From contig CAVTRY010000011.1 of the NCBI GenBank assembly GCA_963737265.1, positions 384,001 through 448,000 on the forward strand: 64,000 nt of DNA, read 5' to 3'. Shown here in pieces: positions 1 through 64,000 of the stretch. The notes under the pieces were generated by a model, which was not told the origin of the DNA, did no database searches, and saw only the letters and a list, made by a program, of their open reading frames with translations. Made by a program: the position numbers and the translations under genes. This stretch comes from an uncultured delta proteobacterium (lineage in GTDB: Bacteria > Myxococcota_A > Polyangia > Fen-1088). Numbering within the stretch: position 1 is the first letter of the stretch; every line of letters begins with the position of its first letter.

Positions 1-1318
1 CACGAACGCGATCGCCGTCGCGAACCCGGCAGGCGTTCGCGGGCAACGCCGCCAGGCCAGCAGGGCCGCGGCCGCCGCCGCGACGAAGCCGCACGCGCTC
101 GGCAACCGCCCGCCCGTGACGTACGCGAACGCGGCCAGGAAGCTCAAAGCGTCGTTTCGGAAGGGCTGGTGAACCTGAAGTGCCACTACGTCGTGGATGA
201 AGGCGGGCAGGTCCAAAAACGCGAATGGCAGCGTCACGATGGCCGCGACCGCGATCGCCGGGCCCGCCACAGAAACAACCCAGCGCCACCTGGTTTGGTC
301 TTCGGGTCTTGCAGGTCGCAGCAAGGGGATCAGCGGCAGCCCCAAGATCATGTACTGCTTGCATGCCAGCAGCAACCCGAGCGCGACGCCTAGCCCGGCA
401 CGAAAGCGGCAAGCACAAAATACAACCAGCGCTAGCAACGCCACTACGAAAGGCTCTGTCCAGCCTTGTTCAAGGACAAAGAAGCCGCGCGGCGAAAACA
501 GATAAAGCGCCGCCGCCGCGAGCCCGATGCGACCGCCGCGGGCCAGCGCGATGAACGTTCCGCTGGCCGTCACGGCGATGAGCTGGGAATAGCGGAAGTC
601 GCCGCCGAGGAGCGCGCCGGGTACCGCGAGCAACAGACTGAGCGTTGGGTAGGGAAAACCGAACTGCAGGCGGCCGCCCACCGACATTCCCGGTCCGTAA
701 TAGTCGGAGGTGTCGCGGTAGATATTCGGGAACGTGAGTCTGTAGGGGTTGTGCCCGTCGAGGAGGGCGGCGATTGCTTCGCGGTGGAACGTCACGACGT
801 CGATGCGTGGATCGGGCGAGTGCCTGAGCACCCAGGCGCCGAGGAGCAGGTGAAGCAAGAGGACCCCGAGCAGCGCCAGGCGGAGGCGTCGATGCTCGAA
901 TCGACTCCGAAGCGAGGAGCGCTAACGCTAGCAGAGCTCCGAGGATCCCGATGCCCGCGAGAAACGGCGCGCGCGCCGTGAGCCCGCGGACATCGAGATA
1001 GATGCCAGGCGGACACACGAGCTGTGCCACAAGTACGAGCGCCAGGGCGACCCGAAGGGATCGCTCGATGTGGGCATCGGTGCGTGCAATGGGGCGTCCC
1101 GAGGGACGCCTCCACAGCGCCCAACCGCAGGTGAGCAGGCTCGCGGCCATGACCACGAAGCCGGCCGGTTCGAGTCGCCCATTGTGGAACTGCAGCGCAA
1201 TGGCCAGTGCAGCGGCCGTCACCGTGAGAGCGACGGCTCGCTCAGCCGGTCCGTCGGGCGAAGCCGACGCTCGGGGCGATGGCGAGACGACCGGAGCGAT
1301 GGTCAGCGGGGTCGGCAT
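1..1318 (-). pseudogene. Polytopic membrane protein, GT-C/GT87 (DUF2029)-like; frameshifted near 900 and running off the window edge
   Basis: ORF 470-1318 gives TM helices, then the protein continues in another frame (RRLRLALLGVLLLHLLLGAWVLRHSPDPRIDVVTFHREAIAALLDGHNPY...GFPYP), typical of GT-C membrane glycosyltransferases. Confidence 0.55.
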
Positions 1319-1468
1319 CCGAGGCGTCTACCCCAACTTCGGTCGTGAGCCAAACCGGATTTCATCCCGTGATGACCGAATCGACGCGTGCAGGAGCTCC
1401 GGCCAGGCCCATTCCCTGACTGTCAGTCGAACCAACCCACCTGCGCGCTGATCGTGTAGCCTGTTTCA

Positions 1469-2695
1469 ATGATGGTCACGTCCAAGTTGACGACGCTCAT
1501 GCCCTGGTGGGTCGGGATCGCCATCGCAGCCAGCCTCGCGTTCTCCCGCGGATCTCTCGCAGCCGGAAACGAACCCGCGCGAATTCGCGTGGCGGCGACG
1601 CTTGTCGACGAGGTCGTTCGCGGTTTGTTGCCTATCGTCCTACTCGCCCCGCTACCTGTCCCGCCCGGAGCAAGGGACGGAGAAGCGTCTCTGGCAGAAC
1701 TACAATACTGCGGGGCGGGCGAGAAGGGCGCTGGCCATTTTCGCGCCGTGATTCGCCTCGGCGCGGGCGCCCGCGCGACCTCGCTGTTGCCGAGCGAAAA
1801 GGCGTGCGGCCAGACCCTGGCGGAGGCGGCGAAGCACGTGCCCATCGATCCTGAAACGGCGGGTGAAGTCGCGCTCGCCGATGTAGAGGCGACGTGGAAG
1901 CCCTGGGAGCTGAAGCTGGTGGTTACGCGGGTGCTCGGGCTCGGGGCTGCCCGCTCCGGGCGCTCTCGGCTCATCGCCGGGCTGGAGAGCCAGCGCGAGC
2001 TGCTTGCCATCTCCACCGCAGACTTTCGCTTCGATACCGGCGCGGGCGACACCATTGCCCTTCACGCCGCGCCCATGTTTTTCGCTTCCGCCATCGACGT
2101 CGCAATTGGCCTGCATGAAAAGGGCAGCCCTTCACCTGTCGCTGCGCGAACCGGTTCGGTTGATTCTCGTTCCTCCGCTGCCAACGTCGCCGCCGACGTG
2201 CCGATGGCCTTCTTGAATCAGCTTCTTCGACAATTGACATGGTCCAAGCCCTTGGCGACTCCCGTGAACGGCGAGACCATCGATCTTCAACATCTGTCGG
2301 TCGCCTGGGAAGGCGCTGGCCTGGCCGTGACCGGCGATGCCACGCCGCGATCAATTGGCGAAACGGTTCGCGTGACCATCGGTTTGCGTGGCGAGGATCT
2401 GGCGGTGAGCTCGGTTCGCGCGGAAGCCCGCTTGGAAGACTGCGCGGGTCAGGGCGGCTTGGCCGGCGTCGGCTGCAACCTGCAAAACGTCGCCCGCAAT
2501 GCCGCCGCCGACGCCTTCGCATCGGCGTTGACCCGGCGTCTTCAGGGTGCGCTGGTGCGCGAGCTGGCGAGCCCGCAGGAGTTTCGCTTCACCGTGGCCG
2601 GCCGCAGGTTGGTCCTGCGCGGCGATTGGCTGCGCCTCGGCTTTGGCGCCTGCGGGCTGTCGGCCACCGCGCGCCTGAAAAGCGGCGACGATTAG
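1469..2695 (+). CDS. Hypothetical exported protein
   Basis: 408-aa ORF with signal-peptide-like N-terminus; no recognised motif. Confidence 0.6.
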   Translation: MMVTSKLTTLMPWWVGIAIAASLAFSRGSLAAGNEPARIRVAATLVDEVVRGLLPIVLLAPLPVPPGARDGEASLAELQYCGAGEKGAGHFRAVIRLGAGARATSLLPSEKACGQTLAEAAKHVPIDPETAGEVALADVEATWKPWELKLVVTRVLGLGAARSGRSRLIAGLESQRELLAISTADFRFDTGAGDTIALHAAPMFFASAIDVAIGLHEKGSPSPVAARTGSVDSRSSAANVAADVPMAFLNQLLRQLTWSKPLATPVNGETIDLQHLSVAWEGAGLAVTGDATPRSIGETVRVTIGLRGEDLAVSSVRAEARLEDCAGQGGLAGVGCNLQNVARNAAADAFASALTRRLQGALVRELASPQEFRFTVAGRRLVLRGDWLRLGFGACGLSATARLKSGDD

Positions 2696-3054
2696 GGCGC
2701 GACCGCGGGCGCGCGACCGCGCAACCAGGCGGTAATTTCGGCCACCTGGTGTTCGTCGAGCTTCCCCTTATACGACGGCATCATGCCTGGCCCCTTGAAG
2801 ATGACCTCCGCGATCGCCTGATCCGTCATCTTGGGAGTCTCCTTCGTCAGATTAGGACCACGCCAAGTTCCAGTTGCGTCCCCATTGTGGCACTTGTAGC
2901 AGGTGACGTCGGCAATGGTCTGGCCGTTGAAGATCATCTGGCCTGGATCCGTCACCCTATCTTTGGGCGTTTGGGTTCCAGCGCATGAAACGAAAACACC
3001 CAGCAGCACCAGCGAGCCCACGGCGGTCCCACGAAATGCATTTGTTTTGTCCAT
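2692..3054 (-). CDS. Monoheme c-type cytochrome lipoprotein
   Basis: Hydrophobic leader ending FVSC, CYKCH heme motif, GPNL, distal Met in MMPSY. Confidence 0.85.
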   Translation of the reverse strand: MDKTNAFRGTAVGSLVLLGVFVSCAGTQTPKDRVTDPGQMIFNGQTIADVTCYKCHNGDATGTWRGPNLTKETPKMTDQAIAEVIFKGPGMMPSYKGKLDEHQVAEITAWLRGRAPAVAP

Positions 3055-3144
3055 AACGCAAAGCCTGACCACCGGTCATCTCGTCTGCAAGTCGCAATCA
3101 CATGGAAGGCCGGGGGGTGGCTGGCGGTTTTCCGCAGGCGAGCT

Positions 3145-4257
3145 TCACCGGCGACATGGGGAAGGCTTCCGCGACAGAGGGCGCGCCGTCCGCCAATCGC
3201 GCCAGTCTACCATCACGAGCTTCGCCATCCGCTTGACCGCCTTGTGCAGCCAGCCCGCGGGTCGCTTGGCGAGATCGCGCGCAATGGCGCCGCGGGCACC
3301 CTTGCTCCCGAGATGGATGTTGGCCGTTTCGTATCCCATCGCATGGAGGAGCATGGACTCGTCATGTCCCGCGGGGAGATCGGCCAGCTCGACACGGGTG
3401 CAATCAGGTGCCAGGCGGCGAACGATCCAATTGCCCTGTACGCCCACAAACGGATCGGGCACGCGAACGGCGTCTTCGATGATGTCCTGATAGTAGGTTT
3501 TGGGCTGGCCGGTCTGCGCCCGCTCCAGCAAACACGCGGAAGGCGCTAGTGCCTTCGCCTCGCGGGCAATCCGCCCGCCCCTCCAGTCGGACAGGGCGAC
3601 GAAGCGTTGACGTCCGAGGCTGCCCAGGCCGGCAACGCGGTGGACGATTCGGCTCTTCAAATTGAGCTCTGGCAAGAGATGCTGGAGCGCGCTTCTGGCA
3701 TCCTTCGGTATCGTGGCTGTTGAAGTGGAGATGCCGTCGAGCTTCTTCCAAAACGTCACCGGGTCACGCAGCTTGCCCAGCATGATCCTGCGTAGCCAGT
3801 CGTGGCTCTCGGCGAGCACGAACGGTCCGCCCCCCGCACCAAGGGCTTCGCGGTATCCGGCCAAGATCGAATCGCAGGCGCGCTTTCGCCCGAGGGACAG
3901 GTGCTCGCTCTGCACCGCGAGGTGAGCGCTGGTCGCCAGCCGAACGAGATCGATGGTCCAGGGCAGCGGAAACGCCTCGTCGAAGTCGTTCACGCCCCAG
4001 ATGAGTCGCCCCTCGCGGTCCCGCCACGTGCCAAAATTCTCCACGTGCAGATCGCCGACCGCCAGCACGGTGGGCGCTTCGGCCAAATCGGGGCACGTCT
4101 TGGGCCAAAGTTGCATCCAGCGATAGAAGGTGGCGCGGAAAAAGCAAAACACGTTCGACGCCATCAAGTCGTGTTTGCGTTTGACGTCGGCGCGAATCAG
4201 TTCCAGCTGCTGGCCGAGCCAACGCTCGTAGAGGAGAGTCGCTTTGCTGATGTCCAT
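3145..4257 (-). CDS. DUF2252 family protein (kinase-like fold)
   Basis: FFRATFY, GDLHVENFG, VNDFDEA and RVAGLGSLG motifs. Confidence 0.85.
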   Translation of the reverse strand: MDISKATLLYERWLGQQLELIRADVKRKHDLMASNVFCFFRATFYRWMQLWPKTCPDLAEAPTVLAVGDLHVENFGTWRDREGRLIWGVNDFDEAFPLPWTIDLVRLATSAHLAVQSEHLSLGRKRACDSILAGYREALGAGGGPFVLAESHDWLRRIMLGKLRDPVTFWKKLDGISTSTATIPKDARSALQHLLPELNLKSRIVHRVAGLGSLGRQRFVALSDWRGGRIAREAKALAPSACLLERAQTGQPKTYYQDIIEDAVRVPDPFVGVQGNWIVRRLAPDCTRVELADLPAGHDESMLLHAMGYETANIHLGSKGARGAIARDLAKRPAGWLHKAVKRMAKLVMVDWRDWRTARPLSRKPSPCRR

Positions 4258-4424
4258 TGCACCAAGCCTATCACCAGGAATTGCGAGCGCGAGCTTGCCC
4301 CATCGCAATCAGATCGGCTGACGAGGCTGTTTGCCTGGCCTCACTTCGAGGCTGACAACTCAAGACGTGTCCATAAATGGACCCGTCTTGAAGATCGTTG
4401 AAGGGAGGGCCGCGGCCGGCGACG

Positions 4425-5804
4425 CTAGCGCTGGCGCAACCGGGTGGTCAGGGTTGAAATCACGCTGCGCAGGCTCGGGTCGGTCACGATCGTTCGCTCA
4501 ATCTTGCGAAAAGCGCTGATGACCGTGGAATGATCGCGTCCGCCAAAACGGCTGCCGATCTCCGGGTAGCTGGTGGCGGTGAGCTGGCGCGCCAGGTACA
4601 TCGCGATCATGCGCGGATTGGCGACGGCACGGTGCCGCTTGGGTCCACGCAGGTCATTCAGACTGACCTCGAAGTACGCCGCGACTTCACGCTGAATGGC
4701 CTCGATGCTGAGGCCGGTCGGTCCGGAGGAGGCGAGGGTCTTGAGGATCTCCTCGGCAAATTCCTTGGTGATGGTGCAGCCGGTGAGCGACGAACGGGCG
4801 GAGAGCTGCACCAGGGCGCCTTCCAGCTCTCGCACGTTGGACCGCACGTAGGTAGCGATGGTCAGCGCCACGTCGTCGGGCAGGTCGATATTGTCGAGCT
4901 CGGCCTTGCGCTTGACGATGGCCATGCGGGTTTCGAGATCGGGGTGGCCAATTTCAGTGATGAGGCCCCAGGTGAAGCGACTGCGCAGCCGCTCTTCGAG
5001 ACCGGCCAACTCGGCGGGCAGCTTGTCGCAGGTGAGAACGATCTGCTTGTGCGCGTGGTGGAGCGCATTGAAGGTGTAGAAGAACTCGTCCTGGGAGCTG
5101 TCCTTGCCCGAGAGGAATTGGACGTCGTCAACCAAGAGAACGTCGGGCGCCTCGCGGTAGCGGGCGCGGAACTCCTCCATCAAATTGACACCGTAGCCGT
5201 GACCGTTGCCGGACTGGCGGCGCTGGTTCAGCATCGATCCCACGAAACCGGAGACAAACTGCTCGCAGGTGACGACCGTGATGTTCCAGTCCGGGTGTTT
5301 GCGGTGGATTTCGTGGCCGATGGCATGAAGAAGGTGGGTCTTGCCCAGCCCGACGCCGCCGTAGATGAAGAGCGGGTTGTACTTGGACGCCGGCTCTTCG
5401 GCGACCATGCGCGCCGCCGCGTGGGCAAACTGATTGGTCTGACCGACCACGAAGTTGTCGAAGCTGTAGCGGTTATCGAGTCCCTTGGGGCTCTCCGTCG
5501 GGGCACGCCGCTCGTCGACGGGAGTTGGCTCGACGGAAATCTGGGCAGCGTCCTTCGGGGCGACCTCTTCCACGATTTCGAAGTCTACCGAAAATGCGGT
5601 CTGACTTCGACTTTTGAGGTCGGAAAGAATCGCGGGCAGGTAGTGATCCTCGAACCACTCCTTCTGATAGCGGTTGGGCGCGCGTAAATGGATGCGGTCG
5701 GCTTCGATCGCGACGCAGGTGATGGGGCGCAGCCACTGATCGCGCTGGGTTGGCTTGACTTTTTCTTCCACCGCTCGGACGGCTTCGCCCCAGATTTCTA
5801 GCAT
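4425..5804 (-). CDS. dnaA: Chromosomal replication initiator DnaA
   Basis: YSFDNFVVG, NPLFIYGGVGLGKTHLL (Walker A), LLVDDVQFL, RLRSRF, NVRELEGAL, GGRDHSTV. Confidence 0.97.
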   Translation of the reverse strand: MLEIWGEAVRAVEEKVKPTQRDQWLRPITCVAIEADRIHLRAPNRYQKEWFEDHYLPAILSDLKSRSQTAFSVDFEIVEEVAPKDAAQISVEPTPVDERRAPTESPKGLDNRYSFDNFVVGQTNQFAHAAARMVAEEPASKYNPLFIYGGVGLGKTHLLHAIGHEIHRKHPDWNITVVTCEQFVSGFVGSMLNQRRQSGNGHGYGVNLMEEFRARYREAPDVLLVDDVQFLSGKDSSQDEFFYTFNALHHAHKQIVLTCDKLPAELAGLEERLRSRFTWGLITEIGHPDLETRMAIVKRKAELDNIDLPDDVALTIATYVRSNVRELEGALVQLSARSSLTGCTITKEFAEEILKTLASSGPTGLSIEAIQREVAAYFEVSLNDLRGPKRHRAVANPRMIAMYLARQLTATSYPEIGSRFGGRDHSTVISAFRKIERTIVTDPSLRSVISTLTTRLRQR

Positions 5805-5807
5805 GTG

Positions 5808-5914
5808 TTGTCCACCACCCTTGATTCTAAAAAACCGTAGCTATTGCGCGGAATTGCGCACACGAATCCACAATCTGCCAACAGCAGTCGCCAGGTGAAC
5901 TTCGGCTTTCCACA
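5808..5914. promoter_or_regulatory. Cluster of degenerate co-oriented DnaA boxes upstream of dnaA (autoregulatory region or part of oriC)
   Basis: TTGTCCACC 5808, TTGCGCACA 5854, GAATCCACA 5864, CTTTCCACA 5906 versus consensus TTWTNCACA. Confidence 0.5.
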
Positions 5915-6449
5915 CATGGGCCAAGCCATGAATCGTCACCGGCAGAGGGCTGTTACTACCAACCAGACCGGATGCCAGCAAGACCAAAAAAGAATTCTCT
6001 GCGAAGGGCCGGAGATCCGCGCCGATCGGCAGCTCGATTTTTGGACACGAACCTGTCGGCCGACCCTGGGCGACGCAGTCCAAGCTTCCAAATGCTAGGG
6101 ATCGTTAGGAAAATGAAAGGTGATGCTGGAGTCGATTTTCCCTGGTCCCCAGATTCTCGGCCAAGTCCCGTTGGCGAGAGCGCTAGCGGCCATGGCACGG
6201 GCTTTGGAACAACTTGATGACAAAATTGTGTCAAGTTTCCGACGGGATTCGCCACCCTGCACGCGCGGGATCCGCTCTTTACCGTCGGAAAGGCCTGCGA
6301 AGAAAGCGACGGATGCAGGGTTCAGCGGCGTTTGGCGAGCTTGGCGACGGGCGCGCGCGGAAAACATGCTTCGACATGGTCGCCGATGGACCGAACAGCC
6401 CTTCCTCGCGCCTCGGGCCGCTCGCAACTGCGCAATTTCACTCGGTCCG

Positions 6450-7565
6450 TCAACCCGTTCGATGCTCGAGGTGGCGCGCCACCTCGTCTGCGATGGCCAG
6501 ACACGAAGTGAGGCCGGGCGAGTCGATGCCGAAAAGGTTGAGCAATCCTGTCACGCCGTGGATCTCGCGGCCTTGCAACACGAAATCGATGAAGCCGGAG
6601 CCGGCGGGCCCGAGCTTGGGCCGCACTCCCACGAAGCCCGGCGCGAGCGCTCCGTCGGCGAGGCCGGGATAGTAGCGGCGAATGGCACGGTAGAAGGCGT
6701 CGGCGCGGTTTTCGTCGAAGGCGTAGCTGACCGCATCGACCCAGGTCGCGTCCGGGCCAAAGCGCAAGTTGCCCGCGAGATCCAGGGCAACGTGAATGCC
6801 GAGTCCGTCGGATCCGGGCAAGGGATAAACCAGCCGCCTGAACGGCGATGCACCGGAGACCGTGAAGTAATGGCCCCGGGCGAAGTAGGGCATGGGAACG
6901 AATTTTCTGTCCAAGCCGCGCAGGGAGCTAGCAACGGCCGGTGCGGAAAAACCGGCGGCATTCACCACCGTGCGAAAGCGAAAGCGGCCGGGATCGCTGC
7001 CGCCGATGTCGAGATCGATGCCGTCGTCCGCAAGCTCGCCGCCGGCAATCGGGCTGCCGAGCACGAGCTCACCGCCGGCACGGCGCACATCCTCGGCCAG
7101 CGCGCGCATCAGGCCGTGGCTGTCGACGAGCCCGGTGGACGGCGAAGCCAACGCGCGGACGCAAAATACCGACGGTTCCAGATGGAGCACCTGCTCGCGT
7201 TCGAGCCACGTCAGATCGTCGAGGCCGTTGGTGTGGCCCTGGGCCTTGTAGTGTTCGAGCTGCGGAATTTCCGCATCGTTGGTCGCGACGACGATCTTGC
7301 CGATGCGGCGCCAGGTGACGCCGCGGCTGGTGCAGTAGCTTTCGAGCAACCGACGGCCCTCGACGCACAGGCGCGCCTTGAGCGACCCCGTCGGGTAGTA
7401 GATCCCCGCGTGCATGACCTCGGAATTGCGCGAGCTCGTGTGCATGCCCGTGGCCCGCTCAGCCTCGAACAACACGACCTGACGGCCAAGCAGTGCGAGC
7501 TTGCTGGCGATGGCAAGCCCCACCACGCCGCCGCCGACGACCGCGCAATCAAGTCGTTCCGTCAT
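6450..7565 (-). CDS. FAD-dependent oxidoreductase, L-2-hydroxyglutarate oxidase (LhgO) family
   Basis: VVGGGVVG, TSSRNSEVMHAGIYY, FGIDSPGLTS. Confidence 0.85.
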   Translation of the reverse strand: MTERLDCAVVGGGVVGLAIASKLALLGRQVVLFEAERATGMHTSSRNSEVMHAGIYYPTGSLKARLCVEGRRLLESYCTSRGVTWRRIGKIVVATNDAEIPQLEHYKAQGHTNGLDDLTWLEREQVLHLEPSVFCVRALASPSTGLVDSHGLMRALAEDVRRAGGELVLGSPIAGGELADDGIDLDIGGSDPGRFRFRTVVNAAGFSAPAVASSLRGLDRKFVPMPYFARGHYFTVSGASPFRRLVYPLPGSDGLGIHVALDLAGNLRFGPDATWVDAVSYAFDENRADAFYRAIRRYYPGLADGALAPGFVGVRPKLGPAGSGFIDFVLQGREIHGVTGLLNLFGIDSPGLTSCLAIADEVARHLEHRTG

Positions 7566-7642
7566 GGGCGCCGAGACTATCCCAAGTCGGAGCTTGCTGC
7601 CTCTCGCAGGAACCGGCAGACCGCGCTAGAGTCGGCCCGACC

Positions 7643-8977
7643 ATGACTTCTACCCTGGCGGACAAGACTGTCGTACTCGGCGTGACTGGCGGCATCGCGG
7701 CATACAAGGCGGCCGAGCTGTGTCGGCTGCTCGTGAAAGCCGGCGCTCGAGTTCACGTCGTTATGACGGAGGCCGCCTGCCAGTTCATCACGCCCCTGAC
7801 GCTAGAGACGCTGTCGCGGCATCCGGTGGGACGCGATATGTTCGAGCTTGGGCAGGGCGCCACGATCGGACACATCGAGCTCGCCAGCGAAGCGGATATC
7901 ACAATCGTCGCGCCCGCCACGGCGGACGCCATCGCGCGCGTTGCCGCGGGCCTGGCAAATGATCTGCTGTCTGCCATCGTCCTTGCCACCAAGGCGCCAA
8001 TTCTTCTCGCGCCGGCCATGAACACCAACATGTGGGAAAACCCGATCACGCAGGACAACCTGGCGCGGCTGTGCAAGGGCGGTCGAGTGACCAGCGTGGG
8101 GCCGGACGCAGGCGATCTGGCGTGTGGCTGGGTCGGGGCGGGGCGCATGGTGGACGGCGAGGAAATTCTGCGCGCCGCCGAGGCGCGCTTGGGCGCGGAT
8201 ATTGTGCTGCCCGCGATGCCCGGCACCCTGGCTGGCCAGCGCGTCGTGGTGACCGCTGGGCCGACCTGGGAAGCGGTCGACGACGTACGCTTTCTCGGCA
8301 ATCGTTCGTCGGGGAAGATGGGTTTTGCCTTGGCCGAGGTCGCCGCGCGCATGGGCGCGGACGTGACGCTGGTCGCGGGGCCGGTCGCGCTGGCCACGCC
8401 CGCGGGCGTGGGCCGGCGCATTGATGTGGAATCGGCGCTGGAAATGCGCGAGGCCTTGCACAAAGGCCTCGCCCACGCCGATGTCGTCGTCATGTCCGCT
8501 GCGGTGGCGGATTTTCGCCCCGGCGTGCGCGTGCTCGGCAAGCTCTCGCGACGCAACGGCAAGAGCGCAACGTCGGTGGCGGCGCAAACAATTTCGCTCG
8601 TGCCCAACCCCGACCTCTTGGCCGAGCTCGGGCGATCGCGCCGGGGCAAGAAACCCTACCTTGTCGGCTTCGCTGCCGAAGTCGGGGTTTCCGGCGAAGC
8701 TCTGGCCGAGCGCGCCCGGCGCAAGTTGGCCGAGAAGGCTTGTGACGTGGTTGTTGCGAACGAGGTGGGGCGTCCTGGCATCGGCTTTGGCGCGGACCAA
8801 AATGCGGTGACGCTGGTCTTCACCGATGGGCGCGCCGTCGAGCTGCCGCCCGCGCGCAAAGAGGTGGTCGCGCAGGCAATCTGGGCTAGGATCGGGCCCG
8901 AGCTTACGCTTGCACCTAAGTTAGACTCCAAAGCGGACAAGAAACCCGCGCTTCGCTTGAAGGGGAAGAATGCCTAG
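7643..8977 (+). CDS. coaBC: Bifunctional phosphopantothenoylcysteine decarboxylase/synthase
   Basis: GVTGGIAAYKA, APAMNTNMW, TAGPTWEAVDDVRFLGNRSSGKMG, AAVADFRP, GFAAE. Confidence 0.95.
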   Translation: MTSTLADKTVVLGVTGGIAAYKAAELCRLLVKAGARVHVVMTEAACQFITPLTLETLSRHPVGRDMFELGQGATIGHIELASEADITIVAPATADAIARVAAGLANDLLSAIVLATKAPILLAPAMNTNMWENPITQDNLARLCKGGRVTSVGPDAGDLACGWVGAGRMVDGEEILRAAEARLGADIVLPAMPGTLAGQRVVVTAGPTWEAVDDVRFLGNRSSGKMGFALAEVAARMGADVTLVAGPVALATPAGVGRRIDVESALEMREALHKGLAHADVVVMSAAVADFRPGVRVLGKLSRRNGKSATSVAAQTISLVPNPDLLAELGRSRRGKKPYLVGFAAEVGVSGEALAERARRKLAEKACDVVVANEVGRPGIGFGADQNAVTLVFTDGRAVELPPARKEVVAQAIWARIGPELTLAPKLDSKADKKPALRLKGKNA

Positions 8978-9953
8978 CGCTTTCGTAGAAGAGAAAATCA
9001 AATCCTATAAGCCGAAGGTTCTCGAGTGTCTGCGTAGCGCGGGCGAGGTTCTGTCCGCGCGTCAGGAAATGGGCGGGAAAACCCGCGGCAACGTGCCACC
9101 ATGGCCGGGCTCGGGCGACGGCGATTTTCACGGTACCTTGGCCGCCATTTGGGTGTGGTCGCGGGCCAAGGATCTGCTTGGTGACGACCGCTTTTCTCTC
9201 TCCATTGCGTCGGCGTGGACCTTCGTGGAGTCGAGCTGGAACGACTTCATTCCGCGCTCCTTAGGTGCCCACGCGAGCGATGAAGCTGCCTACGACTGTG
9301 CCATGGTGCTGCGCGCATGGCTGGCCGGCGACGGCCCTGGCGCGCCTCTCGATGATGGCTCGCGGCGCGAGCGCGTGGCGTCGGCGGCGCGTCTGCTTGC
9401 GGCCTACGTGACCGATCTCGAAAAACCGGATGGCCGCGAGTTCAAGGATCCGGGGTTCTTGGTCTGGACCCTGGGCGAATACGCCCGCGCGGTCGGCGAT
9501 CGCGGCCTGAGCGCCAGCGCGCGCCGATTTGTCGAAGCGGCTTTCGGTATGAAAAGCCCGCCTCCCTTTGCATCCGAACCGGCCGCGCGCGACGGCCTGT
9601 TCGATTTTTCCTGCACCACCGCAACGCGCGTCCTGGCGGTCATCGGCGCCGAAGGACCGATTCCCTTCGTCGGCGCGTGGCTGCGCGAGCGCGTCGCGCC
9701 CGCGGTTCCGCCGGGCTTCGTGCCGCGACCCATGGACGAAAACACCTGGAACGCATGCGCCGCCACCACGCTCGGCTACGCGTTCTCGGTTTCGACCGAT
9801 CCCACCTTCTTCGACGCGTATAGATTGGTGATGGACGAGCTCGATCTGCGGGCGGAAAACGGCGCGCTCGGGCGCATGTCGGGCTACGCGGCAGAAACGG
9901 CGGCGACGTTTTATTACGCCATGGCTTCAGCTTCGATTCTGGGAAAGATCTAG
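8970..9953 (+). CDS. Hypothetical protein, probably all-alpha, translationally coupled to coaBC
   Basis: 327-aa ORF overlapping the coaBC stop by 8 nt; high GC3. Confidence 0.7.
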   Translation: MPSAFVEEKIKSYKPKVLECLRSAGEVLSARQEMGGKTRGNVPPWPGSGDGDFHGTLAAIWVWSRAKDLLGDDRFSLSIASAWTFVESSWNDFIPRSLGAHASDEAAYDCAMVLRAWLAGDGPGAPLDDGSRRERVASAARLLAAYVTDLEKPDGREFKDPGFLVWTLGEYARAVGDRGLSASARRFVEAAFGMKSPPPFASEPAARDGLFDFSCTTATRVLAVIGAEGPIPFVGAWLRERVAPAVPPGFVPRPMDENTWNACAATTLGYAFSVSTDPTFFDAYRLVMDELDLRAENGALGRMSGYAAETAATFYYAMASASILGKI

Positions 9954-9956
9954 ACC

Positions 9957-10736
9957 TTGTCGGACCCGAGGCATGAGCTACGCGATCTCAGTGCGGCTTT
10001 CCGCACCCATCTGGAAGCGCGCGGGCGATGCGGTCTGCTCGGCGTTTCGCGAAGGCCGTCGCCGGTGTCGCCAGCAGCCTCGACGGCGAGTCCAGATTCG
10101 ACAGCGGACGAGCCGCTGACACTGTACCCGACGCCACCGCCGGTTTCCTACGACCAAGGGCAGATCCTGCACGGCGGGCGCGGCCTGCACGCGCTTCGGG
10201 CGGAAATGGGCGACTGCCAGCGCTGCAAGTTGGCCAAGGATCGCAGCCATATCGTATTTGGCACCGGCAGTCCCGAGGCGAATCTGATGTTCGTGGGTGA
10301 GGCGCCGGGCGCCGACGAAGACGCGCAAGGCGAACCGTTCGTGGGCGCGGCGGGGCAGCTTCTGACCAAGATGATCAAGGCTATGGGCTACGAGCGCGGC
10401 GACGTCTACATCTGCAACATCATCAAGTGCCGGCCGCCGCGGAATCGCAACCCAGAAGCCGACGAGATCGAAGCTTGCCAGCAGTTTCTGCGCAAGCAGG
10501 TCGCCATCGTTCAACCGCGCGTGATCGTGGCGCTGGGCAAGTTCGCCGCGCATTTCCTGTGCGGCGACGACACGCCCATCACGCGCTTGCGCGGAAACCT
10601 GCGCACGTTTCATGAGATCCCGGTCATGCCGACCTACCACCCGGCGTTTCTCCTGCGCGACGAGAGCCGCAAAGGCGAGGCGTGGTCCGACCTCAAGCAG
10701 GTCATGGGTATCCTCAAGAACATGGGCTTGCGCTAG
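9957..10736 (+). CDS. udg: Uracil-DNA glycosylase family 4 (4Fe-4S)
   Basis: CQRC, FVGEAPGADED, GEPFVG, NIIKCRPPRNR, PTYHPAFLLR. Confidence 0.93.
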   Translation: MSDPRHELRDLSAAFRTHLEARGRCGLLGVSRRPSPVSPAASTASPDSTADEPLTLYPTPPPVSYDQGQILHGGRGLHALRAEMGDCQRCKLAKDRSHIVFGTGSPEANLMFVGEAPGADEDAQGEPFVGAAGQLLTKMIKAMGYERGDVYICNIIKCRPPRNRNPEADEIEACQQFLRKQVAIVQPRVIVALGKFAAHFLCGDDTPITRLRGNLRTFHEIPVMPTYHPAFLLRDESRKGEAWSDLKQVMGILKNMGLR

Positions 10737-10744
10737 CCTAGCCG

Positions 10745-10980
10745 GCCGCGCGAAGCGCGGGGGGCAGGGCGTGTTGGTGGGTGCCGAGTGCCGAGGGCGA
10801 AGCGAACCCTCTTAGGGTTCCCATGAGTCGCGTGGTTCGCAGCGAGCTTTGCTCGCTGTGAACCATCGCGGGAGGGTTTGGGAACCCTTTTAGGGTTCCC
10901 ATGAGTCGCGTGGTTCGCAGCGAGCTTTGCTCGCTGTGAACCATCGCGGGAGGGTTTGGGAACCCTTTTAGGGTTCCCAT
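10745..10980. repeat. Tandem array of 78-bp double-hairpin REP-like units plus an upstream GC-rich module
   Basis: Repeat period 78 (aaccct at 10805, 10883, 10961); hairpins cgcgtggttcgcagcgagc-ttt-gctcgctgtgaaccatcgcg and gggaaccct-ttt-agggttccc. Confidence 0.95.
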
Positions 10981-10985
10981 GATGA

Positions 10986-11014
10986 TTGACACCTGGGATC
11001 GGCAACGATAACTT
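10986..11014 (+). promoter_or_regulatory. Sigma70-type promoter of the bactofilin operon
   Basis: TTGACA-N17-TAACTT, followed by GAGGAGG RBS before ATG 11045. Confidence 0.6.
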
Positions 11015-11044
11015 CCGCCGTGCGCCCGCGCAGAGGAGGACCTG

Positions 11045-11401
11045 ATGGCTAGCGAAGATCCCTGTTTCATTGGCAGCAAGACCACAGTCCGGGGCCAGGT
11101 CTCCGGCAAGCAGGATGTTGTGGTCGAAGGTCGCATCGAAGGCCACATCAGCCTGGACAGCCACCTCACGGTGGAAGAATCGGGAACGGTCGAAGCCGAC
11201 GTCGAGGCGACGGTCGCGACCCTGAAGGGCGAGGTGCGTGGACCGGTGGTGGCAACGCGCTCCGCGGTTCTTCACGCCACGGCCCGCATGGCCGGCAAGG
11301 TCAAGGCGCCGTCCATCGTCATTGAGGACGGGGCGCGGTTTTCGGGTGAAATCGAGATGGATGTCGAGCTGCCGACGGACGTCGTGCCGGGCAACGCCTA
11401 G
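11045..11401 (+). CDS. Bactofilin (BacN-like)
   Basis: IGSKTTVRGQV...VEGRIEGHI...IEDGARFSGEIEM beta-helix repeats. Confidence 0.9.
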   Translation: MASEDPCFIGSKTTVRGQVSGKQDVVVEGRIEGHISLDSHLTVEESGTVEADVEATVATLKGEVRGPVVATRSAVLHATARMAGKVKAPSIVIEDGARFSGEIEMDVELPTDVVPGNA

Positions 11402-11425
11402 GCGGTCGCGCAGAGAGCGGAAATC

Positions 11426-11767
11426 ATGGCAAAGGAAAAGGAAACGAAACCCATGGCGAATACGGTCATCGGAAGCAGCATCGTTATCGACGGCGAAATC
11501 ACCGGCGAGGAGTCGCTCACCATCCTGGGCACGGTGAAGGGCAAGATTTCGACAGCCCAAAGTGTCGTCGTCGAGGCCGCCGCCACCGTCGAGGCCGACG
11601 TGGAGGCTCAAACCGTTACGGTCAGTGGCAAGGTGACGGGCAACGTGACCGCGCGCGAGAAGCTGGAGCTGCGCCCCGAGGCCAAGATGGTCGGCAACGC
11701 CAAAGCCCCGCGCATCGTGGTCGCCGACGGCGCCACCTTCAAGGGCAACGTGGACATGGACGTATAA
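11426..11767 (+). CDS. Bactofilin (BacO-like)
   Basis: MANTVIGSSIVIDGEITG...DGATFKGNVDMDV. Confidence 0.92.
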   Translation: MAKEKETKPMANTVIGSSIVIDGEITGEESLTILGTVKGKISTAQSVVVEAAATVEADVEAQTVTVSGKVTGNVTAREKLELRPEAKMVGNAKAPRIVVADGATFKGNVDMDV

Positions 11768-11776
11768 GGCTCCACC

Positions 11777-12382
11777 ATGGCTGACAAAGAAACGGTGATC
11801 GGCGTCGAAACCAGGATTTCGGGTGAAATCCGCGGCGACGAAGACCTGGTCGTCAAAGGCCGCGTCGACGGAAAGATCCATCTGTCGCAGGCGTTGACGG
11901 TAGAGAAGGGCGCCATCGTGCAGGCCGACGTGGACGTCCGCACGCTGGTCGTGGCGGGTACCTTGGTCGGCAGCATCGTGGCGTCTGAAAGCGTGCGCCT
12001 GCAGCCGACAGCGCGCGTGGTCGGCGATCTCACCTCGCCTCGCGTGATAATGGAAGCGGGCGCAGCCTACCGTGGCCGCGTCGACATGGGCGATGTCGAA
12101 GCCGCCAGAGCCGCGGTTGCCTCGCGCGCGGTCGACAGACCTGCGACGAGCAGCATCGAAGCTGCCAAGACGCGTCCCGCGCCGCCACGCGTGGCCGCGA
12201 CGCCGAGGACGGTCGCGCCCGTCGCGTCGACGACCAAGATCGCGCCGCGTTTCGTTGCGCCGCCAGCGGGGGAGCGAACCGCTGCGGCGCCAGCATCCGC
12301 GCCGCCGGCTTTCCCGCGCGCCGCGGGAGCCGCGAACAGCGCGGCGCCGGCCTGGGCCAAGAAGAAGATCCGCCGCCGATAG
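11777..12382 (+). CDS. Bactofilin with Ala/Pro-rich tail and basic C-terminus (BacP-like)
   Basis: Bactofilin domain, ~90-aa low-complexity tail ending KKKIRRR. Confidence 0.88.
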
Positions 12383-12444
12383 TTGCATCAAAGCAGGCCG
12401 CGCGGCGTGCATCTGGTGACAATTGTGATACGGTTCGCTCGCCC

Positions 12445-13842
12445 ATGTGTGGAGTAATTGGCATTTTCGGGCACCCGGAGGCGTCTAATCTCGCCTATCT
12501 GGGACTGCATGCGCTTCAGCACCGCGGGCAGGAATCCGCTGGCATCGTTTCGAGCGACGGTCAGCACCTGCACTGGGTGCGGGAAATGGGCCACGTCAGC
12601 GAGATCTTCACCGAAGAACGCCTGCGCGATTTGCCCGGCTCGTCGGCCATCGGCCACGTGCGCTACTCGACCACCGGCGATTCCGTGCTGAAGAACGCGC
12701 AGCCCATGGCCGTCAACTACGCGCATGGCTCCATCGCCGTGGCTCACAACGGAAATCTCGTCGACGCCGCGGAGATCCGCGCCCGGCTGGAGGACGAGGG
12801 GTCGATCTTCCAGAGCACCAACGACAGCGAGATCATCCTTCACCTGCTGGCTCGTTCGCGCGAAGGCGACTTGCCTTCACGCATTGCGGATGCCCTGCGC
12901 TCGGTTCACGGCGCCTACTCGCTCGCCTTTCTGTCTGAATCGTCGATGATCGCCGTGCGCGATCCCCTTGGCATCCGGCCGCTGTCGCTCGGTCGTCACA
13001 AGAAGAACGGCTGGGTCGTGGCATCGGAAACCTGCGCTTTCGAGCTCATCGAAGCGGAATTCATTCGCGACATCGAGCCGGGCGAAATGTTGGTCGTCGA
13101 TCGGGAAGGCGCGCGCAGCTTCCATCCCTTCAAGCCCGCGGAGCCGCGCCGCTGCGTCTTCGAGTGGATCTATTTCGCGCGGCCCGATTCCACCATCGCC
13201 GGGCAGTCCGTCTATTCGGCCCGCGAAAACATGGGACGGCGACTGGCCATTGAGCATCCGGTGCCCGCCGACATCGTGGTTCCAGTGCCCGATTCGGGGA
13301 CCGCGGCGGCCATCGGCTATGCGCGCGAGAGCGGCATTCCCTTCGGCCAGGGCCTGATGCGTTCGCACTACGTCGGACGAACCTTCATCGAACCCTCGGA
13401 ATCGATTCGCCACTTCGGCGTGAAGTTGAAGCTGTCACCGGTGCGCGACGTGCTCGCCGGCAAGCGCGTGGTCGTCGTCGACGACTCCATCGTGCGCGGA
13501 ACCACCTCGGGCAAGATCATCGGCATGATTCGGTCCGCTGGCGCACGCGAGATTCACCTGCGCATCAGCTCGCCGCCCACCGTTGGTCCCTGCCACTACG
13601 GCATCGACACCCCCGATCGGGACAAGCTCATCGCCAGCTCTCACACCGTCGACGAGGTTCGCCGTTTCGTGGGCGCCGATACGCTCGGCTATCTTTCCCT
13701 CGCCGGCCTGCACGAATCGGTGGCCAAGGTGCTCACCAAGCAGGAGCATCGCGGCCTGTGCGACGGGTGCTTCTCGGATAAGTATCCCATTCCGCTGCCG
13801 GCGCCGGCTCGTGCGCGCCAACTGCGCTTGATCTCGGCGTAG
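12445..13842 (+). CDS. purF: Amidophosphoribosyltransferase
   Basis: MCGVIG N-terminal Cys, [28 protein letters not shown]. Confidence 0.97.
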
Positions 13843-13924
13843 GCCGCGGCGGGACGAAGCGGCTGGCGGGACGAGGTCGCTGGTGGACGACTGCCGACGA
13901 TCTCCGCGCTAGATTAGGCGCGAC

Positions 13925-15739
13925 ATGATGTCCCCGCCTTCGACCTCGCCGCCGCCGGTCGGGCTGTTTGCCCGTCTCCAGGCGAGCGTGGCGCAGTCTC
14001 GCCAGACCCTCGGGTTGGTGTGGCGATCCTCGCCCAAGGGAACGCTGGGCCTTGGCGGGCTGACCGTGCTCGCGGCGTCGCTGCCGCCACTTGTCGCCTA
14101 CGTGGGTAAGCTGATCGTGGACGCCGTGGTCGCGCGCGACCGCGCGCGGGCCGTGCATATGGTCGTCGTCGAGCTGGCGGCCGTCGGCGTGATGGCGCTG
14201 CTGGAAAGGTCGCTGGGGCTGGTCCGGCAAATCGTGGGCTCACGCCTCGGCATCGACGTCAACGTGGCCATTCTGGAAAAGGCCGCGACGCTCGAGCTCA
14301 GGCATTTCGAGGACTCGGAATTCTACGACAAGCTGTCACGCGCCCGGCGCGAGGCGTCGCTGCGTCCGCTCTCGCTCATAGAAAGCAACTTCTTGGTTCT
14401 GCGCAACGCCATGACTCTGGCGGGCTACATCGCTCTGCTGGTGCATTTCTCCGGACACATGGTGCTGGCGCTGCTCGCCGCCACCATGCCGGCGTTCATC
14501 GCCGAGGCCAAATTCTCGGGCGCAGCCTTCCGCTTGCGCAATTGGCGCTCGCCCGACACCCGCCGGCTGCAACTACCTCGAATACGTGATGGCCAACGAC
14601 GAGCACGCCAAGGAGGTGAAGCTGTTCGATCTCGGCCCGATGTTGCTTGGTCGCTATCGCGCCTTGGCCGAGCGTTTCTTTGCCGAAGATCGCCTGCTGG
14701 CCGTGAGGCGGGCGGGTGGGGCTACGCACTTTCGCTGGTGAGCACGGCCGTGTTTTACGGCTGCTATGCGCTCATCGTCGCAACCACCGTGGCCGGCCGG
14801 CTCTCGCTTGGCGACATGACTCTGTACCTCGTCGCCTTCCGTCAGGGGCAGCAGAGCTTTCAGGCCATTCTCATGGCCGCCGGCAGCATGTACGAGGACA
14901 CGCTCTACATGTCGAACCTGTTCGAATATCTCGCCATCCCGACGGAAAACCGCAAGCGCAAGACTCCCGCCGCCGTCGCGGTCGAGGAAGGAATTCGCTT
15001 CGAAGGCGTCGGATTCCAGTATCCCGGCGCCGAGCGCTGGGCCCTGCGCAATATCAATCTGTTCATCCCCAAAGGACAAAGCCTGGCTCTCGTCGGCGAA
15101 AACGGGGCCGGCAAGACGACCTTCATCAAATTGCTATCCGGCCTGTACCAGCCGAGCGAAGGCCGCATTCGCCTCGACGGCCGCGATCTGGCCGACTGGG
15201 ATCGGCAGGCGCTGCGCCGCCGCATCGGCGTCATCTTCCAGGACTTCAACCAGTACCAATTGCTCCTACGCGAAAACATCGCCTTCGGCAGCGTCGAGCA
15301 CATGCGCGACGACCTGCGCCTGGCCCGCGCCGTCGATCAAGGCGGCGCGCGCGAGATGGTGGCGAACCTCGGCGAGGGGCTTGAAACCCAGCTCGGCCGT
15401 TGGTTCAAGGGCGGCGTCGACCTTTCCGGCGGGCAGTGGCAAAAGGTGGCGCTCGCGCGCGCCTTCATGCGCGACGAGGCCGACATTCTCATCCTCGACG
15501 AACCCACCGCATCGCTCGACGTGGAGGCGGAGCATGCCGTGTTCCAGCGCTTTCGCGCCCTGGCCCATGGACGAACCACGATGCTCATCTCGCACCGCTT
15601 CCCCACCGTGCGCATGGCCGACCGAATCGTCGTGCTCGAAGGCGGCCAAGTCATCGAGGAAGGCACGCACGCCGAACTGCTGGCCGCCGGTGCTCGCTAC
15701 GCCCGCCTATTCGCCTTGCAGGCCGAAGGGTACAGGTAG
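13925..15739 (+). CDS. ABC exporter (fused TMD + NBD) with an internal frame-shifted segment
   Basis: GENGAGKTT, LSGGQWQK, ILDEPT, ISHRF; 14570-14715 is read out of frame between two compensating indels. Confidence 0.9.
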   Translation: MMSPPSTSPPPVGLFARLQASVAQSRQTLGLVWRSSPKGTLGLGGLTVLAASLPPLVAYVGKLIVDAVVARDRARAVHMVVVELAAVGVMALLERSLGLVRQIVGSRLGIDVNVAILEKAATLELRHFEDSEFYDKLSRARREASLRPLSLIESNFLVLRNAMTLAGYIALLVHFSGHMVLALLAATMPAFIAEAKFSGAAFRLRNWRSPDTRRLQLPRIRDGQRRARQGGEAVRSRPDVAWSLSRLGRAFLCRRSPAGREAGGWGYALSLVSTAVFYGCYALIVATTVAGRLSLGDMTLYLVAFRQGQQSFQAILMAAGSMYEDTLYMSNLFEYLAIPTENRKRKTPAAVAVEEGIRFEGVGFQYPGAERWALRNINLFIPKGQSLALVGENGAGKTTFIKLLSGLYQPSEGRIRLDGRDLADWDRQALRRRIGVIFQDFNQYQLLLRENIAFGSVEHMRDDLRLARAVDQGGAREMVANLGEGLETQLGRWFKGGVDLSGGQWQKVALARAFMRDEADILILDEPTASLDVEAEHAVFQRFRALAHGRTTMLISHRFPTVRMADRIVVLEGGQVIEEGTHAELLAAGARYARLFALQAEGYR

Positions 15740-15829
15740 ACACCCACATTGTCGCCATGCCGGCGCGAAAATTCGCTCGGTGCGCATCAGGCACTTGACT
15801 AGAAAGGCCGGATCCCCAATCGTTGGCAC

Positions 15830-16663
15830 ATGATTCGCTTCAGAACCTATTGGCTAGGAACCTGTGTTTTGTCCGCGGTCGCCTTCTCGTCGACGGTCGC
15901 TTGGGCGGACACCGAGGTGGCTATCGTGAATACCGTGCAAGCCTCGGCGAAGCTGATTCAGGATGTTCAGCAGACGGCAACCAACACCATGTACGGCCTG
16001 GCCGTGGGCGTCGTGCCGCCCGAGAAGCTGACCCCCGAGGGCGCGGCTTGCGCCAAGCCCGATTGCTTCGCCGCCCTTGCCAAGCGCGTGGGCGCGACGC
16101 ATGTCCTGGTCGTGCAAGGTAGCGCCGATCCATCTGGCTATCGACTGTCGCTCAACGTGCGCGATGGTGCGACCGGGCGGTCGCTCGGTACCGACGGCAA
16201 GGACTGCGAGCTGTGCGAAGAAGACCAGTTCACCCCGGCGGTCGAGGAACGGATCGGTGCCCTGTGGAACCGAGTGATGCAAGAACAGGAAGCGGCCAAT
16301 GCTGCTCCCGCGGTCGTGGTTCCGCCGGTCGAGCAGCGACCGGGCGTGGAAACGACGGTCGTGACACCATGGTGGAAACAGCGCACGCCGGTGATGGGAC
16401 TTGGTTTCATGGCCGCGGGCCTGGTGGCGGCAGGGTTTGGCGCCTACTACGTCGCCGTGGACGGCGACACCGTCACCAGCAACCGCATCAACGCAAATCC
16501 CATCATCCTGCGCGACACCGGCAAATGGGGCTGGACCTTGGTCGGCGTCGGCGTCGCTTCGCTGGCGGTCGGAACGGCGATGGTGATTTGGGGAACCGAC
16601 GACGGCACCCACGTTTCCGTGGCCGTGGGGCCAGGATCGCTCGGACTGCAAGGAAGGTTCTAA
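15830..16663 (+). CDS. Hypothetical exported protein with C-terminal TM hairpin (myxobacterial type)
   Basis: Signal peptide, C..PDC and CELC motifs, two Gly-rich TM segments, ends LGLQGRF. Confidence 0.7.
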   Translation: MIRFRTYWLGTCVLSAVAFSSTVAWADTEVAIVNTVQASAKLIQDVQQTATNTMYGLAVGVVPPEKLTPEGAACAKPDCFAALAKRVGATHVLVVQGSADPSGYRLSLNVRDGATGRSLGTDGKDCELCEEDQFTPAVEERIGALWNRVMQEQEAANAAPAVVVPPVEQRPGVETTVVTPWWKQRTPVMGLGFMAAGLVAAGFGAYYVAVDGDTVTSNRINANPIILRDTGKWGWTLVGVGVASLAVGTAMVIWGTDDGTHVSVAVGPGSLGLQGRF

Positions 16664-16666
16664 GAC

Positions 16667-18446
16667 ATGAAAGCCATGTGCAAGTTAGGGGTCGTCTTTC
16701 TTGTGGTCGCGGGCGCGGCCAGCTGCGATTCCACACGCCGCGACTTTTCCCAATGCGACCAGACCTACAACGCATGCTTGAAGGGCTTCGTCTGCGACCT
16801 CAGCCAGGGCCTGTGCGTGCTCAACAATGGCCAAGCCGATGCTGCCATCGTGTCCGTCGACGCTACCCCGATGGACACCGCAATCGTCGCTGATGCCGCC
16901 GACGCGCCCGCCGTGGAAGTGGCACAGACCGACGCCCCGCCCGCGCTGGACGTGGCGGCCGACGCGGCCGTCGACGTCGCGCAGCCTGCGGATCTGGCCG
17001 CGCCCGACCTGAGCGTGCCGGACGCCCAAGGAACCTGTTCGGTCGATAACGACTGTGTCGGCGTTGCCGGCGGCGCCTTCTGCGTGGCCGCCAAATGCGT
17101 GTCCTGCAATACCAACGGCCAATGCAACAACGACGCTGGCGTGCCGATTTGTTCGGCGCAAAACGTTTGCGTTTCCTGCGCCACGGCGGTTGTCGATGGC
17201 GGGGCAGGGTGCCCGGCCAGCGCGCCCCTTTGCGAGCCCAACTCCGGCCGCTGCGTTCTGTGCCTCCAAAACAGCGACTGCCCGACGGCCGGCAAGGCCT
17301 TCTGCGTGCAGAACCAGTGCGTAGGCTGCGACTCGGTTCCCGCAGGCACCGGCGGCACCGATGCCGGCGCCTCCAGCGACGGCGGATCGACCGACGGCGG
17401 GGCGGCGGGCACGGGCCCGTGCACCGGATCCACCCCCGTGTGCGCGACCAGCGCCAACACCACGAACGCAGCCATCGTCGGCCAGTGCGTCGGCTGCGCG
17501 AGCAACGCCGACTGTTCCGGCTCGACCCCGATCTGCAGCGCCGCCAACACCTGCACGGCCTGCACCAGCGACACCCAGTGCACCAGGCGGTCCCGGCGTG
17601 TGCATGTTCCACCAAGATGGAAGATGCGCAAGCGATGCCGAGACGATCTATGTGCAGAATCCATCTGGGTGCGCTGGAGGCGCTGGTACGGCGGCGTCGC
17701 CCTTCTGTCAATCGCAAGATGCAGTCACAGCTGTGACTGCCAACAGACGCCTCATTGTGATGAGCGGCCCGACTCTGTTCCCGATCACTTCAACGACGAC
17801 TACTTCGAGCGGCCAAATCACGATCATCGGTCAAAATGGTGCAACCACCGCCGCCGGGGCATTTGTCGGAATTCACGTTACAGCGGGGGACGCGTACATT
17901 CGTGGTCTCACGATTTCGAATGGTAGCAATACTGGCTTGGTCGTGGACGCAGGCGCCACGATTCGGATGGACCGGTGCTATGTGTTGCAAAACGTGGGCG
18001 GCTTGTTGGTGCACACCGGGGCAGGCTTCGATATTGCCAATAGCGTCTTTGCGATCAATCTGGCAGCAACCGGTGATGCTGGGGCGTACGGTGGCGTTTC
18101 CCTTGGCACTGCGGGTACGAACCTCCCGAATCGATTCTGGTACAACACCGTAGTAAACAATCAACAAATTGGTGTTTCGTGCCAGGCGACAAGTACGCAG
18201 CCTCTAAATGCCGTCCTGATCTATGGCAATATTGGAGACACGATTAGCCAGTGTTCAGTCGATTCAAACTCCGTGACGAATCATAACAGCGTCGTTGGTC
18301 CCGCTTTAGACACCAACTACCACCTCACATCGACCTCCCCATGTCGAGACAAAATTGACCTCACAATCCCGCATCCATTTGACGATATCGACGGCCAGAC
18401 TCGCCCCAGGGGACCTAAGCTCGACTGCGGCGCCGACGAATTCTAA
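16667..18446 (+). pseudogene. Cys-rich lipoprotein with C-terminal beta-helix and choice-of-anchor-Q-like end; frameshift near 17585
   Basis: Lipobox AASC, repeated CxxCxxNxDC units, second ORF ends SPCRD...DDIDGQTRPRGPKLDCGADEF. Confidence 0.75.
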
Positions 18447-18543
18447 GCCCTCGACGTTGCCCCGACGTCTGGCGCCTGGCCCAAGGACCCGTCCGTAGTC
18501 GGCCGTTCGGACGAACGACTTCTAGTAGTTCAGCACCGAGCTC

Positions 18544-20679
18544 TCAGTAATAAAGCTCGTTCTCGACCAGAACATTTCCGTCTTGTAGGAGCGTGGCCGT
18601 GTGTAGCCTTCTCGGATAGTTCATCGAACCTGTGGGAGAAAAACTTCCGCTGCTAGGGTCGTACAGCTCCGCGCTCGACCAGACCGTGTTTGAACCGGAG
18701 GTGTCGATTCCCCAGCCACCTGCCACGAGAACCTCGCCGTTCGGCAAAAGCGTCGCTGAATGCGCGGAGCGGCCCACGCTCATCGAGCCAGAGGCGGAGA
18801 AACTCCCGTTGCTCGGGTCGAAGAGTTCCGTGCTTGAGCTGTTCGCACCGCCCACGACTATTACCTTGCCGTTTGGTAAAAGGTTTGCCGTGTGATACAC
18901 CCTGCCCGCCGGCAACCAGCACCTTTCCATTTGGTAGGCGGGTGGCCGTGAAGTGCTGTCTGCTGCTGGACATATACCCTGTGGCTGTAAAGGTGCCGCT
19001 GTTCGGGTCGTACAACTCTGCGCTGGATAGGCAGACGGAATTGTCGCCGTTTAATCCACCAATGACGAGAACCTTGCCGTTTGCCAGACGAACGGCGGCA
19101 TGATTCGCCCTGGCGGTGGTCATGTTTCCTGCTGCCACGAACGAACCACTAACGGGGTCATACAATTCCGCGCTGGCCAAGTTGGTTCCCCCACTAGCTC
19201 CGCCGGTGATGAGCACCTTGCCGCTCGGTAGCAAAGTCGCCACGTGATAGTCCCTAACCGTTGACATCGCGCCCGTAGCCGTGAACGTTCCCGTGCTGGG
19301 GTCGTACAATTCTGCTCTCGAGGGTGGCGCCGATCCGTTGACGTCGCCGCCAGCGATGAGCACCTGGCCGGTCGGCAGTAATGCTGCCGCCTCTCCAAAT
19401 CTACCGACAATCGGGGTGCCGGTCAGCGTGAACACGCCCGATCCCACGGCCGTGCTCACGGTGACCGTGGCTTGCTTGGTGACGGAATCGCCGGCCAGGT
19501 TGGTCACGGTCAAGGTGTAGGTCGTGTTGGCGGTCAGGGTGCCGGTGGGGACGCCGGTGCCGCTGGCGACGGTGCCGATGCCCTGGTCGATGCTGCCGGT
19601 ACCGCCGGTGAAGGTGGCGGTCAGCTGGGTGAGGGTTCCGCAGGCGATGGTCGGCATCAGCGCGGCGAAGCTGGCGATCACCGGCAGCGGAACCACGGTG
19701 ACCGTGGCCTTGGCTGAGGCGGAAAGGCCCGCGCTGTTGATGACGGTCAGGGTGTAGGTCGTGGTCGATGACAGGGGACCGGTGCCGATGCCGTTGCCGC
19801 TGCTGATGCTGCCGATGCCGTGGTCGACGCTGGAGCCGCTGGCCCCGGCGAAGATCGCAGTCAGGGTCGCGCTGGAGCCGGCGCTGATGGTGGCCGGGCT
19901 GGCGGTGAAGCTGGTGATGGTTGGTGGCGCCGGGGGTGGGCTGTCTTGGCTGCTGAGGACGTCTTGGCCGCCGGGGCCGTCCTGACTGTCCGGGCCGCCG
20001 ACCAGCATGTCGCTGGTTCTGTCGACCGGCGTATCGGTGGGCGAATCGGCGAGTGAAGACACCTCCTTGGAGGGCACCACGTCGCCGAGAACTCCAACGT
20101 CGTTCGCCGCGACTTCGACCACGACTTCGACCGCGACGTCGACCGGCACATCGATGATGCCAACGGACACGTCGGCCGTGTTGTTCGGCGCCGCATCGAC
20201 GGGCACGTCCACGCCACCCGCGCCGACATCGCCCACGCCGAACGCACTGCCGCCATCGGCGAAGAGGCCGCTGTCGTGCCCGACGTTCGGAGCGCCGCCG
20301 TCTCCGCACGCCAGAGCGGATCTCCCGATCGTGACCTGCGCGGTGTTCTTAGCGCCGGCCGTGATTGTGACCAGGAACGGGGCAGGGGTTTCGCCCATCA
20401 CGCATCCGGTCCTGTCCAGGGTTTGCACCGTGAAGGTTATCGTTCCCGCGGGTAAGTCCGGGTATTCGAGCAGAAACGAGCCGCCACCAGTGGGCGGGAA
20501 GGCGGCGGCATAGCTTCGGCGCGTGGAGCCCGGCCCGATCAGATCGATCGCGACCGCGGGCGCCGGCGGGTTTTGCGCATCCGGCTCAGGGTAAGCGCCA
20601 GCAGCCCATAGTCCTGCTTCGAGCCACACCCGACGAACAGGGCCAGTCCGACAAACAGGGCGCACGCTAGTGAACGCAT
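18544..20679 (-). pseudogene. Lipoprotein with Ig-like Thr-rich repeats and Kelch propeller; frameshifts near 20585 and 18900
   Basis: MRSLACALFVGLALFVGC lipobox, TTYTLTV repeats, Kelch repeats (HxATLLPxGKVLIxGG...SAELYDP) split over three ORFs. Confidence 0.8.
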
Positions 20680-21290
20680 GGCACCCCCGAATCGCAGGCA
20701 GGCGATTTCGTGCCGCCGCCCCTGCTTAGCAAGACCGCGGTCACGACCCCGCCCGCGACCACGGCGCCCACACCGGTCCAGAACCACCAGCGCTGATAGA
20801 CCGGGGCCTCCGCCGGTGCTTCGGGCATCCGTGCGTCGAGCAGCATGGGCGTCGGCGATGGCGCCGGCGGGGCAGGTGGCGGGGCAGGCGCCGCAGTTGC
20901 TGGCGCCGGCATCACAATGACGGTCGGCTGCGTCGCACTGGCTGGCTTGCGCTCCAGATCCTCGATCCGCCGCTCGATCGCCTTCACGTCGTCGGGTGGC
21001 AGCGGCCCGGCCTTGCGTAGAAATTCACGAAAACGAGAGGCCGCGGAGGCGTTTTGAGCGTTCAACTCATAGCAGCGCGCCTGATTGAAGATGAGCGTCG
21101 GGTTTTTCGAATCCAGCCACAACTCCGCCAGCAGCCGTACCCCCTCGCGAAAATTCCCCGCCGCGCACTCAAGGCGCGCCTTCTTCTCCTTCTTCGCATC
21201 GAGCTCCGTCTTGTCCGCCGCGGAGGCGCTTGGGCCGGCGAGGGTCACCAGCAGCGCCGCGACAACGATCGAATGCATCGTGGACTTCAT
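20667..21290 (-). CDS. TPR-like exported protein with Pro-rich linker and TM anchor
   Basis: PTLIFNQARCYE...FREFLR, PVYQRWWFWTGVGAVV. Confidence 0.75.
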   Translation of the reverse strand: MKSTMHSIVVAALLVTLAGPSASAADKTELDAKKEKKARLECAAGNFREGVRLLAELWLDSKNPTLIFNQARCYELNAQNASAASRFREFLRKAGPLPPDDVKAIERRIEDLERKPASATQPTVIVMPAPATAAPAPPPAPPAPSPTPMLLDARMPEAPAEAPVYQRWWFWTGVGAVVAGGVVTAVLLSRGGGTKSPACDSGVPCVH

Positions 21291-21497
21291 GGTTCGCGTC
21301 TCCTCTACACCGCGCAATCTATCCGTCTTGGTCGAAAAATCGCAATCGAAGCCGTCACCTTGCACCCTCGGGACGCGCTTGAGCAAGCGACGGTAGGGGC
21401 GAAGCAGCGCCAAGGACGCGTCCCACGCAGCTCAGTCTTTGATGTTGCCGTCATTTTCACCTGACACAATCAGTAGACTTCGCAATCCCAGCAGTCG

Positions 21498-22733
21498 TCA
21501 TGGCTGAAACCACTCAAAGGTCACGGTTCCATCGGCGGCGCGCACACCCCAGTAGGTGCCGACTGATGTCGATGCCACGGGAAGCGGGCTGTCCAGGTCG
21601 ACAGAGTGCCGCAGCACCTCCGGCCGTTTGCGCGCCCAGAGATCTCCGTCCTCGGTCAAAAACGTGGGGGAGAACGACGGCTTCACGTCGTAGTAGTAAT
21701 CCTTGTTGACGTCGAACGCAGCGGAGTGCAGCGTGCCCGCGGGAATGTCGATACCCGAGAGGGAGATGGCGCCCTGGTCGGCATTGGGGCCAATGTTCAT
21801 GGCAGCGATGCTGTATGCCGGCTGTTCTGCTTGCGACTGCACAACGGCGACTAGCTGGAACCGCCCGGCGGACATGGGTGACCCGGCCCAGACGCCAAGG
21901 CGCTGGCGGACGATGGGCACCATCCCCGGAATCGGTTCAGATCGAATCACCCGCATGCGTTCCGGCGACACGAGCGCCACACCCAGCACAGCGCCTTCGG
22001 CGGTCGCTTCCACCCATCCGATGACCGCGTGCTGGGACTCTTCGCCGGGAATGGTACCGGCGATGGATACCACGGGTTGCCCCGGAATCTCGGATTGCGC
22101 CTCGCTGGTCACGGAACCGGCGGTCTTGATCTGTCCCGAAAACGAGTGCCGCCAAAGCGCGGTCCCGCTGCCCGCCGGGCGCCAGGAATAAAGGTTGCCG
22201 ACCCCGGAGTGATCCGTGACCGCCGGCAGGATCGGAACCTCATCGGCATCGATCGCGATTTCGATGGGTTTTAGCTGCATCAACGCCTGCATGTGAAGTC
22301 GGCGGCCGAGCAGCCAGCCTACCCAGAACTGGTGCGACATGCTGGCCGAGACAGCGCTCGTTGCGCCGAAGAGCAAGGCGCCCTCGGGTACCGGCACATC
22401 CCACGAGACCCATTTGTCCGTTTCGAGATGTGCCCGCTCCCGGCCGGTTTGCGCGAACTCGGCGGTGTGGAGAATTCGATTCTTGCCCAGCACCGCCAGC
22501 ACAAAGACTTCGTCGGCGAAATCTTGGTAGATGGCGACGAGACCCGGATTGGCGAGAGCGAAAGATGGCATTTTCATCCTCAACGGCATGTTGTTATTGG
22601 GGCGGTCGGCGACCGCATTTGAGTGCGTGCAGCCCTGGCAGCCCTGAAGGATCACGGCGAAGGCGACACAGCGAAGGGCAATGTAGCGTCGCAACCGGCC
22701 CGGACGCCGACTAGGGCTTGATGTTCCCGTCAT
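21498..22733 (-). CDS. Hypothetical lipoprotein
   Basis: 411-aa ORF, basic N-terminus, hydrophobic stretch and LQGC lipobox; overlaps upstream gene stop. Confidence 0.6.
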   Translation of the reverse strand: MTGTSSPSRRPGRLRRYIALRCVAFAVILQGCQGCTHSNAVADRPNNNMPLRMKMPSFALANPGLVAIYQDFADEVFVLAVLGKNRILHTAEFAQTGRERAHLETDKWVSWDVPVPEGALLFGATSAVSASMSHQFWVGWLLGRRLHMQALMQLKPIEIAIDADEVPILPAVTDHSGVGNLYSWRPAGSGTALWRHSFSGQIKTAGSVTSEAQSEIPGQPVVSIAGTIPGEESQHAVIGWVEATAEGAVLGVALVSPERMRVIRSEPIPGMVPIVRQRLGVWAGSPMSAGRFQLVAVVQSQAEQPAYSIAAMNIGPNADQGAISLSGIDIPAGTLHSAAFDVNKDYYYDVKPSFSPTFLTEDGDLWARKRPEVLRHSVDLDSPLPVASTSVGTYWGVRAADGTVTFEWFQP

Positions 22734-24303
22734 TCTTCACCTGCAGGTAGTCCCATCCGGCCAGCTTTAAGTAGCAGAGCCCGCAGAGGTGCTTCTTGTT
22801 CGAGGCGTAGGACATGATGCAAACCTGATTCTTGTCGTGGGCGGACGCTTGAACGTCATCCGGAACGTCCCTTGGGTCGAAGGTCCCGGGTGCGTGGGCC
22901 AGAAAGAGAGCGTGGCCGACCTCGTGGATGAAGGTCTCCGCGTCGTCGGAGACCGTGAACTGTAAGAATATTGCCTTCCTGCGACCAGTTAAACCTGGAA
23001 TCGGACCTGCGACGCCCGCCGTGAAGCCCCCGGCTTTCGGGTTCTGATTGTGTGGGCCGTTGCGGCCGAACTTCACCGCCGTGATACCGTTGTCAGGAAT
23101 CGGGATTCGTTGGGCTACCTTCGCCGTGACCAGGTACCACGCGTCGTCGCACTTCTCTTTGTACGCCTGCTCGTCGCTGGCGCCGAAGAAGTTCCTGATT
23201 CTCTCCCACAGTACGCCGAAGAAACCCGCATCCGGATTTGTCAGCTCCCAGTAGTCCATGAACTCCCGGAAGCGGACGGGATAGCCTTGGGGGTCGGATT
23301 CCAGAGCCTTGCTCAAGAAGGGATCCTTCGCCTTCTCAGCGACAGCGGTCTTGTACTCCGCGGCCCACTTGGCGCCGATGTCTTGCGGGGCAACACCTGG
23401 CGCGGGCTCGATCAGCAGGGCTGCCTTCTTGTATTCCGCGGTCAGCGGCGGCGTCGTGATGGGCGTGGTTCTTGCCCCGACAATCCAGGTCGCCACGATG
23501 GGAATGCGCCGCCAGGAAACCAGCTTGACGATGTTCGACCGGTGAGGCGCCGGGGCGCTGTGTGGGGCGGCTTCGTCTTTGACATCGAGCTTTTCGCCGA
23601 CATCGACGATGGCCCGCACCTTGTGCGTGTCACCCGCCATGCGGCCGGGTCTGAAGTACACCGCCGAGTCGGCGCTGTCGTCGGCGCCATCGCCGCAATC
23701 GGTGAACGCGGCCCAATCACGCTGTGCGGGCGCTGTCATGTTCCATTCGTCGCCGGAGGTCCACTGGGTCCCGGCGGTCGCGCGGTCAGCGGACTTGGCG
23801 CGAAAGCCGCCGACCATGAGATGGGCGGACGCCCCCTTGGGCTGGGTGGCGCTCTCCTCGAAGGATGACGCCTTCTTCACAAAGGTCTTGGCGGCGGCAT
23901 GCATCCCGCGGCTACCCAGCGAACCGTCGAAATCGGCCGAAGATTCGAGCTTGAAGTCCCAGAGCAGGCGAGCTCCGATGAGCACCGGCGCCGAGCGCCT
24001 TCCTTCGCCGGACTTGGACTTTAACGTGATACGAGCCAAGAAGGGTACCGTTGGACCCGCACCCACGGCGGCCTCGTATTCCGAGGACGACGTATCGTCG
24101 TCCATCTCCCTATTCGTCTTTCTGAACAGCGGACTCTCGACCATCACCCGCCCTTCGCAGTCGCCCGGCATGCCGCTCTTCTTCAGCTCGTCGATGAGGG
24201 CGGCGACGGTGGTCTTCCACTGGTCGGCGACAGCCAGCGGGCCGCTGTCGTCAACCACGATCTTGATGTCCTTGACCTCGATGCCGAGCTTGCGAGGGGC
24301 CAA
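22711..24303 (-). CDS. Metzincin-like zinc metallopeptidase-domain protein; 5' end probably frameshifted
   Basis: FIHEVGHALFLAH followed by CIMSY Met-turn and HLCGLC; upstream frame STTFRYETNPP...MDLMF (to ~24410) may be the true N-terminus. Confidence 0.6.
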   Translation of the reverse strand: MAPRKLGIEVKDIKIVVDDSGPLAVADQWKTTVAALIDELKKSGMPGDCEGRVMVESPLFRKTNREMDDDTSSSEYEAAVGAGPTVPFLARITLKSKSGEGRRSAPVLIGARLLWDFKLESSADFDGSLGSRGMHAAAKTFVKKASSFEESATQPKGASAHLMVGGFRAKSADRATAGTQWTSGDEWNMTAPAQRDWAAFTDCGDGADDSADSAVYFRPGRMAGDTHKVRAIVDVGEKLDVKDEAAPHSAPAPHRSNIVKLVSWRRIPIVATWIVGARTTPITTPPLTAEYKKAALLIEPAPGVAPQDIGAKWAAEYKTAVAEKAKDPFLSKALESDPQGYPVRFREFMDYWELTNPDAGFFGVLWERIRNFFGASDEQAYKEKCDDAWYLVTAKVAQRIPIPDNGITAVKFGRNGPHNQNPKAGGFTAGVAGPIPGLTGRRKAIFLQFTVSDDAETFIHEVGHALFLAHAPGTFDPRDVPDDVQASAHDKNQVCIMSYASNKKHLCGLCYLKLAGWDYLQVKNDGNIKP

Positions 24304-24560
24304 ACATCAAATCCATGGCGCCATCCGACGCGTGATTCGGAAGCCAATCATTATGGCGAAGGCTACTCGAAGGCGGGTTTGTCTCGTAGCGAAAGGTGGT
24401 TGACGCGACCCCTCGTTTCAATAGACTGGCGCTCGCAAGCCCCGACCCCTGGGTATTGGACGCTGCCAACTGACCCCGAACGCCCGACCCTTTGGGTTTT
24501 GGGGCCGTCGGTACGCAACGAATCTCCCGGCCCCCTCAGTCGGGGAATCAACTCCCGGAT

Positions 24561-26575
24561 TTACCCCACGACCTCCAGGAACTCCGCAATCACCCGGATC
24601 TCGCCGTCCTCCCGCCGCAGGTGCATGGGCTTGAAGTCCGGGTTATCCGAACGCAACTCGATTTCCTTCGCGCCGCCGTCCTTGCCAACGCTGGCCACGT
24701 GCCAGCGCTTGAGCGTGTAGCTGCCGCCGTGCTCGGGGTCGGTGTCGTCACGTAGTTGCACCACCACGCGCTTGCCATCGAGCGCGGTGGGCGCTGGCGC
24801 CACGCCACCGGGGAACAAGCGGAACAAGGCCCAGCAGCCATCTGGGATTGCGGTTTCCATCGAGCGCCCTGCCACTTTGGCCACGAACATGCGTCGGTCG
24901 GGGATGTGCTGGGCGTGGACCTTGGCCCAGCCGATGATCTGCGGTGCTTGCGACTCGCTGAAACCGCCGGCCGCCGCGGCCAGGTCGTGGACGGGCAGGG
25001 CGCTTCGGTACTCCTCGGCGGGCGGCACGCTGTCCACGATTTCCAACCTGGCGATCCGGTTGAGCAAGGGATCCATGTCGGGCAGCAAGGGCAGCCGTTC
25101 CTGATGGTGCAGAAGATCCGCGATCTCCTTGCGCGACTGCTGGCCCCACCATGTGATGTCCTTGCGGTCCGCGGGCTCGTTCTCAAGCAGCAAAATGTAG
25201 TGCCAGGGCTCCTTGTCGTGCTCGGTCAGCAATTCGCAGTAGCGCTGGCCGCGGCGGGCCTTCTCCTTGTCACGGTCGTCGTAGCGGCCCTTCACCTCGA
25301 TGATGAAATTGTGGAAGACCTCGCCGATGCGGGCGCGCGCGATGAAGTCCGGGTAGTAGTGCGATAGCAAGCCCTGCCAGTCGTACTCGATGAAGTACCC
25401 GACGCCGCTGCGGTGGTTGTAAACCCAGCCGGTCACGTCCTTGGCTTCGTCGAGCAGCCGCGCAACCGCCTCTTCATCGGCGTTCTCGACCGCCGCACGG
25501 TCGTAGCTGCTCTTCTTGGGATCATCGAAGACGTGTTTCTTCAGCGCTTGATAGCCGGCCAGTTCCTCGGTTTTGCGCTCGGATAGCTGCGCCTCGCTGG
25601 TCCGCCGTTCGGCCGTGATCGCTTCCTGCAAGGATGGCAGCAGCGCCTTCTTCACTGCGGCGATGACATCGGCCCGAGCCAGGTTGCCAAGCGCGATGCG
25701 CGCGTGCGGCCCTTCGGGGATGCGGTCGAAGTAGATGGGGATTCCCATGGGCAGATTGAAAGTCTTTCGTTCTAGGAACTCGCGCACCAAACCCTTCACC
25801 GCGTTCTTGTGCTGAAAGCTCGCCCGCATCTCGCGCAGCATGGGCACCGCCATTGCCACTTCGATGATGTGGTCGAAGTCGCGATAGGACGGCACCTCGG
25901 GGATCGTGAATCTCTGGCCATCCGTCTCGGTCGCGGCCAGGGCCTCTTTTAGGTAGGTCGTGATCTCCGTGTCCGCGATGTTCTCCTGCCAAGCCAGGCG
26001 CGGCGAAAGTTCTGGCACGCGTTCCAGGTCGAACGACTTGCGCCAGTCGGGTACCACCTCGCGCATGCCCTCGAAGCGCACCAGGCGTACGCCAGCGGCC
26101 TCGCGCTCGGTCAGATCTGCCTTCTGCAAGATGGGCACGTATTCGCGGCTGTGCTCAATCTCGTCCGAGGACTTGAGATCCACGATGTCGTGGATCTGGT
26201 CGATGATGCTGCGGAAGGAAGGGTGCTCGATGACGTACAGCTCTTCCTTCTGCATGGAGGCGCCGCCGTCTTCGTCGAGGATCGGCGGGTGCATCATGCG
26301 CAAACCGCGGCCCAGCGTCTGCTCGGTCAGGGTGCGCGAGTCGCACGGGCGCAAAGGCACGATGACCTTCACGTTGCGCACGTCCCAACCCTCTTTCAGC
26401 ATCATCACGCTGACCACGACGTTGTAGGGGTTGTCTTCGAGAACAGGCTGCCCGTCGCCGTCGAGCACCGGCCGCCCGTCGCCGTCCATCTTGGGGATGC
26501 GGTCGTGGTCCACGGCGTTGACCGAACGGCGGACGGCATCCCAGGCTTCCTCGTTGCGCTCTTCCTTCTTGAGCG
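24561..26575 (-). pseudogene. 3' part of a type III restriction (Res)-like helicase-nuclease with C-terminal LexA/S24 peptidase domain
   Basis: MLKEGWDV and EQTLGRGLR helicase motifs V/VI, YYPDF...IIEVKG nuclease, AAAG...GRSM...TLKR S24 motifs; no start codon or motifs I-III, begins right after the stop at 26576. Confidence 0.8.
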
Positions 26576-27432
26576 CTACTTGGAATGCCGTGGCCCGAAG
26601 AAGCGATCACCGTTGTAGTGAAGGAGGTGATCAGGAAACTCTGCAACCCATACCTCGGTTTCCCAGGCGATCTCGTCAGCATACCTTTTGAATTCGCGGA
26701 ACGATGGGAACGCCGAGACGTACACCCGACCCGGTGCCAATTGCGATCTTCATCGTAGAGCACGACATCTGGAAGCTTGTCGTGCTTGGTAACTGGCACG
26801 CCGAGTGCGGTGAGTTGGGTCTCGACGATCAGCTTGGTCTTGTGATCTGTGTCGCCGAGATAGAGAACAATGGTGTTTGCGGCGAATCGAGGCAGGAAAG
26901 TCTGGATGATTTCGGCCTGCAGCAAGTTGTGCACGCCTGGCGACAATTCAAGCGACGTGCCTCCGGGGAGAGATACGGCAACCGCGGCCTGTTTTCTCGC
27001 GCGCCCATACAGCTCCGCAAGCCCACCTTTTTGCGCAGTCAAGAATCGACGAACGGCAGTTTCAAATCCCTTCGCCCCGAATGTGCGAATGACTTCGAGG
27101 GCCTCCGGAGTAAGTGCGTAGTGCGTTCGTGGTGAGTTCGTAGCCAGGTTCGGATCGTCGGGGTTGCGTGCCAGGATGCCTCCTTGCACGAATTGGTGAA
27201 TCGCCTGGCGACGAATCGTCTCCCGCGTATTCTCCGCGTAGATCTTATGATAGTTGTCCCTGGCGAATGCAATCACATCGTGCGGCGTTCGGCGCGGATT
27301 ACTCGCCTTGCCCCATGGTGTTCTCGGCCCGATATTTGCGAACGCAAGCAAGGTATAGACAGCGTTTGGGTTCTGCTGCTCCGTCGGCATGCCGAATGCT
27401 GCGAGTATATCCTTGGCGTCATCAGGCTTCAC
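26576..27432 (-). pseudogene. BsuBI/PstI-family type II restriction endonuclease, inactivated by internal deletion and frameshift near 26735
   Basis: YAENTRETIRRQ, TNSPRTHY, LSPGVHNLL, HDKLPDVVLYD; C-terminus VYVSAFP...IAWETEVW...HYNGDRFFGP is in another frame. Confidence 0.85.
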
Positions 27433-28945
27433 CAAGCACCCCACTCGCCGCAGTGTCTGCCGATTGTCCACCAGCCACACGTGTCGCGATAGCGTCGAGA
27501 ATAGGCCCGGGTGGCAATGGCAAAGCGCGGAGTTCAGTGGCACTCACCTGCGTGTTGCCGCTTGAAATCCGAAAGTAGGAATCGATGAGATCCGAGTTGA
27601 GAAGAGCGGCGAGTCCGATGGCCTCCGAGGTCGAGAGCTCGCCGCCTGGACGATGGATGAAGTTCACATGATTTTCGAGGCCGATCATGTCAGTCGGGAG
27701 ACACCCAGCAAGGTACGGCCCTGCGACCAGCCGGCGTGCATCTTCCTTGGCTGAGAAGCGACGAATGAGCACGTAGGTGCGGTTTGCAACTAGGAGCTTT
27801 GGGCCTGCGCCGCGCTCTATGTGTTCGGGCTTCCGAAATCCACCGGCGAGGGGCCATCTGACAACGCCCGGGAGCACGTGTTGAAGCCACAGCAGCGGCA
27901 CCGTACTGGCGGATGGCGCCTCACGAAGGAATTCCTCCGCGCGAAAGGGCACGACGGGGCCTGTCGATACTTCGAGTTTCATAGTGGCCAAGGTTCCAGC
28001 CCACCCTTCGACCATGTCCATGACTCGAAGATCGCGGCGATTGGATGGCAAGAACACGGACGAATCACGTTCTTCCGCAATCACGCGACCGCGCGGGACA
28101 ACGCTGATCGCTCGCTCTGCAAGGTCGGATTCCCCCTGGGACGACGAGATCGTCACCGACGGATTCGGCAGATCGGTCTTCCTGTACATCACGATGATGT
28201 TCTCTTGGAGCACGCCGTCGTTACGAAAAGCGTCGGTCCGAGACTCGAATACGTGAACGTGATCGAGGCGAGCGACGGAATGGAGACGTCGCCGGAAGCG
28301 TTTGAAGTAGTAACCGGACGAGAAGCTCCTCGGAATGATGAAGCAAATTTGTCCGCCACCCGTAAGCATCCTAATCGCAACATCGACAAAGCGTGCGTAG
28401 GCGTTTGGTGCGTCACCACCAGAATCATCAGTTGGCGACATCTTGAAGTACGGCGGGTTTCCGATGGCGTAGTCGAAGCTCGGCAGTGGCCTTGTGCCAA
28501 GTCTAGGGCGATCAAGTTCGAGAAAATCGTCCTCGACAACGCTGTACTGAAGGCGTTCTCCCCAAGTTTGCTGTGCGGCTGCCAACGATTCGCGGAGAAT
28601 TCGAGCGGCACCTGGTTCCTTCTCGACCGCGGTGAGATGAACTCGGCCGGGGCACCGGCGAAGCAGATCGTTGACCGCGGCGATTCCGAGAACCCCCGTT
28701 CCGGCCCCGGGATCAAGAATGCGCACGCATTCGCCACGGGGAGCATCGAAGAGGGACGCCATGAATGCCGCAATCTTGGGACTCGTAAAGAACTGCCCCC
28801 ACGATTTCTTGTGTGCATCACCCGTGTCGCTGCGATAGCCGGCGGACAGAGCTGCTACATTGTCGAATATCTCACCCGTGTGCAATTCGCCCTCGATGAG
28901 GCTGGCGAAAGGGGACGAATGAAGACCTGAATGTCTCATGTTCAC
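27422..28945 (-). CDS. N6-adenine DNA methyltransferase, M.BsuBI/PstI (Eco57I/TaqI-like) family
   Basis: GQFFTS, ILDPGAGTG (motif I), IGNPPYFK (motif IV), STGPVVPFR, SGNTQVSATEL; lower GC than flanks. Confidence 0.9.
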   Translation of the reverse strand: MNMRHSGLHSSPFASLIEGELHTGEIFDNVAALSAGYRSDTGDAHKKSWGQFFTSPKIAAFMASLFDAPRGECVRILDPGAGTGVLGIAAVNDLLRRCPGRVHLTAVEKEPGAARILRESLAAAQQTWGERLQYSVVEDDFLELDRPRLGTRPLPSFDYAIGNPPYFKMSPTDDSGGDAPNAYARFVDVAIRMLTGGGQICFIIPRSFSSGYYFKRFRRRLHSVARLDHVHVFESRTDAFRNDGVLQENIIVMYRKTDLPNPSVTISSSQGESDLAERAISVVPRGRVIAEERDSSVFLPSNRRDLRVMDMVEGWAGTLATMKLEVSTGPVVPFRAEEFLREAPSASTVPLLWLQHVLPGVVRWPLAGGFRKPEHIERGAGPKLLVANRTYVLIRRFSAKEDARRLVAGPYLAGCLPTDMIGLENHVNFIHRPGGELSTSEAIGLAALLNSDLIDSYFRISSGNTQVSATELRALPLPPGPILDAIATRVAGGQSADTAASGVLGEA

Positions 28946-28990
28946 TCTGATGGAGGATGGCCGATAACGGATTGTGTGTAAACCGGCTTC

Positions 28991-29018
28991 GCGAAATTCG
29001 ATGAGCGAAATTCGATGA
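28991..29018. repeat. 14-bp tandem direct repeat upstream of the MTase (candidate operator)
   Basis: GCGAAATTCGATGA twice, each with near-palindromic CGAAATTCG. Confidence 0.6.
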
Positions 29019-29032
29019 TAAGAACGGAAATA

Positions 29033-30121
29033 TCAGAAAACCATGGTGAGGAAGCTGTCGAGGCCCTGGCGCCAGGTGTCCTTGTAGGCCAGCACCTCGA
29101 CCAGCGAGGGCTCTTTCTTCACCTGCACCGTAACCTCGTCGCCGCCGTCTCGCGTGGGGAGCCGGCCGGCTTCGCCGGCCGCGGACCTTCGCGGGAGGGT
29201 TTGGGAACCCTCCGAGGGTTCCCATGTCAGATCAATATCGACGGTGTTGTCGGCGCGGAAGTCGTTGTTCACCATGAAGGGCGGGTCGATGTAGACGAGG
29301 TCGACCTTGCCCCGGTAGCGCCAGTCGCGCGTGCCAGGATCCTTCTCGTCGAGCAGGGTCTGGAGCGCGACCAAGTTGTCATTGGTCCAGATGAGGCGAT
29401 TCGGCGGCAACGTGGTCACGTCGCGCGCCTCCGCCGTGCGGATCTCCAGCCCCGCCAACTCGCCCCGATCCATGGCCCGCCCCGGCCGCACGATCTCCAC
29501 CACCTGCGTTGGCACCGAGGCCGCCATCTCCTTGCGCCACATGCCCTGCCAAGCCAGCCGCGGCTTTCGCGGAGTAACATCCAACGTGATTTCCAGCCCC
29601 GCGCCCTCGCTCGCCGTCGCGTCCACATCGGTCGTGTTCGGCACCGGCAAGGACGGCGTGCGCACCGAGCGCGTGACCGGCGGTGGCGTCGGCTCCAGCA
29701 GCGGGAACCCCTGCCAAGCAAGCTGCGTCTGGGCCGGCGCGGGCGGCGCGGGCGCCGCAGGTGGCGCGACCTTGGCGGCCTCTTCCTTGCGCACCTTCTT
29801 CACCTTGGGCTCCGGCGTTTCGTTGTCCCCGTCGCCGTCATCGTCGTCTCGCCCGCGCTCCGCCGCCAGAATCCGATCCACCAGCACCTGCTTCTCGCGC
29901 CCCTCGGCCGAGATGCCCACCGCAAAGCAAACCGACTTCAGCGTGTCGCGCGCGAGCAGTTCCAGAATCTTCTCCAGAATCCCCCGCTTCTTGCTGCCCG
30001 CCACCACGTCCATCATCTCGTCGAGCCGCATGCCGCTGGTCACGCCAAGATCGAGCGTCTTGCCGACTTCCAACAACTCCGCCCGCGTGAGCGCCCCGAG
30101 CGCCTTGCGTTTGAAGGCCAT
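29033..30121 (-). pseudogene. 5' part of a type III Mod-like DNA methyltransferase, truncated
   Basis: NRLIWTNDNL, GKVDLVYIDPPF, AYKDTWRQGLDSFLTM then abrupt stop in AT-rich sequence; no FxGxG motif I. Confidence 0.85.
29150..29227. repeat. 78-bp palindromic unit inserted in frame in the mod gene
   Basis: tcgcgtgg...gccggc-ttc-gccggc...tcgcgggagggtttgggaaccct-ccg-agggttcccat matches the 10825-10902 unit. Confidence 0.9.
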
Positions 30122-30201
30122 GGCCCGGCATCGTACACGACGCAGGAGCCCCGGAATAGTGCGAGCGCGGCTATGCGGAGGCCCGATCCTTCTGGCGAGG
30201 T

Positions 30202-30729
30202 CTAGCGCGGTTCGCGGGCGAGCCGTCGCTTCTTGAAAGTCTCGTCGAAGGTCGTGTAGTCGTTCGGCCGCCCTTGAACCTGGCGCTTGTCGTCCCAGAT
30301 CGAGGCTTTCTCGCGCGCCTCTTCGAGTGAAACCTCGCCACTCTCCACAGCCTCCACCATCAAATCCATGATGTCACCCGCGGGGACGCCGTTGTCCTTG
30401 GCACAAGCACGAGCGCGCTTGTCGATGGAAACGAATAGAGGGCGTTGCTCTTGTGGCAACTGCATCGCCCATGCAACCGCCTCGGCCTCGCCCTTGTCGT
30501 GGCCCTTCTGTTTGAGGTCGCGAAGATTCGCGTCTCTGGCAGAGAGATCGTGAATGCGCAGACGTTCGGTCTTGCAAAAGGCATCTACGTCCACCGCTAC
30601 CGTCGAAAGTTCGTGCCTGGCGATGTATCCCGTCATCAGCCACGAACCCTTTCCAGAGGCCAATGAGCGCAGGAAGGACAGCTTGCGAATGCAGAGGAAT
30701 GCGTCGGCGTCGAAAAGAACGTCCCTCAC
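30202..30729 (-). CDS. PIN-domain protein (putative toxin/RNase)
   Basis: VLFDADAF, DKGEAEAVAWA, FVSIDKRAR; GTGA overlap with upstream gene. Confidence 0.75.
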   Translation of the reverse strand: MRDVLFDADAFLCIRKLSFLRSLASGKGSWLMTGYIARHELSTVAVDVDAFCKTERLRIHDLSARDANLRDLKQKGHDKGEAEAVAWAMQLPQEQRPLFVSIDKRARACAKDNGVPAGDIMDLMVEAVESGEVSLEEAREKASIWDDKRQVQGRPNDYTTFDETFKKRRLAREPR

Positions 30730-31928
30730 GCGACCGTCACGGACAGGTCTTCCGATGGAAGGTTCAGGGCGAAGAAGTCGAGAACGCTTTCCAGGTCGGC
30801 GGCGGGGGTAATGCCCAAGGCATCGGCAAACTGGTCGCGCCGAATTCGCCCGGCCGAATAGAGGCGAGCCGCAACGCGCGCGACCTCGGTTCGGCGTTCG
30901 GGTTTCACCTCGTCGAGCGGGAAGCCGTCGATTCCGGTTGGCTCTTCGTGGGTAACCCACCGGGCCTCTGTTCCCAAAACAGTGAAAGCCGGACCTGGAT
31001 TCTCTGGCAGCTCGACCTGGCCTTCATTCCGAAGGTACAAGCGGATCGCGCCGTAGGGCAGTCCGTAGCTCGCCAGGGCTCGGGCGGTTTCGGGGTTGGA
31101 AAGGGTGGCGTCTTTTGCGACCAATCCCTGGATGATCTTCTGCGGGCAGATGAGGCGTACCGCAAACGCATTCGCACGCTGCTCGACTTCGAGTTGCTTG
31201 TCGTTGAGATAGCCGGAGATCGTCGCGACCGGCTCAAGCCGGTTCCAGTCAGGAAGCAGGTGACAGAGTTCGTGCGCAAGGCTGAACCTTCGGACACACG
31301 GGTTCTTGTTCTTTCCTTCGAGGTTCAAGACGATAGTCGGCCCGCGAAGATGATCGAGGAAGGTCAGTCCGGCTGGACCAGCTCCGCCCAACTCGGCATA
31401 GAGCACGGAGATCGAAGGGAATCGCTCGGCAACGAAATCGCGCATGGACAAGATGGGCGCATCGTGGAGCTTGAGCTTGCTTCGGAGATCGGCGGCGCAT
31501 TTCGCTCCCTGTTGGTAAGGCAGCCGTCCCTTGATAGCTTCAAGCCCTGGTGTCTCTTTCCTGAACTTCTCGCGCCCGTCCTCGTTGGTTTCCAGATGGC
31601 GCAGACTGGCGAGGTCGCGCGCGGCATTTGCTGCGGCCACAACGCGTACACGGGTCATGTCGTCAAGAGCATGGAATTCGTCGAGACTCGCCAGCGTGAC
31701 CACACCGTCCCCCTTGGCTAGTTGAATCGGCTCATCGGCAAGCCGGTCAGCGTCGATCCCATAAATGCGCGAAAGCGCGTCGGCCTCGAAGACCGTCGGA
31801 GCGTCGCCATGCTCTTCGATGCGCGCAAGGCGTTCGACCGAAACATGGGACATTCTGGCGGCAGCCTCTCTGGTGTAACCCAGTAGCCTCTCGCGAACGT
31901 CCCTGAGATTCTCGACTTTGGTGGTCAA
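30726..31928 (-). CDS. XRE-HTH + ImmA/IrrE (COG2856) metallopeptidase
   Basis: N-terminal HTH (LRDVRERLLGYTREAAARM...RLARIEE), RRFSLAHELCHLL, EQRANAFAVRL; TTG start after AGGAG. Confidence 0.88.
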   Translation of the reverse strand: MTTKVENLRDVRERLLGYTREAAARMSHVSVERLARIEEHGDAPTVFEADALSRIYGIDADRLADEPIQLAKGDGVVTLASLDEFHALDDMTRVRVVAAANAARDLASLRHLETNEDGREKFRKETPGLEAIKGRLPYQQGAKCAADLRSKLKLHDAPILSMRDFVAERFPSISVLYAELGGAGPAGLTFLDHLRGPTIVLNLEGKNKNPCVRRFSLAHELCHLLPDWNRLEPVATISGYLNDKQLEVEQRANAFAVRLICPQKIIQGLVAKDATLSNPETARALASYGLPYGAIRLYLRNEGQVELPENPGPAFTVLGTEARWVTHEEPTGIDGFPLDEVKPERRTEVARVAARLYSAGRIRRDQFADALGITPAADLESVLDFFALNLPSEDLSVTVA

Positions 31929-32154
31929 GGGGAAAGCACCTGCTCCTAGTATCGGATCGGAAGTCCCGTCAAGGCCCTGAAATTTCGGGGTGAAGGCGAG
32001 GCAAATTTTCCACCCCGCAGCGCTGGCCGTCAAGCTCCAGGCGGGCTGCGATTGTGCGAAGGATTTCGGCCTTGCAGGCATGGGTGAAGGCGTGGCGCAC
32101 ACCGTCAACCATTGGCGTGGCTTTGCAGGGCGCGGCATGGCCCGCCGAGGATCG

Positions 32155-32949
32155 TCAATGTCGAGCTTTCCGTTTCGCCACTTTCGGCTTTTTCGTCACT
32201 GCCCTCGATGGCTTCTTGGCTCTCGGTTTCTTGGCCTCGCCCGCGCCAAGATCCAGGCCGAAGATATCGGACAATTCGTCGTCGGCCAGAACCTTGGCGG
32301 CCGTCGGGTCTTTCTTCGAAAGCGGCATCCCCTTCCCCGCCTTGGCAATGAGATCCTTCTCGTCGACCTTGCGCAACTTAAATAGCAGCTCCGGACGCTC
32401 GTCGAGGCGAGCGCCGATGCCGTAGAGCACGGCGGCGACGTGCTTGCACATCGACGCCCAGTCGGGGCAGCTGCACGTGAGGTGGATCTCGGCGGGCGCG
32501 GGGAACAGCCCGGTCTTCTGCCGGCAAATGCGTTCCATGACCCCTTTCGAGAAGCGCCCTTGCAAGAGTTCAACCAGCGAGTCGATGGCGCCGGCACAGT
32601 CGGCGCAAATGGCATTCCAACGCGCCTTCGGCACGGCCGATACGTTCACCGCGACGTCGTAGATTTCCGACCCGCTGACGCGCGCCTTGATCTGGCCGGG
32701 CGCGATTTGCAGGTCGACCACGGAGCCGTTGCGCACGTAGGTGCGCCCGCGCGGCAGCCGGTTGGAATAGTCGCTGTAGCCTTCGAGGTTGTCGCACCAC
32801 GATTTTCCCCAGAAGGTCTTGGCGATGGTCCGGCCTTCGATCGCCACCGGCGACACCGGGTGGCCCTTCTTCGCGAGCTTCGCCATTTCGCGAGCTGCCT
32901 TGCGCCGCCGCTCGGCCACGGAAACATAGGGACGCCATTCGTAGAACAT
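32155..32949 (-). CDS. SWIM zinc-finger protein (YwqB-like partner of SNF2)
   Basis: NRLPRGRTYVRNG, CSCPDWASMCKH, LFKLR. Confidence 0.9.
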   Translation of the reverse strand: MFYEWRPYVSVAERRRKAAREMAKLAKKGHPVSPVAIEGRTIAKTFWGKSWCDNLEGYSDYSNRLPRGRTYVRNGSVVDLQIAPGQIKARVSGSEIYDVAVNVSAVPKARWNAICADCAGAIDSLVELLQGRFSKGVMERICRQKTGLFPAPAEIHLTCSCPDWASMCKHVAAVLYGIGARLDERPELLFKLRKVDEKDLIAKAGKGMPLSKKDPTAAKVLADDELSDIFGLDLGAGEAKKPRAKKPSRAVTKKPKVAKRKARH

Positions 32950-32952
32950 GCA

Positions 32953-35775
32953 TCACTCCTTCATCGCGGCTTTCAGATCCAGGGCCACGAGCCGCAGTAG
33001 CTCGTCGTCTTTCAGCTCGGTCAGGTTCAGCTCGCCACCGCCTTCGAGCAGTTCCTTCGAGAGCTGTTTCTTCGATTCGATGAGCTCGTCGATCTTCTCT
33101 TCGACGGTTCCCCGACACACGAACTTGTGAACCAGCACGTTCTTGGTTTGGCCGATGCGAAAGGCCCGGTCGGTGGCTTGGTTCTCAACGGCTGGGTTCC
33201 ACCAGCGATCGAAGTGCACGACGTGTGACGCCGCGGTGAGGTTCAGCCCCGATCCGCCGGCCTTGAGCGACAGCACGAAGAACGGAACCGATTCGTCCTC
33301 TTGAAAGCGCCGGACCAGATCCTTGCGCTTCTTCACTTCGGTCTCGCCGTGCAAGACCAATCCGGGACGACCGAACACACCGCCCAGGAACGAGGCCAGC
33401 GGCGCCGTCACTTCACGGAATTGGGTGAACACCAGCGCCTTCTCTTGCTTGGCGGCAATGACCTCGGCGAGATCGCGCAACCGCGCCCACTTGCCGCTGT
33501 CGTCCTCGGCCCAAGCTCCGTCGCCCAGCCATTGCGACGGATGATTGCAAATCTGCTTGAAGCGCATGAGGAAGGAGAGGACCAGTCCCTTGCGACGAAT
33601 GCCCTCGGCGTCGTCCAGTTGTTCAGCCAGATCGGTGACTGCCTGCTGATAGAGCGCGGCCTGCTTGCGACTAAGCTGGCAGAAGGCCTTCACCTCGGTC
33701 TTTTCCGGCAGATCCGAGATGACCGTCCGGTCGGTCTTGAGCCGCCGCAAGACGTACGGCCGGACCAGCTCACGCAGGGGACCGTATGGGTTGTGAGGCT
33801 TGTCCGCCAGACTCTTGGTGTAGCTTCCAAACTCCTTGGCCGAGCCGAGCAGCCCGGGATTGCAGAAGTCGAAGATCGACCACAGATCGCCGAGCCGGTT
33901 CTCAATGGGCGTGCCGGTGAGCGCGATACGCGCGTGCGCCACCAGCTTCTTGACCGCCTTGGTTTGCTTGGCGCCGGGATTCTTGATGGCTTGGGCTTCG
34001 TCGAGAATGGCTAGGTTCCACTTGGTCGTCGCAAGCCATGGGATGTGCAAGAGCGATCCATAGCTCGTAATCACCAGATCGACTTCCGCGACTCGCTCGG
34101 GCGACAGCGACGCCAACTCGTCCGCGGACACGGCGGACGTGTGCGCGACGAGCGCCATGAGACCGGGCGCAAAACGAGCGAGCTCATCGGCCCAGTTGGC
34201 GAGCAGCGAGGCCGGCGCCACCAGCAGGCTCGGCCGCGGCTTGCTCTTCGCCGAACCACGCAACACCAACAACAGCGACAAGACCTGGATGGTCTTGCCA
34301 AGCCCCATGTCGTCCGCAAGGCAAGCGCCGAGCCCCAGTCGCGAAAGCAGGTGCAGCCAGCGCACGCCAACCTCTTGGTAGGGGCGGAGCGTGCCGCGTA
34401 GATCGCGGCCCGGATCGATTTTGGCAAGCTCTTCTGGCGAACGCAGCCCCTTGAGCGTCTCGGCGAGCCACGGCCCCGCGACCACGCGCGACCAATCGGG
34501 ATCCGTGCCGGTCGCCGCCCCATCCTTGGTGACGTCCGCGCCCGCAAGCATGCGCATGGCCTCGGCAAACGTAAGCCCATCCTTGGCCGCGAGCCGCTCC
34601 GCCTCCTGGAAATGGGCCATCGTCCGCCGCAGGCGCTCGCTGTCGACTTCAACCCATTGCCCGCGAATGAGTGCGAGCCCGTTGGCGCTGGCCAGAATGT
34701 CCCTCACCTCGCGGGCGCTCAGGCTCTCGCCGTCGAGCGAGACCTCCATGCGAAAATCCAGCAAGGCGTCCTGCCCAAACGAAGCTGCCGCCTTTGTCCC
34801 GACGGTGGCCGTCACCTGTGGGCGGGACGGGCGCCCGGTCCGCCACGTCGCAGGCATGCGCACGACGACACCGGCACGCTCCAGTTGTGGCACGTCACCG
34901 AGAAATTGAAATGCCTCTCGCGGCGACCAGCGCAGCGGGTGGAAGATCTCGCCTGCGTCGACCATCTGTTTCAGCCAGGCACAAGATTCCGCCGCGCGCT
35001 GAACCGGCAGCAAGAGCGAGAGCAGCTTTTCCTTGTTGGCCGCGCCAGCGTAGTCGCGCAACGCCTGCCCGAGCGGCAGGTGCTGGGCTTTGCCGTGCGC
35101 CGACAGCCGGTGCGTGTAGGTCGCAAGAAATGCGAAGGGGGCAGTCTCGTCCTTGCGGTTCTCGGCGAGGTTGAAATGCACCTTGCCCACGACGTTCCAC
35201 GCCGGATGAAGGCGCTTGAGAAACTCCTGGACGGTAGTCTTTGCCTCGGCCAGCTCGACGAAACACGCCGTGCCAATAGCCGCCCAAAGTGAAATCAGGA
35301 CATCGGTCGTCAGGTATTCGGCGCCCGGCATCGCCGGAGCCGCGGCGGCCAGAGAATTGATGTCCTCGGGCGGCGACGGCGGTTCTAGCCGTCGTTGGTC
35401 TGGAAACCCTGGGAGGGTTTCCATGCCCGAGGCCCCTGCCTGCCCCTTTCCCCGCCGCTCGCTTCGCTCGGCCTCGCGCGATGGTTCGCGCCGAGCAAAG
35501 CTCGGCGGCTCCCCACGCGACTCGTCGACGTTAGGTCGGGCACAAAGCGCGGTGACAAATCGGCTGGCGAATTCCCGCCAGTAGGCGAAGACCGGAGGAA
35601 CCACCTCCTCCACCTCGGCCGCGCCAAGCCTCAAGAGTCCATGTCCCGCACCACGAGCAAACGCCCGCTCCATGCGTTCGCCGAATTCGGGAGCGAGCAT
35701 GGGCGCATCCTCCGACGGAGAAAGCAAGAGCCGGCCGTGGGGTGTCAGGCATGTGGTCAGGCGCGGTTCGTTCAA
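32953..35775 (-). CDS. SNF2-family ATPase (YwqA-like)
   Basis: LRPYQ, LADDMGLGKT, ILDEAQAIKN, LTGTPIEN, FDRWWNPAVENQATDRAFRIGQ; start uncertain (listed start lies in the tRNA fragment). Confidence 0.92.
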   Translation of the reverse strand: MNEPRLTTCLTPHGRLLLSPSEDAPMLAPEFGERMERAFARGAGHGLLRLGAAEVEEVVPPVFAYWREFASRFVTALCARPNVDESRGEPPSFARREPSREAERSERRGKGQAGASGMETLPGFPDQRRLEPPSPPEDINSLAAAAPAMPGAEYLTTDVLISLWAAIGTACFVELAEAKTTVQEFLKRLHPAWNVVGKVHFNLAENRKDETAPFAFLATYTHRLSAHGKAQHLPLGQALRDYAGAANKEKLLSLLLPVQRAAESCAWLKQMVDAGEIFHPLRWSPREAFQFLGDVPQLERAGVVVRMPATWRTGRPSRPQVTATVGTKAAASFGQDALLDFRMEVSLDGESLSAREVRDILASANGLALIRGQWVEVDSERLRRTMAHFQEAERLAAKDGLTFAEAMRMLAGADVTKDGAATGTDPDWSRVVAGPWLAETLKGLRSPEELAKIDPGRDLRGTLRPYQEVGVRWLHLLSRLGLGACLADDMGLGKTIQVLSLLLVLRGSAKSKPRPSLLVAPASLLANWADELARFAPGLMALVAHTSAVSADELASLSPERVAEVDLVITSYGSLLHIPWLATTKWNLAILDEAQAIKNPGAKQTKAVKKLVAHARIALTGTPIENRLGDLWSIFDFCNPGLLGSAKEFGSYTKSLADKPHNPYGPLRELVRPYVLRRLKTDRTVISDLPEKTEVKAFCQLSRKQAALYQQAVTDLAEQLDDAEGIRRKGLVLSFLMRFKQICNHPSQWLGDGAWAEDDSGKWARLRDLAEVIAAKQEKALVFTQFREVTAPLASFLGGVFGRPGLVLHGETEVKKRKDLVRRFQEDESVPFFVLSLKAGGSGLNLTAASHVVHFDRWWNPAVENQATDRAFRIGQTKNVLVHKFVCRGTVEEKIDELIESKKQLSKELLEGGGELNLTELKDDELLRLVALDLKAAMKE
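35398..35523. repeat. 126-bp composite palindromic element inserted in frame in the SNF2 gene
   Basis: Minus strand gagtcgcgtgg...ccgagc-ttt-gctcgg...gaaccatcgcg...ggccgagcgaagcg...tggaaaccct-ccc-agggtttcca matches the 10745-10980 modules. Confidence 0.88.
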
Positions 35776-35870
35776 GGCGACAGCTTCTCTCCGGATCTCC
35801 GCAGATCTTTCATACTGCTTCTCGGTACCAAGTTCATACTTCCCGCCTCTCCGAACTTGGTGAACACAGT

Positions 35871-35904
35871 AGTCTGGCGCGTCTACCAGTTCCGCCATCC
35901 CCGC
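35871..35904 (-). tRNA. 5' fragment of tRNA-Leu ending in the anticodon loop (att-like scar, not a full gene)
   Basis: GCGGGGATGGCGGAACTGGTAGACGCGCCAGACT = acceptor 5' strand, Leu-type D arm, anticodon 5' stem; no 3' half follows. Confidence 0.8.
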
Positions 35905-35973
35905 GCAATCATTTCAGCAGGTCAACCGCATGAACCGGTATCGGCATGAAGGACTCGTCCCGAGCACGTCACC

Positions 35974-36270
35974 ATGATCAGCACTCTGGCGGGACGGCGA
36001 ACGCTGCCGATTTCCGCGGAGCTTTTGGCGGAGCACGCGCTGGCCCTGCCGGGAGGCTGGGACTGGCCCGTCAGGCGGGCGGCGTTCGAGGCGATCTTGC
36101 GTCGGCTCTCCTCGGCACGCGCGCAGGAGTTGACAGTCGTGAAATCGCCGCGGGTCGGGCCATTCGGCGACTACACCTTGCGCAGCCGCCAGACCGGGGG
36201 CGATCTTCGCTACGCCATTCGCCTGTATTCGGTGGCCCCCCTGCAAGCACGCTGCAACTGTCCGGACTTC
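35974..36270 (+). pseudogene. N-terminal fragment of a SWIM-finger protein (probably SWIM-SNF2)
   Basis: FGDYTLRS...YAIRLYS...ARCNCPDF breaks off before the CxH half of the SWIM motif. Confidence 0.6.
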
Positions 36271-36276
36271 CCCGGG

Positions 36277-36540
36277 CTACTCGACAGGGGCCATTCGCGT
36301 CGTCACCGGCGGTGGCGTCGGCTCCAGCAGCGGGAATCCCTGCCAGGCAAGCTGCGTCTGCACCGGCGCCGGTGGCGCTGGCGCCGCCTTCGCTTCTTCG
36401 TCCCCGCGCTCACCTTTTCCAGCCTCCGGCTCCGTGCCCTCCCGTGCCCGCCGTGTTTGCTTTCCGCCGCTCCCCTCGTCGCGCGGGCTCCCCTCCGAGC
36501 CATCTTCCGCCCCAACAGGCTCGTCGGCGGTCGATACGGA
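36277..36540 (-). pseudogene. Remnant of a second mod-like gene N-terminus
   Basis: Encodes APAPPAPVQTQLAWQGFPLLEPTPPPVT; 36305-36360 matches 29676-29731 at 54/56 nt. Confidence 0.75.
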
Positions 36541-36669
36541 TCCGGCACGAGCAGGGACGCAAGCCCGGTGTTTCCCGTACTGAGAAACCAGCGCAGCGGC
36601 GCGTCCAAGTACGGCGTATGGTTTGGACTGGCGCGATTTGCCGCTCGGCGATAGGGTGCCGGGCTCGGG

Positions 36670-38004
36670 GTGCGGAAGCCCATGACGGCCGACAATACGC
36701 GAGCGGATCCGGATCGAGTGGGGACATCAAGCGATGCCACCAGGGAAGAGGTGCGCGGACGCCGTGCGAGGACAAGCAACCTCGCGTCCGGCGAGGCCCG
36801 TGCGCGCGATGGGGATGGAAGGATCGTTCCCGCGATTGACGATGCCGCGGCAATTCCCTGCGCCGTGCTTGCGCCTGGCACGAAGGTTGGACGCTACCAA
36901 GTCGTGAAGCTGGTCGGCCAGGGCGGGATGGGGACAGTCTACGAGGCGCACGATGCGCGGCTGAATCGCAAGGTTGCGCTGAAAATCCTGGCCGATAGTC
37001 TCAAGGGTAAACGCAAGGCGGCCAAGCGGTTTTCCATCGAAGCGCAGGCCGCCGCGCGGCTCGTGCATCCCAACGTGGTGGGCATTTTTGATTTCGACGT
37101 GGAATGCGAGACGCCCTACATGGCCATGGAATTCTTGCATGGAGAAACCCTGGCATCGGTCATCGCCTGCGGCGGGTTGGCGGTCGAGCGCTTGGCGGAC
37201 ATCATGCTGGCGGTGTGTGCAGGCGTTCACGCCGCGCACGGGGCGGGCATCGTTCATCGCGACCTCAAGCCCAGCAATATCTTCCTGTGCCCGGACTGGA
37301 AGGGCAACGAGACCGCCCGCGTGCTCGATTTCGGCATCTCGAAGGTGGGCGGCGTTTCCAGCAGTGGGCTGACCCAAACCGGAGACATCATCGGGACGTC
37401 CCAGTATCTTTCGCCCGAGCAGGCCGCAGGCGCTCGCAACGTCAGCCCGTTTAGCGACCAGTATTCCCTCGGCGTCGTGATGTACGAATGCGTGACTCAG
37501 CGAACACCGCAACAGGGTCAGCCGCTCTACCGACTCCTTCGCAATGTCTCGAACGGGGAGCACACCCTGCCGCACTTGCTTCGTGCTGACTTGCCCGCCG
37601 GGTTCGAGACCATCATCGAAACCGCCATGCGTGTACGGCCGAAGGAGCGCTTTCCCTCGGTGTACGAAATGGGACAGGCGTTGTGTCCGTTCGCCTCGAT
37701 CGAGGGACGCCGCCAATTCGGCGACTTTTACCATCGCACGGACTCCTCGCCGATGGATTCGGCAGCGCTTGGCGAGATGGGCGGTTCGCGTCTTGCCCCG
37801 AGCACTACCGCGACCCGGCGCCTGCCGACCGAGCCACCACACACCTGGCAGCATCGCACGACGCGGACGTCTGCTCGCCCGGCTGGGCGAACGCGTTCCG
37901 TGCCGCTCGGGATCCGGTTGCGCAAGCCTCTTTTCGTGCTTTCCATTTTCGTCCTTGCGGCGATCGCCGCCTTGCTCACGGTGGGGCTTTCTCGCTCACC
38001 CTGA
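36670..38004 (+). CDS. Hanks-type Ser/Thr protein kinase with C-terminal TM
   Basis: GQGGMGTVY, VALK, HRDLKPSN, DFG, YLSPEQ. Confidence 0.93.
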   Translation: MRKPMTADNTRADPDRVGTSSDATREEVRGRRARTSNLASGEARARDGDGRIVPAIDDAAAIPCAVLAPGTKVGRYQVVKLVGQGGMGTVYEAHDARLNRKVALKILADSLKGKRKAAKRFSIEAQAAARLVHPNVVGIFDFDVECETPYMAMEFLHGETLASVIACGGLAVERLADIMLAVCAGVHAAHGAGIVHRDLKPSNIFLCPDWKGNETARVLDFGISKVGGVSSSGLTQTGDIIGTSQYLSPEQAAGARNVSPFSDQYSLGVVMYECVTQRTPQQGQPLYRLLRNVSNGEHTLPHLLRADLPAGFETIIETAMRVRPKERFPSVYEMGQALCPFASIEGRRQFGDFYHRTDSSPMDSAALGEMGGSRLAPSTTATRRLPTEPPHTWQHRTTRTSARPAGRTRSVPLGIRLRKPLFVLSIFVLAAIAALLTVGLSRSP

Positions 38005-38071
38005 TTCGACGGCGGGACAGTCAGTCGATTGTCCCTTGCATTCTCGGCAGGCCAACGGCAGCTTAGGGGCC

Positions 38072-38767
38072 GTGAAACCGACCGTCCTGTTGTTCGATGT
38101 CGACGGAACTTTGGTGACAACCTGTGGTGCCGGCCGGCGCGCCATCGAGCGTGCCTTCGAGCGGCGCCACGGCACGAAGGAGGTGTTGACCTTTTCCTTC
38201 GCCGGCATGACCGACAAGGCCATCGTTCGCAATGCGCTGCTTGCCCTGGGCGGCAAGTTCGCCACCGAAAGCGATCTTCAGACCGAGATGGAAGCCACGC
38301 TGTTGTTCTATCTCGACGTGCTGGCGGACGAAGTGGCCCGTACTCGCATTCGCATGCACGACGGAATGGAGCGCGCCATGGACATGGCGGACGCGCGTAA
38401 GGACGTCGCGCTCGGCTTGGGGACGGGCAACATTCGCAGGGGCGCCGCGATCAAACTCGGCTGCGTCGGCATTTTCGATCGGTTCAGCTTCGGCGGCTTC
38501 GGCGACGATTCAATCGAGCGGCCAGCCATTTTGATGGCGGGTGCGCGCCGGGGCGCGGACAAGCTGGGCGCAGAGATTGAGGACTGTCGGATCGTGGTCA
38601 TCGGCGACACGCCCAAGGACGTCGCTGCCGCCAAGGCCATCGGGGCGGACTCCATCGCGGTGGCCACCGGTGTGCACGACGTTGCCGATCTCAAGCAGTG
38701 CGACCCGACGGCTACGTTCGAAACCCTGGCGGACGCACGGGCCGCCGCGGCTCTGTTCGGGAAGTAG
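38072..38767 (+). CDS. HAD-superfamily hydrolase
   Basis: LLFDVDGTL, LGTGN, VIGDTPKD. Confidence 0.9.
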   Translation: MKPTVLLFDVDGTLVTTCGAGRRAIERAFERRHGTKEVLTFSFAGMTDKAIVRNALLALGGKFATESDLQTEMEATLLFYLDVLADEVARTRIRMHDGMERAMDMADARKDVALGLGTGNIRRGAAIKLGCVGIFDRFSFGGFGDDSIERPAILMAGARRGADKLGAEIEDCRIVVIGDTPKDVAAAKAIGADSIAVATGVHDVADLKQCDPTATFETLADARAAAALFGK

Positions 38768-38784
38768 AACGCCGAAGCGCCAGT

Positions 38785-39249
38785 TTAGGGCTCGGGTACG
38801 CTAAGCAGGATCCGGTCGCCGTCGACGACGGTTAGATAGGTCTCAAGAGCACGCGGCGGAGGCCCTTCCAGCACCTTGCCCGTGAGATCGAACAGTCCGG
38901 CGTGGCACGGACACTCGATCTTCTTCGAATCCGGGGCGTAGTTGAGGTCGCACTGTTCGTGGGGGCATTTGGCCTCGAAGGCGTGCGCGACCGTTTCGCT
39001 TTCGCGCACGAGCAGGAGCTCCTTGCCCCGGATCCGCGTGACCATCGATCCGCCGACCTTTTGCAGCTTGGGCGCCTTCGCCAACGGCACTGCCACCCAC
39101 TTTTTCCCGCCCAGAGCCATCTTGGGCCAGGCCACCAGGGCCAAGGCGATGCCGGCAAGGGTCGCGAAGAATCCACGCCGTGACGGCCGCGCCAAGGATT
39201 CATCCTTTTTCGACGCTGACTTGGTGTGGGAACAGCGGCAGTCTGACAT
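38785..39249 (-). CDS. Tat-exported Rieske [2Fe-2S] protein
   Basis: SRRGFF twin-arginine motif, CPHEQC and CPCHAGLF, GPPPRAL. Confidence 0.92.
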   Translation of the reverse strand: MSDCRCSHTKSASKKDESLARPSRRGFFATLAGIALALVAWPKMALGGKKWVAVPLAKAPKLQKVGGSMVTRIRGKELLLVRESETVAHAFEAKCPHEQCDLNYAPDSKKIECPCHAGLFDLTGKVLEGPPPRALETYLTVVDGDRILLSVPEP

Positions 39250-39251
39250 AG

Positions 39252-40337
39252 CTAGTACTCCCTCGTGATGTTGAAGCCGATGACGAGCTTGCTCCATTGC
39301 GTGTCGGTGTTGGTGATGTACCCATCCGCGGTGAGGTACTGCGTGTTGCCGCAAACCAGGGCGAAGGTGTGACGGTTGGTAAAGAACTTCACACCGCCCG
39401 AAAAGGCCGGGTTCTTGGCGCAGAAGCCCGAGGCGCAGGAAACCATTTCGGCATCGAGCGAAACCGAGGCTGCCACGCGGTATTCAAGCCCCGCGGCTCC
39501 GGCTACCGACCATTTGTGCTTTTCATCGCTGTACTTGCGTCCGCTCATCGTGCTTGGACTAGAATTCGAATGATACATGGCCCCAGCCGTGGCGAGGAGA
39601 CGGTTGAAAAACAGGCGGCTGGCGAACGCCTGAGCGAACGGCCACAGCGCGTCCGGGTGCTCCGGCACCACGAACCACGACAGACCGCCGCGCACCATCA
39701 AGTCCACGCCCGAGTCCTCCTGATGAAGCGCACTCCAGCGCGCGTCGAGTTCGTAGGTGTCGAATACGGTACCGTTTACGCGGTAGAGCCCCACATCGAG
39801 AACGTCGAGAATGCCGTAGCGAAGCCCGAGGCCGACGGCAAGCGGCGCGTCGAATCCAAGAAAATTGTTCCACATGTCGGCGAAGGGGTGAGGGCTGTCC
39901 TTGTTGTAGATGGGCGAGGAAGAGCGGTGGTCGATGACGAAGTCAAAGCCACCCTTGCGAACCGTACGCCCCGTCGGCAAAGCCAGGATGCGGATGCGCT
40001 CTGGATATCCCTTGCCGTACCAGGCAGCGGACGGATCCGCCGCCGCCTGCTGCTCGAGGTCGACCACTTCATCCAAAACTTCGATGTCGTCCTCGGAAAT
40101 CTTGGCCGGCGCCTTGGGCGCGGGTGCCGGCACCACCGGCTCGGCGTCCTGGCTCGGTTTGGGCGTCGAGGCAGCGGCGGTGTCGGCTGCGGCGGGAGTG
40201 CCGGCGGCGGGATTGTCGGCGGCGGGAGTTTCCGCGGCGGGAGTTTCCGCGGCGGGAGTTTCCGCGGCGGGAGTTTCCGCGGCGGAAGTTTCCGCGGCAA
40301 GAGTCAGCGCTAGAACAATGAGAGCGATATTCGTCAT
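39252..40337 (-). CDS. Outer-membrane beta-barrel, DUF5777-like
   Basis: Signal peptide, FVIDHR, FLGFD, LGLRYG, TNRHTFAL, C-terminal IGFNITREY. Confidence 0.75.
   Translation of the reverse strand: MTNIALIVLALTLAAETSAAETPAAETPAAETPAAETPAADNPAAGTPAAADTAAASTPKPSQDAEPVVPAPAPKAPAKISEDDIEVLDEVVDLEQQAAADPSAAWYGKGYPERIRILALPTGRTVRKGGFDFVIDHRSSSPIYNKDSPHPFADMWNNFLGFDAPLAVGLGLRYGILDVLDVGLYRVNGTVFDTYELDARWSALHQEDSGVDLMVRGGLSWFVVPEHPDALWPFAQAFASRLFFNRLLATAGAMYHSNSSPSTMSGRKYSDEKHKWSVAGAAGLEYRVAASVSLDAEMVSCASGFCAKNPAFSGGVKFFTNRHTFALVCGNTQYLTADGYITNTDTQWSKLVIGFNITREY
40189..40298. repeat. 15-bp coding tandem repeat (ETPAA)n
   Basis: gcggcgggagtttcc four perfect copies plus degenerate copies. Confidence 0.9.
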
Positions 40338-40408
40338 GGGTACCCCAATAAATCCGACTGGCGGCGGATTGTATACACGGCACAAGGTGGAATGGGAATT
40401 GTTTCGTC

Positions 40409-40948
40409 CTAGTTGTTGGGTGCGCCCGCGCTGACCCACGCGTGGAAGTTCTTCTTGTCGGTGGCGGTCAGGGCGGCCCCATTTCCGGTCGGCATGGTGC
40501 CGGCTTGAATCGCGCCGTCGGCAGCGGTCGCGTTGGCTTTCACGTTGGCGTAGGAGTCGAGTCCAATCCCAAGCACCGGGCTTGAGCCGCTGTGGCAGCC
40601 GGAGAGAGCGCAACTGGCGGCCATCAACGGCGCGATGGTCTTCGAATAGGTGACGGTTGCGGTCGTGGTTCCTCCCGCGGCGCCACCGCTTCCGCTGGCC
40701 GTTCCGCCGGCGCTGGTCGTGCCTCCCAGGTCGCCGCTGCCGCTATCAAGGCTGCCCGTATCCGTGCTGCCGCCCGCGCCGACCGTGCCTCCGGTGCTGC
40801 CTCCCGTCCCACTGGCCCCGCCAACCCCGGACGCCGTCGCGCCGCCGCTGATGGCGTAGGGAGACGGTTGTGCGTTCTTGTCGCCGCACGCAAAAAACAG
40901 ACAGGCGGAAAGGGATGCGGCGATCAGCGCGCTTGCAATACGTACCAT
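40409..40948 (-). CDS. Lipoprotein cytochrome c with CX4CH heme motif
   Basis: FFAC lipobox, Gly/Ser/Thr linker, VTYSKTIAPLM, CALSGCH, GTMP, WVSAGAPNN. Confidence 0.8.
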   Translation of the reverse strand: MVRIASALIAASLSACLFFACGDKNAQPSPYAISGGATASGVGGASGTGGSTGGTVGAGGSTDTGSLDSGSGDLGGTTSAGGTASGSGGAAGGTTTATVTYSKTIAPLMAASCALSGCHSGSSPVLGIGLDSYANVKANATAADGAIQAGTMPTGNGAALTATDKKNFHAWVSAGAPNN

Positions 40949-41085
40949 GAACACTCCTTTGGGCTACGACTTCTACGTGGACCTCGAAATCGACAGGCGA
41001 CCCGTCGTCGCGCCTAGTCTCCCCAAACAATGCGCAGGATGCAAGGGCCTGCCACGGTTTTCATCGAGGACAAACCGGGGGTGAT

Positions 41086-42528
41086 TTAGCTCGTGGGCTC
41101 GGTTCGGATCATCACGCGACCTAGGTTCGGTATCCGGCTGCGCAGCGATCGCTCGATCTTTTCGGTAAAGTCGTGGGCTTTTTTGACCGAGGTCGCACCG
41201 GGAAGCGAACAGCGAAACGACAGAGAATATTCAGACCCATAACGCCTGATTTCGATGTCTTGAGGTGCGATTTCTTGCTCCACCAGCCCCGCCGCGTCTT
41301 GCAGCGCCGCCAGGATGTGGGCGGTCTCCTCGGCCGTGGCCAGGGCGATGGCTCGTGCGTCTCCCGCCGGCTCGATGTGAGTGACGACCCGTACCAGGCG
41401 CGGAATCGTGCGACGGAGCTCTTCATCTATCTCGCCGGCTTTGCGATGGCCTTCGGACAAGGGCAGGTCCGCGTTCATTTCCAGATGAAGCTCGAGGACG
41501 AGATGCCCTTCTTCCTCGAAAAAGAGCAGGTTGTGCGCGGCGGCGTTGTGCGCCGCCGCCACCCGGCGGGCGGCGGTCAGGAGATCCTCACCGGATCCTT
41601 CCGCCGGCTCAACGTGAACGACGATGTCCGCGCGTGGAAACTCCTTCTTAATGGTCGCCTCCGCCAGACAGGCGATTTCATGACTGCGCTGCAAGGACTC
41701 GCCCCGATCTACCACCAGGATAAGATCCACGAAAATCTCGGGCCCGCTGCAGCGAACGCGGACCTGTCGGGCCGCGCAGACGCCCGACACCTGCTGGGCG
41801 GCGGCGGCGATGCGGGCGGGCATGTCGGCTGGCACGGTATCGAGCAGGTCAGCGATGGATTTCTTGCCGAGCCGCACGCTGACCAGAACTACGACGGCGG
41901 CAACGCCGAGAGCGGCAACCGCATCGGCCTTGGCCAGCCAAAGAATACCGAGCTCGTGCGCCACCAGGACGCCGACGAGGCCGAGCAGAACGACCACCGA
42001 GGACCAAATGTCGGTGGCAAAATGCAGGGCGTCCGCCTCCAAGGCCTGGCTTTCGTATTTCTTGGCCACGCGCATGAGTGCACGCGAGCGCGAGTAGTCA
42101 ACGGCGATGGAGAGGAGAACGACCAGGAATGACCAGAGATTGGCGTCGACGTGGATCTGGACGCGAAAGAAGAGCCGCACCGCGGCCTCTCGGATGATCC
42201 AGGCACAGGTGGCGAGCAATAGTAGGGTTTCGAAAAGCGCCGACAGATTCTCGATCTTGCCGTGGCCATACGAATGCTCGGAATCCGCGGGACGACTGCT
42301 GACCCTGACCGCCCAAAGAGTCACTAGAGCGGCCGCCAGGTCGAGACCGGAATGCATGGCTTCGGCCAAAATCCCAAGGCTGCCGGTCCACACGCCCACC
42401 GCGATCTTGGTTGCGGTGAGGAGCAAGGCCGCCAGAACCGAAACCAGCGCCACCTGGTTCTTTTCGGTCCCCGCGCCGCCCCGGCCGGCATGGCCGTGGT
42501 GCGCACTGTGATCGTGGTCGAACATCAT
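41086..42528 (-). CDS. Cation diffusion facilitator with three tandem C-terminal dimerisation domains
   Basis: His-rich N-terminus, EAMHSGLD, HSYGHGKIENL, ADALHFATD; three H/T-x-EP repeats. Confidence 0.9.
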   Translation of the reverse strand: MMFDHDHSAHHGHAGRGGAGTEKNQVALVSVLAALLLTATKIAVGVWTGSLGILAEAMHSGLDLAAALVTLWAVRVSSRPADSEHSYGHGKIENLSALFETLLLLATCAWIIREAAVRLFFRVQIHVDANLWSFLVVLLSIAVDYSRSRALMRVAKKYESQALEADALHFATDIWSSVVVLLGLVGVLVAHELGILWLAKADAVAALGVAAVVVLVSVRLGKKSIADLLDTVPADMPARIAAAAQQVSGVCAARQVRVRCSGPEIFVDLILVVDRGESLQRSHEIACLAEATIKKEFPRADIVVHVEPAEGSGEDLLTAARRVAAAHNAAAHNLLFFEEEGHLVLELHLEMNADLPLSEGHRKAGEIDEELRRTIPRLVRVVTHIEPAGDARAIALATAEETAHILAALQDAAGLVEQEIAPQDIEIRRYGSEYSLSFRCSLPGATSVKKAHDFTEKIERSLRSRIPNLGRVMIRTEPTS

Positions 42529-42720
42529 GGATCGGGGTCGAAGTGTATCGCAAAGAGGCACGAAGCGATCGGCATGTCTGCCTCGCGACGAATTAGGTTG
42601 CGCCCAAAGCTCCATGGATATACTGACGAGCGGGGTAGGAGCGGCGGCGGGAAGTTAGAGCCGAGGTTGTCACATATCTGTGAAACTTTGGTGCCGTATT
42701 CGCGCGTAACAAGGCGGCTC

Positions 42721-45357
42721 ATGCGAAATCCATTCTCCCTCCCATCTATTTTACCCAAGCGCTTCGTGCAGCCCGGCCGGGCCGCCGTGGCGGCGGGGAT
42801 TGCGACGCGCCTGCTGGAGGCGTCGGCGTCCGACAGCGAAAAGCTGTTTTCCACGCACCAGACGTCCGCGTCGGGGCTTTCCCAGGAGGAGGCGGATGCG
42901 CGACTGGAGAAGGTTGGCCAGAACGCCATCGCCCAAGAGGAAGGGCACAGCTGGCGCGACCTGCTCTTCATGGCGATCCTAAACCCGCTGGTCATCCTGC
43001 TGTCTCTGCTGGCCACCCTTTCGGCGGCAACCGGCGATCTGCGAGCGGCCATCGTCATGCTCCTGATGGTGATCCTGGGCGTGGCGCTGCGTTTCGTCCA
43101 GGAGGCGCGGGCCGACACCGCGGCAGCCAAGCTCAAGGCCATGATCCGCGTTACCGCGACCGCGATCCGCGACGGCAGCCCGCGCGAGATCCCGCTCGCC
43201 GAACTGGTGCCGGGGGACGTGGTCAGGCTGGCCGCCGGCGACATGATTCCCGCCGACGTGCGGCTGCTGTCGTGCAAGGATCTGTTCGTCATTCAAGCCA
43301 GCTTGACCGGCGAGTCCATGCCGGTCGAAAAGTTCGACGCCAGGGAAGCGACCGCCAGCGGTTCGCCGCTCGAGCTCAAGAACATTTGCTTTCTCGGCAC
43401 CAGCGTCGAGAGCGGAACCGCGACCGCAGTCGTGGTTGGCACCGGGGCCACCACCTATCTCGGCAGCATTGCCAAGTCCATCGTGGGGCAGCAGGTTCGC
43501 ACCAGTTTCGACAAAGGGGTCAGCCGCTTCACCTGGCTCATGATTCGTTTCATGATGGTGATGGTTCCGTTGGTGTTCTTCATCAACGGCTTCACCCGGC
43601 ACAACTGGAACGAAGCTTTCTTCTTCGCTCTGGCCGTGGCGGTGGGGATGACGCCGGAAATGTTGCCCATGATCGTGACGGTGTGCTTGTCCAAGGGCGC
43701 CATCGCGATGTCCAAGAAGAAGGTGATCGTCAAGCGCCTCAACTCCATCCAAAACATCGGCGCCATGGACGTTCTGTGCACGGACAAGACCGGAACGCTG
43801 ACCATGGACCGCGTGGTGTTGGAGAAACACTGCGATGTCCAGCTCGACGAGGACGACGAGGTCCTCATGCTGGCGTACCTCAACAGTCACTTTCAGACGG
43901 GTCTCAAGAACATCCTCGACCGCGCTGTGCTCGCGCACAAAGAAGAAATCCACGACAAGTTCAGGGTTCCCGAGCACCTCAAGCTCGACGAGATCCCGTT
44001 CGATTTCGCGCGGCGGCTGATGTCGGTCGTGGTGGAAACGCCGAGCAAGACAGTACGCCTCATTTGCAAAGGCGCCCCCGAAGAGATTTTCAAGCGCAGC
44101 TCGCACTTCGAATACGACGGCGAAGTCATGCCCATGGAGACCGTCCTCATCGAGGATCTGCGCGAGGAGTACCGCCGGTTGTCCGCCGATGGCTTTCGGG
44201 TTCTGGCCATCGCCTACCGCGACGTGGAGCGCAAAGCGGCCTACGCCAAGTCCGACGAGTGCAGCCTGGTCCTGCGCGGATACATCGCCTTCTTCGATCC
44301 GCCCAAGGAAACCACCGCGCCCGCGATCGCCGCGCTTCGTGAGCGCGGCGTGACCGTCAAGGTCTTGACGGGCGACAACGAGCTGGTCAGCAAGAAGATC
44401 TGCCATGAGGTGGGAATCCCAACCGATCACCTGCTTTTGGGCGCCCAGATAGAGGGCATGTCGGACGCCGAGCTCGCGACGGTCGTCGAGCAGACGACGC
44501 TGTTTGCTCGCCTGGCGCCGACACACAAACACCGTATTATTCTCGCACTGCAAAGCAAGGGCCACGTGGTCGGCTTTCTCGGCGACGGCATCAACGATGC
44601 CCCGGGCTTGCGCGCCGCCGATGTCGGTATTTCGGTGGATTCGGCGGTCGACATCGCCAAGGAGTCCGCGGATCTCGTGCTTCTGGAGAAGAGCCTCCTC
44701 GTCTTGGTCGATGGCGTTCTCGAGGGGCGCAAGGTCTTCACCAACATTCTCAAGTACATCCGCATGGGCGCCAGCTCCAGCTTCGGCAACATGCTTTCCG
44801 TGGTGGGCGCCAGCGCATTCCTGCCCTTCGTGCCCATGATCCCCATACAAATCCTGACCAACAACTTGCTCTACGATTTCTCGCAAGTGCCCATCCCCGC
44901 GGACAACGTCGATCCCGAACAGACCACGCGCCCGCGACCCTGGTCGATGAACGAGATCACCAAGTTCATTCTCCTCATCGGGCCGTGCAGCTCGGTGTTC
45001 GACTACACGACCTATTTCTTGATGTACTACGTGTTCGGCGCCAACAATCCCGCCCGCGCTTCGCTGTTTCAGACCGGCTGGTTTGTCGAGTCGCTCATCA
45101 CGCAGACCCTCATCATTCACGTCATTCGCACCAACAAACTTCCGCTCGTGCAGAGCCGCGCGAGCTGGCCGATGGGCATCACCACGCTTCTCGTCATGGC
45201 GGCCGGCTTGTATTTACCGTTTTCACCCGTGGCCGGCGCGCTCGGCTTCACACCGTTGCCGGCGCTCTACTGGCCCTTCCTGCTCGTCACCGTGGTCTGC
45301 TACGTCGCTCTCACTCAGGCCGTGAAGTCCTGGTTCCTCAAGAAGGCATGGAGTTAG
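42721..45357 (+). CDS. mgtA: Mg2+-translocating P-type ATPase
   Basis: LTGES, TPEMLPMIV, DKTGTLT, KGAPEE, GDGINDAP, NNLLYD, QTGWFVES. Confidence 0.95.
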   Translation: MRNPFSLPSILPKRFVQPGRAAVAAGIATRLLEASASDSEKLFSTHQTSASGLSQEEADARLEKVGQNAIAQEEGHSWRDLLFMAILNPLVILLSLLATLSAATGDLRAAIVMLLMVILGVALRFVQEARADTAAAKLKAMIRVTATAIRDGSPREIPLAELVPGDVVRLAAGDMIPADVRLLSCKDLFVIQASLTGESMPVEKFDAREATASGSPLELKNICFLGTSVESGTATAVVVGTGATTYLGSIAKSIVGQQVRTSFDKGVSRFTWLMIRFMMVMVPLVFFINGFTRHNWNEAFFFALAVAVGMTPEMLPMIVTVCLSKGAIAMSKKKVIVKRLNSIQNIGAMDVLCTDKTGTLTMDRVVLEKHCDVQLDEDDEVLMLAYLNSHFQTGLKNILDRAVLAHKEEIHDKFRVPEHLKLDEIPFDFARRLMSVVVETPSKTVRLICKGAPEEIFKRSSHFEYDGEVMPMETVLIEDLREEYRRLSADGFRVLAIAYRDVERKAAYAKSDECSLVLRGYIAFFDPPKETTAPAIAALRERGVTVKVLTGDNELVSKKICHEVGIPTDHLLLGAQIEGMSDAELATVVEQTTLFARLAPTHKHRIILALQSKGHVVGFLGDGINDAPGLRAADVGISVDSAVDIAKESADLVLLEKSLLVLVDGVLEGRKVFTNILKYIRMGASSSFGNMLSVVGASAFLPFVPMIPIQILTNNLLYDFSQVPIPADNVDPEQTTRPRPWSMNEITKFILLIGPCSSVFDYTTYFLMYYVFGANNPARASLFQTGWFVESLITQTLIIHVIRTNKLPLVQSRASWPMGITTLLVMAAGLYLPFSPVAGALGFTPLPALYWPFLLVTVVCYVALTQAVKSWFLKKAWS

Positions 45358-45387
45358 GCCGGGCTTAGCCGGGGCTTGGGGACAGGG

Positions 45388-47661
45388 CTACGTGATGTGG
45401 CTCGTGATATCGAGCCGTCCGTCCTGGGCGCAACTGATGCAAAGGCGCGCTCCGCGATGCAAACGACCGGCGACGATCTCACCCGCCAGCGGACCTTCGA
45501 CCAAGCGCTCGAAGGCGCGGCGCAACGGCCGAGCGCCCAGGCTACGGTCGGTTTCCGTGCGCAAAACCTGGGCGATCACGGAATCGTCGATTGCGAAGGC
45601 AATGCCGCGTTCGGCTTGCAAGCGCTGGCACGAGTCGTTCGCGATGCGTGCGACGATGGCACCAAGCTCGGACTCGGTCAGGGGCGCGTAGCACAGCACC
45701 TCGTCGATGCGATTCCAAAGCTCCGCGGGCAGGCGGCTGCGCGCCAGCGCCACGATGGTGTTGGTCGAGGGCGCCCGCGCCCGTCGGTAGCACTCGCTGC
45801 CCAGGTTGGAGGTCATCACGACCGCCGCCGAGGAGAAATCCACGGTGCGGCCGCGCCCGTCGGTCAAGCGGCCATCTTCGAGGACTTGCAGGAGCACAAG
45901 CAGGACCTCGCGACTCGCCTTTTCCAATTCGTCGAGCAATACCACGGACGCAGGACGCCTGCGGATGGCCTCGGTCAGCTGGCCGCCGTCCTCATGTCCG
46001 ACGTAGCCGGGTGGCGAGCCGATGAGCCGTGCGATGGCATGGGATTCGTTGTACTCAGACAGATCGATGCGAACCAGGGCGGATTCGCCGTCGAAAAGAG
46101 CCGCCGCGACGGCGCGCGCGGTTTCGGTCTTGCCGACGCCGGTCGGGCCGAGCAAGAGAAAGGATGCCAGCGGTTTGTGGCCGCGAAATCCGGCGTAGCT
46201 TCGGCGAAGGACTGCCACGATTCTTGCGCGCGCATCGTCGTGACCGACCACGCGCTCGGCGAACCGTTCGTCGAGCGATCGGAAGCGCTCGTCGTCGTCG
46301 CGCAGGAGCTGGCTGGCAGGAACATCCGAAGCATCGCCCACGACGGCGGCTACGTCGTGCGCCGAGATCACAGCCCGTCCGAGGCGCTGCGCGCGGGCTA
46401 CCGCTACCTCTGCGATGGAAAGGGCCCGTCCAGGTTGGGCACGCTCGGAAGGATACCGGACGGATAGCCGGAGCAAGCAGGGTCCGACGTCGGGCGCGAA
46501 GGCCGTGCTGGTCGAGCCTGCCAGCGCTTCCAATCCGACTTCGATCATCTCGAGCAGCGCCGCCGGTTCTGGGGCTGAAAGCACGACCGTCTCCGAGCCG
46601 TTCGACAAATCAGGACTGGCAACCTCGATGCGGCGTAGATCGGCTGGCGTCAGAGCGAGAATCCACCGTCGGCCGGCGCTCGCCGTGGCGAGCAATTGGA
46701 GGCCGCCGTCGCCGCCCTCGGGGCCAAGCCAGGCGGTGCCGTCGAGGACGATCGGCGCGTCGGCCGGAGCGCGACGGTGAAAGGCATGCAAGAGCGCGCC
46801 CGCCGACGACGGGGCACCGAAATCGCCCGCCGGGAAAAGAGGCGGTTGTAGGCTGGCGGCTGAGAGTGCCGCCAGGATAGAGGATCGGCCAGAACCGGGA
46901 TCGCCGACGACAAACACGACACGCGCGGTCTTGGCCTGCAAAAGATCGAGCAGGCGGCCCAGTTCTCGCTCGCGGAAAAGCACAGGGACGCGCGGGGGAT
47001 CCACGGGGAGAAAATCCCACGCAGCGCATGCATCGGCTTCCGCTACACGCGCCTGCGAGCGGTCCCCGGGCACGGCTACCGTCGCGTCGTCACTCGGCTG
47101 GACCAAGGTTGCCGGCGGCCGACCGGCAGCAAGCCCGGCCGCCGTGCGTGAGGATCGTCGTTCAAGGTGGGCCCCTGGCCCGGTCAGGGCGCGCATCACC
47201 AGTCCGCGCAGCTTGGCTGGGTCGGTCCCAGCCAGCTTGAGAGTTTCGATGGCCGATCCGCCGCCGCGCAGAACAGCGAGGAGAAGATGGAGGGACGATG
47301 TCTGCGCAGCGGCGAGTGCCGTAGCAATCTCCTGGCTCGCCCGCTCGATGGCCGCGGGATCCACGCCGTGATCGAGGTGTACCTTTCCGACCAGGACTTC
47401 GATTGTGGCCGATGTGATGCCGCGCTCGGCGAGCAAACGAGCGGCACTTCCACCCGCGCGCAGCATGCCAAGGAGGATGTCCACTGTGCTTGGCCCGCGC
47501 CCAGCGAGCTCGGCCAGTCGACGCGCCTCGACCATGGCGGCCCGATGATCCGCGCTAATATGAACATGCGAGCCAGCCTCGAGACCCGCGATCGAGCTCA
47601 AGGTGGCCTTCAAAGCTCCCGACATTCCACAACAAGCTAACAGGGCGGGCATATCCGTCAA
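45388..47661 (-). CDS. Clp/Hsp100-family ATPase with Clp-N domain, degenerate first AAA+ and intact second AAA+
   Basis: HLLLAVL Clp-N repeats; D1 GDPGSGRS/IVLDG; D2 GPTGVGKT, GSPPGYVG, LLDELEKA, GARPLRR. Confidence 0.85.
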   Translation of the reverse strand: MTDMPALLACCGMSGALKATLSSIAGLEAGSHVHISADHRAAMVEARRLAELAGRGPSTVDILLGMLRAGGSAARLLAERGITSATIEVLVGKVHLDHGVDPAAIERASQEIATALAAAQTSSLHLLLAVLRGGGSAIETLKLAGTDPAKLRGLVMRALTGPGAHLERRSSRTAAGLAAGRPPATLVQPSDDATVAVPGDRSQARVAEADACAAWDFLPVDPPRVPVLFRERELGRLLDLLQAKTARVVFVVGDPGSGRSSILAALSAASLQPPLFPAGDFGAPSSAGALLHAFHRRAPADAPIVLDGTAWLGPEGGDGGLQLLATASAGRRWILALTPADLRRIEVASPDLSNGSETVVLSAPEPAALLEMIEVGLEALAGSTSTAFAPDVGPCLLRLSVRYPSERAQPGRALSIAEVAVARAQRLGRAVISAHDVAAVVGDASDVPASQLLRDDDERFRSLDERFAERVVGHDDARARIVAVLRRSYAGFRGHKPLASFLLLGPTGVGKTETARAVAAALFDGESALVRIDLSEYNESHAIARLIGSPPGYVGHEDGGQLTEAIRRRPASVVLLDELEKASREVLLVLLQVLEDGRLTDGRGRTVDFSSAAVVMTSNLGSECYRRARAPSTNTIVALARSRLPAELWNRIDEVLCYAPLTESELGAIVARIANDSCQRLQAERGIAFAIDDSVIAQVLRTETDRSLGARPLRRAFERLVEGPLAGEIVAGRLHRGARLCISCAQDGRLDITSHIT

Positions 47662-47733
47662 AAAAGCCCTATTCTTCCCGCCCCCAAAGCGGCTAGATTC
47701 GAGGCCCTACCAAATCACCACACGAGGATTGCG

Positions 47734-48273
47734 ATGTTGAAGTTCAATCGTGTCGTAGCGTTCATTCTTGGAACGCTTCTGCTTTCATCGGTCGCCGAGG
47801 CGGCGAAGCCGGAGGATGTTTTCAAGGGCCGCATTGTCATTACGGACAGCCGACTGCCATCGCGCTTTCCGTCCGAAGGAGCGTTCGTGGCGGCCATCCA
47901 CCGCGCCTCCATCGACAAAGTCTGGCCCAAAGAAGAGAAGGGGAACGACCACGCGGTGTGGACCTTCGAGTACATCGCCTTCTTCGCCAGGCCGCTGAAC
48001 GATAACGAGATCACGGTCAAGTTCTGGGAGGTAGGCGGGGGTTCGCAGCGTTTCGTGGCCGGCGACGAGCAGTACACGCGTGAGCGGGGCAGCCGCATCT
48101 TCTCCGCCAGCATCACGGTGGCAAAGCCGGAATTCGACACCAACAAGCAGTACCTCATGACCATCGAGTCCGGCACCCGGGTGCTCGCCCAGACGAAGTT
48201 TTGGCTGCGCGGAAAGGGGCCGAAGTACAGTGGTAAGGTCGAGTTCTCGGACGAGGAAGCTAGACAAAGATAG
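47734..48273 (+). CDS. Hypothetical exported protein
   Basis: Signal peptide (AEA), high GC3, RBS GAGG. Confidence 0.7.
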   Translation: MLKFNRVVAFILGTLLLSSVAEAAKPEDVFKGRIVITDSRLPSRFPSEGAFVAAIHRASIDKVWPKEEKGNDHAVWTFEYIAFFARPLNDNEITVKFWEVGGGSQRFVAGDEQYTRERGSRIFSASITVAKPEFDTNKQYLMTIESGTRVLAQTKFWLRGKGPKYSGKVEFSDEEARQR

Positions 48274-48411
48274 CAGTTGCTGCGTTCGTCCTGGTAAACT
48301 TTAAGTGGGCGTCGCTATCTGTCGATGGCCGACATGTTCTCCAGACAGGTCACGGATCGCCGCGCGGCGCTTCAGGCATAATGACAGGGCTGGAGCTTGA
48401 GAGAGGACCAC

Positions 48412-49011
48412 GTGGAATCCTACAAAAGAACTCTGACAGCGGCTTTTCTTGGCATGGTGTCGATGCTTGGCTGCAAGGGTGGGGGAAGCGACGAATTGAC
48501 GAGCCGCTTGAACGAGGCGAACGACAAAGTCGTGGCGTGCAAGAAGGACGTCAACGACCTTAAGAATCAGAACGCGGAGCTCAGGCAGAAGTTGGCCCAG
48601 GCGATGGTCAGCCCCAGCCGCGTGCAGTTGACCGATCCAGATATCCTGAACCTGATTGCTGAAATTAAGAGCAAACGCGCGGGAGATGATGGCGACATCG
48701 TACTCGGCAAGGGCGACCTCAATCCCAAAGAGGCGAGCCGTGTGGTGCGGCAAGGCGCGCAGGCCTTGCAGAAGTGCTACGAGCGCGCGCTCAAGAAAAA
48801 TTCGGCTCTGCAGTTTCAGACGGGGCTGAGCGTGCTGCTCGAGCTCACCGTGAAGCCCACCGGGCTGGTGAAGGGCATGAACCTCGCGCCCCAGGTTGAC
48901 AACGAGATGACCGAGTGCATCCGCACGACGGTGTCGCGCTGGAAGTTCCCGCCGTTTTCGGGTGAAGCCGTCGTTGTCACGCAGAAGCTGACGCTCACAC
49001 CGAAGGGCTAA
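48412..49011 (+). CDS. Lipoprotein with coiled coil and AgmX/PglI (TonB-C-like) C-terminal domain
   Basis: MLGC lipobox, LQKCYERALK...ECIRTTVSRWKFP. Confidence 0.75.
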   Translation: MESYKRTLTAAFLGMVSMLGCKGGGSDELTSRLNEANDKVVACKKDVNDLKNQNAELRQKLAQAMVSPSRVQLTDPDILNLIAEIKSKRAGDDGDIVLGKGDLNPKEASRVVRQGAQALQKCYERALKKNSALQFQTGLSVLLELTVKPTGLVKGMNLAPQVDNEMTECIRTTVSRWKFPPFSGEAVVVTQKLTLTPKG

Positions 49012-49035
49012 CCGGCGCACGGTCCGGCGAAAAGA

Positions 49036-49057
49036 GATAAACAAGCTCCTGTTTATC
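49036..49057. terminator. Inverted repeat between convergent genes (terminator or binding site)
   Basis: GATAAACA-agctcc-TGTTTATC with T-run on the minus strand. Confidence 0.35.
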
Positions 49058-49184
49058 GGCGACCGGCGCGAACGAGAAGACGCGGGTGCGCCCGCCGTTC
49101 TCGCCGTCGCTAGTTGGGGCGGTCGCGGGTGAGCTGGGCGGTGGTCGACAGCTCGCTGCAGCCTGGGCCGACATCGCGGATAGC

Positions 49185-50039
49185 TCAACAAAGTTTTTGG
49201 TAGCGCGCCTCCACCGGCTTGTCCGCAGTGCGGGGCCGCTTTCCCGGATCGTTCACCGTCAAGCGCATCGAGGTGAGCGACCTGGTGTCGACGTTCATGG
49301 TGCGCGAAAGCGCGTAGTAGAGCACGGCGATGCGGTGGGGATAGTGGCGTGCCGGACCCCGATCGATGTAGCGCGGACCGTGGTTGTAGTGCGCCCAATA
49401 TGCATGGGTCTTGTGGGCGCACGGTACCTGCTTGTGTATCGTTCGCAAGACCCCGTGGCTGTCGCGCATGCGAATCGTCACGTCGGTGATTCCGCCACCG
49501 TCGCGCCAGTAGGCGAGCTCGCGCGCGCCGATGTCGATGTTGGTCACCGGATCCATGACCTCTTGCCACGGCAACCCGCGCACGTTGCCGTTCACGCAGC
49601 GGCCGTGCCCATCGACGATGCAGCGGATTCCCATGAGCCCACCGTCCTTGGCGTAGATCCGGCCCGCCTTCACCGTCGTGCGGAACGCTTTTTCGTTCAT
49701 GTCGCTTTCGTTGATCATCACGGCGAGGATCAGCGACGGTGGAAGGGCATAGCGTTTCGAGGAATCGAGCACGGCGTGGGCGATGCGCTCGCAGAAGGCT
49801 GGCTTCCACGGGGACGTTCGCCACCGTACGCGATCTTTCACATCGCAGATGGTGGCGGTCAAACAAGATTCGCTAGGCATTTCGCTTCCGATGTTTCCGC
49901 TCCCCTTGCCGGGCGCCGTGCTCTTCACGCCGGCATCCGGCCGTGCGTCATTGGACGGCATCGCCAGCGGAAACGCCATCATGCCTGCAAATGCGGCGAT
50001 GGCCTGAGTTACGGAATTTTGACCGAAAGCGGGTAACAC
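49185..50039 (-). CDS. Lytic transglycosylase (SLT)-like protein
   Basis: LILAVMINES (catalytic Glu), GGLMGI, DPVTNIDIGARE, AHYNHG. Confidence 0.75.
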   Translation of the reverse strand: MLPAFGQNSVTQAIAAFAGMMAFPLAMPSNDARPDAGVKSTAPGKGSGNIGSEMPSESCLTATICDVKDRVRWRTSPWKPAFCERIAHAVLDSSKRYALPPSLILAVMINESDMNEKAFRTTVKAGRIYAKDGGLMGIRCIVDGHGRCVNGNVRGLPWQEVMDPVTNIDIGARELAYWRDGGGITDVTIRMRDSHGVLRTIHKQVPCAHKTHAYWAHYNHGPRYIDRGPARHYPHRIAVLYYALSRTMNVDTRSLTSMRLTVNDPGKRPRTADKPVEARYQKLC

Positions 50040-50277
50040 TCGGATTCCTTTGAACCACCTAGAGGCTGAAACTTACTTCGGCGTGGATGCCGGTATCTCA
50101 ACTCCGGTCCGCGTGTGGCGAAGCCCGGAGGGAAAACAGGTCGGTCGAAAAAACATCTTTACTTTGAGTTTGGCGGTCAGTCAACCAGAAAAGATCCCAG
50201 AAAAGATCCGAGAGGGATCTGCCGCGTGGCACGGCTGCCACGATTCCCGTAAGGTCTCGGGCGGATCTTTTCCCGCC

Positions 50278-51831
50278 ATGAGCAGAATAGCAGACGTATT
50301 TATTCCTCTCGATGCACGCGACGAGCCCGTAGAGCGCTCGGTTTCTCGCGCGCTTGGAATTCCACTCGGCTCCATACGCGCGGTCCGCGTGCTTCGCCGA
50401 TCTCTCGATGCTCGTAAGGCGCAGACGATCGGCTATCGCCTGCGTGTGGAGGTGGTTCGCGACGGAGAAAGCGATCCGGTGGTGACGCCTGCTATCGCGC
50501 CCACGTGGCCAAAATCGCTTCCCTGTCCGCGCGTGGTGATCGTCGGTTCAGGCCCCGCAGGATCGTGGGCCGCGCTTCGTCTCGCCGAGGCTGGTGTTCC
50601 GTCGACGATTCTCGAACGTGGCAAGCCCGTGCAACCGCGGCGGCACGATCTCGCAGGCGTGCAGCGCGGGCGCCTCGATGTGGATTCGAATTATTGCTTC
50701 GGCGAAGGCGGTGCTGGCACGTACTCCGACGGGAAGCTTTACACACGCACCAAGGATCGCGGCACCGTGGACGGCGTGCTCGCAGATCTGGTCAGGTTCG
50801 GAGCACCGCCGGACATCACCGTCGAATCGCGACCGCACGTCGGATCCAATCGCCTACCCAAGGTGCTTTCCGAGCTGCGGACATTCTTGGAGAGCCGAGG
50901 TGTGACGTACAAGTTCTCATCGGCGTTTGCCGCGATTGTCGCACGCGAAGGACGCGTGCGTGGCGTGCGCACGCGCGACGGCGAGGAGGTTTCCGCGGAT
51001 ATTGTGGTCTTGGCTTGCGGTCACTCCGCGCGGGATGTGTACCGCTGGGCCGCTGCCGCCGGTGTGGCCATCGAGCGCAAAGGCAGTGCCGTGGGTGTCC
51101 GCCTGGAACATCCCCAGCCGGTCATCAATCGCATCCAGTACGGCAAGGCCGCGGCCGACGAAAGGTTGCCCCCGGCTTTTTATGAGGTGAGCGCGATGGG
51201 CGCGCATCGCGGGGTTTACAGCTTCTGCATGTGTCCGGGCGGATTCATCGTGCCGGCGGCCACTGAGTCGGACGGCGTGGTGGTGAACGGCATGAGCCTG
51301 TCCCGGCGCGACTCGCCCTTCGCCAATGCCGCCATCGTCGTCGCGTTGCAGGCCGAAGACTTTGGCGAGCCATCCCGTGGTGTGCTGGCTGGAATCGATT
51401 TCCAGCGGCGAATCGAGCAAGCTGCGTTCGTCGCGGGCGGTGGAGCCTTTCGCGCGCCAGCGCAGCGGTTGGTGGATTTTCTCGCGCGTCGGCCAAGCAC
51501 GTCCCTGCCGGCAACGAGCTATCACCCTGGCGTGATGGCCATGGCGCTGGATGAGGTGCTGCCTCCCTTCGTAACAGCGTCGCTACGTGATGGGCTGGCC
51601 GCCATCGCCGCGCGCCTGCGAGGTTTCCTGCACGAGGAGGCTGTGCTGGTGGCCGCCGAGACGCGAACCAGCGCCCCGGTGCGAATCGTTCGCGACCCGA
51701 CCACGCTGGAATCACCGTCGCTGGCGGGACTCTACCCAGCCGGCGAGGGCGCGGGCTACGCCGGCGGGATTGTCAGCGCGGCCATCGACGGCACCCGCAT
51801 TGCCCAAGCCATCCTGGCGCGCGGCCGGTAG
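50278..51831 (+). CDS. FAD-dependent oxidoreductase (COG2509 type)
   Basis: IVGSGPAG, FGEGGAGTYSDGKL, SFCMCPGG, GEGAGYAGGIVSAAIDG. Confidence 0.9.
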   Translation: MSRIADVFIPLDARDEPVERSVSRALGIPLGSIRAVRVLRRSLDARKAQTIGYRLRVEVVRDGESDPVVTPAIAPTWPKSLPCPRVVIVGSGPAGSWAALRLAEAGVPSTILERGKPVQPRRHDLAGVQRGRLDVDSNYCFGEGGAGTYSDGKLYTRTKDRGTVDGVLADLVRFGAPPDITVESRPHVGSNRLPKVLSELRTFLESRGVTYKFSSAFAAIVAREGRVRGVRTRDGEEVSADIVVLACGHSARDVYRWAAAAGVAIERKGSAVGVRLEHPQPVINRIQYGKAAADERLPPAFYEVSAMGAHRGVYSFCMCPGGFIVPAATESDGVVVNGMSLSRRDSPFANAAIVVALQAEDFGEPSRGVLAGIDFQRRIEQAAFVAGGGAFRAPAQRLVDFLARRPSTSLPATSYHPGVMAMALDEVLPPFVTASLRDGLAAIAARLRGFLHEEAVLVAAETRTSAPVRIVRDPTTLESPSLAGLYPAGEGAGYAGGIVSAAIDGTRIAQAILARGR

Positions 51832-51843
51832 CGGAACACCTGG

Positions 51844-52311
51844 TCAGGGGCGAAACGGATCGTCCTTCTCATCGGGCGAGAGTGGGGCCGGGCCGTCGTC
51901 GTCCTCGGCCGATCCTTGGTCGTCGTCGCCCAGGGCTTCCATTTCCGCTCCGGCGGGCAGAATCGAACCGTCGAGATAGCGCAGGAACATGTCGAGGAAG
52001 GAAGACTGCTTGGTCGAAAGACCGTCGAACATGGCGCCGACTTGAAAGGATTTGGCAATCGCCGTGCACCAAACCACGCGGGCTTGCAACGGCAAGGGTT
52101 CGGACGCGGAGCCGGGTCCGAGCAAGAGGATGAGGTCGATGAGGAGCTTTTCGCCCGATGCCAGGGGATCCGTCGTGATGACACAGATCCCTGAGCGCGA
52201 GAGATCGCGGGTGCGCGCAACCAATTTTCGCCCGTCCGCCGCGCAGACGTTGGCTTCAACATCGACGTGAACTCGGGGATAGCGACGAAGCTCTCTGGTT
52301 GATGCGGTCAT
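51844..52311 (-). CDS. PilZ-domain c-di-GMP receptor
   Basis: RRYPR and DLSRSG motifs. Confidence 0.88.
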   Translation of the reverse strand: MTASTRELRRYPRVHVDVEANVCAADGRKLVARTRDLSRSGICVITTDPLASGEKLLIDLILLLGPGSASEPLPLQARVVWCTAIAKSFQVGAMFDGLSTKQSSFLDMFLRYLDGSILPAGAEMEALGDDDQGSAEDDDGPAPLSPDEKDDPFRP

Positions 52312-54182
52312 CGGACGCCCGTGGATTTGCCAGCTGTGCAGGTCGAGAAAGCGCCGGACGACATGGCGTCAAGCTCGGCCTCGATTTCGCCAACGCGAAG
52401 CTGACGGTGCAGTTGACCGTCTCGATCGGTCTTTCGATCGCTCACCATGTCAACCATCGTCCGGCGACGCTCGAAGTAAAGCCGGTTCATTGTCGTCTCG
52501 ATATCACGTCTTAGTTCCGCCATGTGCAACGCCTGCGTTTGTGCCGCGAGCTCTTCGGACGAGAAGACCAGTCTGGCCAGATCCCAGGTGGCTCGCGCCT
52601 CGTATCGTATGTCATTTACGGTATCGATCCCAACTGGAGAAGCCAGTGCCGTCGACGAACTATTCAAATCGAGCGACTCGCTGCGGCCGTAGCGCCGAGC
52701 CACGAGCACGCGCAGCTCTGGTAGCCAGGCAGCGCGGCCCGCGCGCACGACGTAGGAAAGGGCGCGTTCAGGCTCGGCCATGGCGAGCTCCACCGCCTTC
52801 CGTCTGGCGTCTGTGAGGCAGGCACGGTCGCTATCGCGCAGATCCACCGTTGGCTCAGCCGGTCGCGGCGCCGTGGGTGGAGATTCTGGGACGCCATCGT
52901 CGAGCACGGTCGTCGCGGAAATCGGGATTGTCAGTTGCGGTTTCACGTCGAGGGGAAAGCTGGCAAACGCCAAGGCCTGCCACTGATGTCCGTCGGGCGC
53001 GAAAGCAGCTTGTCCCTGCACCGCCACCTTCGGCATCCAAGATGTCCACAGACTAGGCTTGCGCTCGGCACGACTTCGGGGGGTGTGCGTGCTTCGCACG
53101 GGCGTCGTGTGCGTGCGTGTCTCGCCGTCGCTGGACGAGTAAAGACCATCGCTGGTCGCGAGCCAGACGTGGTGAGCACTGACGGCCACGTCCAGCGGGA
53201 TGGTCCCAGCTGGCAGCGCGATCGATTCCCAGTGGCGGCCCTCATCGGCCGAGGCAAACATCCCTTGGCCCAAGGATATCCAAGGCGCGCGGGCAGCGGC
53301 CGGGCATACGAGCTTTCGCGCCCGGTGAGAGTTGGCGCGCATTTCCGCATGGCCATCCGGCGACAGCACCAAGAGTCCCTCGGCCATCATCACGACCAGG
53401 GTTTCACCGCAATAGACCACGTCGATTGCGGTGGCGCTGTCGAGCGAATGCGCTTCGCCGTTTGCGTCGACCCAGCCGACGCTCGCGGAGGTTGTCCATG
53501 CCACGCGCTGGCCGCTCAACGAGATCGCAATATCTTTAGCGACAGACGACAGCTCGGTGGACCGCCGTGTGCCGTTCACGGTGGAGAGCAAGTCGAGGGT
53601 GTTCCCGTGATCGACGAGAAGCCACTGCGCGGCTGCCGCCAGGGCGGAACCCCAGGCCTCACGACCGAAGGCACGCAGCAGTCGACCGTCGGAGTCGAAG
53701 CGAAATGCCCCACGGTTGCCGGAGATCCAGATGTCGGTCGCGGTGGCGGCGAGCATCAGCGACGAATTGGGCGCAGCTTCCGCCCGCACTGGTTGCGACC
53801 GCTTCAACCGGCGCTGCGCCAGCGTACTTTCGCCATCGAGAATCTCTTCGGCATAATCGGTGCCGCGATCGGCTTCGGGCACGTCGAGAAAATCCAGAAT
53901 CTGCTCGGCTTCACGCTTGGTTGCGCCCGTGGCTGGAGCCCTGTCGACATCCTTGTCGACATCGGGCCTTGCCAAACGATGCAACGGGTGTCCATCTTCG
54001 CGCAGGATCCACGCTTCGCCGTGGCGAAGCACGGAAACATAGGCGTCGGAGGCGACGACCCGTTCTGTGGACCCTGAAAGAACCGGGACCCAACCTGCGT
54101 GCGCGGTACCTGGCAACGCAGCGGTCGTAATGAATGTGGTGAGATGGGCGGCGATGAGGACGACGACGTTCGATGGACGCAT
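52308..54182 (-). CDS. Hypothetical exported protein with beta-propeller-like region and helical TolC-like C-terminal part
   Basis: Signal peptide, SADEGRHW (BNR-like), RAAWLPELRV...ATWDLARLVF...RLYFERRR. Confidence 0.6.
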   Translation of the reverse strand: MRPSNVVVLIAAHLTTFITTAALPGTAHAGWVPVLSGSTERVVASDAYVSVLRHGEAWILREDGHPLHRLARPDVDKDVDRAPATGATKREAEQILDFLDVPEADRGTDYAEEILDGESTLAQRRLKRSQPVRAEAAPNSSLMLAATATDIWISGNRGAFRFDSDGRLLRAFGREAWGSALAAAAQWLLVDHGNTLDLLSTVNGTRRSTELSSVAKDIAISLSGQRVAWTTSASVGWVDANGEAHSLDSATAIDVVYCGETLVVMMAEGLLVLSPDGHAEMRANSHRARKLVCPAAARAPWISLGQGMFASADEGRHWESIALPAGTIPLDVAVSAHHVWLATSDGLYSSSDGETRTHTTPVRSTHTPRSRAERKPSLWTSWMPKVAVQGQAAFAPDGHQWQALAFASFPLDVKPQLTIPISATTVLDDGVPESPPTAPRPAEPTVDLRDSDRACLTDARRKAVELAMAEPERALSYVVRAGRAAWLPELRVLVARRYGRSESLDLNSSSTALASPVGIDTVNDIRYEARATWDLARLVFSSEELAAQTQALHMAELRRDIETTMNRLYFERRRTMVDMVSDRKTDRDGQLHRQLRVGEIEAELDAMSSGAFSTCTAGKSTGVR

Positions 54183-54194
54183 GCTTTCGCCTAA

Positions 54195-54210
54195 AGCAAC
54201 CGGCGTGCCG
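54195..54210 (-). promoter_or_regulatory. Sigma54 (-24/-12) promoter
   Basis: CGGCACGCCGGTTGCT (GG-N10-GC) just upstream of ATG 54182. Confidence 0.6.
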
Positions 54211-54332
54211 TGCCTTCGCGATGAAGCAGTCGGCCTCGCACTACAGAAAGGCTCGCCAGGCCGGACGCATTCCAGCCGGGCGCCGTCCGGTGTTCGGTCA
54301 GCGCACGATGGCCGACCGGCGTGGGCGCTTCG

Positions 54333-55928
54333 TCATGTCGCTGCGATCCGCGTGTCTTGCTCGAAACCCTTGGACAGCAGCGGGACAAACGGATGCGCGC
54401 TCAAAACCAGGGCCGCCACCGTGGCGGACATCTCCCAGCGGAAGATCTCGGCGGCGAGGTCGTACTTGTCGCGCACACCGATTTGGATGAACGGGTGCCC
54501 GGCGAGGTGCAATGCCTCCTGCTGTTCGGTCGAAATGGCCGGTGGGTCATTCGCTGCCTGCAACTGGACGAAGACCCGGTCGGGTGGATAGCGATCGAGG
54601 AGCGGTTCGCCCGCCGCGGAAATGATGCCCCTCCCGTGGTCGCGCGTCGAAGCCGACAGCAGTTGCGAGATCCATGGCCCAAGCGAGAGCAAGGACGGCG
54701 AGGCAAGGATGGTCACCTTGTTTCGCCCGTGCTTGGCCATGGCACCCAGCAGAACCCCGAGGCTCGTGCCGGGATTACTCTCTAGCTGGTCGCCTCGACA
54801 GACCTCGGCCATCGCTCTGGCGCGCGCCAAGAGTCGAGCGAGATCGAGTCCGAGCAGCGCCGCCGGCACGAGTCCCGCAAATCCAAGGGCGCCGAAGCAT
54901 TCGCCGAGGTCGGCGGGATCGAGAAATGTGGCGCGATAGCGGTGGGCTCGGGCAATCTGTTCCAGACTGTTTCCAGGGGTCGTGATGGCCACGAAATGCT
55001 GACCGGCACGTTGGGCGTCGCCGTCGCACCGGTCGAGGAACTTCTGCCAAAGCTGACTTTCCGAAACCTCGACGGCGCCGCTCGTGTCCGAGGTTGAAAC
55101 CGTGAGCACCAAGGCGCTGTCAAGGTGAAGGGAATGTGCCAGGTCGTTGACAGTCGCAGGCGGGCTTCCGTCGAGAAAGTGCAGGCGAATGGCGCCCGCG
55201 CCCCAGACGCGATTCACCGTCGCGACCGCCGACTTGCGCTCGGTTCCGGCGAGAACAACCGCATCCTTGAAGCCTGCGATCCGCACTTCGTCGACGAACT
55301 TGGCGATATCAGGCAGCCTGGCTTCCATCTCGTCCGGCAGAGACAGCCACGCGGAAGAGCGTGCAGCGCCGACGGAAAGAACCGTGGGCTCCCTTTTCCA
55401 GATGCTTCCCGGAATCCCGCGCGCCACTAGATCCAGCCGTTCGCTCTCGGTAACGAATGCCACGGCCGAGGCGGTCTCGATGGCGGCGACCTTGGCAATG
55501 CGGCGGGCGTGGCGGCCTCCCGCGAATCCGGTCGCCAGCCAGGTATCGACGATGGCGAACGCTTCCTTTTCCGAAAGCAGGCGACCGCCCAGGCAGAGCA
55601 GGTTGGCATCGTTGTCGAAGCGCGAGAGGCGAGCCGCCTCGACCGTCGCTGGCACCACGGCGCGGATGCCGCGGACCTTGCCGGCGGCGATGGCCATGCC
55701 CTGTCCGGTGGCACACACCAGAATTCCCAGCGAGCCTGGATCGCCGCGTACCGCATTCGCCACGGCGCTGGCGATCTCGGGGTAGTCGCACGCCGCCTCC
55801 GAGTCGGTTCCAAGATCCACGATCTGTCGTCCTTGGGCGCGCAGGCGCGCGACCAAGTTGTTGCGTAGACTAAAGCCCGCATGATCGCAACCGACGTAGA
55901 CTCTCACGTAGACTCTCACGACGTCCAT
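54333..55928 (-). CDS. rpiB: Ribose-5-phosphate isomerase B fused to a degenerate PGI/SIS domain
   Basis: GCDHAG, DYPE, LVCATGQG, FAGGRHARR; then HFVAITTPG, FGALGFAGLVPAALLG, EIFRWEM. Confidence 0.8.
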   Translation of the reverse strand: MDVVRVYVRVYVGCDHAGFSLRNNLVARLRAQGRQIVDLGTDSEAACDYPEIASAVANAVRGDPGSLGILVCATGQGMAIAAGKVRGIRAVVPATVEAARLSRFDNDANLLCLGGRLLSEKEAFAIVDTWLATGFAGGRHARRIAKVAAIETASAVAFVTESERLDLVARGIPGSIWKREPTVLSVGAARSSAWLSLPDEMEARLPDIAKFVDEVRIAGFKDAVVLAGTERKSAVATVNRVWGAGAIRLHFLDGSPPATVNDLAHSLHLDSALVLTVSTSDTSGAVEVSESQLWQKFLDRCDGDAQRAGQHFVAITTPGNSLEQIARAHRYRATFLDPADLGECFGALGFAGLVPAALLGLDLARLLARARAMAEVCRGDQLESNPGTSLGVLLGAMAKHGRNKVTILASPSLLSLGPWISQLLSASTRDHGRGIISAAGEPLLDRYPPDRVFVQLQAANDPPAISTEQQEALHLAGHPFIQIGVRDKYDLAAEIFRWEMSATVAALVLSAHPFVPLLSKGFEQDTRIAAT

Positions 55929-55948
55929 GGCGCCCTCCCGGTGTCAGC

Positions 55949-56716
55949 ATGAAGATAGCAACCTGGAACGTCAATTCCATTCGCAAGCGGCTCGATCGCG
56001 TTATTCCGTGGCTCGCTGAGCATGGTCCGGATGTGCTGTGCCTGCAGGAAACCAAGGTCGACGACGATACATTCCCGCGCGCTGAAATCGAGGCCGCCGG
56101 CTACCACGTGCTCTGTCACGGCCAGAAGGCCTACAACGGGGTGGCGCTGCTGACGCGAGAACCAGCGCGCGATCCGGTGCGAGGATTCGGCGATGAGGTG
56201 CAAGATTCGCAGGCGCGGTTTCTCTTGGCGACGGTCGGCGACATGAGGGTGGGTACGTTGTATGTGCCAAACGGGCAGGAGGTTGGGTCGGAAAAGTTTC
56301 GTTACAAGTTGGACTGGCTGAAAAGGTGGCAACGATGGCTGCTGGCTCATGGCGATGCGGGCGCGCCGCTGGCGCTCTGCGGTGACATCAACATCGCCCC
56401 CGACGATCGAGATGTGTACGATCCGGTGGCGTGGAAGGATCACGTTCTTTGCCACCCCGACGAACGTGCCGCTCTGTCCGAGGTCTGCCGGTGGGGACTT
56501 GCCGACGTGTTTCGCCAGCACCACGCTGAAGCCGGACTTTACTCGTGGTGGGACTTTCGCCAGCTTTGCTTCCCCAAGAATATGGGGCTGCGCATCGACC
56601 TCATTCTGTGCTCGGCACCGCTGGCCGCTCGCTGTACGTCGGCCATCATCGACCGCAACGCCCGCAAGGGCGCGGCCCCGTCCGATCACGCACCTGTCAT
56701 TGCAGAGTTCAAGTAA
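55949..56716 (+). CDS. xth: Exodeoxyribonuclease III
   Basis: ATWNVNS, LQETK, YVPNG, GDINIA, GLRID, SDHAPV. Confidence 0.95.
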   Translation: MKIATWNVNSIRKRLDRVIPWLAEHGPDVLCLQETKVDDDTFPRAEIEAAGYHVLCHGQKAYNGVALLTREPARDPVRGFGDEVQDSQARFLLATVGDMRVGTLYVPNGQEVGSEKFRYKLDWLKRWQRWLLAHGDAGAPLALCGDINIAPDDRDVYDPVAWKDHVLCHPDERAALSEVCRWGLADVFRQHHAEAGLYSWWDFRQLCFPKNMGLRIDLILCSAPLAARCTSAIIDRNARKGAAPSDHAPVIAEFK

Positions 56717-56732
56717 AACTTGAAGTCGTATG

Positions 56733-57902
56733 CTAGAACCAGCGGCGAAAGCCGTACGCCAACCGTTCCAGCAGGCGAACCAGCAGCGACCGTCGCCGGA
56801 AGACGTCCCAGCGCACCTCTTCGCTGGCGGCCATGTCCGCCTCCAGCATGGCCGCGACTTTGGCGTTCAAGGTCCGGTCCAAGGCATTGACGACCAATTC
56901 CAGGTTGTAGACCAGGGAGCGGTGGTCGACGTTGTAGCTGCCCACCGAGACGAAGTCCTCATCCACCAGCAGGGCCTTGGTGTGCACCACAGGGCGATGT
57001 TGGAAGATGCGCACACCGGCCCGCAGGAGGCGGCCGTAGGTGAATCGGGACGCCAAGTCCACGGTGTGCGTGTCGCTCTGCCGGGGCACCAGGACGCGAA
57101 CGTCGACACCTCGACTGCGCGCGTACACCAGGCTGCGCACAAAACCGGGATCGGGAACGAAGTACGGGCTGGCGAGAAAAATGCGCTCGACACTGGCCCG
57201 GATCGCGTGTAGGGCGGCCCTGCGGATGGCGAAACGGTCGACAACCTCCCGGTTCGCGATGACTGAAACCGGCACATCGCCGACAGGTGCGGATGTGACG
57301 AGGTGCTTGGCCCCCAAGCCCAGGCGGCGCTTGGTGCGCCAGTTCCACGTGCGCAAGAAGACAGCCTCGATGGTCGCGACCGCCGGGCCGCGAATCTCCA
57401 CCGCGGCGTCGTGCCAACCACCACCGCCTTCGCCCGCGGGAGACCAGTTGTCGGAAATGTTGATACCGCCAGCGAACGCCAGGTTGCCGTCACAAACCAG
57501 CGTCTTGCGATGGTTTCGCCGGATGAGTGTCCAGAAGTGAGGCCGCCAGAAGCGGTAGGGATGGTACGGGATCGCCCAGACTCCCGCCTTGCGCATTCCC
57601 TCGAAGAAGGCGGGCGCGGCGTGGCGGCAGCCCACCGAATCGTAGAGCAGTCGCACCGTCACACCACGGCGAGCGGCGCGTGACAGGGCGTCCGCGAAGC
57701 GCCGGCCGATGCGGTCGTCGTTGAAAATGTACATTTCCATCGCGATTCTCTCGCGAGCGACCTCGATGGCGGCGAGCCAGGCGGGATAGGCCTCGGCGCC
57801 GTTGCGAAGAAGGCGCAGCGAGTTTCCACAGAGTAGGGACTCTGGTTCCTCGACGTAGCGAAGGGCTTGCGCGGGCAGGCCGCTGGGAGTCGGACGGGGC
57901 AA
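56733..57902 (-). CDS. clsB: Cardiolipin synthase B / phospholipase D family
   Basis: Two HxKxxxxD motifs (HRKTLVCD, HTKALLVD), SPYFVP, no N-terminal TM. Confidence 0.85.
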   Translation of the reverse strand: MPRPTPSGLPAQALRYVEEPESLLCGNSLRLLRNGAEAYPAWLAAIEVARERIAMEMYIFNDDRIGRRFADALSRAARRGVTVRLLYDSVGCRHAAPAFFEGMRKAGVWAIPYHPYRFWRPHFWTLIRRNHRKTLVCDGNLAFAGGINISDNWSPAGEGGGGWHDAAVEIRGPAVATIEAVFLRTWNWRTKRRLGLGAKHLVTSAPVGDVPVSVIANREVVDRFAIRRAALHAIRASVERIFLASPYFVPDPGFVRSLVYARSRGVDVRVLVPRQSDTHTVDLASRFTYGRLLRAGVRIFQHRPVVHTKALLVDEDFVSVGSYNVDHRSLVYNLELVVNALDRTLNAKVAAMLEADMAASEEVRWDVFRRRSLLVRLLERLAYGFRRWF

Positions 57903-57946
57903 AGCGAAAGAAGTGTATCAGCACCCCAAAAGAGTCAATTCTCGAT

Positions 57947-57975
57947 TTGACCGGCGCTGAACGACCGAGTAGCCT
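57947..57975 (+). promoter_or_regulatory. Sigma70-type promoter of infA
   Basis: TTGACC-N17-TAGCCT. Confidence 0.45.
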
Positions 57976-57987
57976 CTGACTCCCCGA

Positions 57988-58203
57988 ATGGGACGAGAAG
58001 AACACATAGAATTTCAAGGTCGCGTGATTGAAGTCTTGCCCGCCGGTAACTTCAGGATCGAGCTCGAAAACGGACACCAGGTGCTGGCGCATCTTGGGGG
58101 CAAGCTACGTAAGCACCGCATCCGCATTGTTCTCGGGGACAAAGTGACGGTCGCGCTGACGCCTTACGATCCGACGCGCGGTATCGTGGTCTACCGAGGA
58201 TAG
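57988..58203 (+). CDS. infA: Translation initiation factor IF-1
   Basis: [12 protein letters not shown]...[16 protein letters not shown]...PYDPTRG. Confidence 0.95.
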
Positions 58204-58295
58204 TCAGGGGCGCCAGCCGGCAGCGGGTCGCCGGTTGGTCGCTGGTCAGTCGATAGGCTATTGATCTGCGCGGGGATTTCCCCGCAAATAGGGTC

Positions 58296-59636
<1,341 letters not shown>

Positions 59637-59641
59637 CTAGT

Positions 59642-60955
59642 TTAGTTCCTCTGAAAAAGTGCCGGGTGCGCCATGAAAAATGGAACGGCCTCGGCCATCA
59701 GGTCGAGATCCGGATCAAGCTGTCGGCCGATGCCTTCGGTGACCGCGATGGCGATGTTGACGATGGTGAAGGCGGGCGCCATGCGGACGCGGTGGCGACG
59801 GAGAATTCCCAGCATGTCGAGCAGGAGTTTTCCGGGATGAACCTCGGCCATGCGATGTCCCCAGGTGCGCGCCATGAACTCGACGATGGCGACGCGGAAT
59901 CGCTCGAATGGCTCCGCTCCCGCGATGGGATTCTCGGCCAGGGAATAGAGCAGGTGGGCCATGGTATCGGCGTCGCGCTGGGTCCACGCGGCGAAGAAAC
60001 GCGAGAAGGTCGCGCGATGAGGCGGATCGAGCTCGCCCACGAGCCCAAGATCGACGATGGCGATGCGGTTGTTATCGAGGACGAAGATATTCCCGGGATG
60101 TAAGTCGGCATGAACGAAGCCATCTTCGAAGATCATCTTCATCAAGGCGCGCAGGCCCAGGCGCGCGATTACCCTGGGATCGCTGTGGGTTCGCCGCATG
60201 TCGAGGATCTTCGCGCCCTCGATGTGGGTCATGCATAGGATGCGTTCGGAGGAAAATGTCTCGAAAACCTCGGGAAAAACCACGTCGGGTTCGTTGCGAA
60301 AGTTTTCGCGAAAGCGCCGATTGTTGCGCGCCTCGACGCGGAAATCGAGTTGGGCGTAGATGGCGCGCCCGAACTGTTCGACCGAGGATTCCGGCGCCAC
60401 CGACTCAAGCCAGGGCAGCTTGCCTATGAGGTGGGCCACGAAGCGCATGACCGCCAGGTCGAAGGTGCATATCTGCACCACGTCCGGCCGACGGACTTTG
60501 ACGGCGACCATGCGTCCGTCCGGCAAGCGCGCCTTGTGAACCTGGGCGACCGAGGCCGAGGCGATGGGGCGCGGCGAGAATTCGGCGAAGATCTTGTCGA
60601 TCGGACGGCCGAGATCCTCTTCGATGGTCCGCGCGACGGCATCGTAGGGAAAAGGTCCGACGTCGTCCTGCAGGTGGGCCAGGGCCGACGTGATGTGCTC
60701 CGGGACCAGATCCGGGCGCGTGCTCATGATCTGTCCGACCTTGATGAAGGTCGCGCCGAGATGGCGGAATAGGTCGAGCAAACACTGGGCAAACCAGGCC
60801 TGCCGCCGCGCTTTGCCGGCGAATACCAGCAACAGGACCAGCCATCCCAACCCCCAACGCAGACCTTGCCCGATGAAAAGCGCGCCGATGGCCAACGCCC
60901 GCTGCAACAGGCCCCGAGTGCTCAAACTGGCTCCGTCCATCGCTTGGGCTATCAT
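59642..60955 (-). CDS. ABC1/UbiB-family atypical kinase
   Basis: FIKVGQIMSTRPD, ASASVAQVH, VAVKV, HADLHPGN, DLG. Confidence 0.9.
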   Translation of the reverse strand: MIAQAMDGASLSTRGLLQRALAIGALFIGQGLRWGLGWLVLLLVFAGKARRQAWFAQCLLDLFRHLGATFIKVGQIMSTRPDLVPEHITSALAHLQDDVGPFPYDAVARTIEEDLGRPIDKIFAEFSPRPIASASVAQVHKARLPDGRMVAVKVRRPDVVQICTFDLAVMRFVAHLIGKLPWLESVAPESSVEQFGRAIYAQLDFRVEARNNRRFRENFRNEPDVVFPEVFETFSSERILCMTHIEGAKILDMRRTHSDPRVIARLGLRALMKMIFEDGFVHADLHPGNIFVLDNNRIAIVDLGLVGELDPPHRATFSRFFAAWTQRDADTMAHLLYSLAENPIAGAEPFERFRVAIVEFMARTWGHRMAEVHPGKLLLDMLGILRRHRVRMAPAFTIVNIAIAVTEGIGRQLDPDLDLMAEAVPFFMAHPALFQRN

Positions 60956-60972
60956 TGTTCCACTACGCCAAA

Positions 60973-61680
60973 ATGTCGTCCACTGAACAGCCATCACCTT
61001 ACGCGATTCTCGAAGAGAAACTTGGGTATACCTTTCGCCAGGCCTCCCTGTGCGAAGCCGCGCTTACCCACAGATCCTGGATGAACGAAACCCAGGAAAC
61101 CGCGCGCACGGACAACGAGCGCCTGGAATTCCTGGGCGATGCGGTGCTGGCGCTGGCGACCAGCGATCTCCTGATGAAGCGGCTCCCCGACCAACCCGAG
61201 GGCGAGTTGTCCAAGGCGCGCGCGGCCATCGTGAACGAAGCCGGACTGGCGCGTGTCGCCGACCTGCTGGTGTTGGGGCAATGGATTTTTCTCGGGCGTG
61301 GCGAGGCGCAGGCGGGCGGCCGGCAAAAGCGTTCGCTGCTGGCGAATGCCTTCGAGGCGTTGCTCGGCGCCATCTATCTCGACGGCGGTTTCACGGCGGC
61401 CTTCCAGGTTGTCGAACGTCTGTTCGCGCCCATCATCGCTGACGTGCCCTCGGCCACCAGCAAGGACTACAAGTCGCGTCTGCAGGAACTGGCTCAGGCC
61501 AAGCTTCAGATGGCGCCGACCTACGCCGTTCTTTCCGAGCAGGGCCCCGACCACGCCAAGACCTTCGAGGTCGCGATTCTGATCGGCGACAGGGAATACG
61601 GCCGCGCCTTCGGTCGCTCCAAGAAGGAAGCCCAGCAGAACGCCGCCGAGCTCGCGCTTGCCGTGGTGGAAGGGCAGTAG
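60973..61680 (+). CDS. rnc: Ribonuclease III
   Basis: ALTHRS, NERLEFLGDAVL, dsRBD DYKSRLQE...GRSKKEAQQ. Confidence 0.96.
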   Translation: MSSTEQPSPYAILEEKLGYTFRQASLCEAALTHRSWMNETQETARTDNERLEFLGDAVLALATSDLLMKRLPDQPEGELSKARAAIVNEAGLARVADLLVLGQWIFLGRGEAQAGGRQKRSLLANAFEALLGAIYLDGGFTAAFQVVERLFAPIIADVPSATSKDYKSRLQELAQAKLQMAPTYAVLSEQGPDHAKTFEVAILIGDREYGRAFGRSKKEAQQNAAELALAVVEGQ

Positions 61681-61689
61681 TCGGCTCCG

Positions 61690-63054
61690 ATGTTCGAGCT
61701 GCACGCGATTCCCGACGACGTTCTAGCAATCCTTGGCCGCCTTCAGGGCGCAGGGCACGCCGCCTTCGTCGTGGGTGGCAGCGTGCGCGATCTGTTGCTG
61801 GGCCGGCCGCCGGGCGACTTCGACGTCGCCACCAGCGCGCACCCCGAGGTGGTTCTGGAAATTTTCGGTTCGCGCTTCGCCGTCCCAACCGGTCTTCAAC
61901 ATGGAACCGTGACGGTGCTGGCGGGTGAACCTCCCACCCAGCGCCACGTCGAAGTCACAACCTTTCGCGGCGAGGGCGCCTATCTCGACGGCCGCCGCCC
62001 GTCTACGGTTACCTTCAGCGCGACGCTGGACGAGGACTTGTCTCGTCGCGATTTCACCATGAACGCCATCGCCTACGATCCAACGACCGGCTTCCTCATC
62101 GACCCATTCGACGGCCAGGGCGATATCGGCCGCAAGATCGTCCGCACCGTCGGCGATCCCGTCTTGCGCTTCACCGACGATGGCTTGCGTCCCATGCGCG
62201 CCGTACGCCAGGCAACCCAGCTCTCCTTCACCATCGACGCGGCAACGCAAGCGGCGATCGGCGAGACGCTGGGCTCGTTTCGCAAGGTTTCCGCCGAGCG
62301 CATCCGCGACGAGCTGCGCAAGCTGCTTTTGGCGCCGCGCCCATCGCGAGGCATCGAAATCATGCGCCAGACCGGACTGCTGGCCGAGGTCCTACCCGAG
62401 CTTCTTCCCGCCGTCGGTTGCGTGCAGAACCGCTTCCACAAGCACGACGTTTATTCGCACATCCTGGCCACGGTGGACGCGGCGATTCCGGACTTTATCG
62501 TGCGCATGGCCGCGCTTCTGCACGACCTTGGCAAGCCACGGACGCAGGCCCCGCGCGAGGATTCGCCAGGCGAATTCACCTTCTATCGCCACGAACAGAT
62601 CGGCACGGAGATGGCGGAAGCGATTGGACTGCGCTTACGCCTGTCGACCGCCGAGCGCAACACCATCTGCTCGCTTGTCAGCGGCCATATGTTTTTCTAT
62701 CGGCCGGACTGGACCGATGGCACGGTTCGCCGCTTCGTGCGGCGGATAGGTCCCGACCTGGTTCCTCTGCTGTTCGCCCTGCGCGAGGCGGACATCGCCA
62801 GCCGCGGCCAGGGCGAAGACCCGCAATCCGAGACACGCCCGCTGCGCGAACGGATCGAACAGGTGATGGTCGCGGACGCGGCCCTGCGCGTGACCGATTT
62901 GGCCATCGACGGGAAGGATGTCATGCGCTGCTTGAATATTCCGCCCAGCCGCCGCGTGGGCGAGGTACTGGAACAACTGCTCGAACGGGTGCTGGACGAT
63001 CCCCGGCTCAACAACCGAGAAGCACTCGAACGCCTGGTGCGCACGCCGAGTTAG
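61690..63054 (+). CDS. cca: CCA tRNA nucleotidyltransferase / poly(A) polymerase family with HD domain
   Basis: VGGSVRD, DFDVAT, DLSRRDFTMNA, LLHDLGK. Confidence 0.88.
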   Translation: MFELHAIPDDVLAILGRLQGAGHAAFVVGGSVRDLLLGRPPGDFDVATSAHPEVVLEIFGSRFAVPTGLQHGTVTVLAGEPPTQRHVEVTTFRGEGAYLDGRRPSTVTFSATLDEDLSRRDFTMNAIAYDPTTGFLIDPFDGQGDIGRKIVRTVGDPVLRFTDDGLRPMRAVRQATQLSFTIDAATQAAIGETLGSFRKVSAERIRDELRKLLLAPRPSRGIEIMRQTGLLAEVLPELLPAVGCVQNRFHKHDVYSHILATVDAAIPDFIVRMAALLHDLGKPRTQAPREDSPGEFTFYRHEQIGTEMAEAIGLRLRLSTAERNTICSLVSGHMFFYRPDWTDGTVRRFVRRIGPDLVPLLFALREADIASRGQGEDPQSETRPLRERIEQVMVADAALRVTDLAIDGKDVMRCLNIPPSRRVGEVLEQLLERVLDDPRLNNREALERLVRTPS

Positions 63055-63059
63055 CGTCC

Positions 63060-63725
63060 TTAGCGGCGCAGCAGGATCTGGGCTACTTCCTCGAACGACT
63101 TGTACTGGATGGGCGGTGCCGACAACGGCACGCGCGTGCCCAAGAGATCGGGACGAGGCACCACGCGACTGTGATCGAGGCCAAGCTGCGCGAACGTGAT
63201 GGTCTCGACGCCCGGACGGGAGGAGTGGCTGGCGACGGGCGCCGCGTAGGGCGCGATGGAGGTCGAGAGCACGAGGGGCAGGGCCATTTCGATCCGATTC
63301 ATTCGCCCACCCGCGCGAACCGTCAGCACCACGGCATCGTCCACGGCCGTCGACTGTTCGACATTTTGAACGCGCGTCACGATAGGGGATCCAAGGTGGT
63401 GGGCAAGCGCCGCGGGCACCAATCCCTGACCTTCATGGTCCGAATGTTCCCCGGCGATGATCAGGGTCGCCTCGATGTGACGAGCGGCTTCGGCGAGGAC
63501 CATTCCCAGGGTGAAGAAATCGGCGCGATCGAGCGCCGGCTCATCGAACTGAATCACCCGGTGCACACCACCTTGGCGGGCCAGTTCGAGCGAGGCGCTC
63601 GCCACCGGACCGCCGGCGGAGAGAGCCACGATTTGGGCATTTGCTGCCAGCTGCCTGGCCAGGCTCAGCGCCGCGTGGCTGGCCCGACTCGGTTCGGGCG
63701 ATTCCAGGCAAACCAGGACGATCAC
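63060..63725 (-). CDS. Electron transfer flavoprotein beta-like protein (divergent)
   Basis: LIIAGEHSDHEGQGLVPAALAHHLG resembles the EtfB AMP-binding loop. Confidence 0.6.
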   Translation of the reverse strand: MIVLVCLESPEPSRASHAALSLARQLAANAQIVALSAGGPVASASLELARQGGVHRVIQFDEPALDRADFFTLGMVLAEAARHIEATLIIAGEHSDHEGQGLVPAALAHHLGSPIVTRVQNVEQSTAVDDAVVLTVRAGGRMNRIEMALPLVLSTSIAPYAAPVASHSSRPGVETITFAQLGLDHSRVVPRPDLLGTRVPLSAPPIQYKSFEEVAQILLRR

Positions 63726-64000
63726 GAGGTCACCTTGGTGCGCGCGCGCCGAGCGCGCCGTGCACGATCGATCGCCGCGGCCAAATCCTCAATCGCCGCC
63801 GCTGACCCGCGGCCAGGCAGTCCCGCGCGCGTGACTTCCGCCCCCGGTGCCTGGGAAGGAAGGTAAACGTCGCCCGCCCTGGCGGCGGAAGCGACGATGA
63901 CTATCGCGCTCGGGCTTGCCGCATGCAACGAGACTGGCGTCGCTTCCCCATCAACAACCAGGACCGTCTCGGGCGGGAGATCGGCGCGCAGCGCGGATTG
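63722..64000 (-). CDS. 3' end of a hypothetical protein (possibly EtfA-like), truncated by the window edge
   Basis: Open frame to the window edge; stop overlaps the start of the EtfB-like gene (ATGA). Confidence 0.4.
   Translation of the reverse strand, partial: QSALRADLPPETVLVVDGEATPVSLHAASPSAIVIVASAARAGDVYLPSQAPGAEVTRAGLPGRGSAAAIEDLAAAIDRARRARRARTKVTS

What the first reader, a model, noticed from the sequence alone, without database searches (positions are those of the whole stretch)
10745..35523. Mobile double-hairpin repeat family that inserts in frame into protein-coding genes
Seen: the same element occurs (i) as a 78-bp tandem array between udg and the bactofilins (10805-10980), (ii) as a 78-nt block in the mod gene (29150-29227, antisense, 26 aa TWEPSEGSQTLPRRSAAGEAGRLPTR) and (iii) as a 126-nt composite block in the SNF2 gene (35398-35523, sense, 42 aa ESRGEPPSFARR...METLPGFPD). 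Both coding copies are multiples of 3 with no stop. Stems covary between copies (gcgagc-ttt-gctcgc / gccggc-ttc-gccggc / ccgagc-ttt-gctcgg and gggaaccct-ttt-agggttccc / gggaaccct-ccg-agggttccc / tggaaaccct-ccc-agggtttcca), so structure is conserved while sequence drifts. Known parallels are REP/BIME elements spread by RAYT (TnpA-REP) HUH nucleases and Rickettsia palindromic elements that insert into ORFs. Inference: an active, modular, coding-compatible non-autonomous element that adds peptide loops to proteins, including recently acquired island genes. I know of no such family described for this lineage.
Basis: partly seen in the sequence, partly recalled or inferred. Interest (0 to 1): 0.85.

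Follow-up and report, generated by a model that had tools for sequence, protein, structure and literature searches.

The report
Two-hairpin mobile repeat translated inside genes
An 81-base DNA repeat that folds into two hairpins has spread through a group of uncultured soil myxobacteria and, where it lands in frame, is read as an extra loop in working proteins; this behaviour is already known from Rickettsia and other bacteria.

Summary
The three window sites are copies of one family. There are 59 copies at 38 loci in this genome. The diagnostic pattern occurs 1-100 times in each of 12 same-genus genomes, and in 22 of 41 genomes searched in all. It gave at least 120 stretches in public genome assemblies labelled Polyangia or Myxococcales.

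The unit is about 81 nt. It has a long first hairpin whose stem varies between copies but stays paired, and a conserved second hairpin of 9-12 bp.

Orthologues with an empty site show real in-frame insertions in four genes. These are SNF2 (126 nt), a truncated DNA-methylase gene (81 nt), an M16 peptidase (81 nt) and HflX, which carries an in-frame tandem array of 0-5 copies among species of the genus. The udg-bactofilin array is missing in 2 of 5 same-genus genomes.

Three points are not supported:
- A link to a RAYT transposase.
- Coding compatibility as a built-in design.
- Identical dispersed copies, which a recent burst would leave.

The enzyme that moves the element is unknown.

This is a new family of a known kind (RPE-like and intragenic-REP-like). 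The scan has seen the phenomenon, but not this family, on other DNA.

The parts
10744..10827 (+). G-rich 'module 3' segment followed by a truncated hairpin-2, heading the array after the udg stop codon
   Evidence: Sequence. The same module is found at C22:124475, in the SNF2 copy and in relatives. The whole block is absent from the same intergenic site in G001 and G012.
10828..10905 (+). Array unit 1 (78 nt): hairpin 1, the CGCGGGAGG-GTTT linker and hairpin 2
   Evidence: period 78, 99% matches; covariance model 71 bits.
10906..10983 (+). Array unit 2 (78 nt), abutting native GATTG
   Evidence: 83 bits. The right flank GATTGACACC is present in the empty site of G001.
29147..29227 (+). Solo 81-nt copy. 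The element's folding strand is +; it is read antisense as 27 aa in the minus-strand methylase fragment.
   Evidence: 92.7 bits. It is absent from the orthologues of G010 (98% identical flanks) and G017. Metagenome contigs of relatives also skip it (joint 29129>29238).
29033..30121 (-). 5' fragment of an N6/N4 DNA-methylase gene (DPPF motif just before the element), cut off 43 codons after the element
   Evidence: No Pfam hit for the fragment. The G010 orthologue is open for 1013 aa and matches PF01555 at E 5.7e-39. Similarity ends right after ...DSFLTM.
35397..35522 (-). Composite 126-nt copy, read in sense as 42 aa in the N-terminal region of SNF2
   Evidence: It is absent in G008, G010, G002 and G025. 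G004 has a plain 81-nt copy at the same point. A metagenome contig skips it (joint 35380>35524).
35428..35476 (-). Nested G-rich module between hairpin 1 and hairpin 2 of the SNF2 copy
   Evidence: 45 nt extra relative to the G004 copy. Three contigs of run X3 skip 35427>35477.
32953..35898 (-). Host gene: SNF2-family helicase, 981 aa
   Evidence: Pfam SNF2-rel_dom 507-788, DUF3670 319-450 and Helicase_C 808-916. The element lies at about aa 126-167, outside these domains.

Best explanation
This is a non-autonomous, REP/RPE-like selfish DNA element of about 81 nt, found in a clade of uncultured Polyangia.

Structure. One strand folds into two hairpins. Hairpin 1 has a CGCG foot, a 3-4 bp outer stem, a purine-rich internal loop and a 7-8 bp apical stem. 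The apical stem sequence varies freely but stays paired. A conserved linker (CGCGGGAGG-GTTT) leads to hairpin 2, GGGAACCCT-NNN-AGGGTTCCC, whose 2-3 basal pairs also covary.

Spread. Copies enter new sites without terminal inverted repeats and without a consistent target duplication. They land next to a short R-A-Y-N-G-like motif. They then multiply locally into head-to-tail arrays by slippage or unequal exchange.

Selection. It removes copies that break genes. What remains inside genes has a length divisible by three, has no stop codon, and sits in linkers or loops, where it is translated as a Pro/Gly/Arg/Ser-rich peptide in whichever of the six frames it happened to land.

What is shown: the family, the fold, the insertions and copy-number changes at orthologous sites, and the frame constraint. 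What is inferred: the enzyme. I think a single-strand (HUH/Y1-type) mechanism acting in trans is the most likely, at about 35%. No gene could be tied to the element.
For: Family size and spread
- 59 copies at 38 loci here.
- 1-100 pattern matches per genome in 12 of 12 same-genus genomes, 22 of 41 genomes in all, reversed control 0.
- At least 120 stretches in public assemblies; all 80 listed are labelled Polyangia, Myxococcales or (delta)proteobacterium.

Fold
- 90.7% of cells paired, and 16 of 27 pairs show changes on both sides.
- In the hairpin-1 inner stem, G.T outnumbers A.C 12 to 1. This points to one folding strand.

Filled and empty orthologous sites
- SNF2.
- Methylase. G010 carries a different private copy elsewhere in the same gene.
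- M16 peptidase: exactly +81 nt in this genome and G008, empty in G010, G002, G001 and G012. A solved homologue (3amj_C) has 3 residues at that point.
- HflX: 2 x 84 nt here, 5 copies in G001, degenerate in G008 and G002, none in G010 and G012.
- Y1 paralogues: net +81 nt.
- udg-bactofilin spacer: empty in G001 and G012, larger in G008 and G002.

Other species
- 16 of 114 evaluable loci pass a conservative test for an in-frame position inside a gene.
- All 10 spanning ORFs of those 16 that I scanned (10 of 10) have Pfam domains. They include RNase R, succinyl-CoA ligase, a molybdopterin oxidoreductase and a DEAD helicase with a 6-copy array.

Frame constraint
- Insertions inside genes measure 81, 81, 81, 126, 2x84 and 6x78 nt. 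Arrays at C13:557451, C14:154488 and most units at C7:179311 have a period of 80.

Ends and target
- Conservation starts at RRTCG|CGTG and ends at CCCAT-S-T-M-A-A-Y-S-G.
- The last five positions are native sequence in the empty sites: AACGG, GATCG, (CA)GATC and GATTG.
Against: - No mobilising gene was found. The only Y1/RAYT-like family is not flanked by the element: 0 hits in 11 loci. Its presence does not follow copy number. No transposase-like cluster appeared among 676 ORFs next to copies in 120 loci.
- Orientation shows no bias with GC skew: 19 of 38 loci, and 12 of 25 where skew is strong. Replication-coupled single-strand transposons would be expected to show one.
- Dispersed copies in this genome are at most 89% identical, with a median of 61.5%. 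There is therefore no sign of a recent burst here.
- One site (M16) has CGATCG on both sides of the insert. That would fit a target duplication.
- Some copies hold conserved places next to stable-RNA genes. Those could be functional rather than selfish.
- The MAG is rated 7.6% contaminated. However, the family is on 14 of its 25 contigs.
Confidence: 0.8

Rival explanations
1. It is a true REP/REPIN family moved by the genome's RAYT-like Y1 transposase, that is, a REPtron.
For: - A 307-aa Y1 protein with an HxH motif matches NCBIfam 'REP-associated tyrosine transposase' (NF047646, E 2.4e-12) and Pfam Y1_Tnp weakly.
- The genome has 2 intact copies (C23, C22) and several broken ones.
- The element has hairpins, no inverted terminal repeats and no regular duplication.
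Against: - Both profile scores are under the curated cut-offs: 46.9 against 80 bits, and 20.9-21.8 against 23.
- No copy of the element was found in 11 loci holding this gene, with about 1.5 kb of flank each.
- In the C16 copies the element interrupts the gene and truncates it.
- G008, with 100 pattern matches, has only a fragment of the gene. G011, G012, G013 and G035 have 11-32 matches and no hit. G006 has the gene and 1 match.
- The GTAG foot occurs in 11-13 of 133 copies and the CGTC foot in 13 of 133.
- Arrays are head-to-tail. Only 1 of 38 loci has an adjacent inverted pair.
Confidence: 0.12
2. It is a conventional MITE cut and pasted by a DDE transposase. On this reading the ends TGGGGAGCC and GGGTTCCCA act as imperfect inverted repeats, and a 4-6 bp (G)ATCG target is duplicated.
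For: - The two ends share about 7 of 10 bases when one is reverse-complemented (my reading of the consensus).
- The M16 insertion is flanked by CGATCG on both sides, and the empty sites hold one such motif.
- Both conserved ends carry an RRTCG/AAYSG-like pentamer.
Against: - At SNF2 and the methylase gene no duplication is seen, and at the Y1 gene 7 nt are replaced.
- No larger element with the same ends exists in this genome. All shared flanks I checked were segmental duplications or other small repeats.
- Under one reading, SNF2 orthologues closer to this genome than G004 lost the copy without a scar.
Confidence: 0.12
3. It is mainly a functional structured motif, for example an RNA processing or stability signal or a protein-binding site. 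On this reading it is kept by selection and copied by recombination rather than being a parasite.
For: - Structure is strongly conserved, with a conserved internal loop, across many species.
- The fold is strand-specific.
- One copy lies 14 nt upstream of 23S rRNA. A hairpin-2 copy lies 10 nt after 5S in inverted orientation. Copies abut tRNA-Trp and tRNA-Lys.
- The tRNA-Trp position recurs in another species (L045).
Against: - Copy number ranges from 1 to 100 pattern matches within one genus.
- Presence or absence differs between genes that are 98% identical.
- Both orientations occur inside genes: 4 sense and 3 antisense among the hosts I checked.
- There is no Rfam match. The best hit is 31.7 bits against a threshold of 196.
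- There is no T-run as in intrinsic terminators.
Confidence: 0.1

Closest known systems
Rickettsia palindromic elements (RPEs; Ogata et al. 2000, as summarised in PMC10969869, passages read)
   Same: - A palindromic repeat of about a hundred bases or less.
- Many copies sit in frame inside unrelated housekeeping genes and are translated as extra peptide.
- No known transposase.
- Several sub-families.
   Different: - A different lineage (free-living soil Polyangia, 63.5% G+C).
- 81 nt rather than about 150.
- Two separate hairpins with a hypervariable compensated stem.
- Frequent head-to-tail arrays, including in-frame arrays that vary in copy number between species.
- Sequence relatedness to RPEs was not tested, because no RPE sequence was at hand.
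REP/REPIN elements with RAYT transposases, and GTAG-/CGTC-tagged REPs including intragenic ones (Di Nocera et al. 2013, PMC3733652, passages read; PMC3337134, abstract seen)
   Same: - G+C-rich hairpin repeats present in tens to hundreds of copies.
- Unevenly spread among related species.
- Mostly between genes, but some lie inside genes and encode 20-30 aa.
- No target duplication.
   Different: - No GTAG or CGTC tag in most copies.
- No RAYT gene flanked by the repeat.
- Tandem direct arrays rather than inverted dimers.
- The unit is a fixed pair of unlike hairpins rather than one palindrome.
IS200/IS605-type single-strand transposons and their gene-less derivatives
   Same: - Subterminal hairpins on one strand.
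- No inverted terminal repeats and no duplication.
- Insertion beside a short specific motif that resembles the element's opposite end.
- Possible scar-free loss.
   Different: - No orientation bias with replication.
- No linked TnpA gene.
- The hairpins sit at the very ends rather than 10-20 nt inside.
Coxiella QMITE1, intragenic ERIC and similar MITEs that form in-frame fusions (PMC10969869 passages; PMC5896051 abstract)
   Same: Small non-autonomous repeats whose insertion into ORFs creates in-frame peptide additions.
   Different: Those elements are defined by terminal inverted repeats and target duplications. Neither is clearly present here.

Membership tests
REP/REPIN-RAYT system (REPtron) | A RAYT (Y1 HUH) gene flanked by REPs of the same family | tested here: not met
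   There were 0 element hits in 11 loci carrying the only RAYT-like family: 2 from this genome and 9 from relatives. At C16 the element lies inside the gene and truncates it.
REP/REPIN-RAYT system (REPtron) | The protein scores as a RAYT or Y1 transposase above the curated cut-offs | tested here: not met
   NF047646 gives 46.9 bits against a cut-off of 80. PF01797 gives 20.9-21.8 bits against a cut-off of 23. The relationship is distant at best.
GTAG-/CGTC-tagged REPs (Di Nocera et al. 2013) | A conserved GTAG or CGTC tetranucleotide at the hairpin foot | tested here: not met
   At the hairpin-1 foot, GTGG occurs in 63 of 133 copies, GTAG in 11 and GTCG in 13. Counting within the first 10 alignment columns gives GTAG 13 and CGTC 13.
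REPIN | Two REPs in inverted orientation as the replicating unit | tested here: not met
   Of the 8 loci with two or more copies, 6 are purely head-to-tail. Only C11:1143490/1143608 is an adjacent inverted pair.
RPE-like coding palindromic element (by behaviour) | In-frame, stop-free copies inside conserved genes that are absent from orthologues | tested here: met
   SNF2, methylase, M16 peptidase and HflX in this genome. In other species, 16 of 114 loci qualify, and 10 of 10 scanned hosts have Pfam domains.
RPE (by descent) | Sequence similarity to RPE-1 to RPE-10 | not tested
The lineage and base composition make common descent unlikely.
MITE (DDE-mobilised) | Terminal inverted repeats | tested here: inconclusive
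   The ends share about 7 of 10 bases when reverse-complemented (my reading). No autonomous partner with these ends was found.
MITE (DDE-mobilised) | A target-site duplication of fixed length | tested here: inconclusive
   One of the four sites compared for this (M16) has CGATCG on both sides. SNF2 and the methylase gene show none, and at the Y1 gene 7 nt are replaced.
IS200/IS605-type single-strand element | Strand-specific hairpins, and insertion beside a short motif without duplication | tested here: inconclusive
   G.T outnumbers A.C 12 to 1 in the hairpin-1 inner stem. An R-A-Y-N-G-like native motif sits at 4 of 4 empty sites compared. However, its information content is weak (0.04-0.52 bits) and n is small.
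IS200/IS605-type single-strand element | Orientation bias with the direction of replication | tested here: not met
   19 of 38 loci agree with the sign of local GC skew, and 12 of 25 where |skew| exceeds 0.01.
Rfam RNA families | A match at the gathering score | tested here: not met
   The best match is 31.7 bits against a threshold of 196. All 13 listed matches are generic hairpin models.

The most novel reading that the evidence does not exclude
The element is moved by a so far unrecognised enzyme or mechanism. It would read a two-hairpin single strand with a conserved GNA/GGA-type internal loop, and would insert and excise without a scar beside an R-A-Y-N-G motif. This would explain why two different sub-families occupy the identical point in SNF2 in two species, while closer relatives are cleanly empty.

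Its in-frame arrays would also act as a natural length-variation system for loops of housekeeping proteins. Examples are HflX with 0-5 copies and a DEAD helicase with 6.
Probability: 0.12. Interest if true: 0.75.

Novelty: new member of a known kind. Interest (0 to 1): 0.45.

Why it matters
In-frame selfish palindromes were first regarded as a curiosity of Rickettsia. This case shows the same behaviour, with unusually clean before-and-after evidence, in free-living soil myxobacteria with large genomes.

It adds two less familiar features. The first is a fixed two-hairpin unit whose first stem changes sequence freely while staying paired. The second is in-frame tandem arrays whose copy number differs between sister species, inside conserved enzymes such as HflX.

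For annotation, these copies create spurious ORFs, split Pfam domain hits and inflate protein lengths in Polyangia MAGs. For biology, the family offers many natural insertion and deletion pairs. These can be used to ask which protein loops tolerate 27-140 extra residues, and to search for the unknown enzyme that moves tag-less hairpin repeats.

Tried and rejected
- Rfam scan of the array: nothing near any gathering score.
- Earlier notes of this scan, looked up by sequence and by related places: nothing.
- Sequencing runs: no RNA holder listed. Only one DNA run holds about half of the words, and it is probably the source sample. The contigs I laid gave only supporting joints, from other organisms at 85% likeness.
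- AlphaFold2 model of HflX with its insert, on a 6-row alignment: mean pLDDT 41.6, unusable, so nothing is concluded about the loop.
- A transposase near the copies:
  - PF01797 in this genome gave one sub-threshold family.
  - The region C11:1072500-1083000, with three copies, holds PIN, ParA, ParB, HhH-GPD and MshEN genes and no transposase.
  - Clustering 676 neighbouring ORFs from 120 loci gave only signalling and housekeeping families.
- A larger repeat around C11:797704 and C13:328393 turned out to be another small composite repeat of about 250 nt.
- Exact boundaries at the parB-downstream site could not be derived, because the spacers differ entirely between species.
- The idea that the inserts are spliced out of mRNA, with two hairpins as cut sites: rejected. 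All insertions checked inside genes keep a length divisible by three and have no stop, whereas arrays at C13:557451, C14:154488 and most of C7:179311 have period 80.
- The idea of a selected protein repeat domain: rejected. The same DNA is read in different frames and on both strands in different hosts, and most copies lie between genes.
- Literature: searches pairing REP or MITE terms with Myxococc* or Polyangia found no description of this family. Di Nocera et al. 2013 has no mention of Myxococc*, Sorangium or Haliangium in its main text. Its supplementary species lists could not be opened and might bear on this.

Full report
**What is there**

Its repeat pattern occurs only in assemblies labelled Polyangia, Myxococcales or (delta)proteobacterium.

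- The spacer between udg (PF03167) and the first of three bactofilin genes (PF04519) holds two full 78-nt units and a truncated one. TRF gives 10804-10982, period 78, 99% matches.
- The minus-strand ORF 29033..30373 reads TWEPSEGSQTLPRRSAAGEAGRLPTR through the second copy.
- The SNF2 ORF 32953..35898 reads a 42-aa block through the third.

**A real family**

Three rounds of nhmmer, started from one unit, give 59 non-overlapping copies (E<1e-4) at 38 loci on 14 contigs. Eight of these loci hold 2-7 copies. A covariance model built later also returns 59 matches at E<=0.001. Five of those are opposite-strand echoes in arrays, and only 150 of 6615 candidates were scored.

In 41 genomes (this one and 40 relatives) it occurs in 22, while the reversed control occurs 0 times in all. 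Counts are:
- 21 in this genome
- 94, 97, 87, 98, 14, 1, 30, 100, 24, 63, 32 and 11 in the twelve same-genus genomes
- 19, 5, and 1 each in six genomes, among the twelve other genomes of the same family (0 in the remaining four)
- 23 in one genome of another family (G035)
- 0 in the remaining 15

No Rfam family matches.

**Anatomy**

I aligned 133 distinct copies from this genome and its relatives. The consensus unit runs in this order:
1. RRTCG-CGTG.
2. Hairpin 1: a CGCG foot, a 3-4 bp outer stem, an internal loop (GGAGC/CGNA or GNA/GGA), and a 7-8 bp apical stem with a TTT-like loop.
3. The linker (A)TCGCGGGAGG-GTTT.
4. Hairpin 2: GGGAACCCT-NNN-AGGGTTCCC, with 2-3 further basal pairs.
5. The tail AT-S-T-M.

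For the structure I specified, 90.7% of cells pair. The figure is 81.7% in column shuffles and 37-43% when partners are slid. 296 cells carry changes on both sides against 88 expected (0 of 500 shuffles). The four central pairs of hairpin 1 each show 37-54 such cells, and the basal pairs of hairpin 2 show 7-18.

Many of these cells are inherited within sub-families, so they count sequences, not events. In the hairpin-1 inner stem, G.T pairs outnumber A.C 12 to 1. In hairpin 2 the ratio is 7 to 4. This suggests that one particular strand folds, as DNA or RNA.

A third part recurs nested between or inside the hairpins, in either orientation. It is G-rich, forms no hairpin, and measures about 45-60 nt. 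It is seen at:
- the head of the window array
- the SNF2 copy
- C11:1286973 and C22:124415
- the C23 array
- copies in other species

**Insertions proved by empty sites**

*SNF2.* Orthologues in G008, G010 and G002 (same genus) and G025 (another family) run straight from ...PD(A/I)(D/E)E to RQ.ELPPPP. This genome has 126 extra bases there. G004 has a plain 81-nt copy at exactly the same point, with a different, fully compensated apical stem.

*Methylase.* G010 (98% identical over the flank, open for 1013 aa, PF01555) and G017 lack 81 nt that this genome has just after the DPPF motif. G010 carries its own private copy about 110 codons upstream. The window's gene stops matching its orthologues right after ...DSFLTM and ends one codon later. 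It is therefore a 5' fragment.

*M16 peptidase (C12:156745).* This genome and G008 have exactly 81 extra bases (27 aa) between ...MGFLLDR and PSF.ETFANQRDVVKNE. G010, G002, G001 and G012 do not. A solved homologue, 3amj_C, has three residues at that point.

*HflX (C14:157049).* The insertion lies between ERALLVVAE.GK and SRVHEL.EL. This genome has two identical 84-nt units. G001 has five and a partial one. G008 and G002 have a degenerate copy with the G-rich module. G010 and G012 have none.

*A Y1-transposase-like gene.* The full paralogues on C23 and C22 are uninterrupted. Three C16 copies carry a net +81 nt that brings a TGA and ends the frame at residue 200.

*The udg-bactofilin spacer.* G001 and G012 have 22-74 nt where this genome has about 250-300. 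G008 and G002 have more.

*Metagenome contigs.* Contigs from soil, rhizosphere and peat metagenomes, laid at 85% likeness, pile up on the two gene-internal copies and include joints that skip each of them. These come from other organisms and only add colour.

**How general inside genes**

In this genome at least 6 of 38 loci are in-frame copies inside a gene. Four have orthologue or domain support on both sides. The others are the DUF222-HNH gene (Pfam only) and a PilZ-domain ORF. One further event disrupts a gene. The rest lie between genes.

A conservative test, which misses SNF2 and the methylase fragment, passes 4 of 38 loci here and 16 of 114 evaluable loci from other species. I scanned 10 of those 16 hosts and all 10 have Pfam domains:
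- RNase R: between the RNB and S1 domains
- Succinyl-CoA ligase alpha: between its two domains
- A molybdopterin oxidoreductase, an acyltransferase and DUF6057: inside the domain match
- A DEAD helicase: six 78-nt units splitting the domain
- Also a Ser/Thr kinase, a histidine kinase, a TPR protein and a RING-finger protein

The same DNA is read in different frames and on both strands. For example...WEP..GS......MGTL.GFP... and ...GNP.RVP... all come from hairpin 2.

**Is it built to be coding-compatible?**

No. Copies average 4.23 open frames of six, against 3.96 for random 81-mers of this genome and 3.33 for shuffles. All six frames are open in 6.8% of copies, against 7.8%. High G+C alone leaves most frames open.

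The signal of selection lies elsewhere. Every insertion checked inside a gene has a length divisible by three (81, 81, 81, 126, 2x84, 6x78). Arrays at C13:557451, C14:154488 and most units at C7:179311 have a period of 80.

**How it moves**

Conservation begins abruptly at RRTCG and ends after the tail. In the four empty sites compared, the last five 'conserved' positions are native sequence: AACGG, GATCG, (CA)GATC and GATTG. The element therefore lands next to a loose R-A-Y-N-G motif that resembles its own opposite end.

No duplication is seen at SNF2 or the methylase gene. Seven bases are replaced at the Y1 gene. M16 has CGATCG on both sides. Inverted terminal repeats are at best 7 of 10.

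At SNF2, two sub-families occupy the identical point in this genome and in G004, while closer relatives are cleanly empty. That means either repeated insertion at a hotspot or scar-free loss. All this fits a single-strand, HUH-type mechanism best, but the fit is circumstantial.

The genome's only Y1 family is RAYT-like at best (NF047646 46.9 bits against 80; PF01797 about 21 against 23). It is not flanked by the element in any of 11 loci. It does not follow copy number across genomes. One lineage of it is a victim of the element.

Orientation shows no bias with GC skew: 19 of 38. No transposase-like family recurs next to copies.

Arrays with identical units, and copy numbers that differ between sister species, point to slippage or unequal exchange after insertion. 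Dispersed copies here are at most 89% identical, with a median of 61.5%. The family is therefore old and diverse. Gains and losses are visible at the species level rather than as a fresh burst in this genome.

**Comparison with the known, and verdict**

In-frame palindromic repeats are established:
- RPEs, intragenic ERIC and QMITE1 (PMC10969869, passages read)
- Intragenic GTAG/CGTC REPs encoding 20-30 aa, in Opitutus terrae and Rickettsia conorii (PMC3733652, passages read)

This scan has reported the phenomenon in several other phyla. It has not reported this family.

The present family fails the defining tests of tagged REPs and of REPtrons and is not clearly a MITE. By behaviour it is RPE-like. 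My searches found no description for myxobacteria. Supplementary lists of the REP surveys could not be read.

I file it as a new member of a known kind. It is well documented and of moderate interest, and the open question is which enzyme moves it.

Noticed in passing
window 28940-29035, and 27422-28945 (-): The methylase gene loses all similarity to its orthologues right after ...DSFLTM. It runs into lower-G+C DNA that holds a perfect 14-bp tandem duplication (28991-29018). An Eco57I/N6_Mtase-like gene follows. This looks like a replacement or insertion breakpoint inside a restriction-modification island.
   Followed up: partly
L132 (G000:C22:252500-262000): 6363-6415 and 3019-3054: In the rRNA operon (16S, tRNA-Ile, tRNA-Ala, 23S, 5S on the minus strand), one copy lies 14 nt upstream of the 23S 5' end in the sense orientation. 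A hairpin-2-only copy lies 10 nt past the 5S 3' end in inverted orientation. The two could pair in the precursor as a processing stem.
   Followed up: partly
L131 2900-3169 (G000:C11:1143399-1143668); L133 2812-3372 (G000:C7:179311-179871): Copies abut tRNA genes. Three lie about 7 nt upstream of tRNA-Trp, and the same position recurs in another species (L045). A 7-unit array begins 11 nt after tRNA-Lys.
   Followed up: partly
L175 2784-3743 (G000:C23, downstream of the RAYT-like gene); upstream of the C22 copy: The RAYT-like Y1 genes are followed or preceded by long 'stutter' arrays of a different short repeat, which translates as ...GKTLAPPKR.../...ERPWHHPS.... It is unrelated in sequence to the present family.
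   Followed up: no
L157 (G010:C14), about 110 codons upstream of the DPPF motif: The G010 orthologue of the methylase carries its own in-frame copy (...GDGNPSRVP...) at a site that is empty in this genome. Two sister species have thus each hit the same gene at different points.
   Followed up: partly
L059 1528-1995; L116 4201-4389: Another species has six identical 78-nt units in frame inside the DEAD domain of a helicase gene. Another has two copies in a 1102-aa ORF. The L116 record has a masked run of N inside the repeat.
   Followed up: partly
G000:C11:797704 and C13:328393, with partial copies at C11:97404, C13:365398 and C21:89121: A copy of the element is embedded in a different composite repeat of about 250 nt, present several times in the genome. 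This genome holds several nested families of small repeats.
   Followed up: partly
L200 (G008:C17), spacer after parB: Where this genome has the element between convergent genes, G008 has an unrelated hairpin repeat (GGGCGGGTTT-CAAACCCGCCC type) and G010 has almost no spacer. Spacers between convergent genes appear to be shared landing places for different small repeats.
   Followed up: no
window 40170-40298: A 15-bp tandem repeat with 7.3 copies (93% matches), overlapping 30-bp periodicity, listed by Tandem Repeats Finder. Not examined.
   Followed up: no
whole assembly G000: The assembly is rated 99.5% complete but 7.6% contaminated. The repeat family is on 14 of the 25 contigs, so the finding does not depend on one contig. 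Counts per genome should still be read with that in mind.
   Followed up: no
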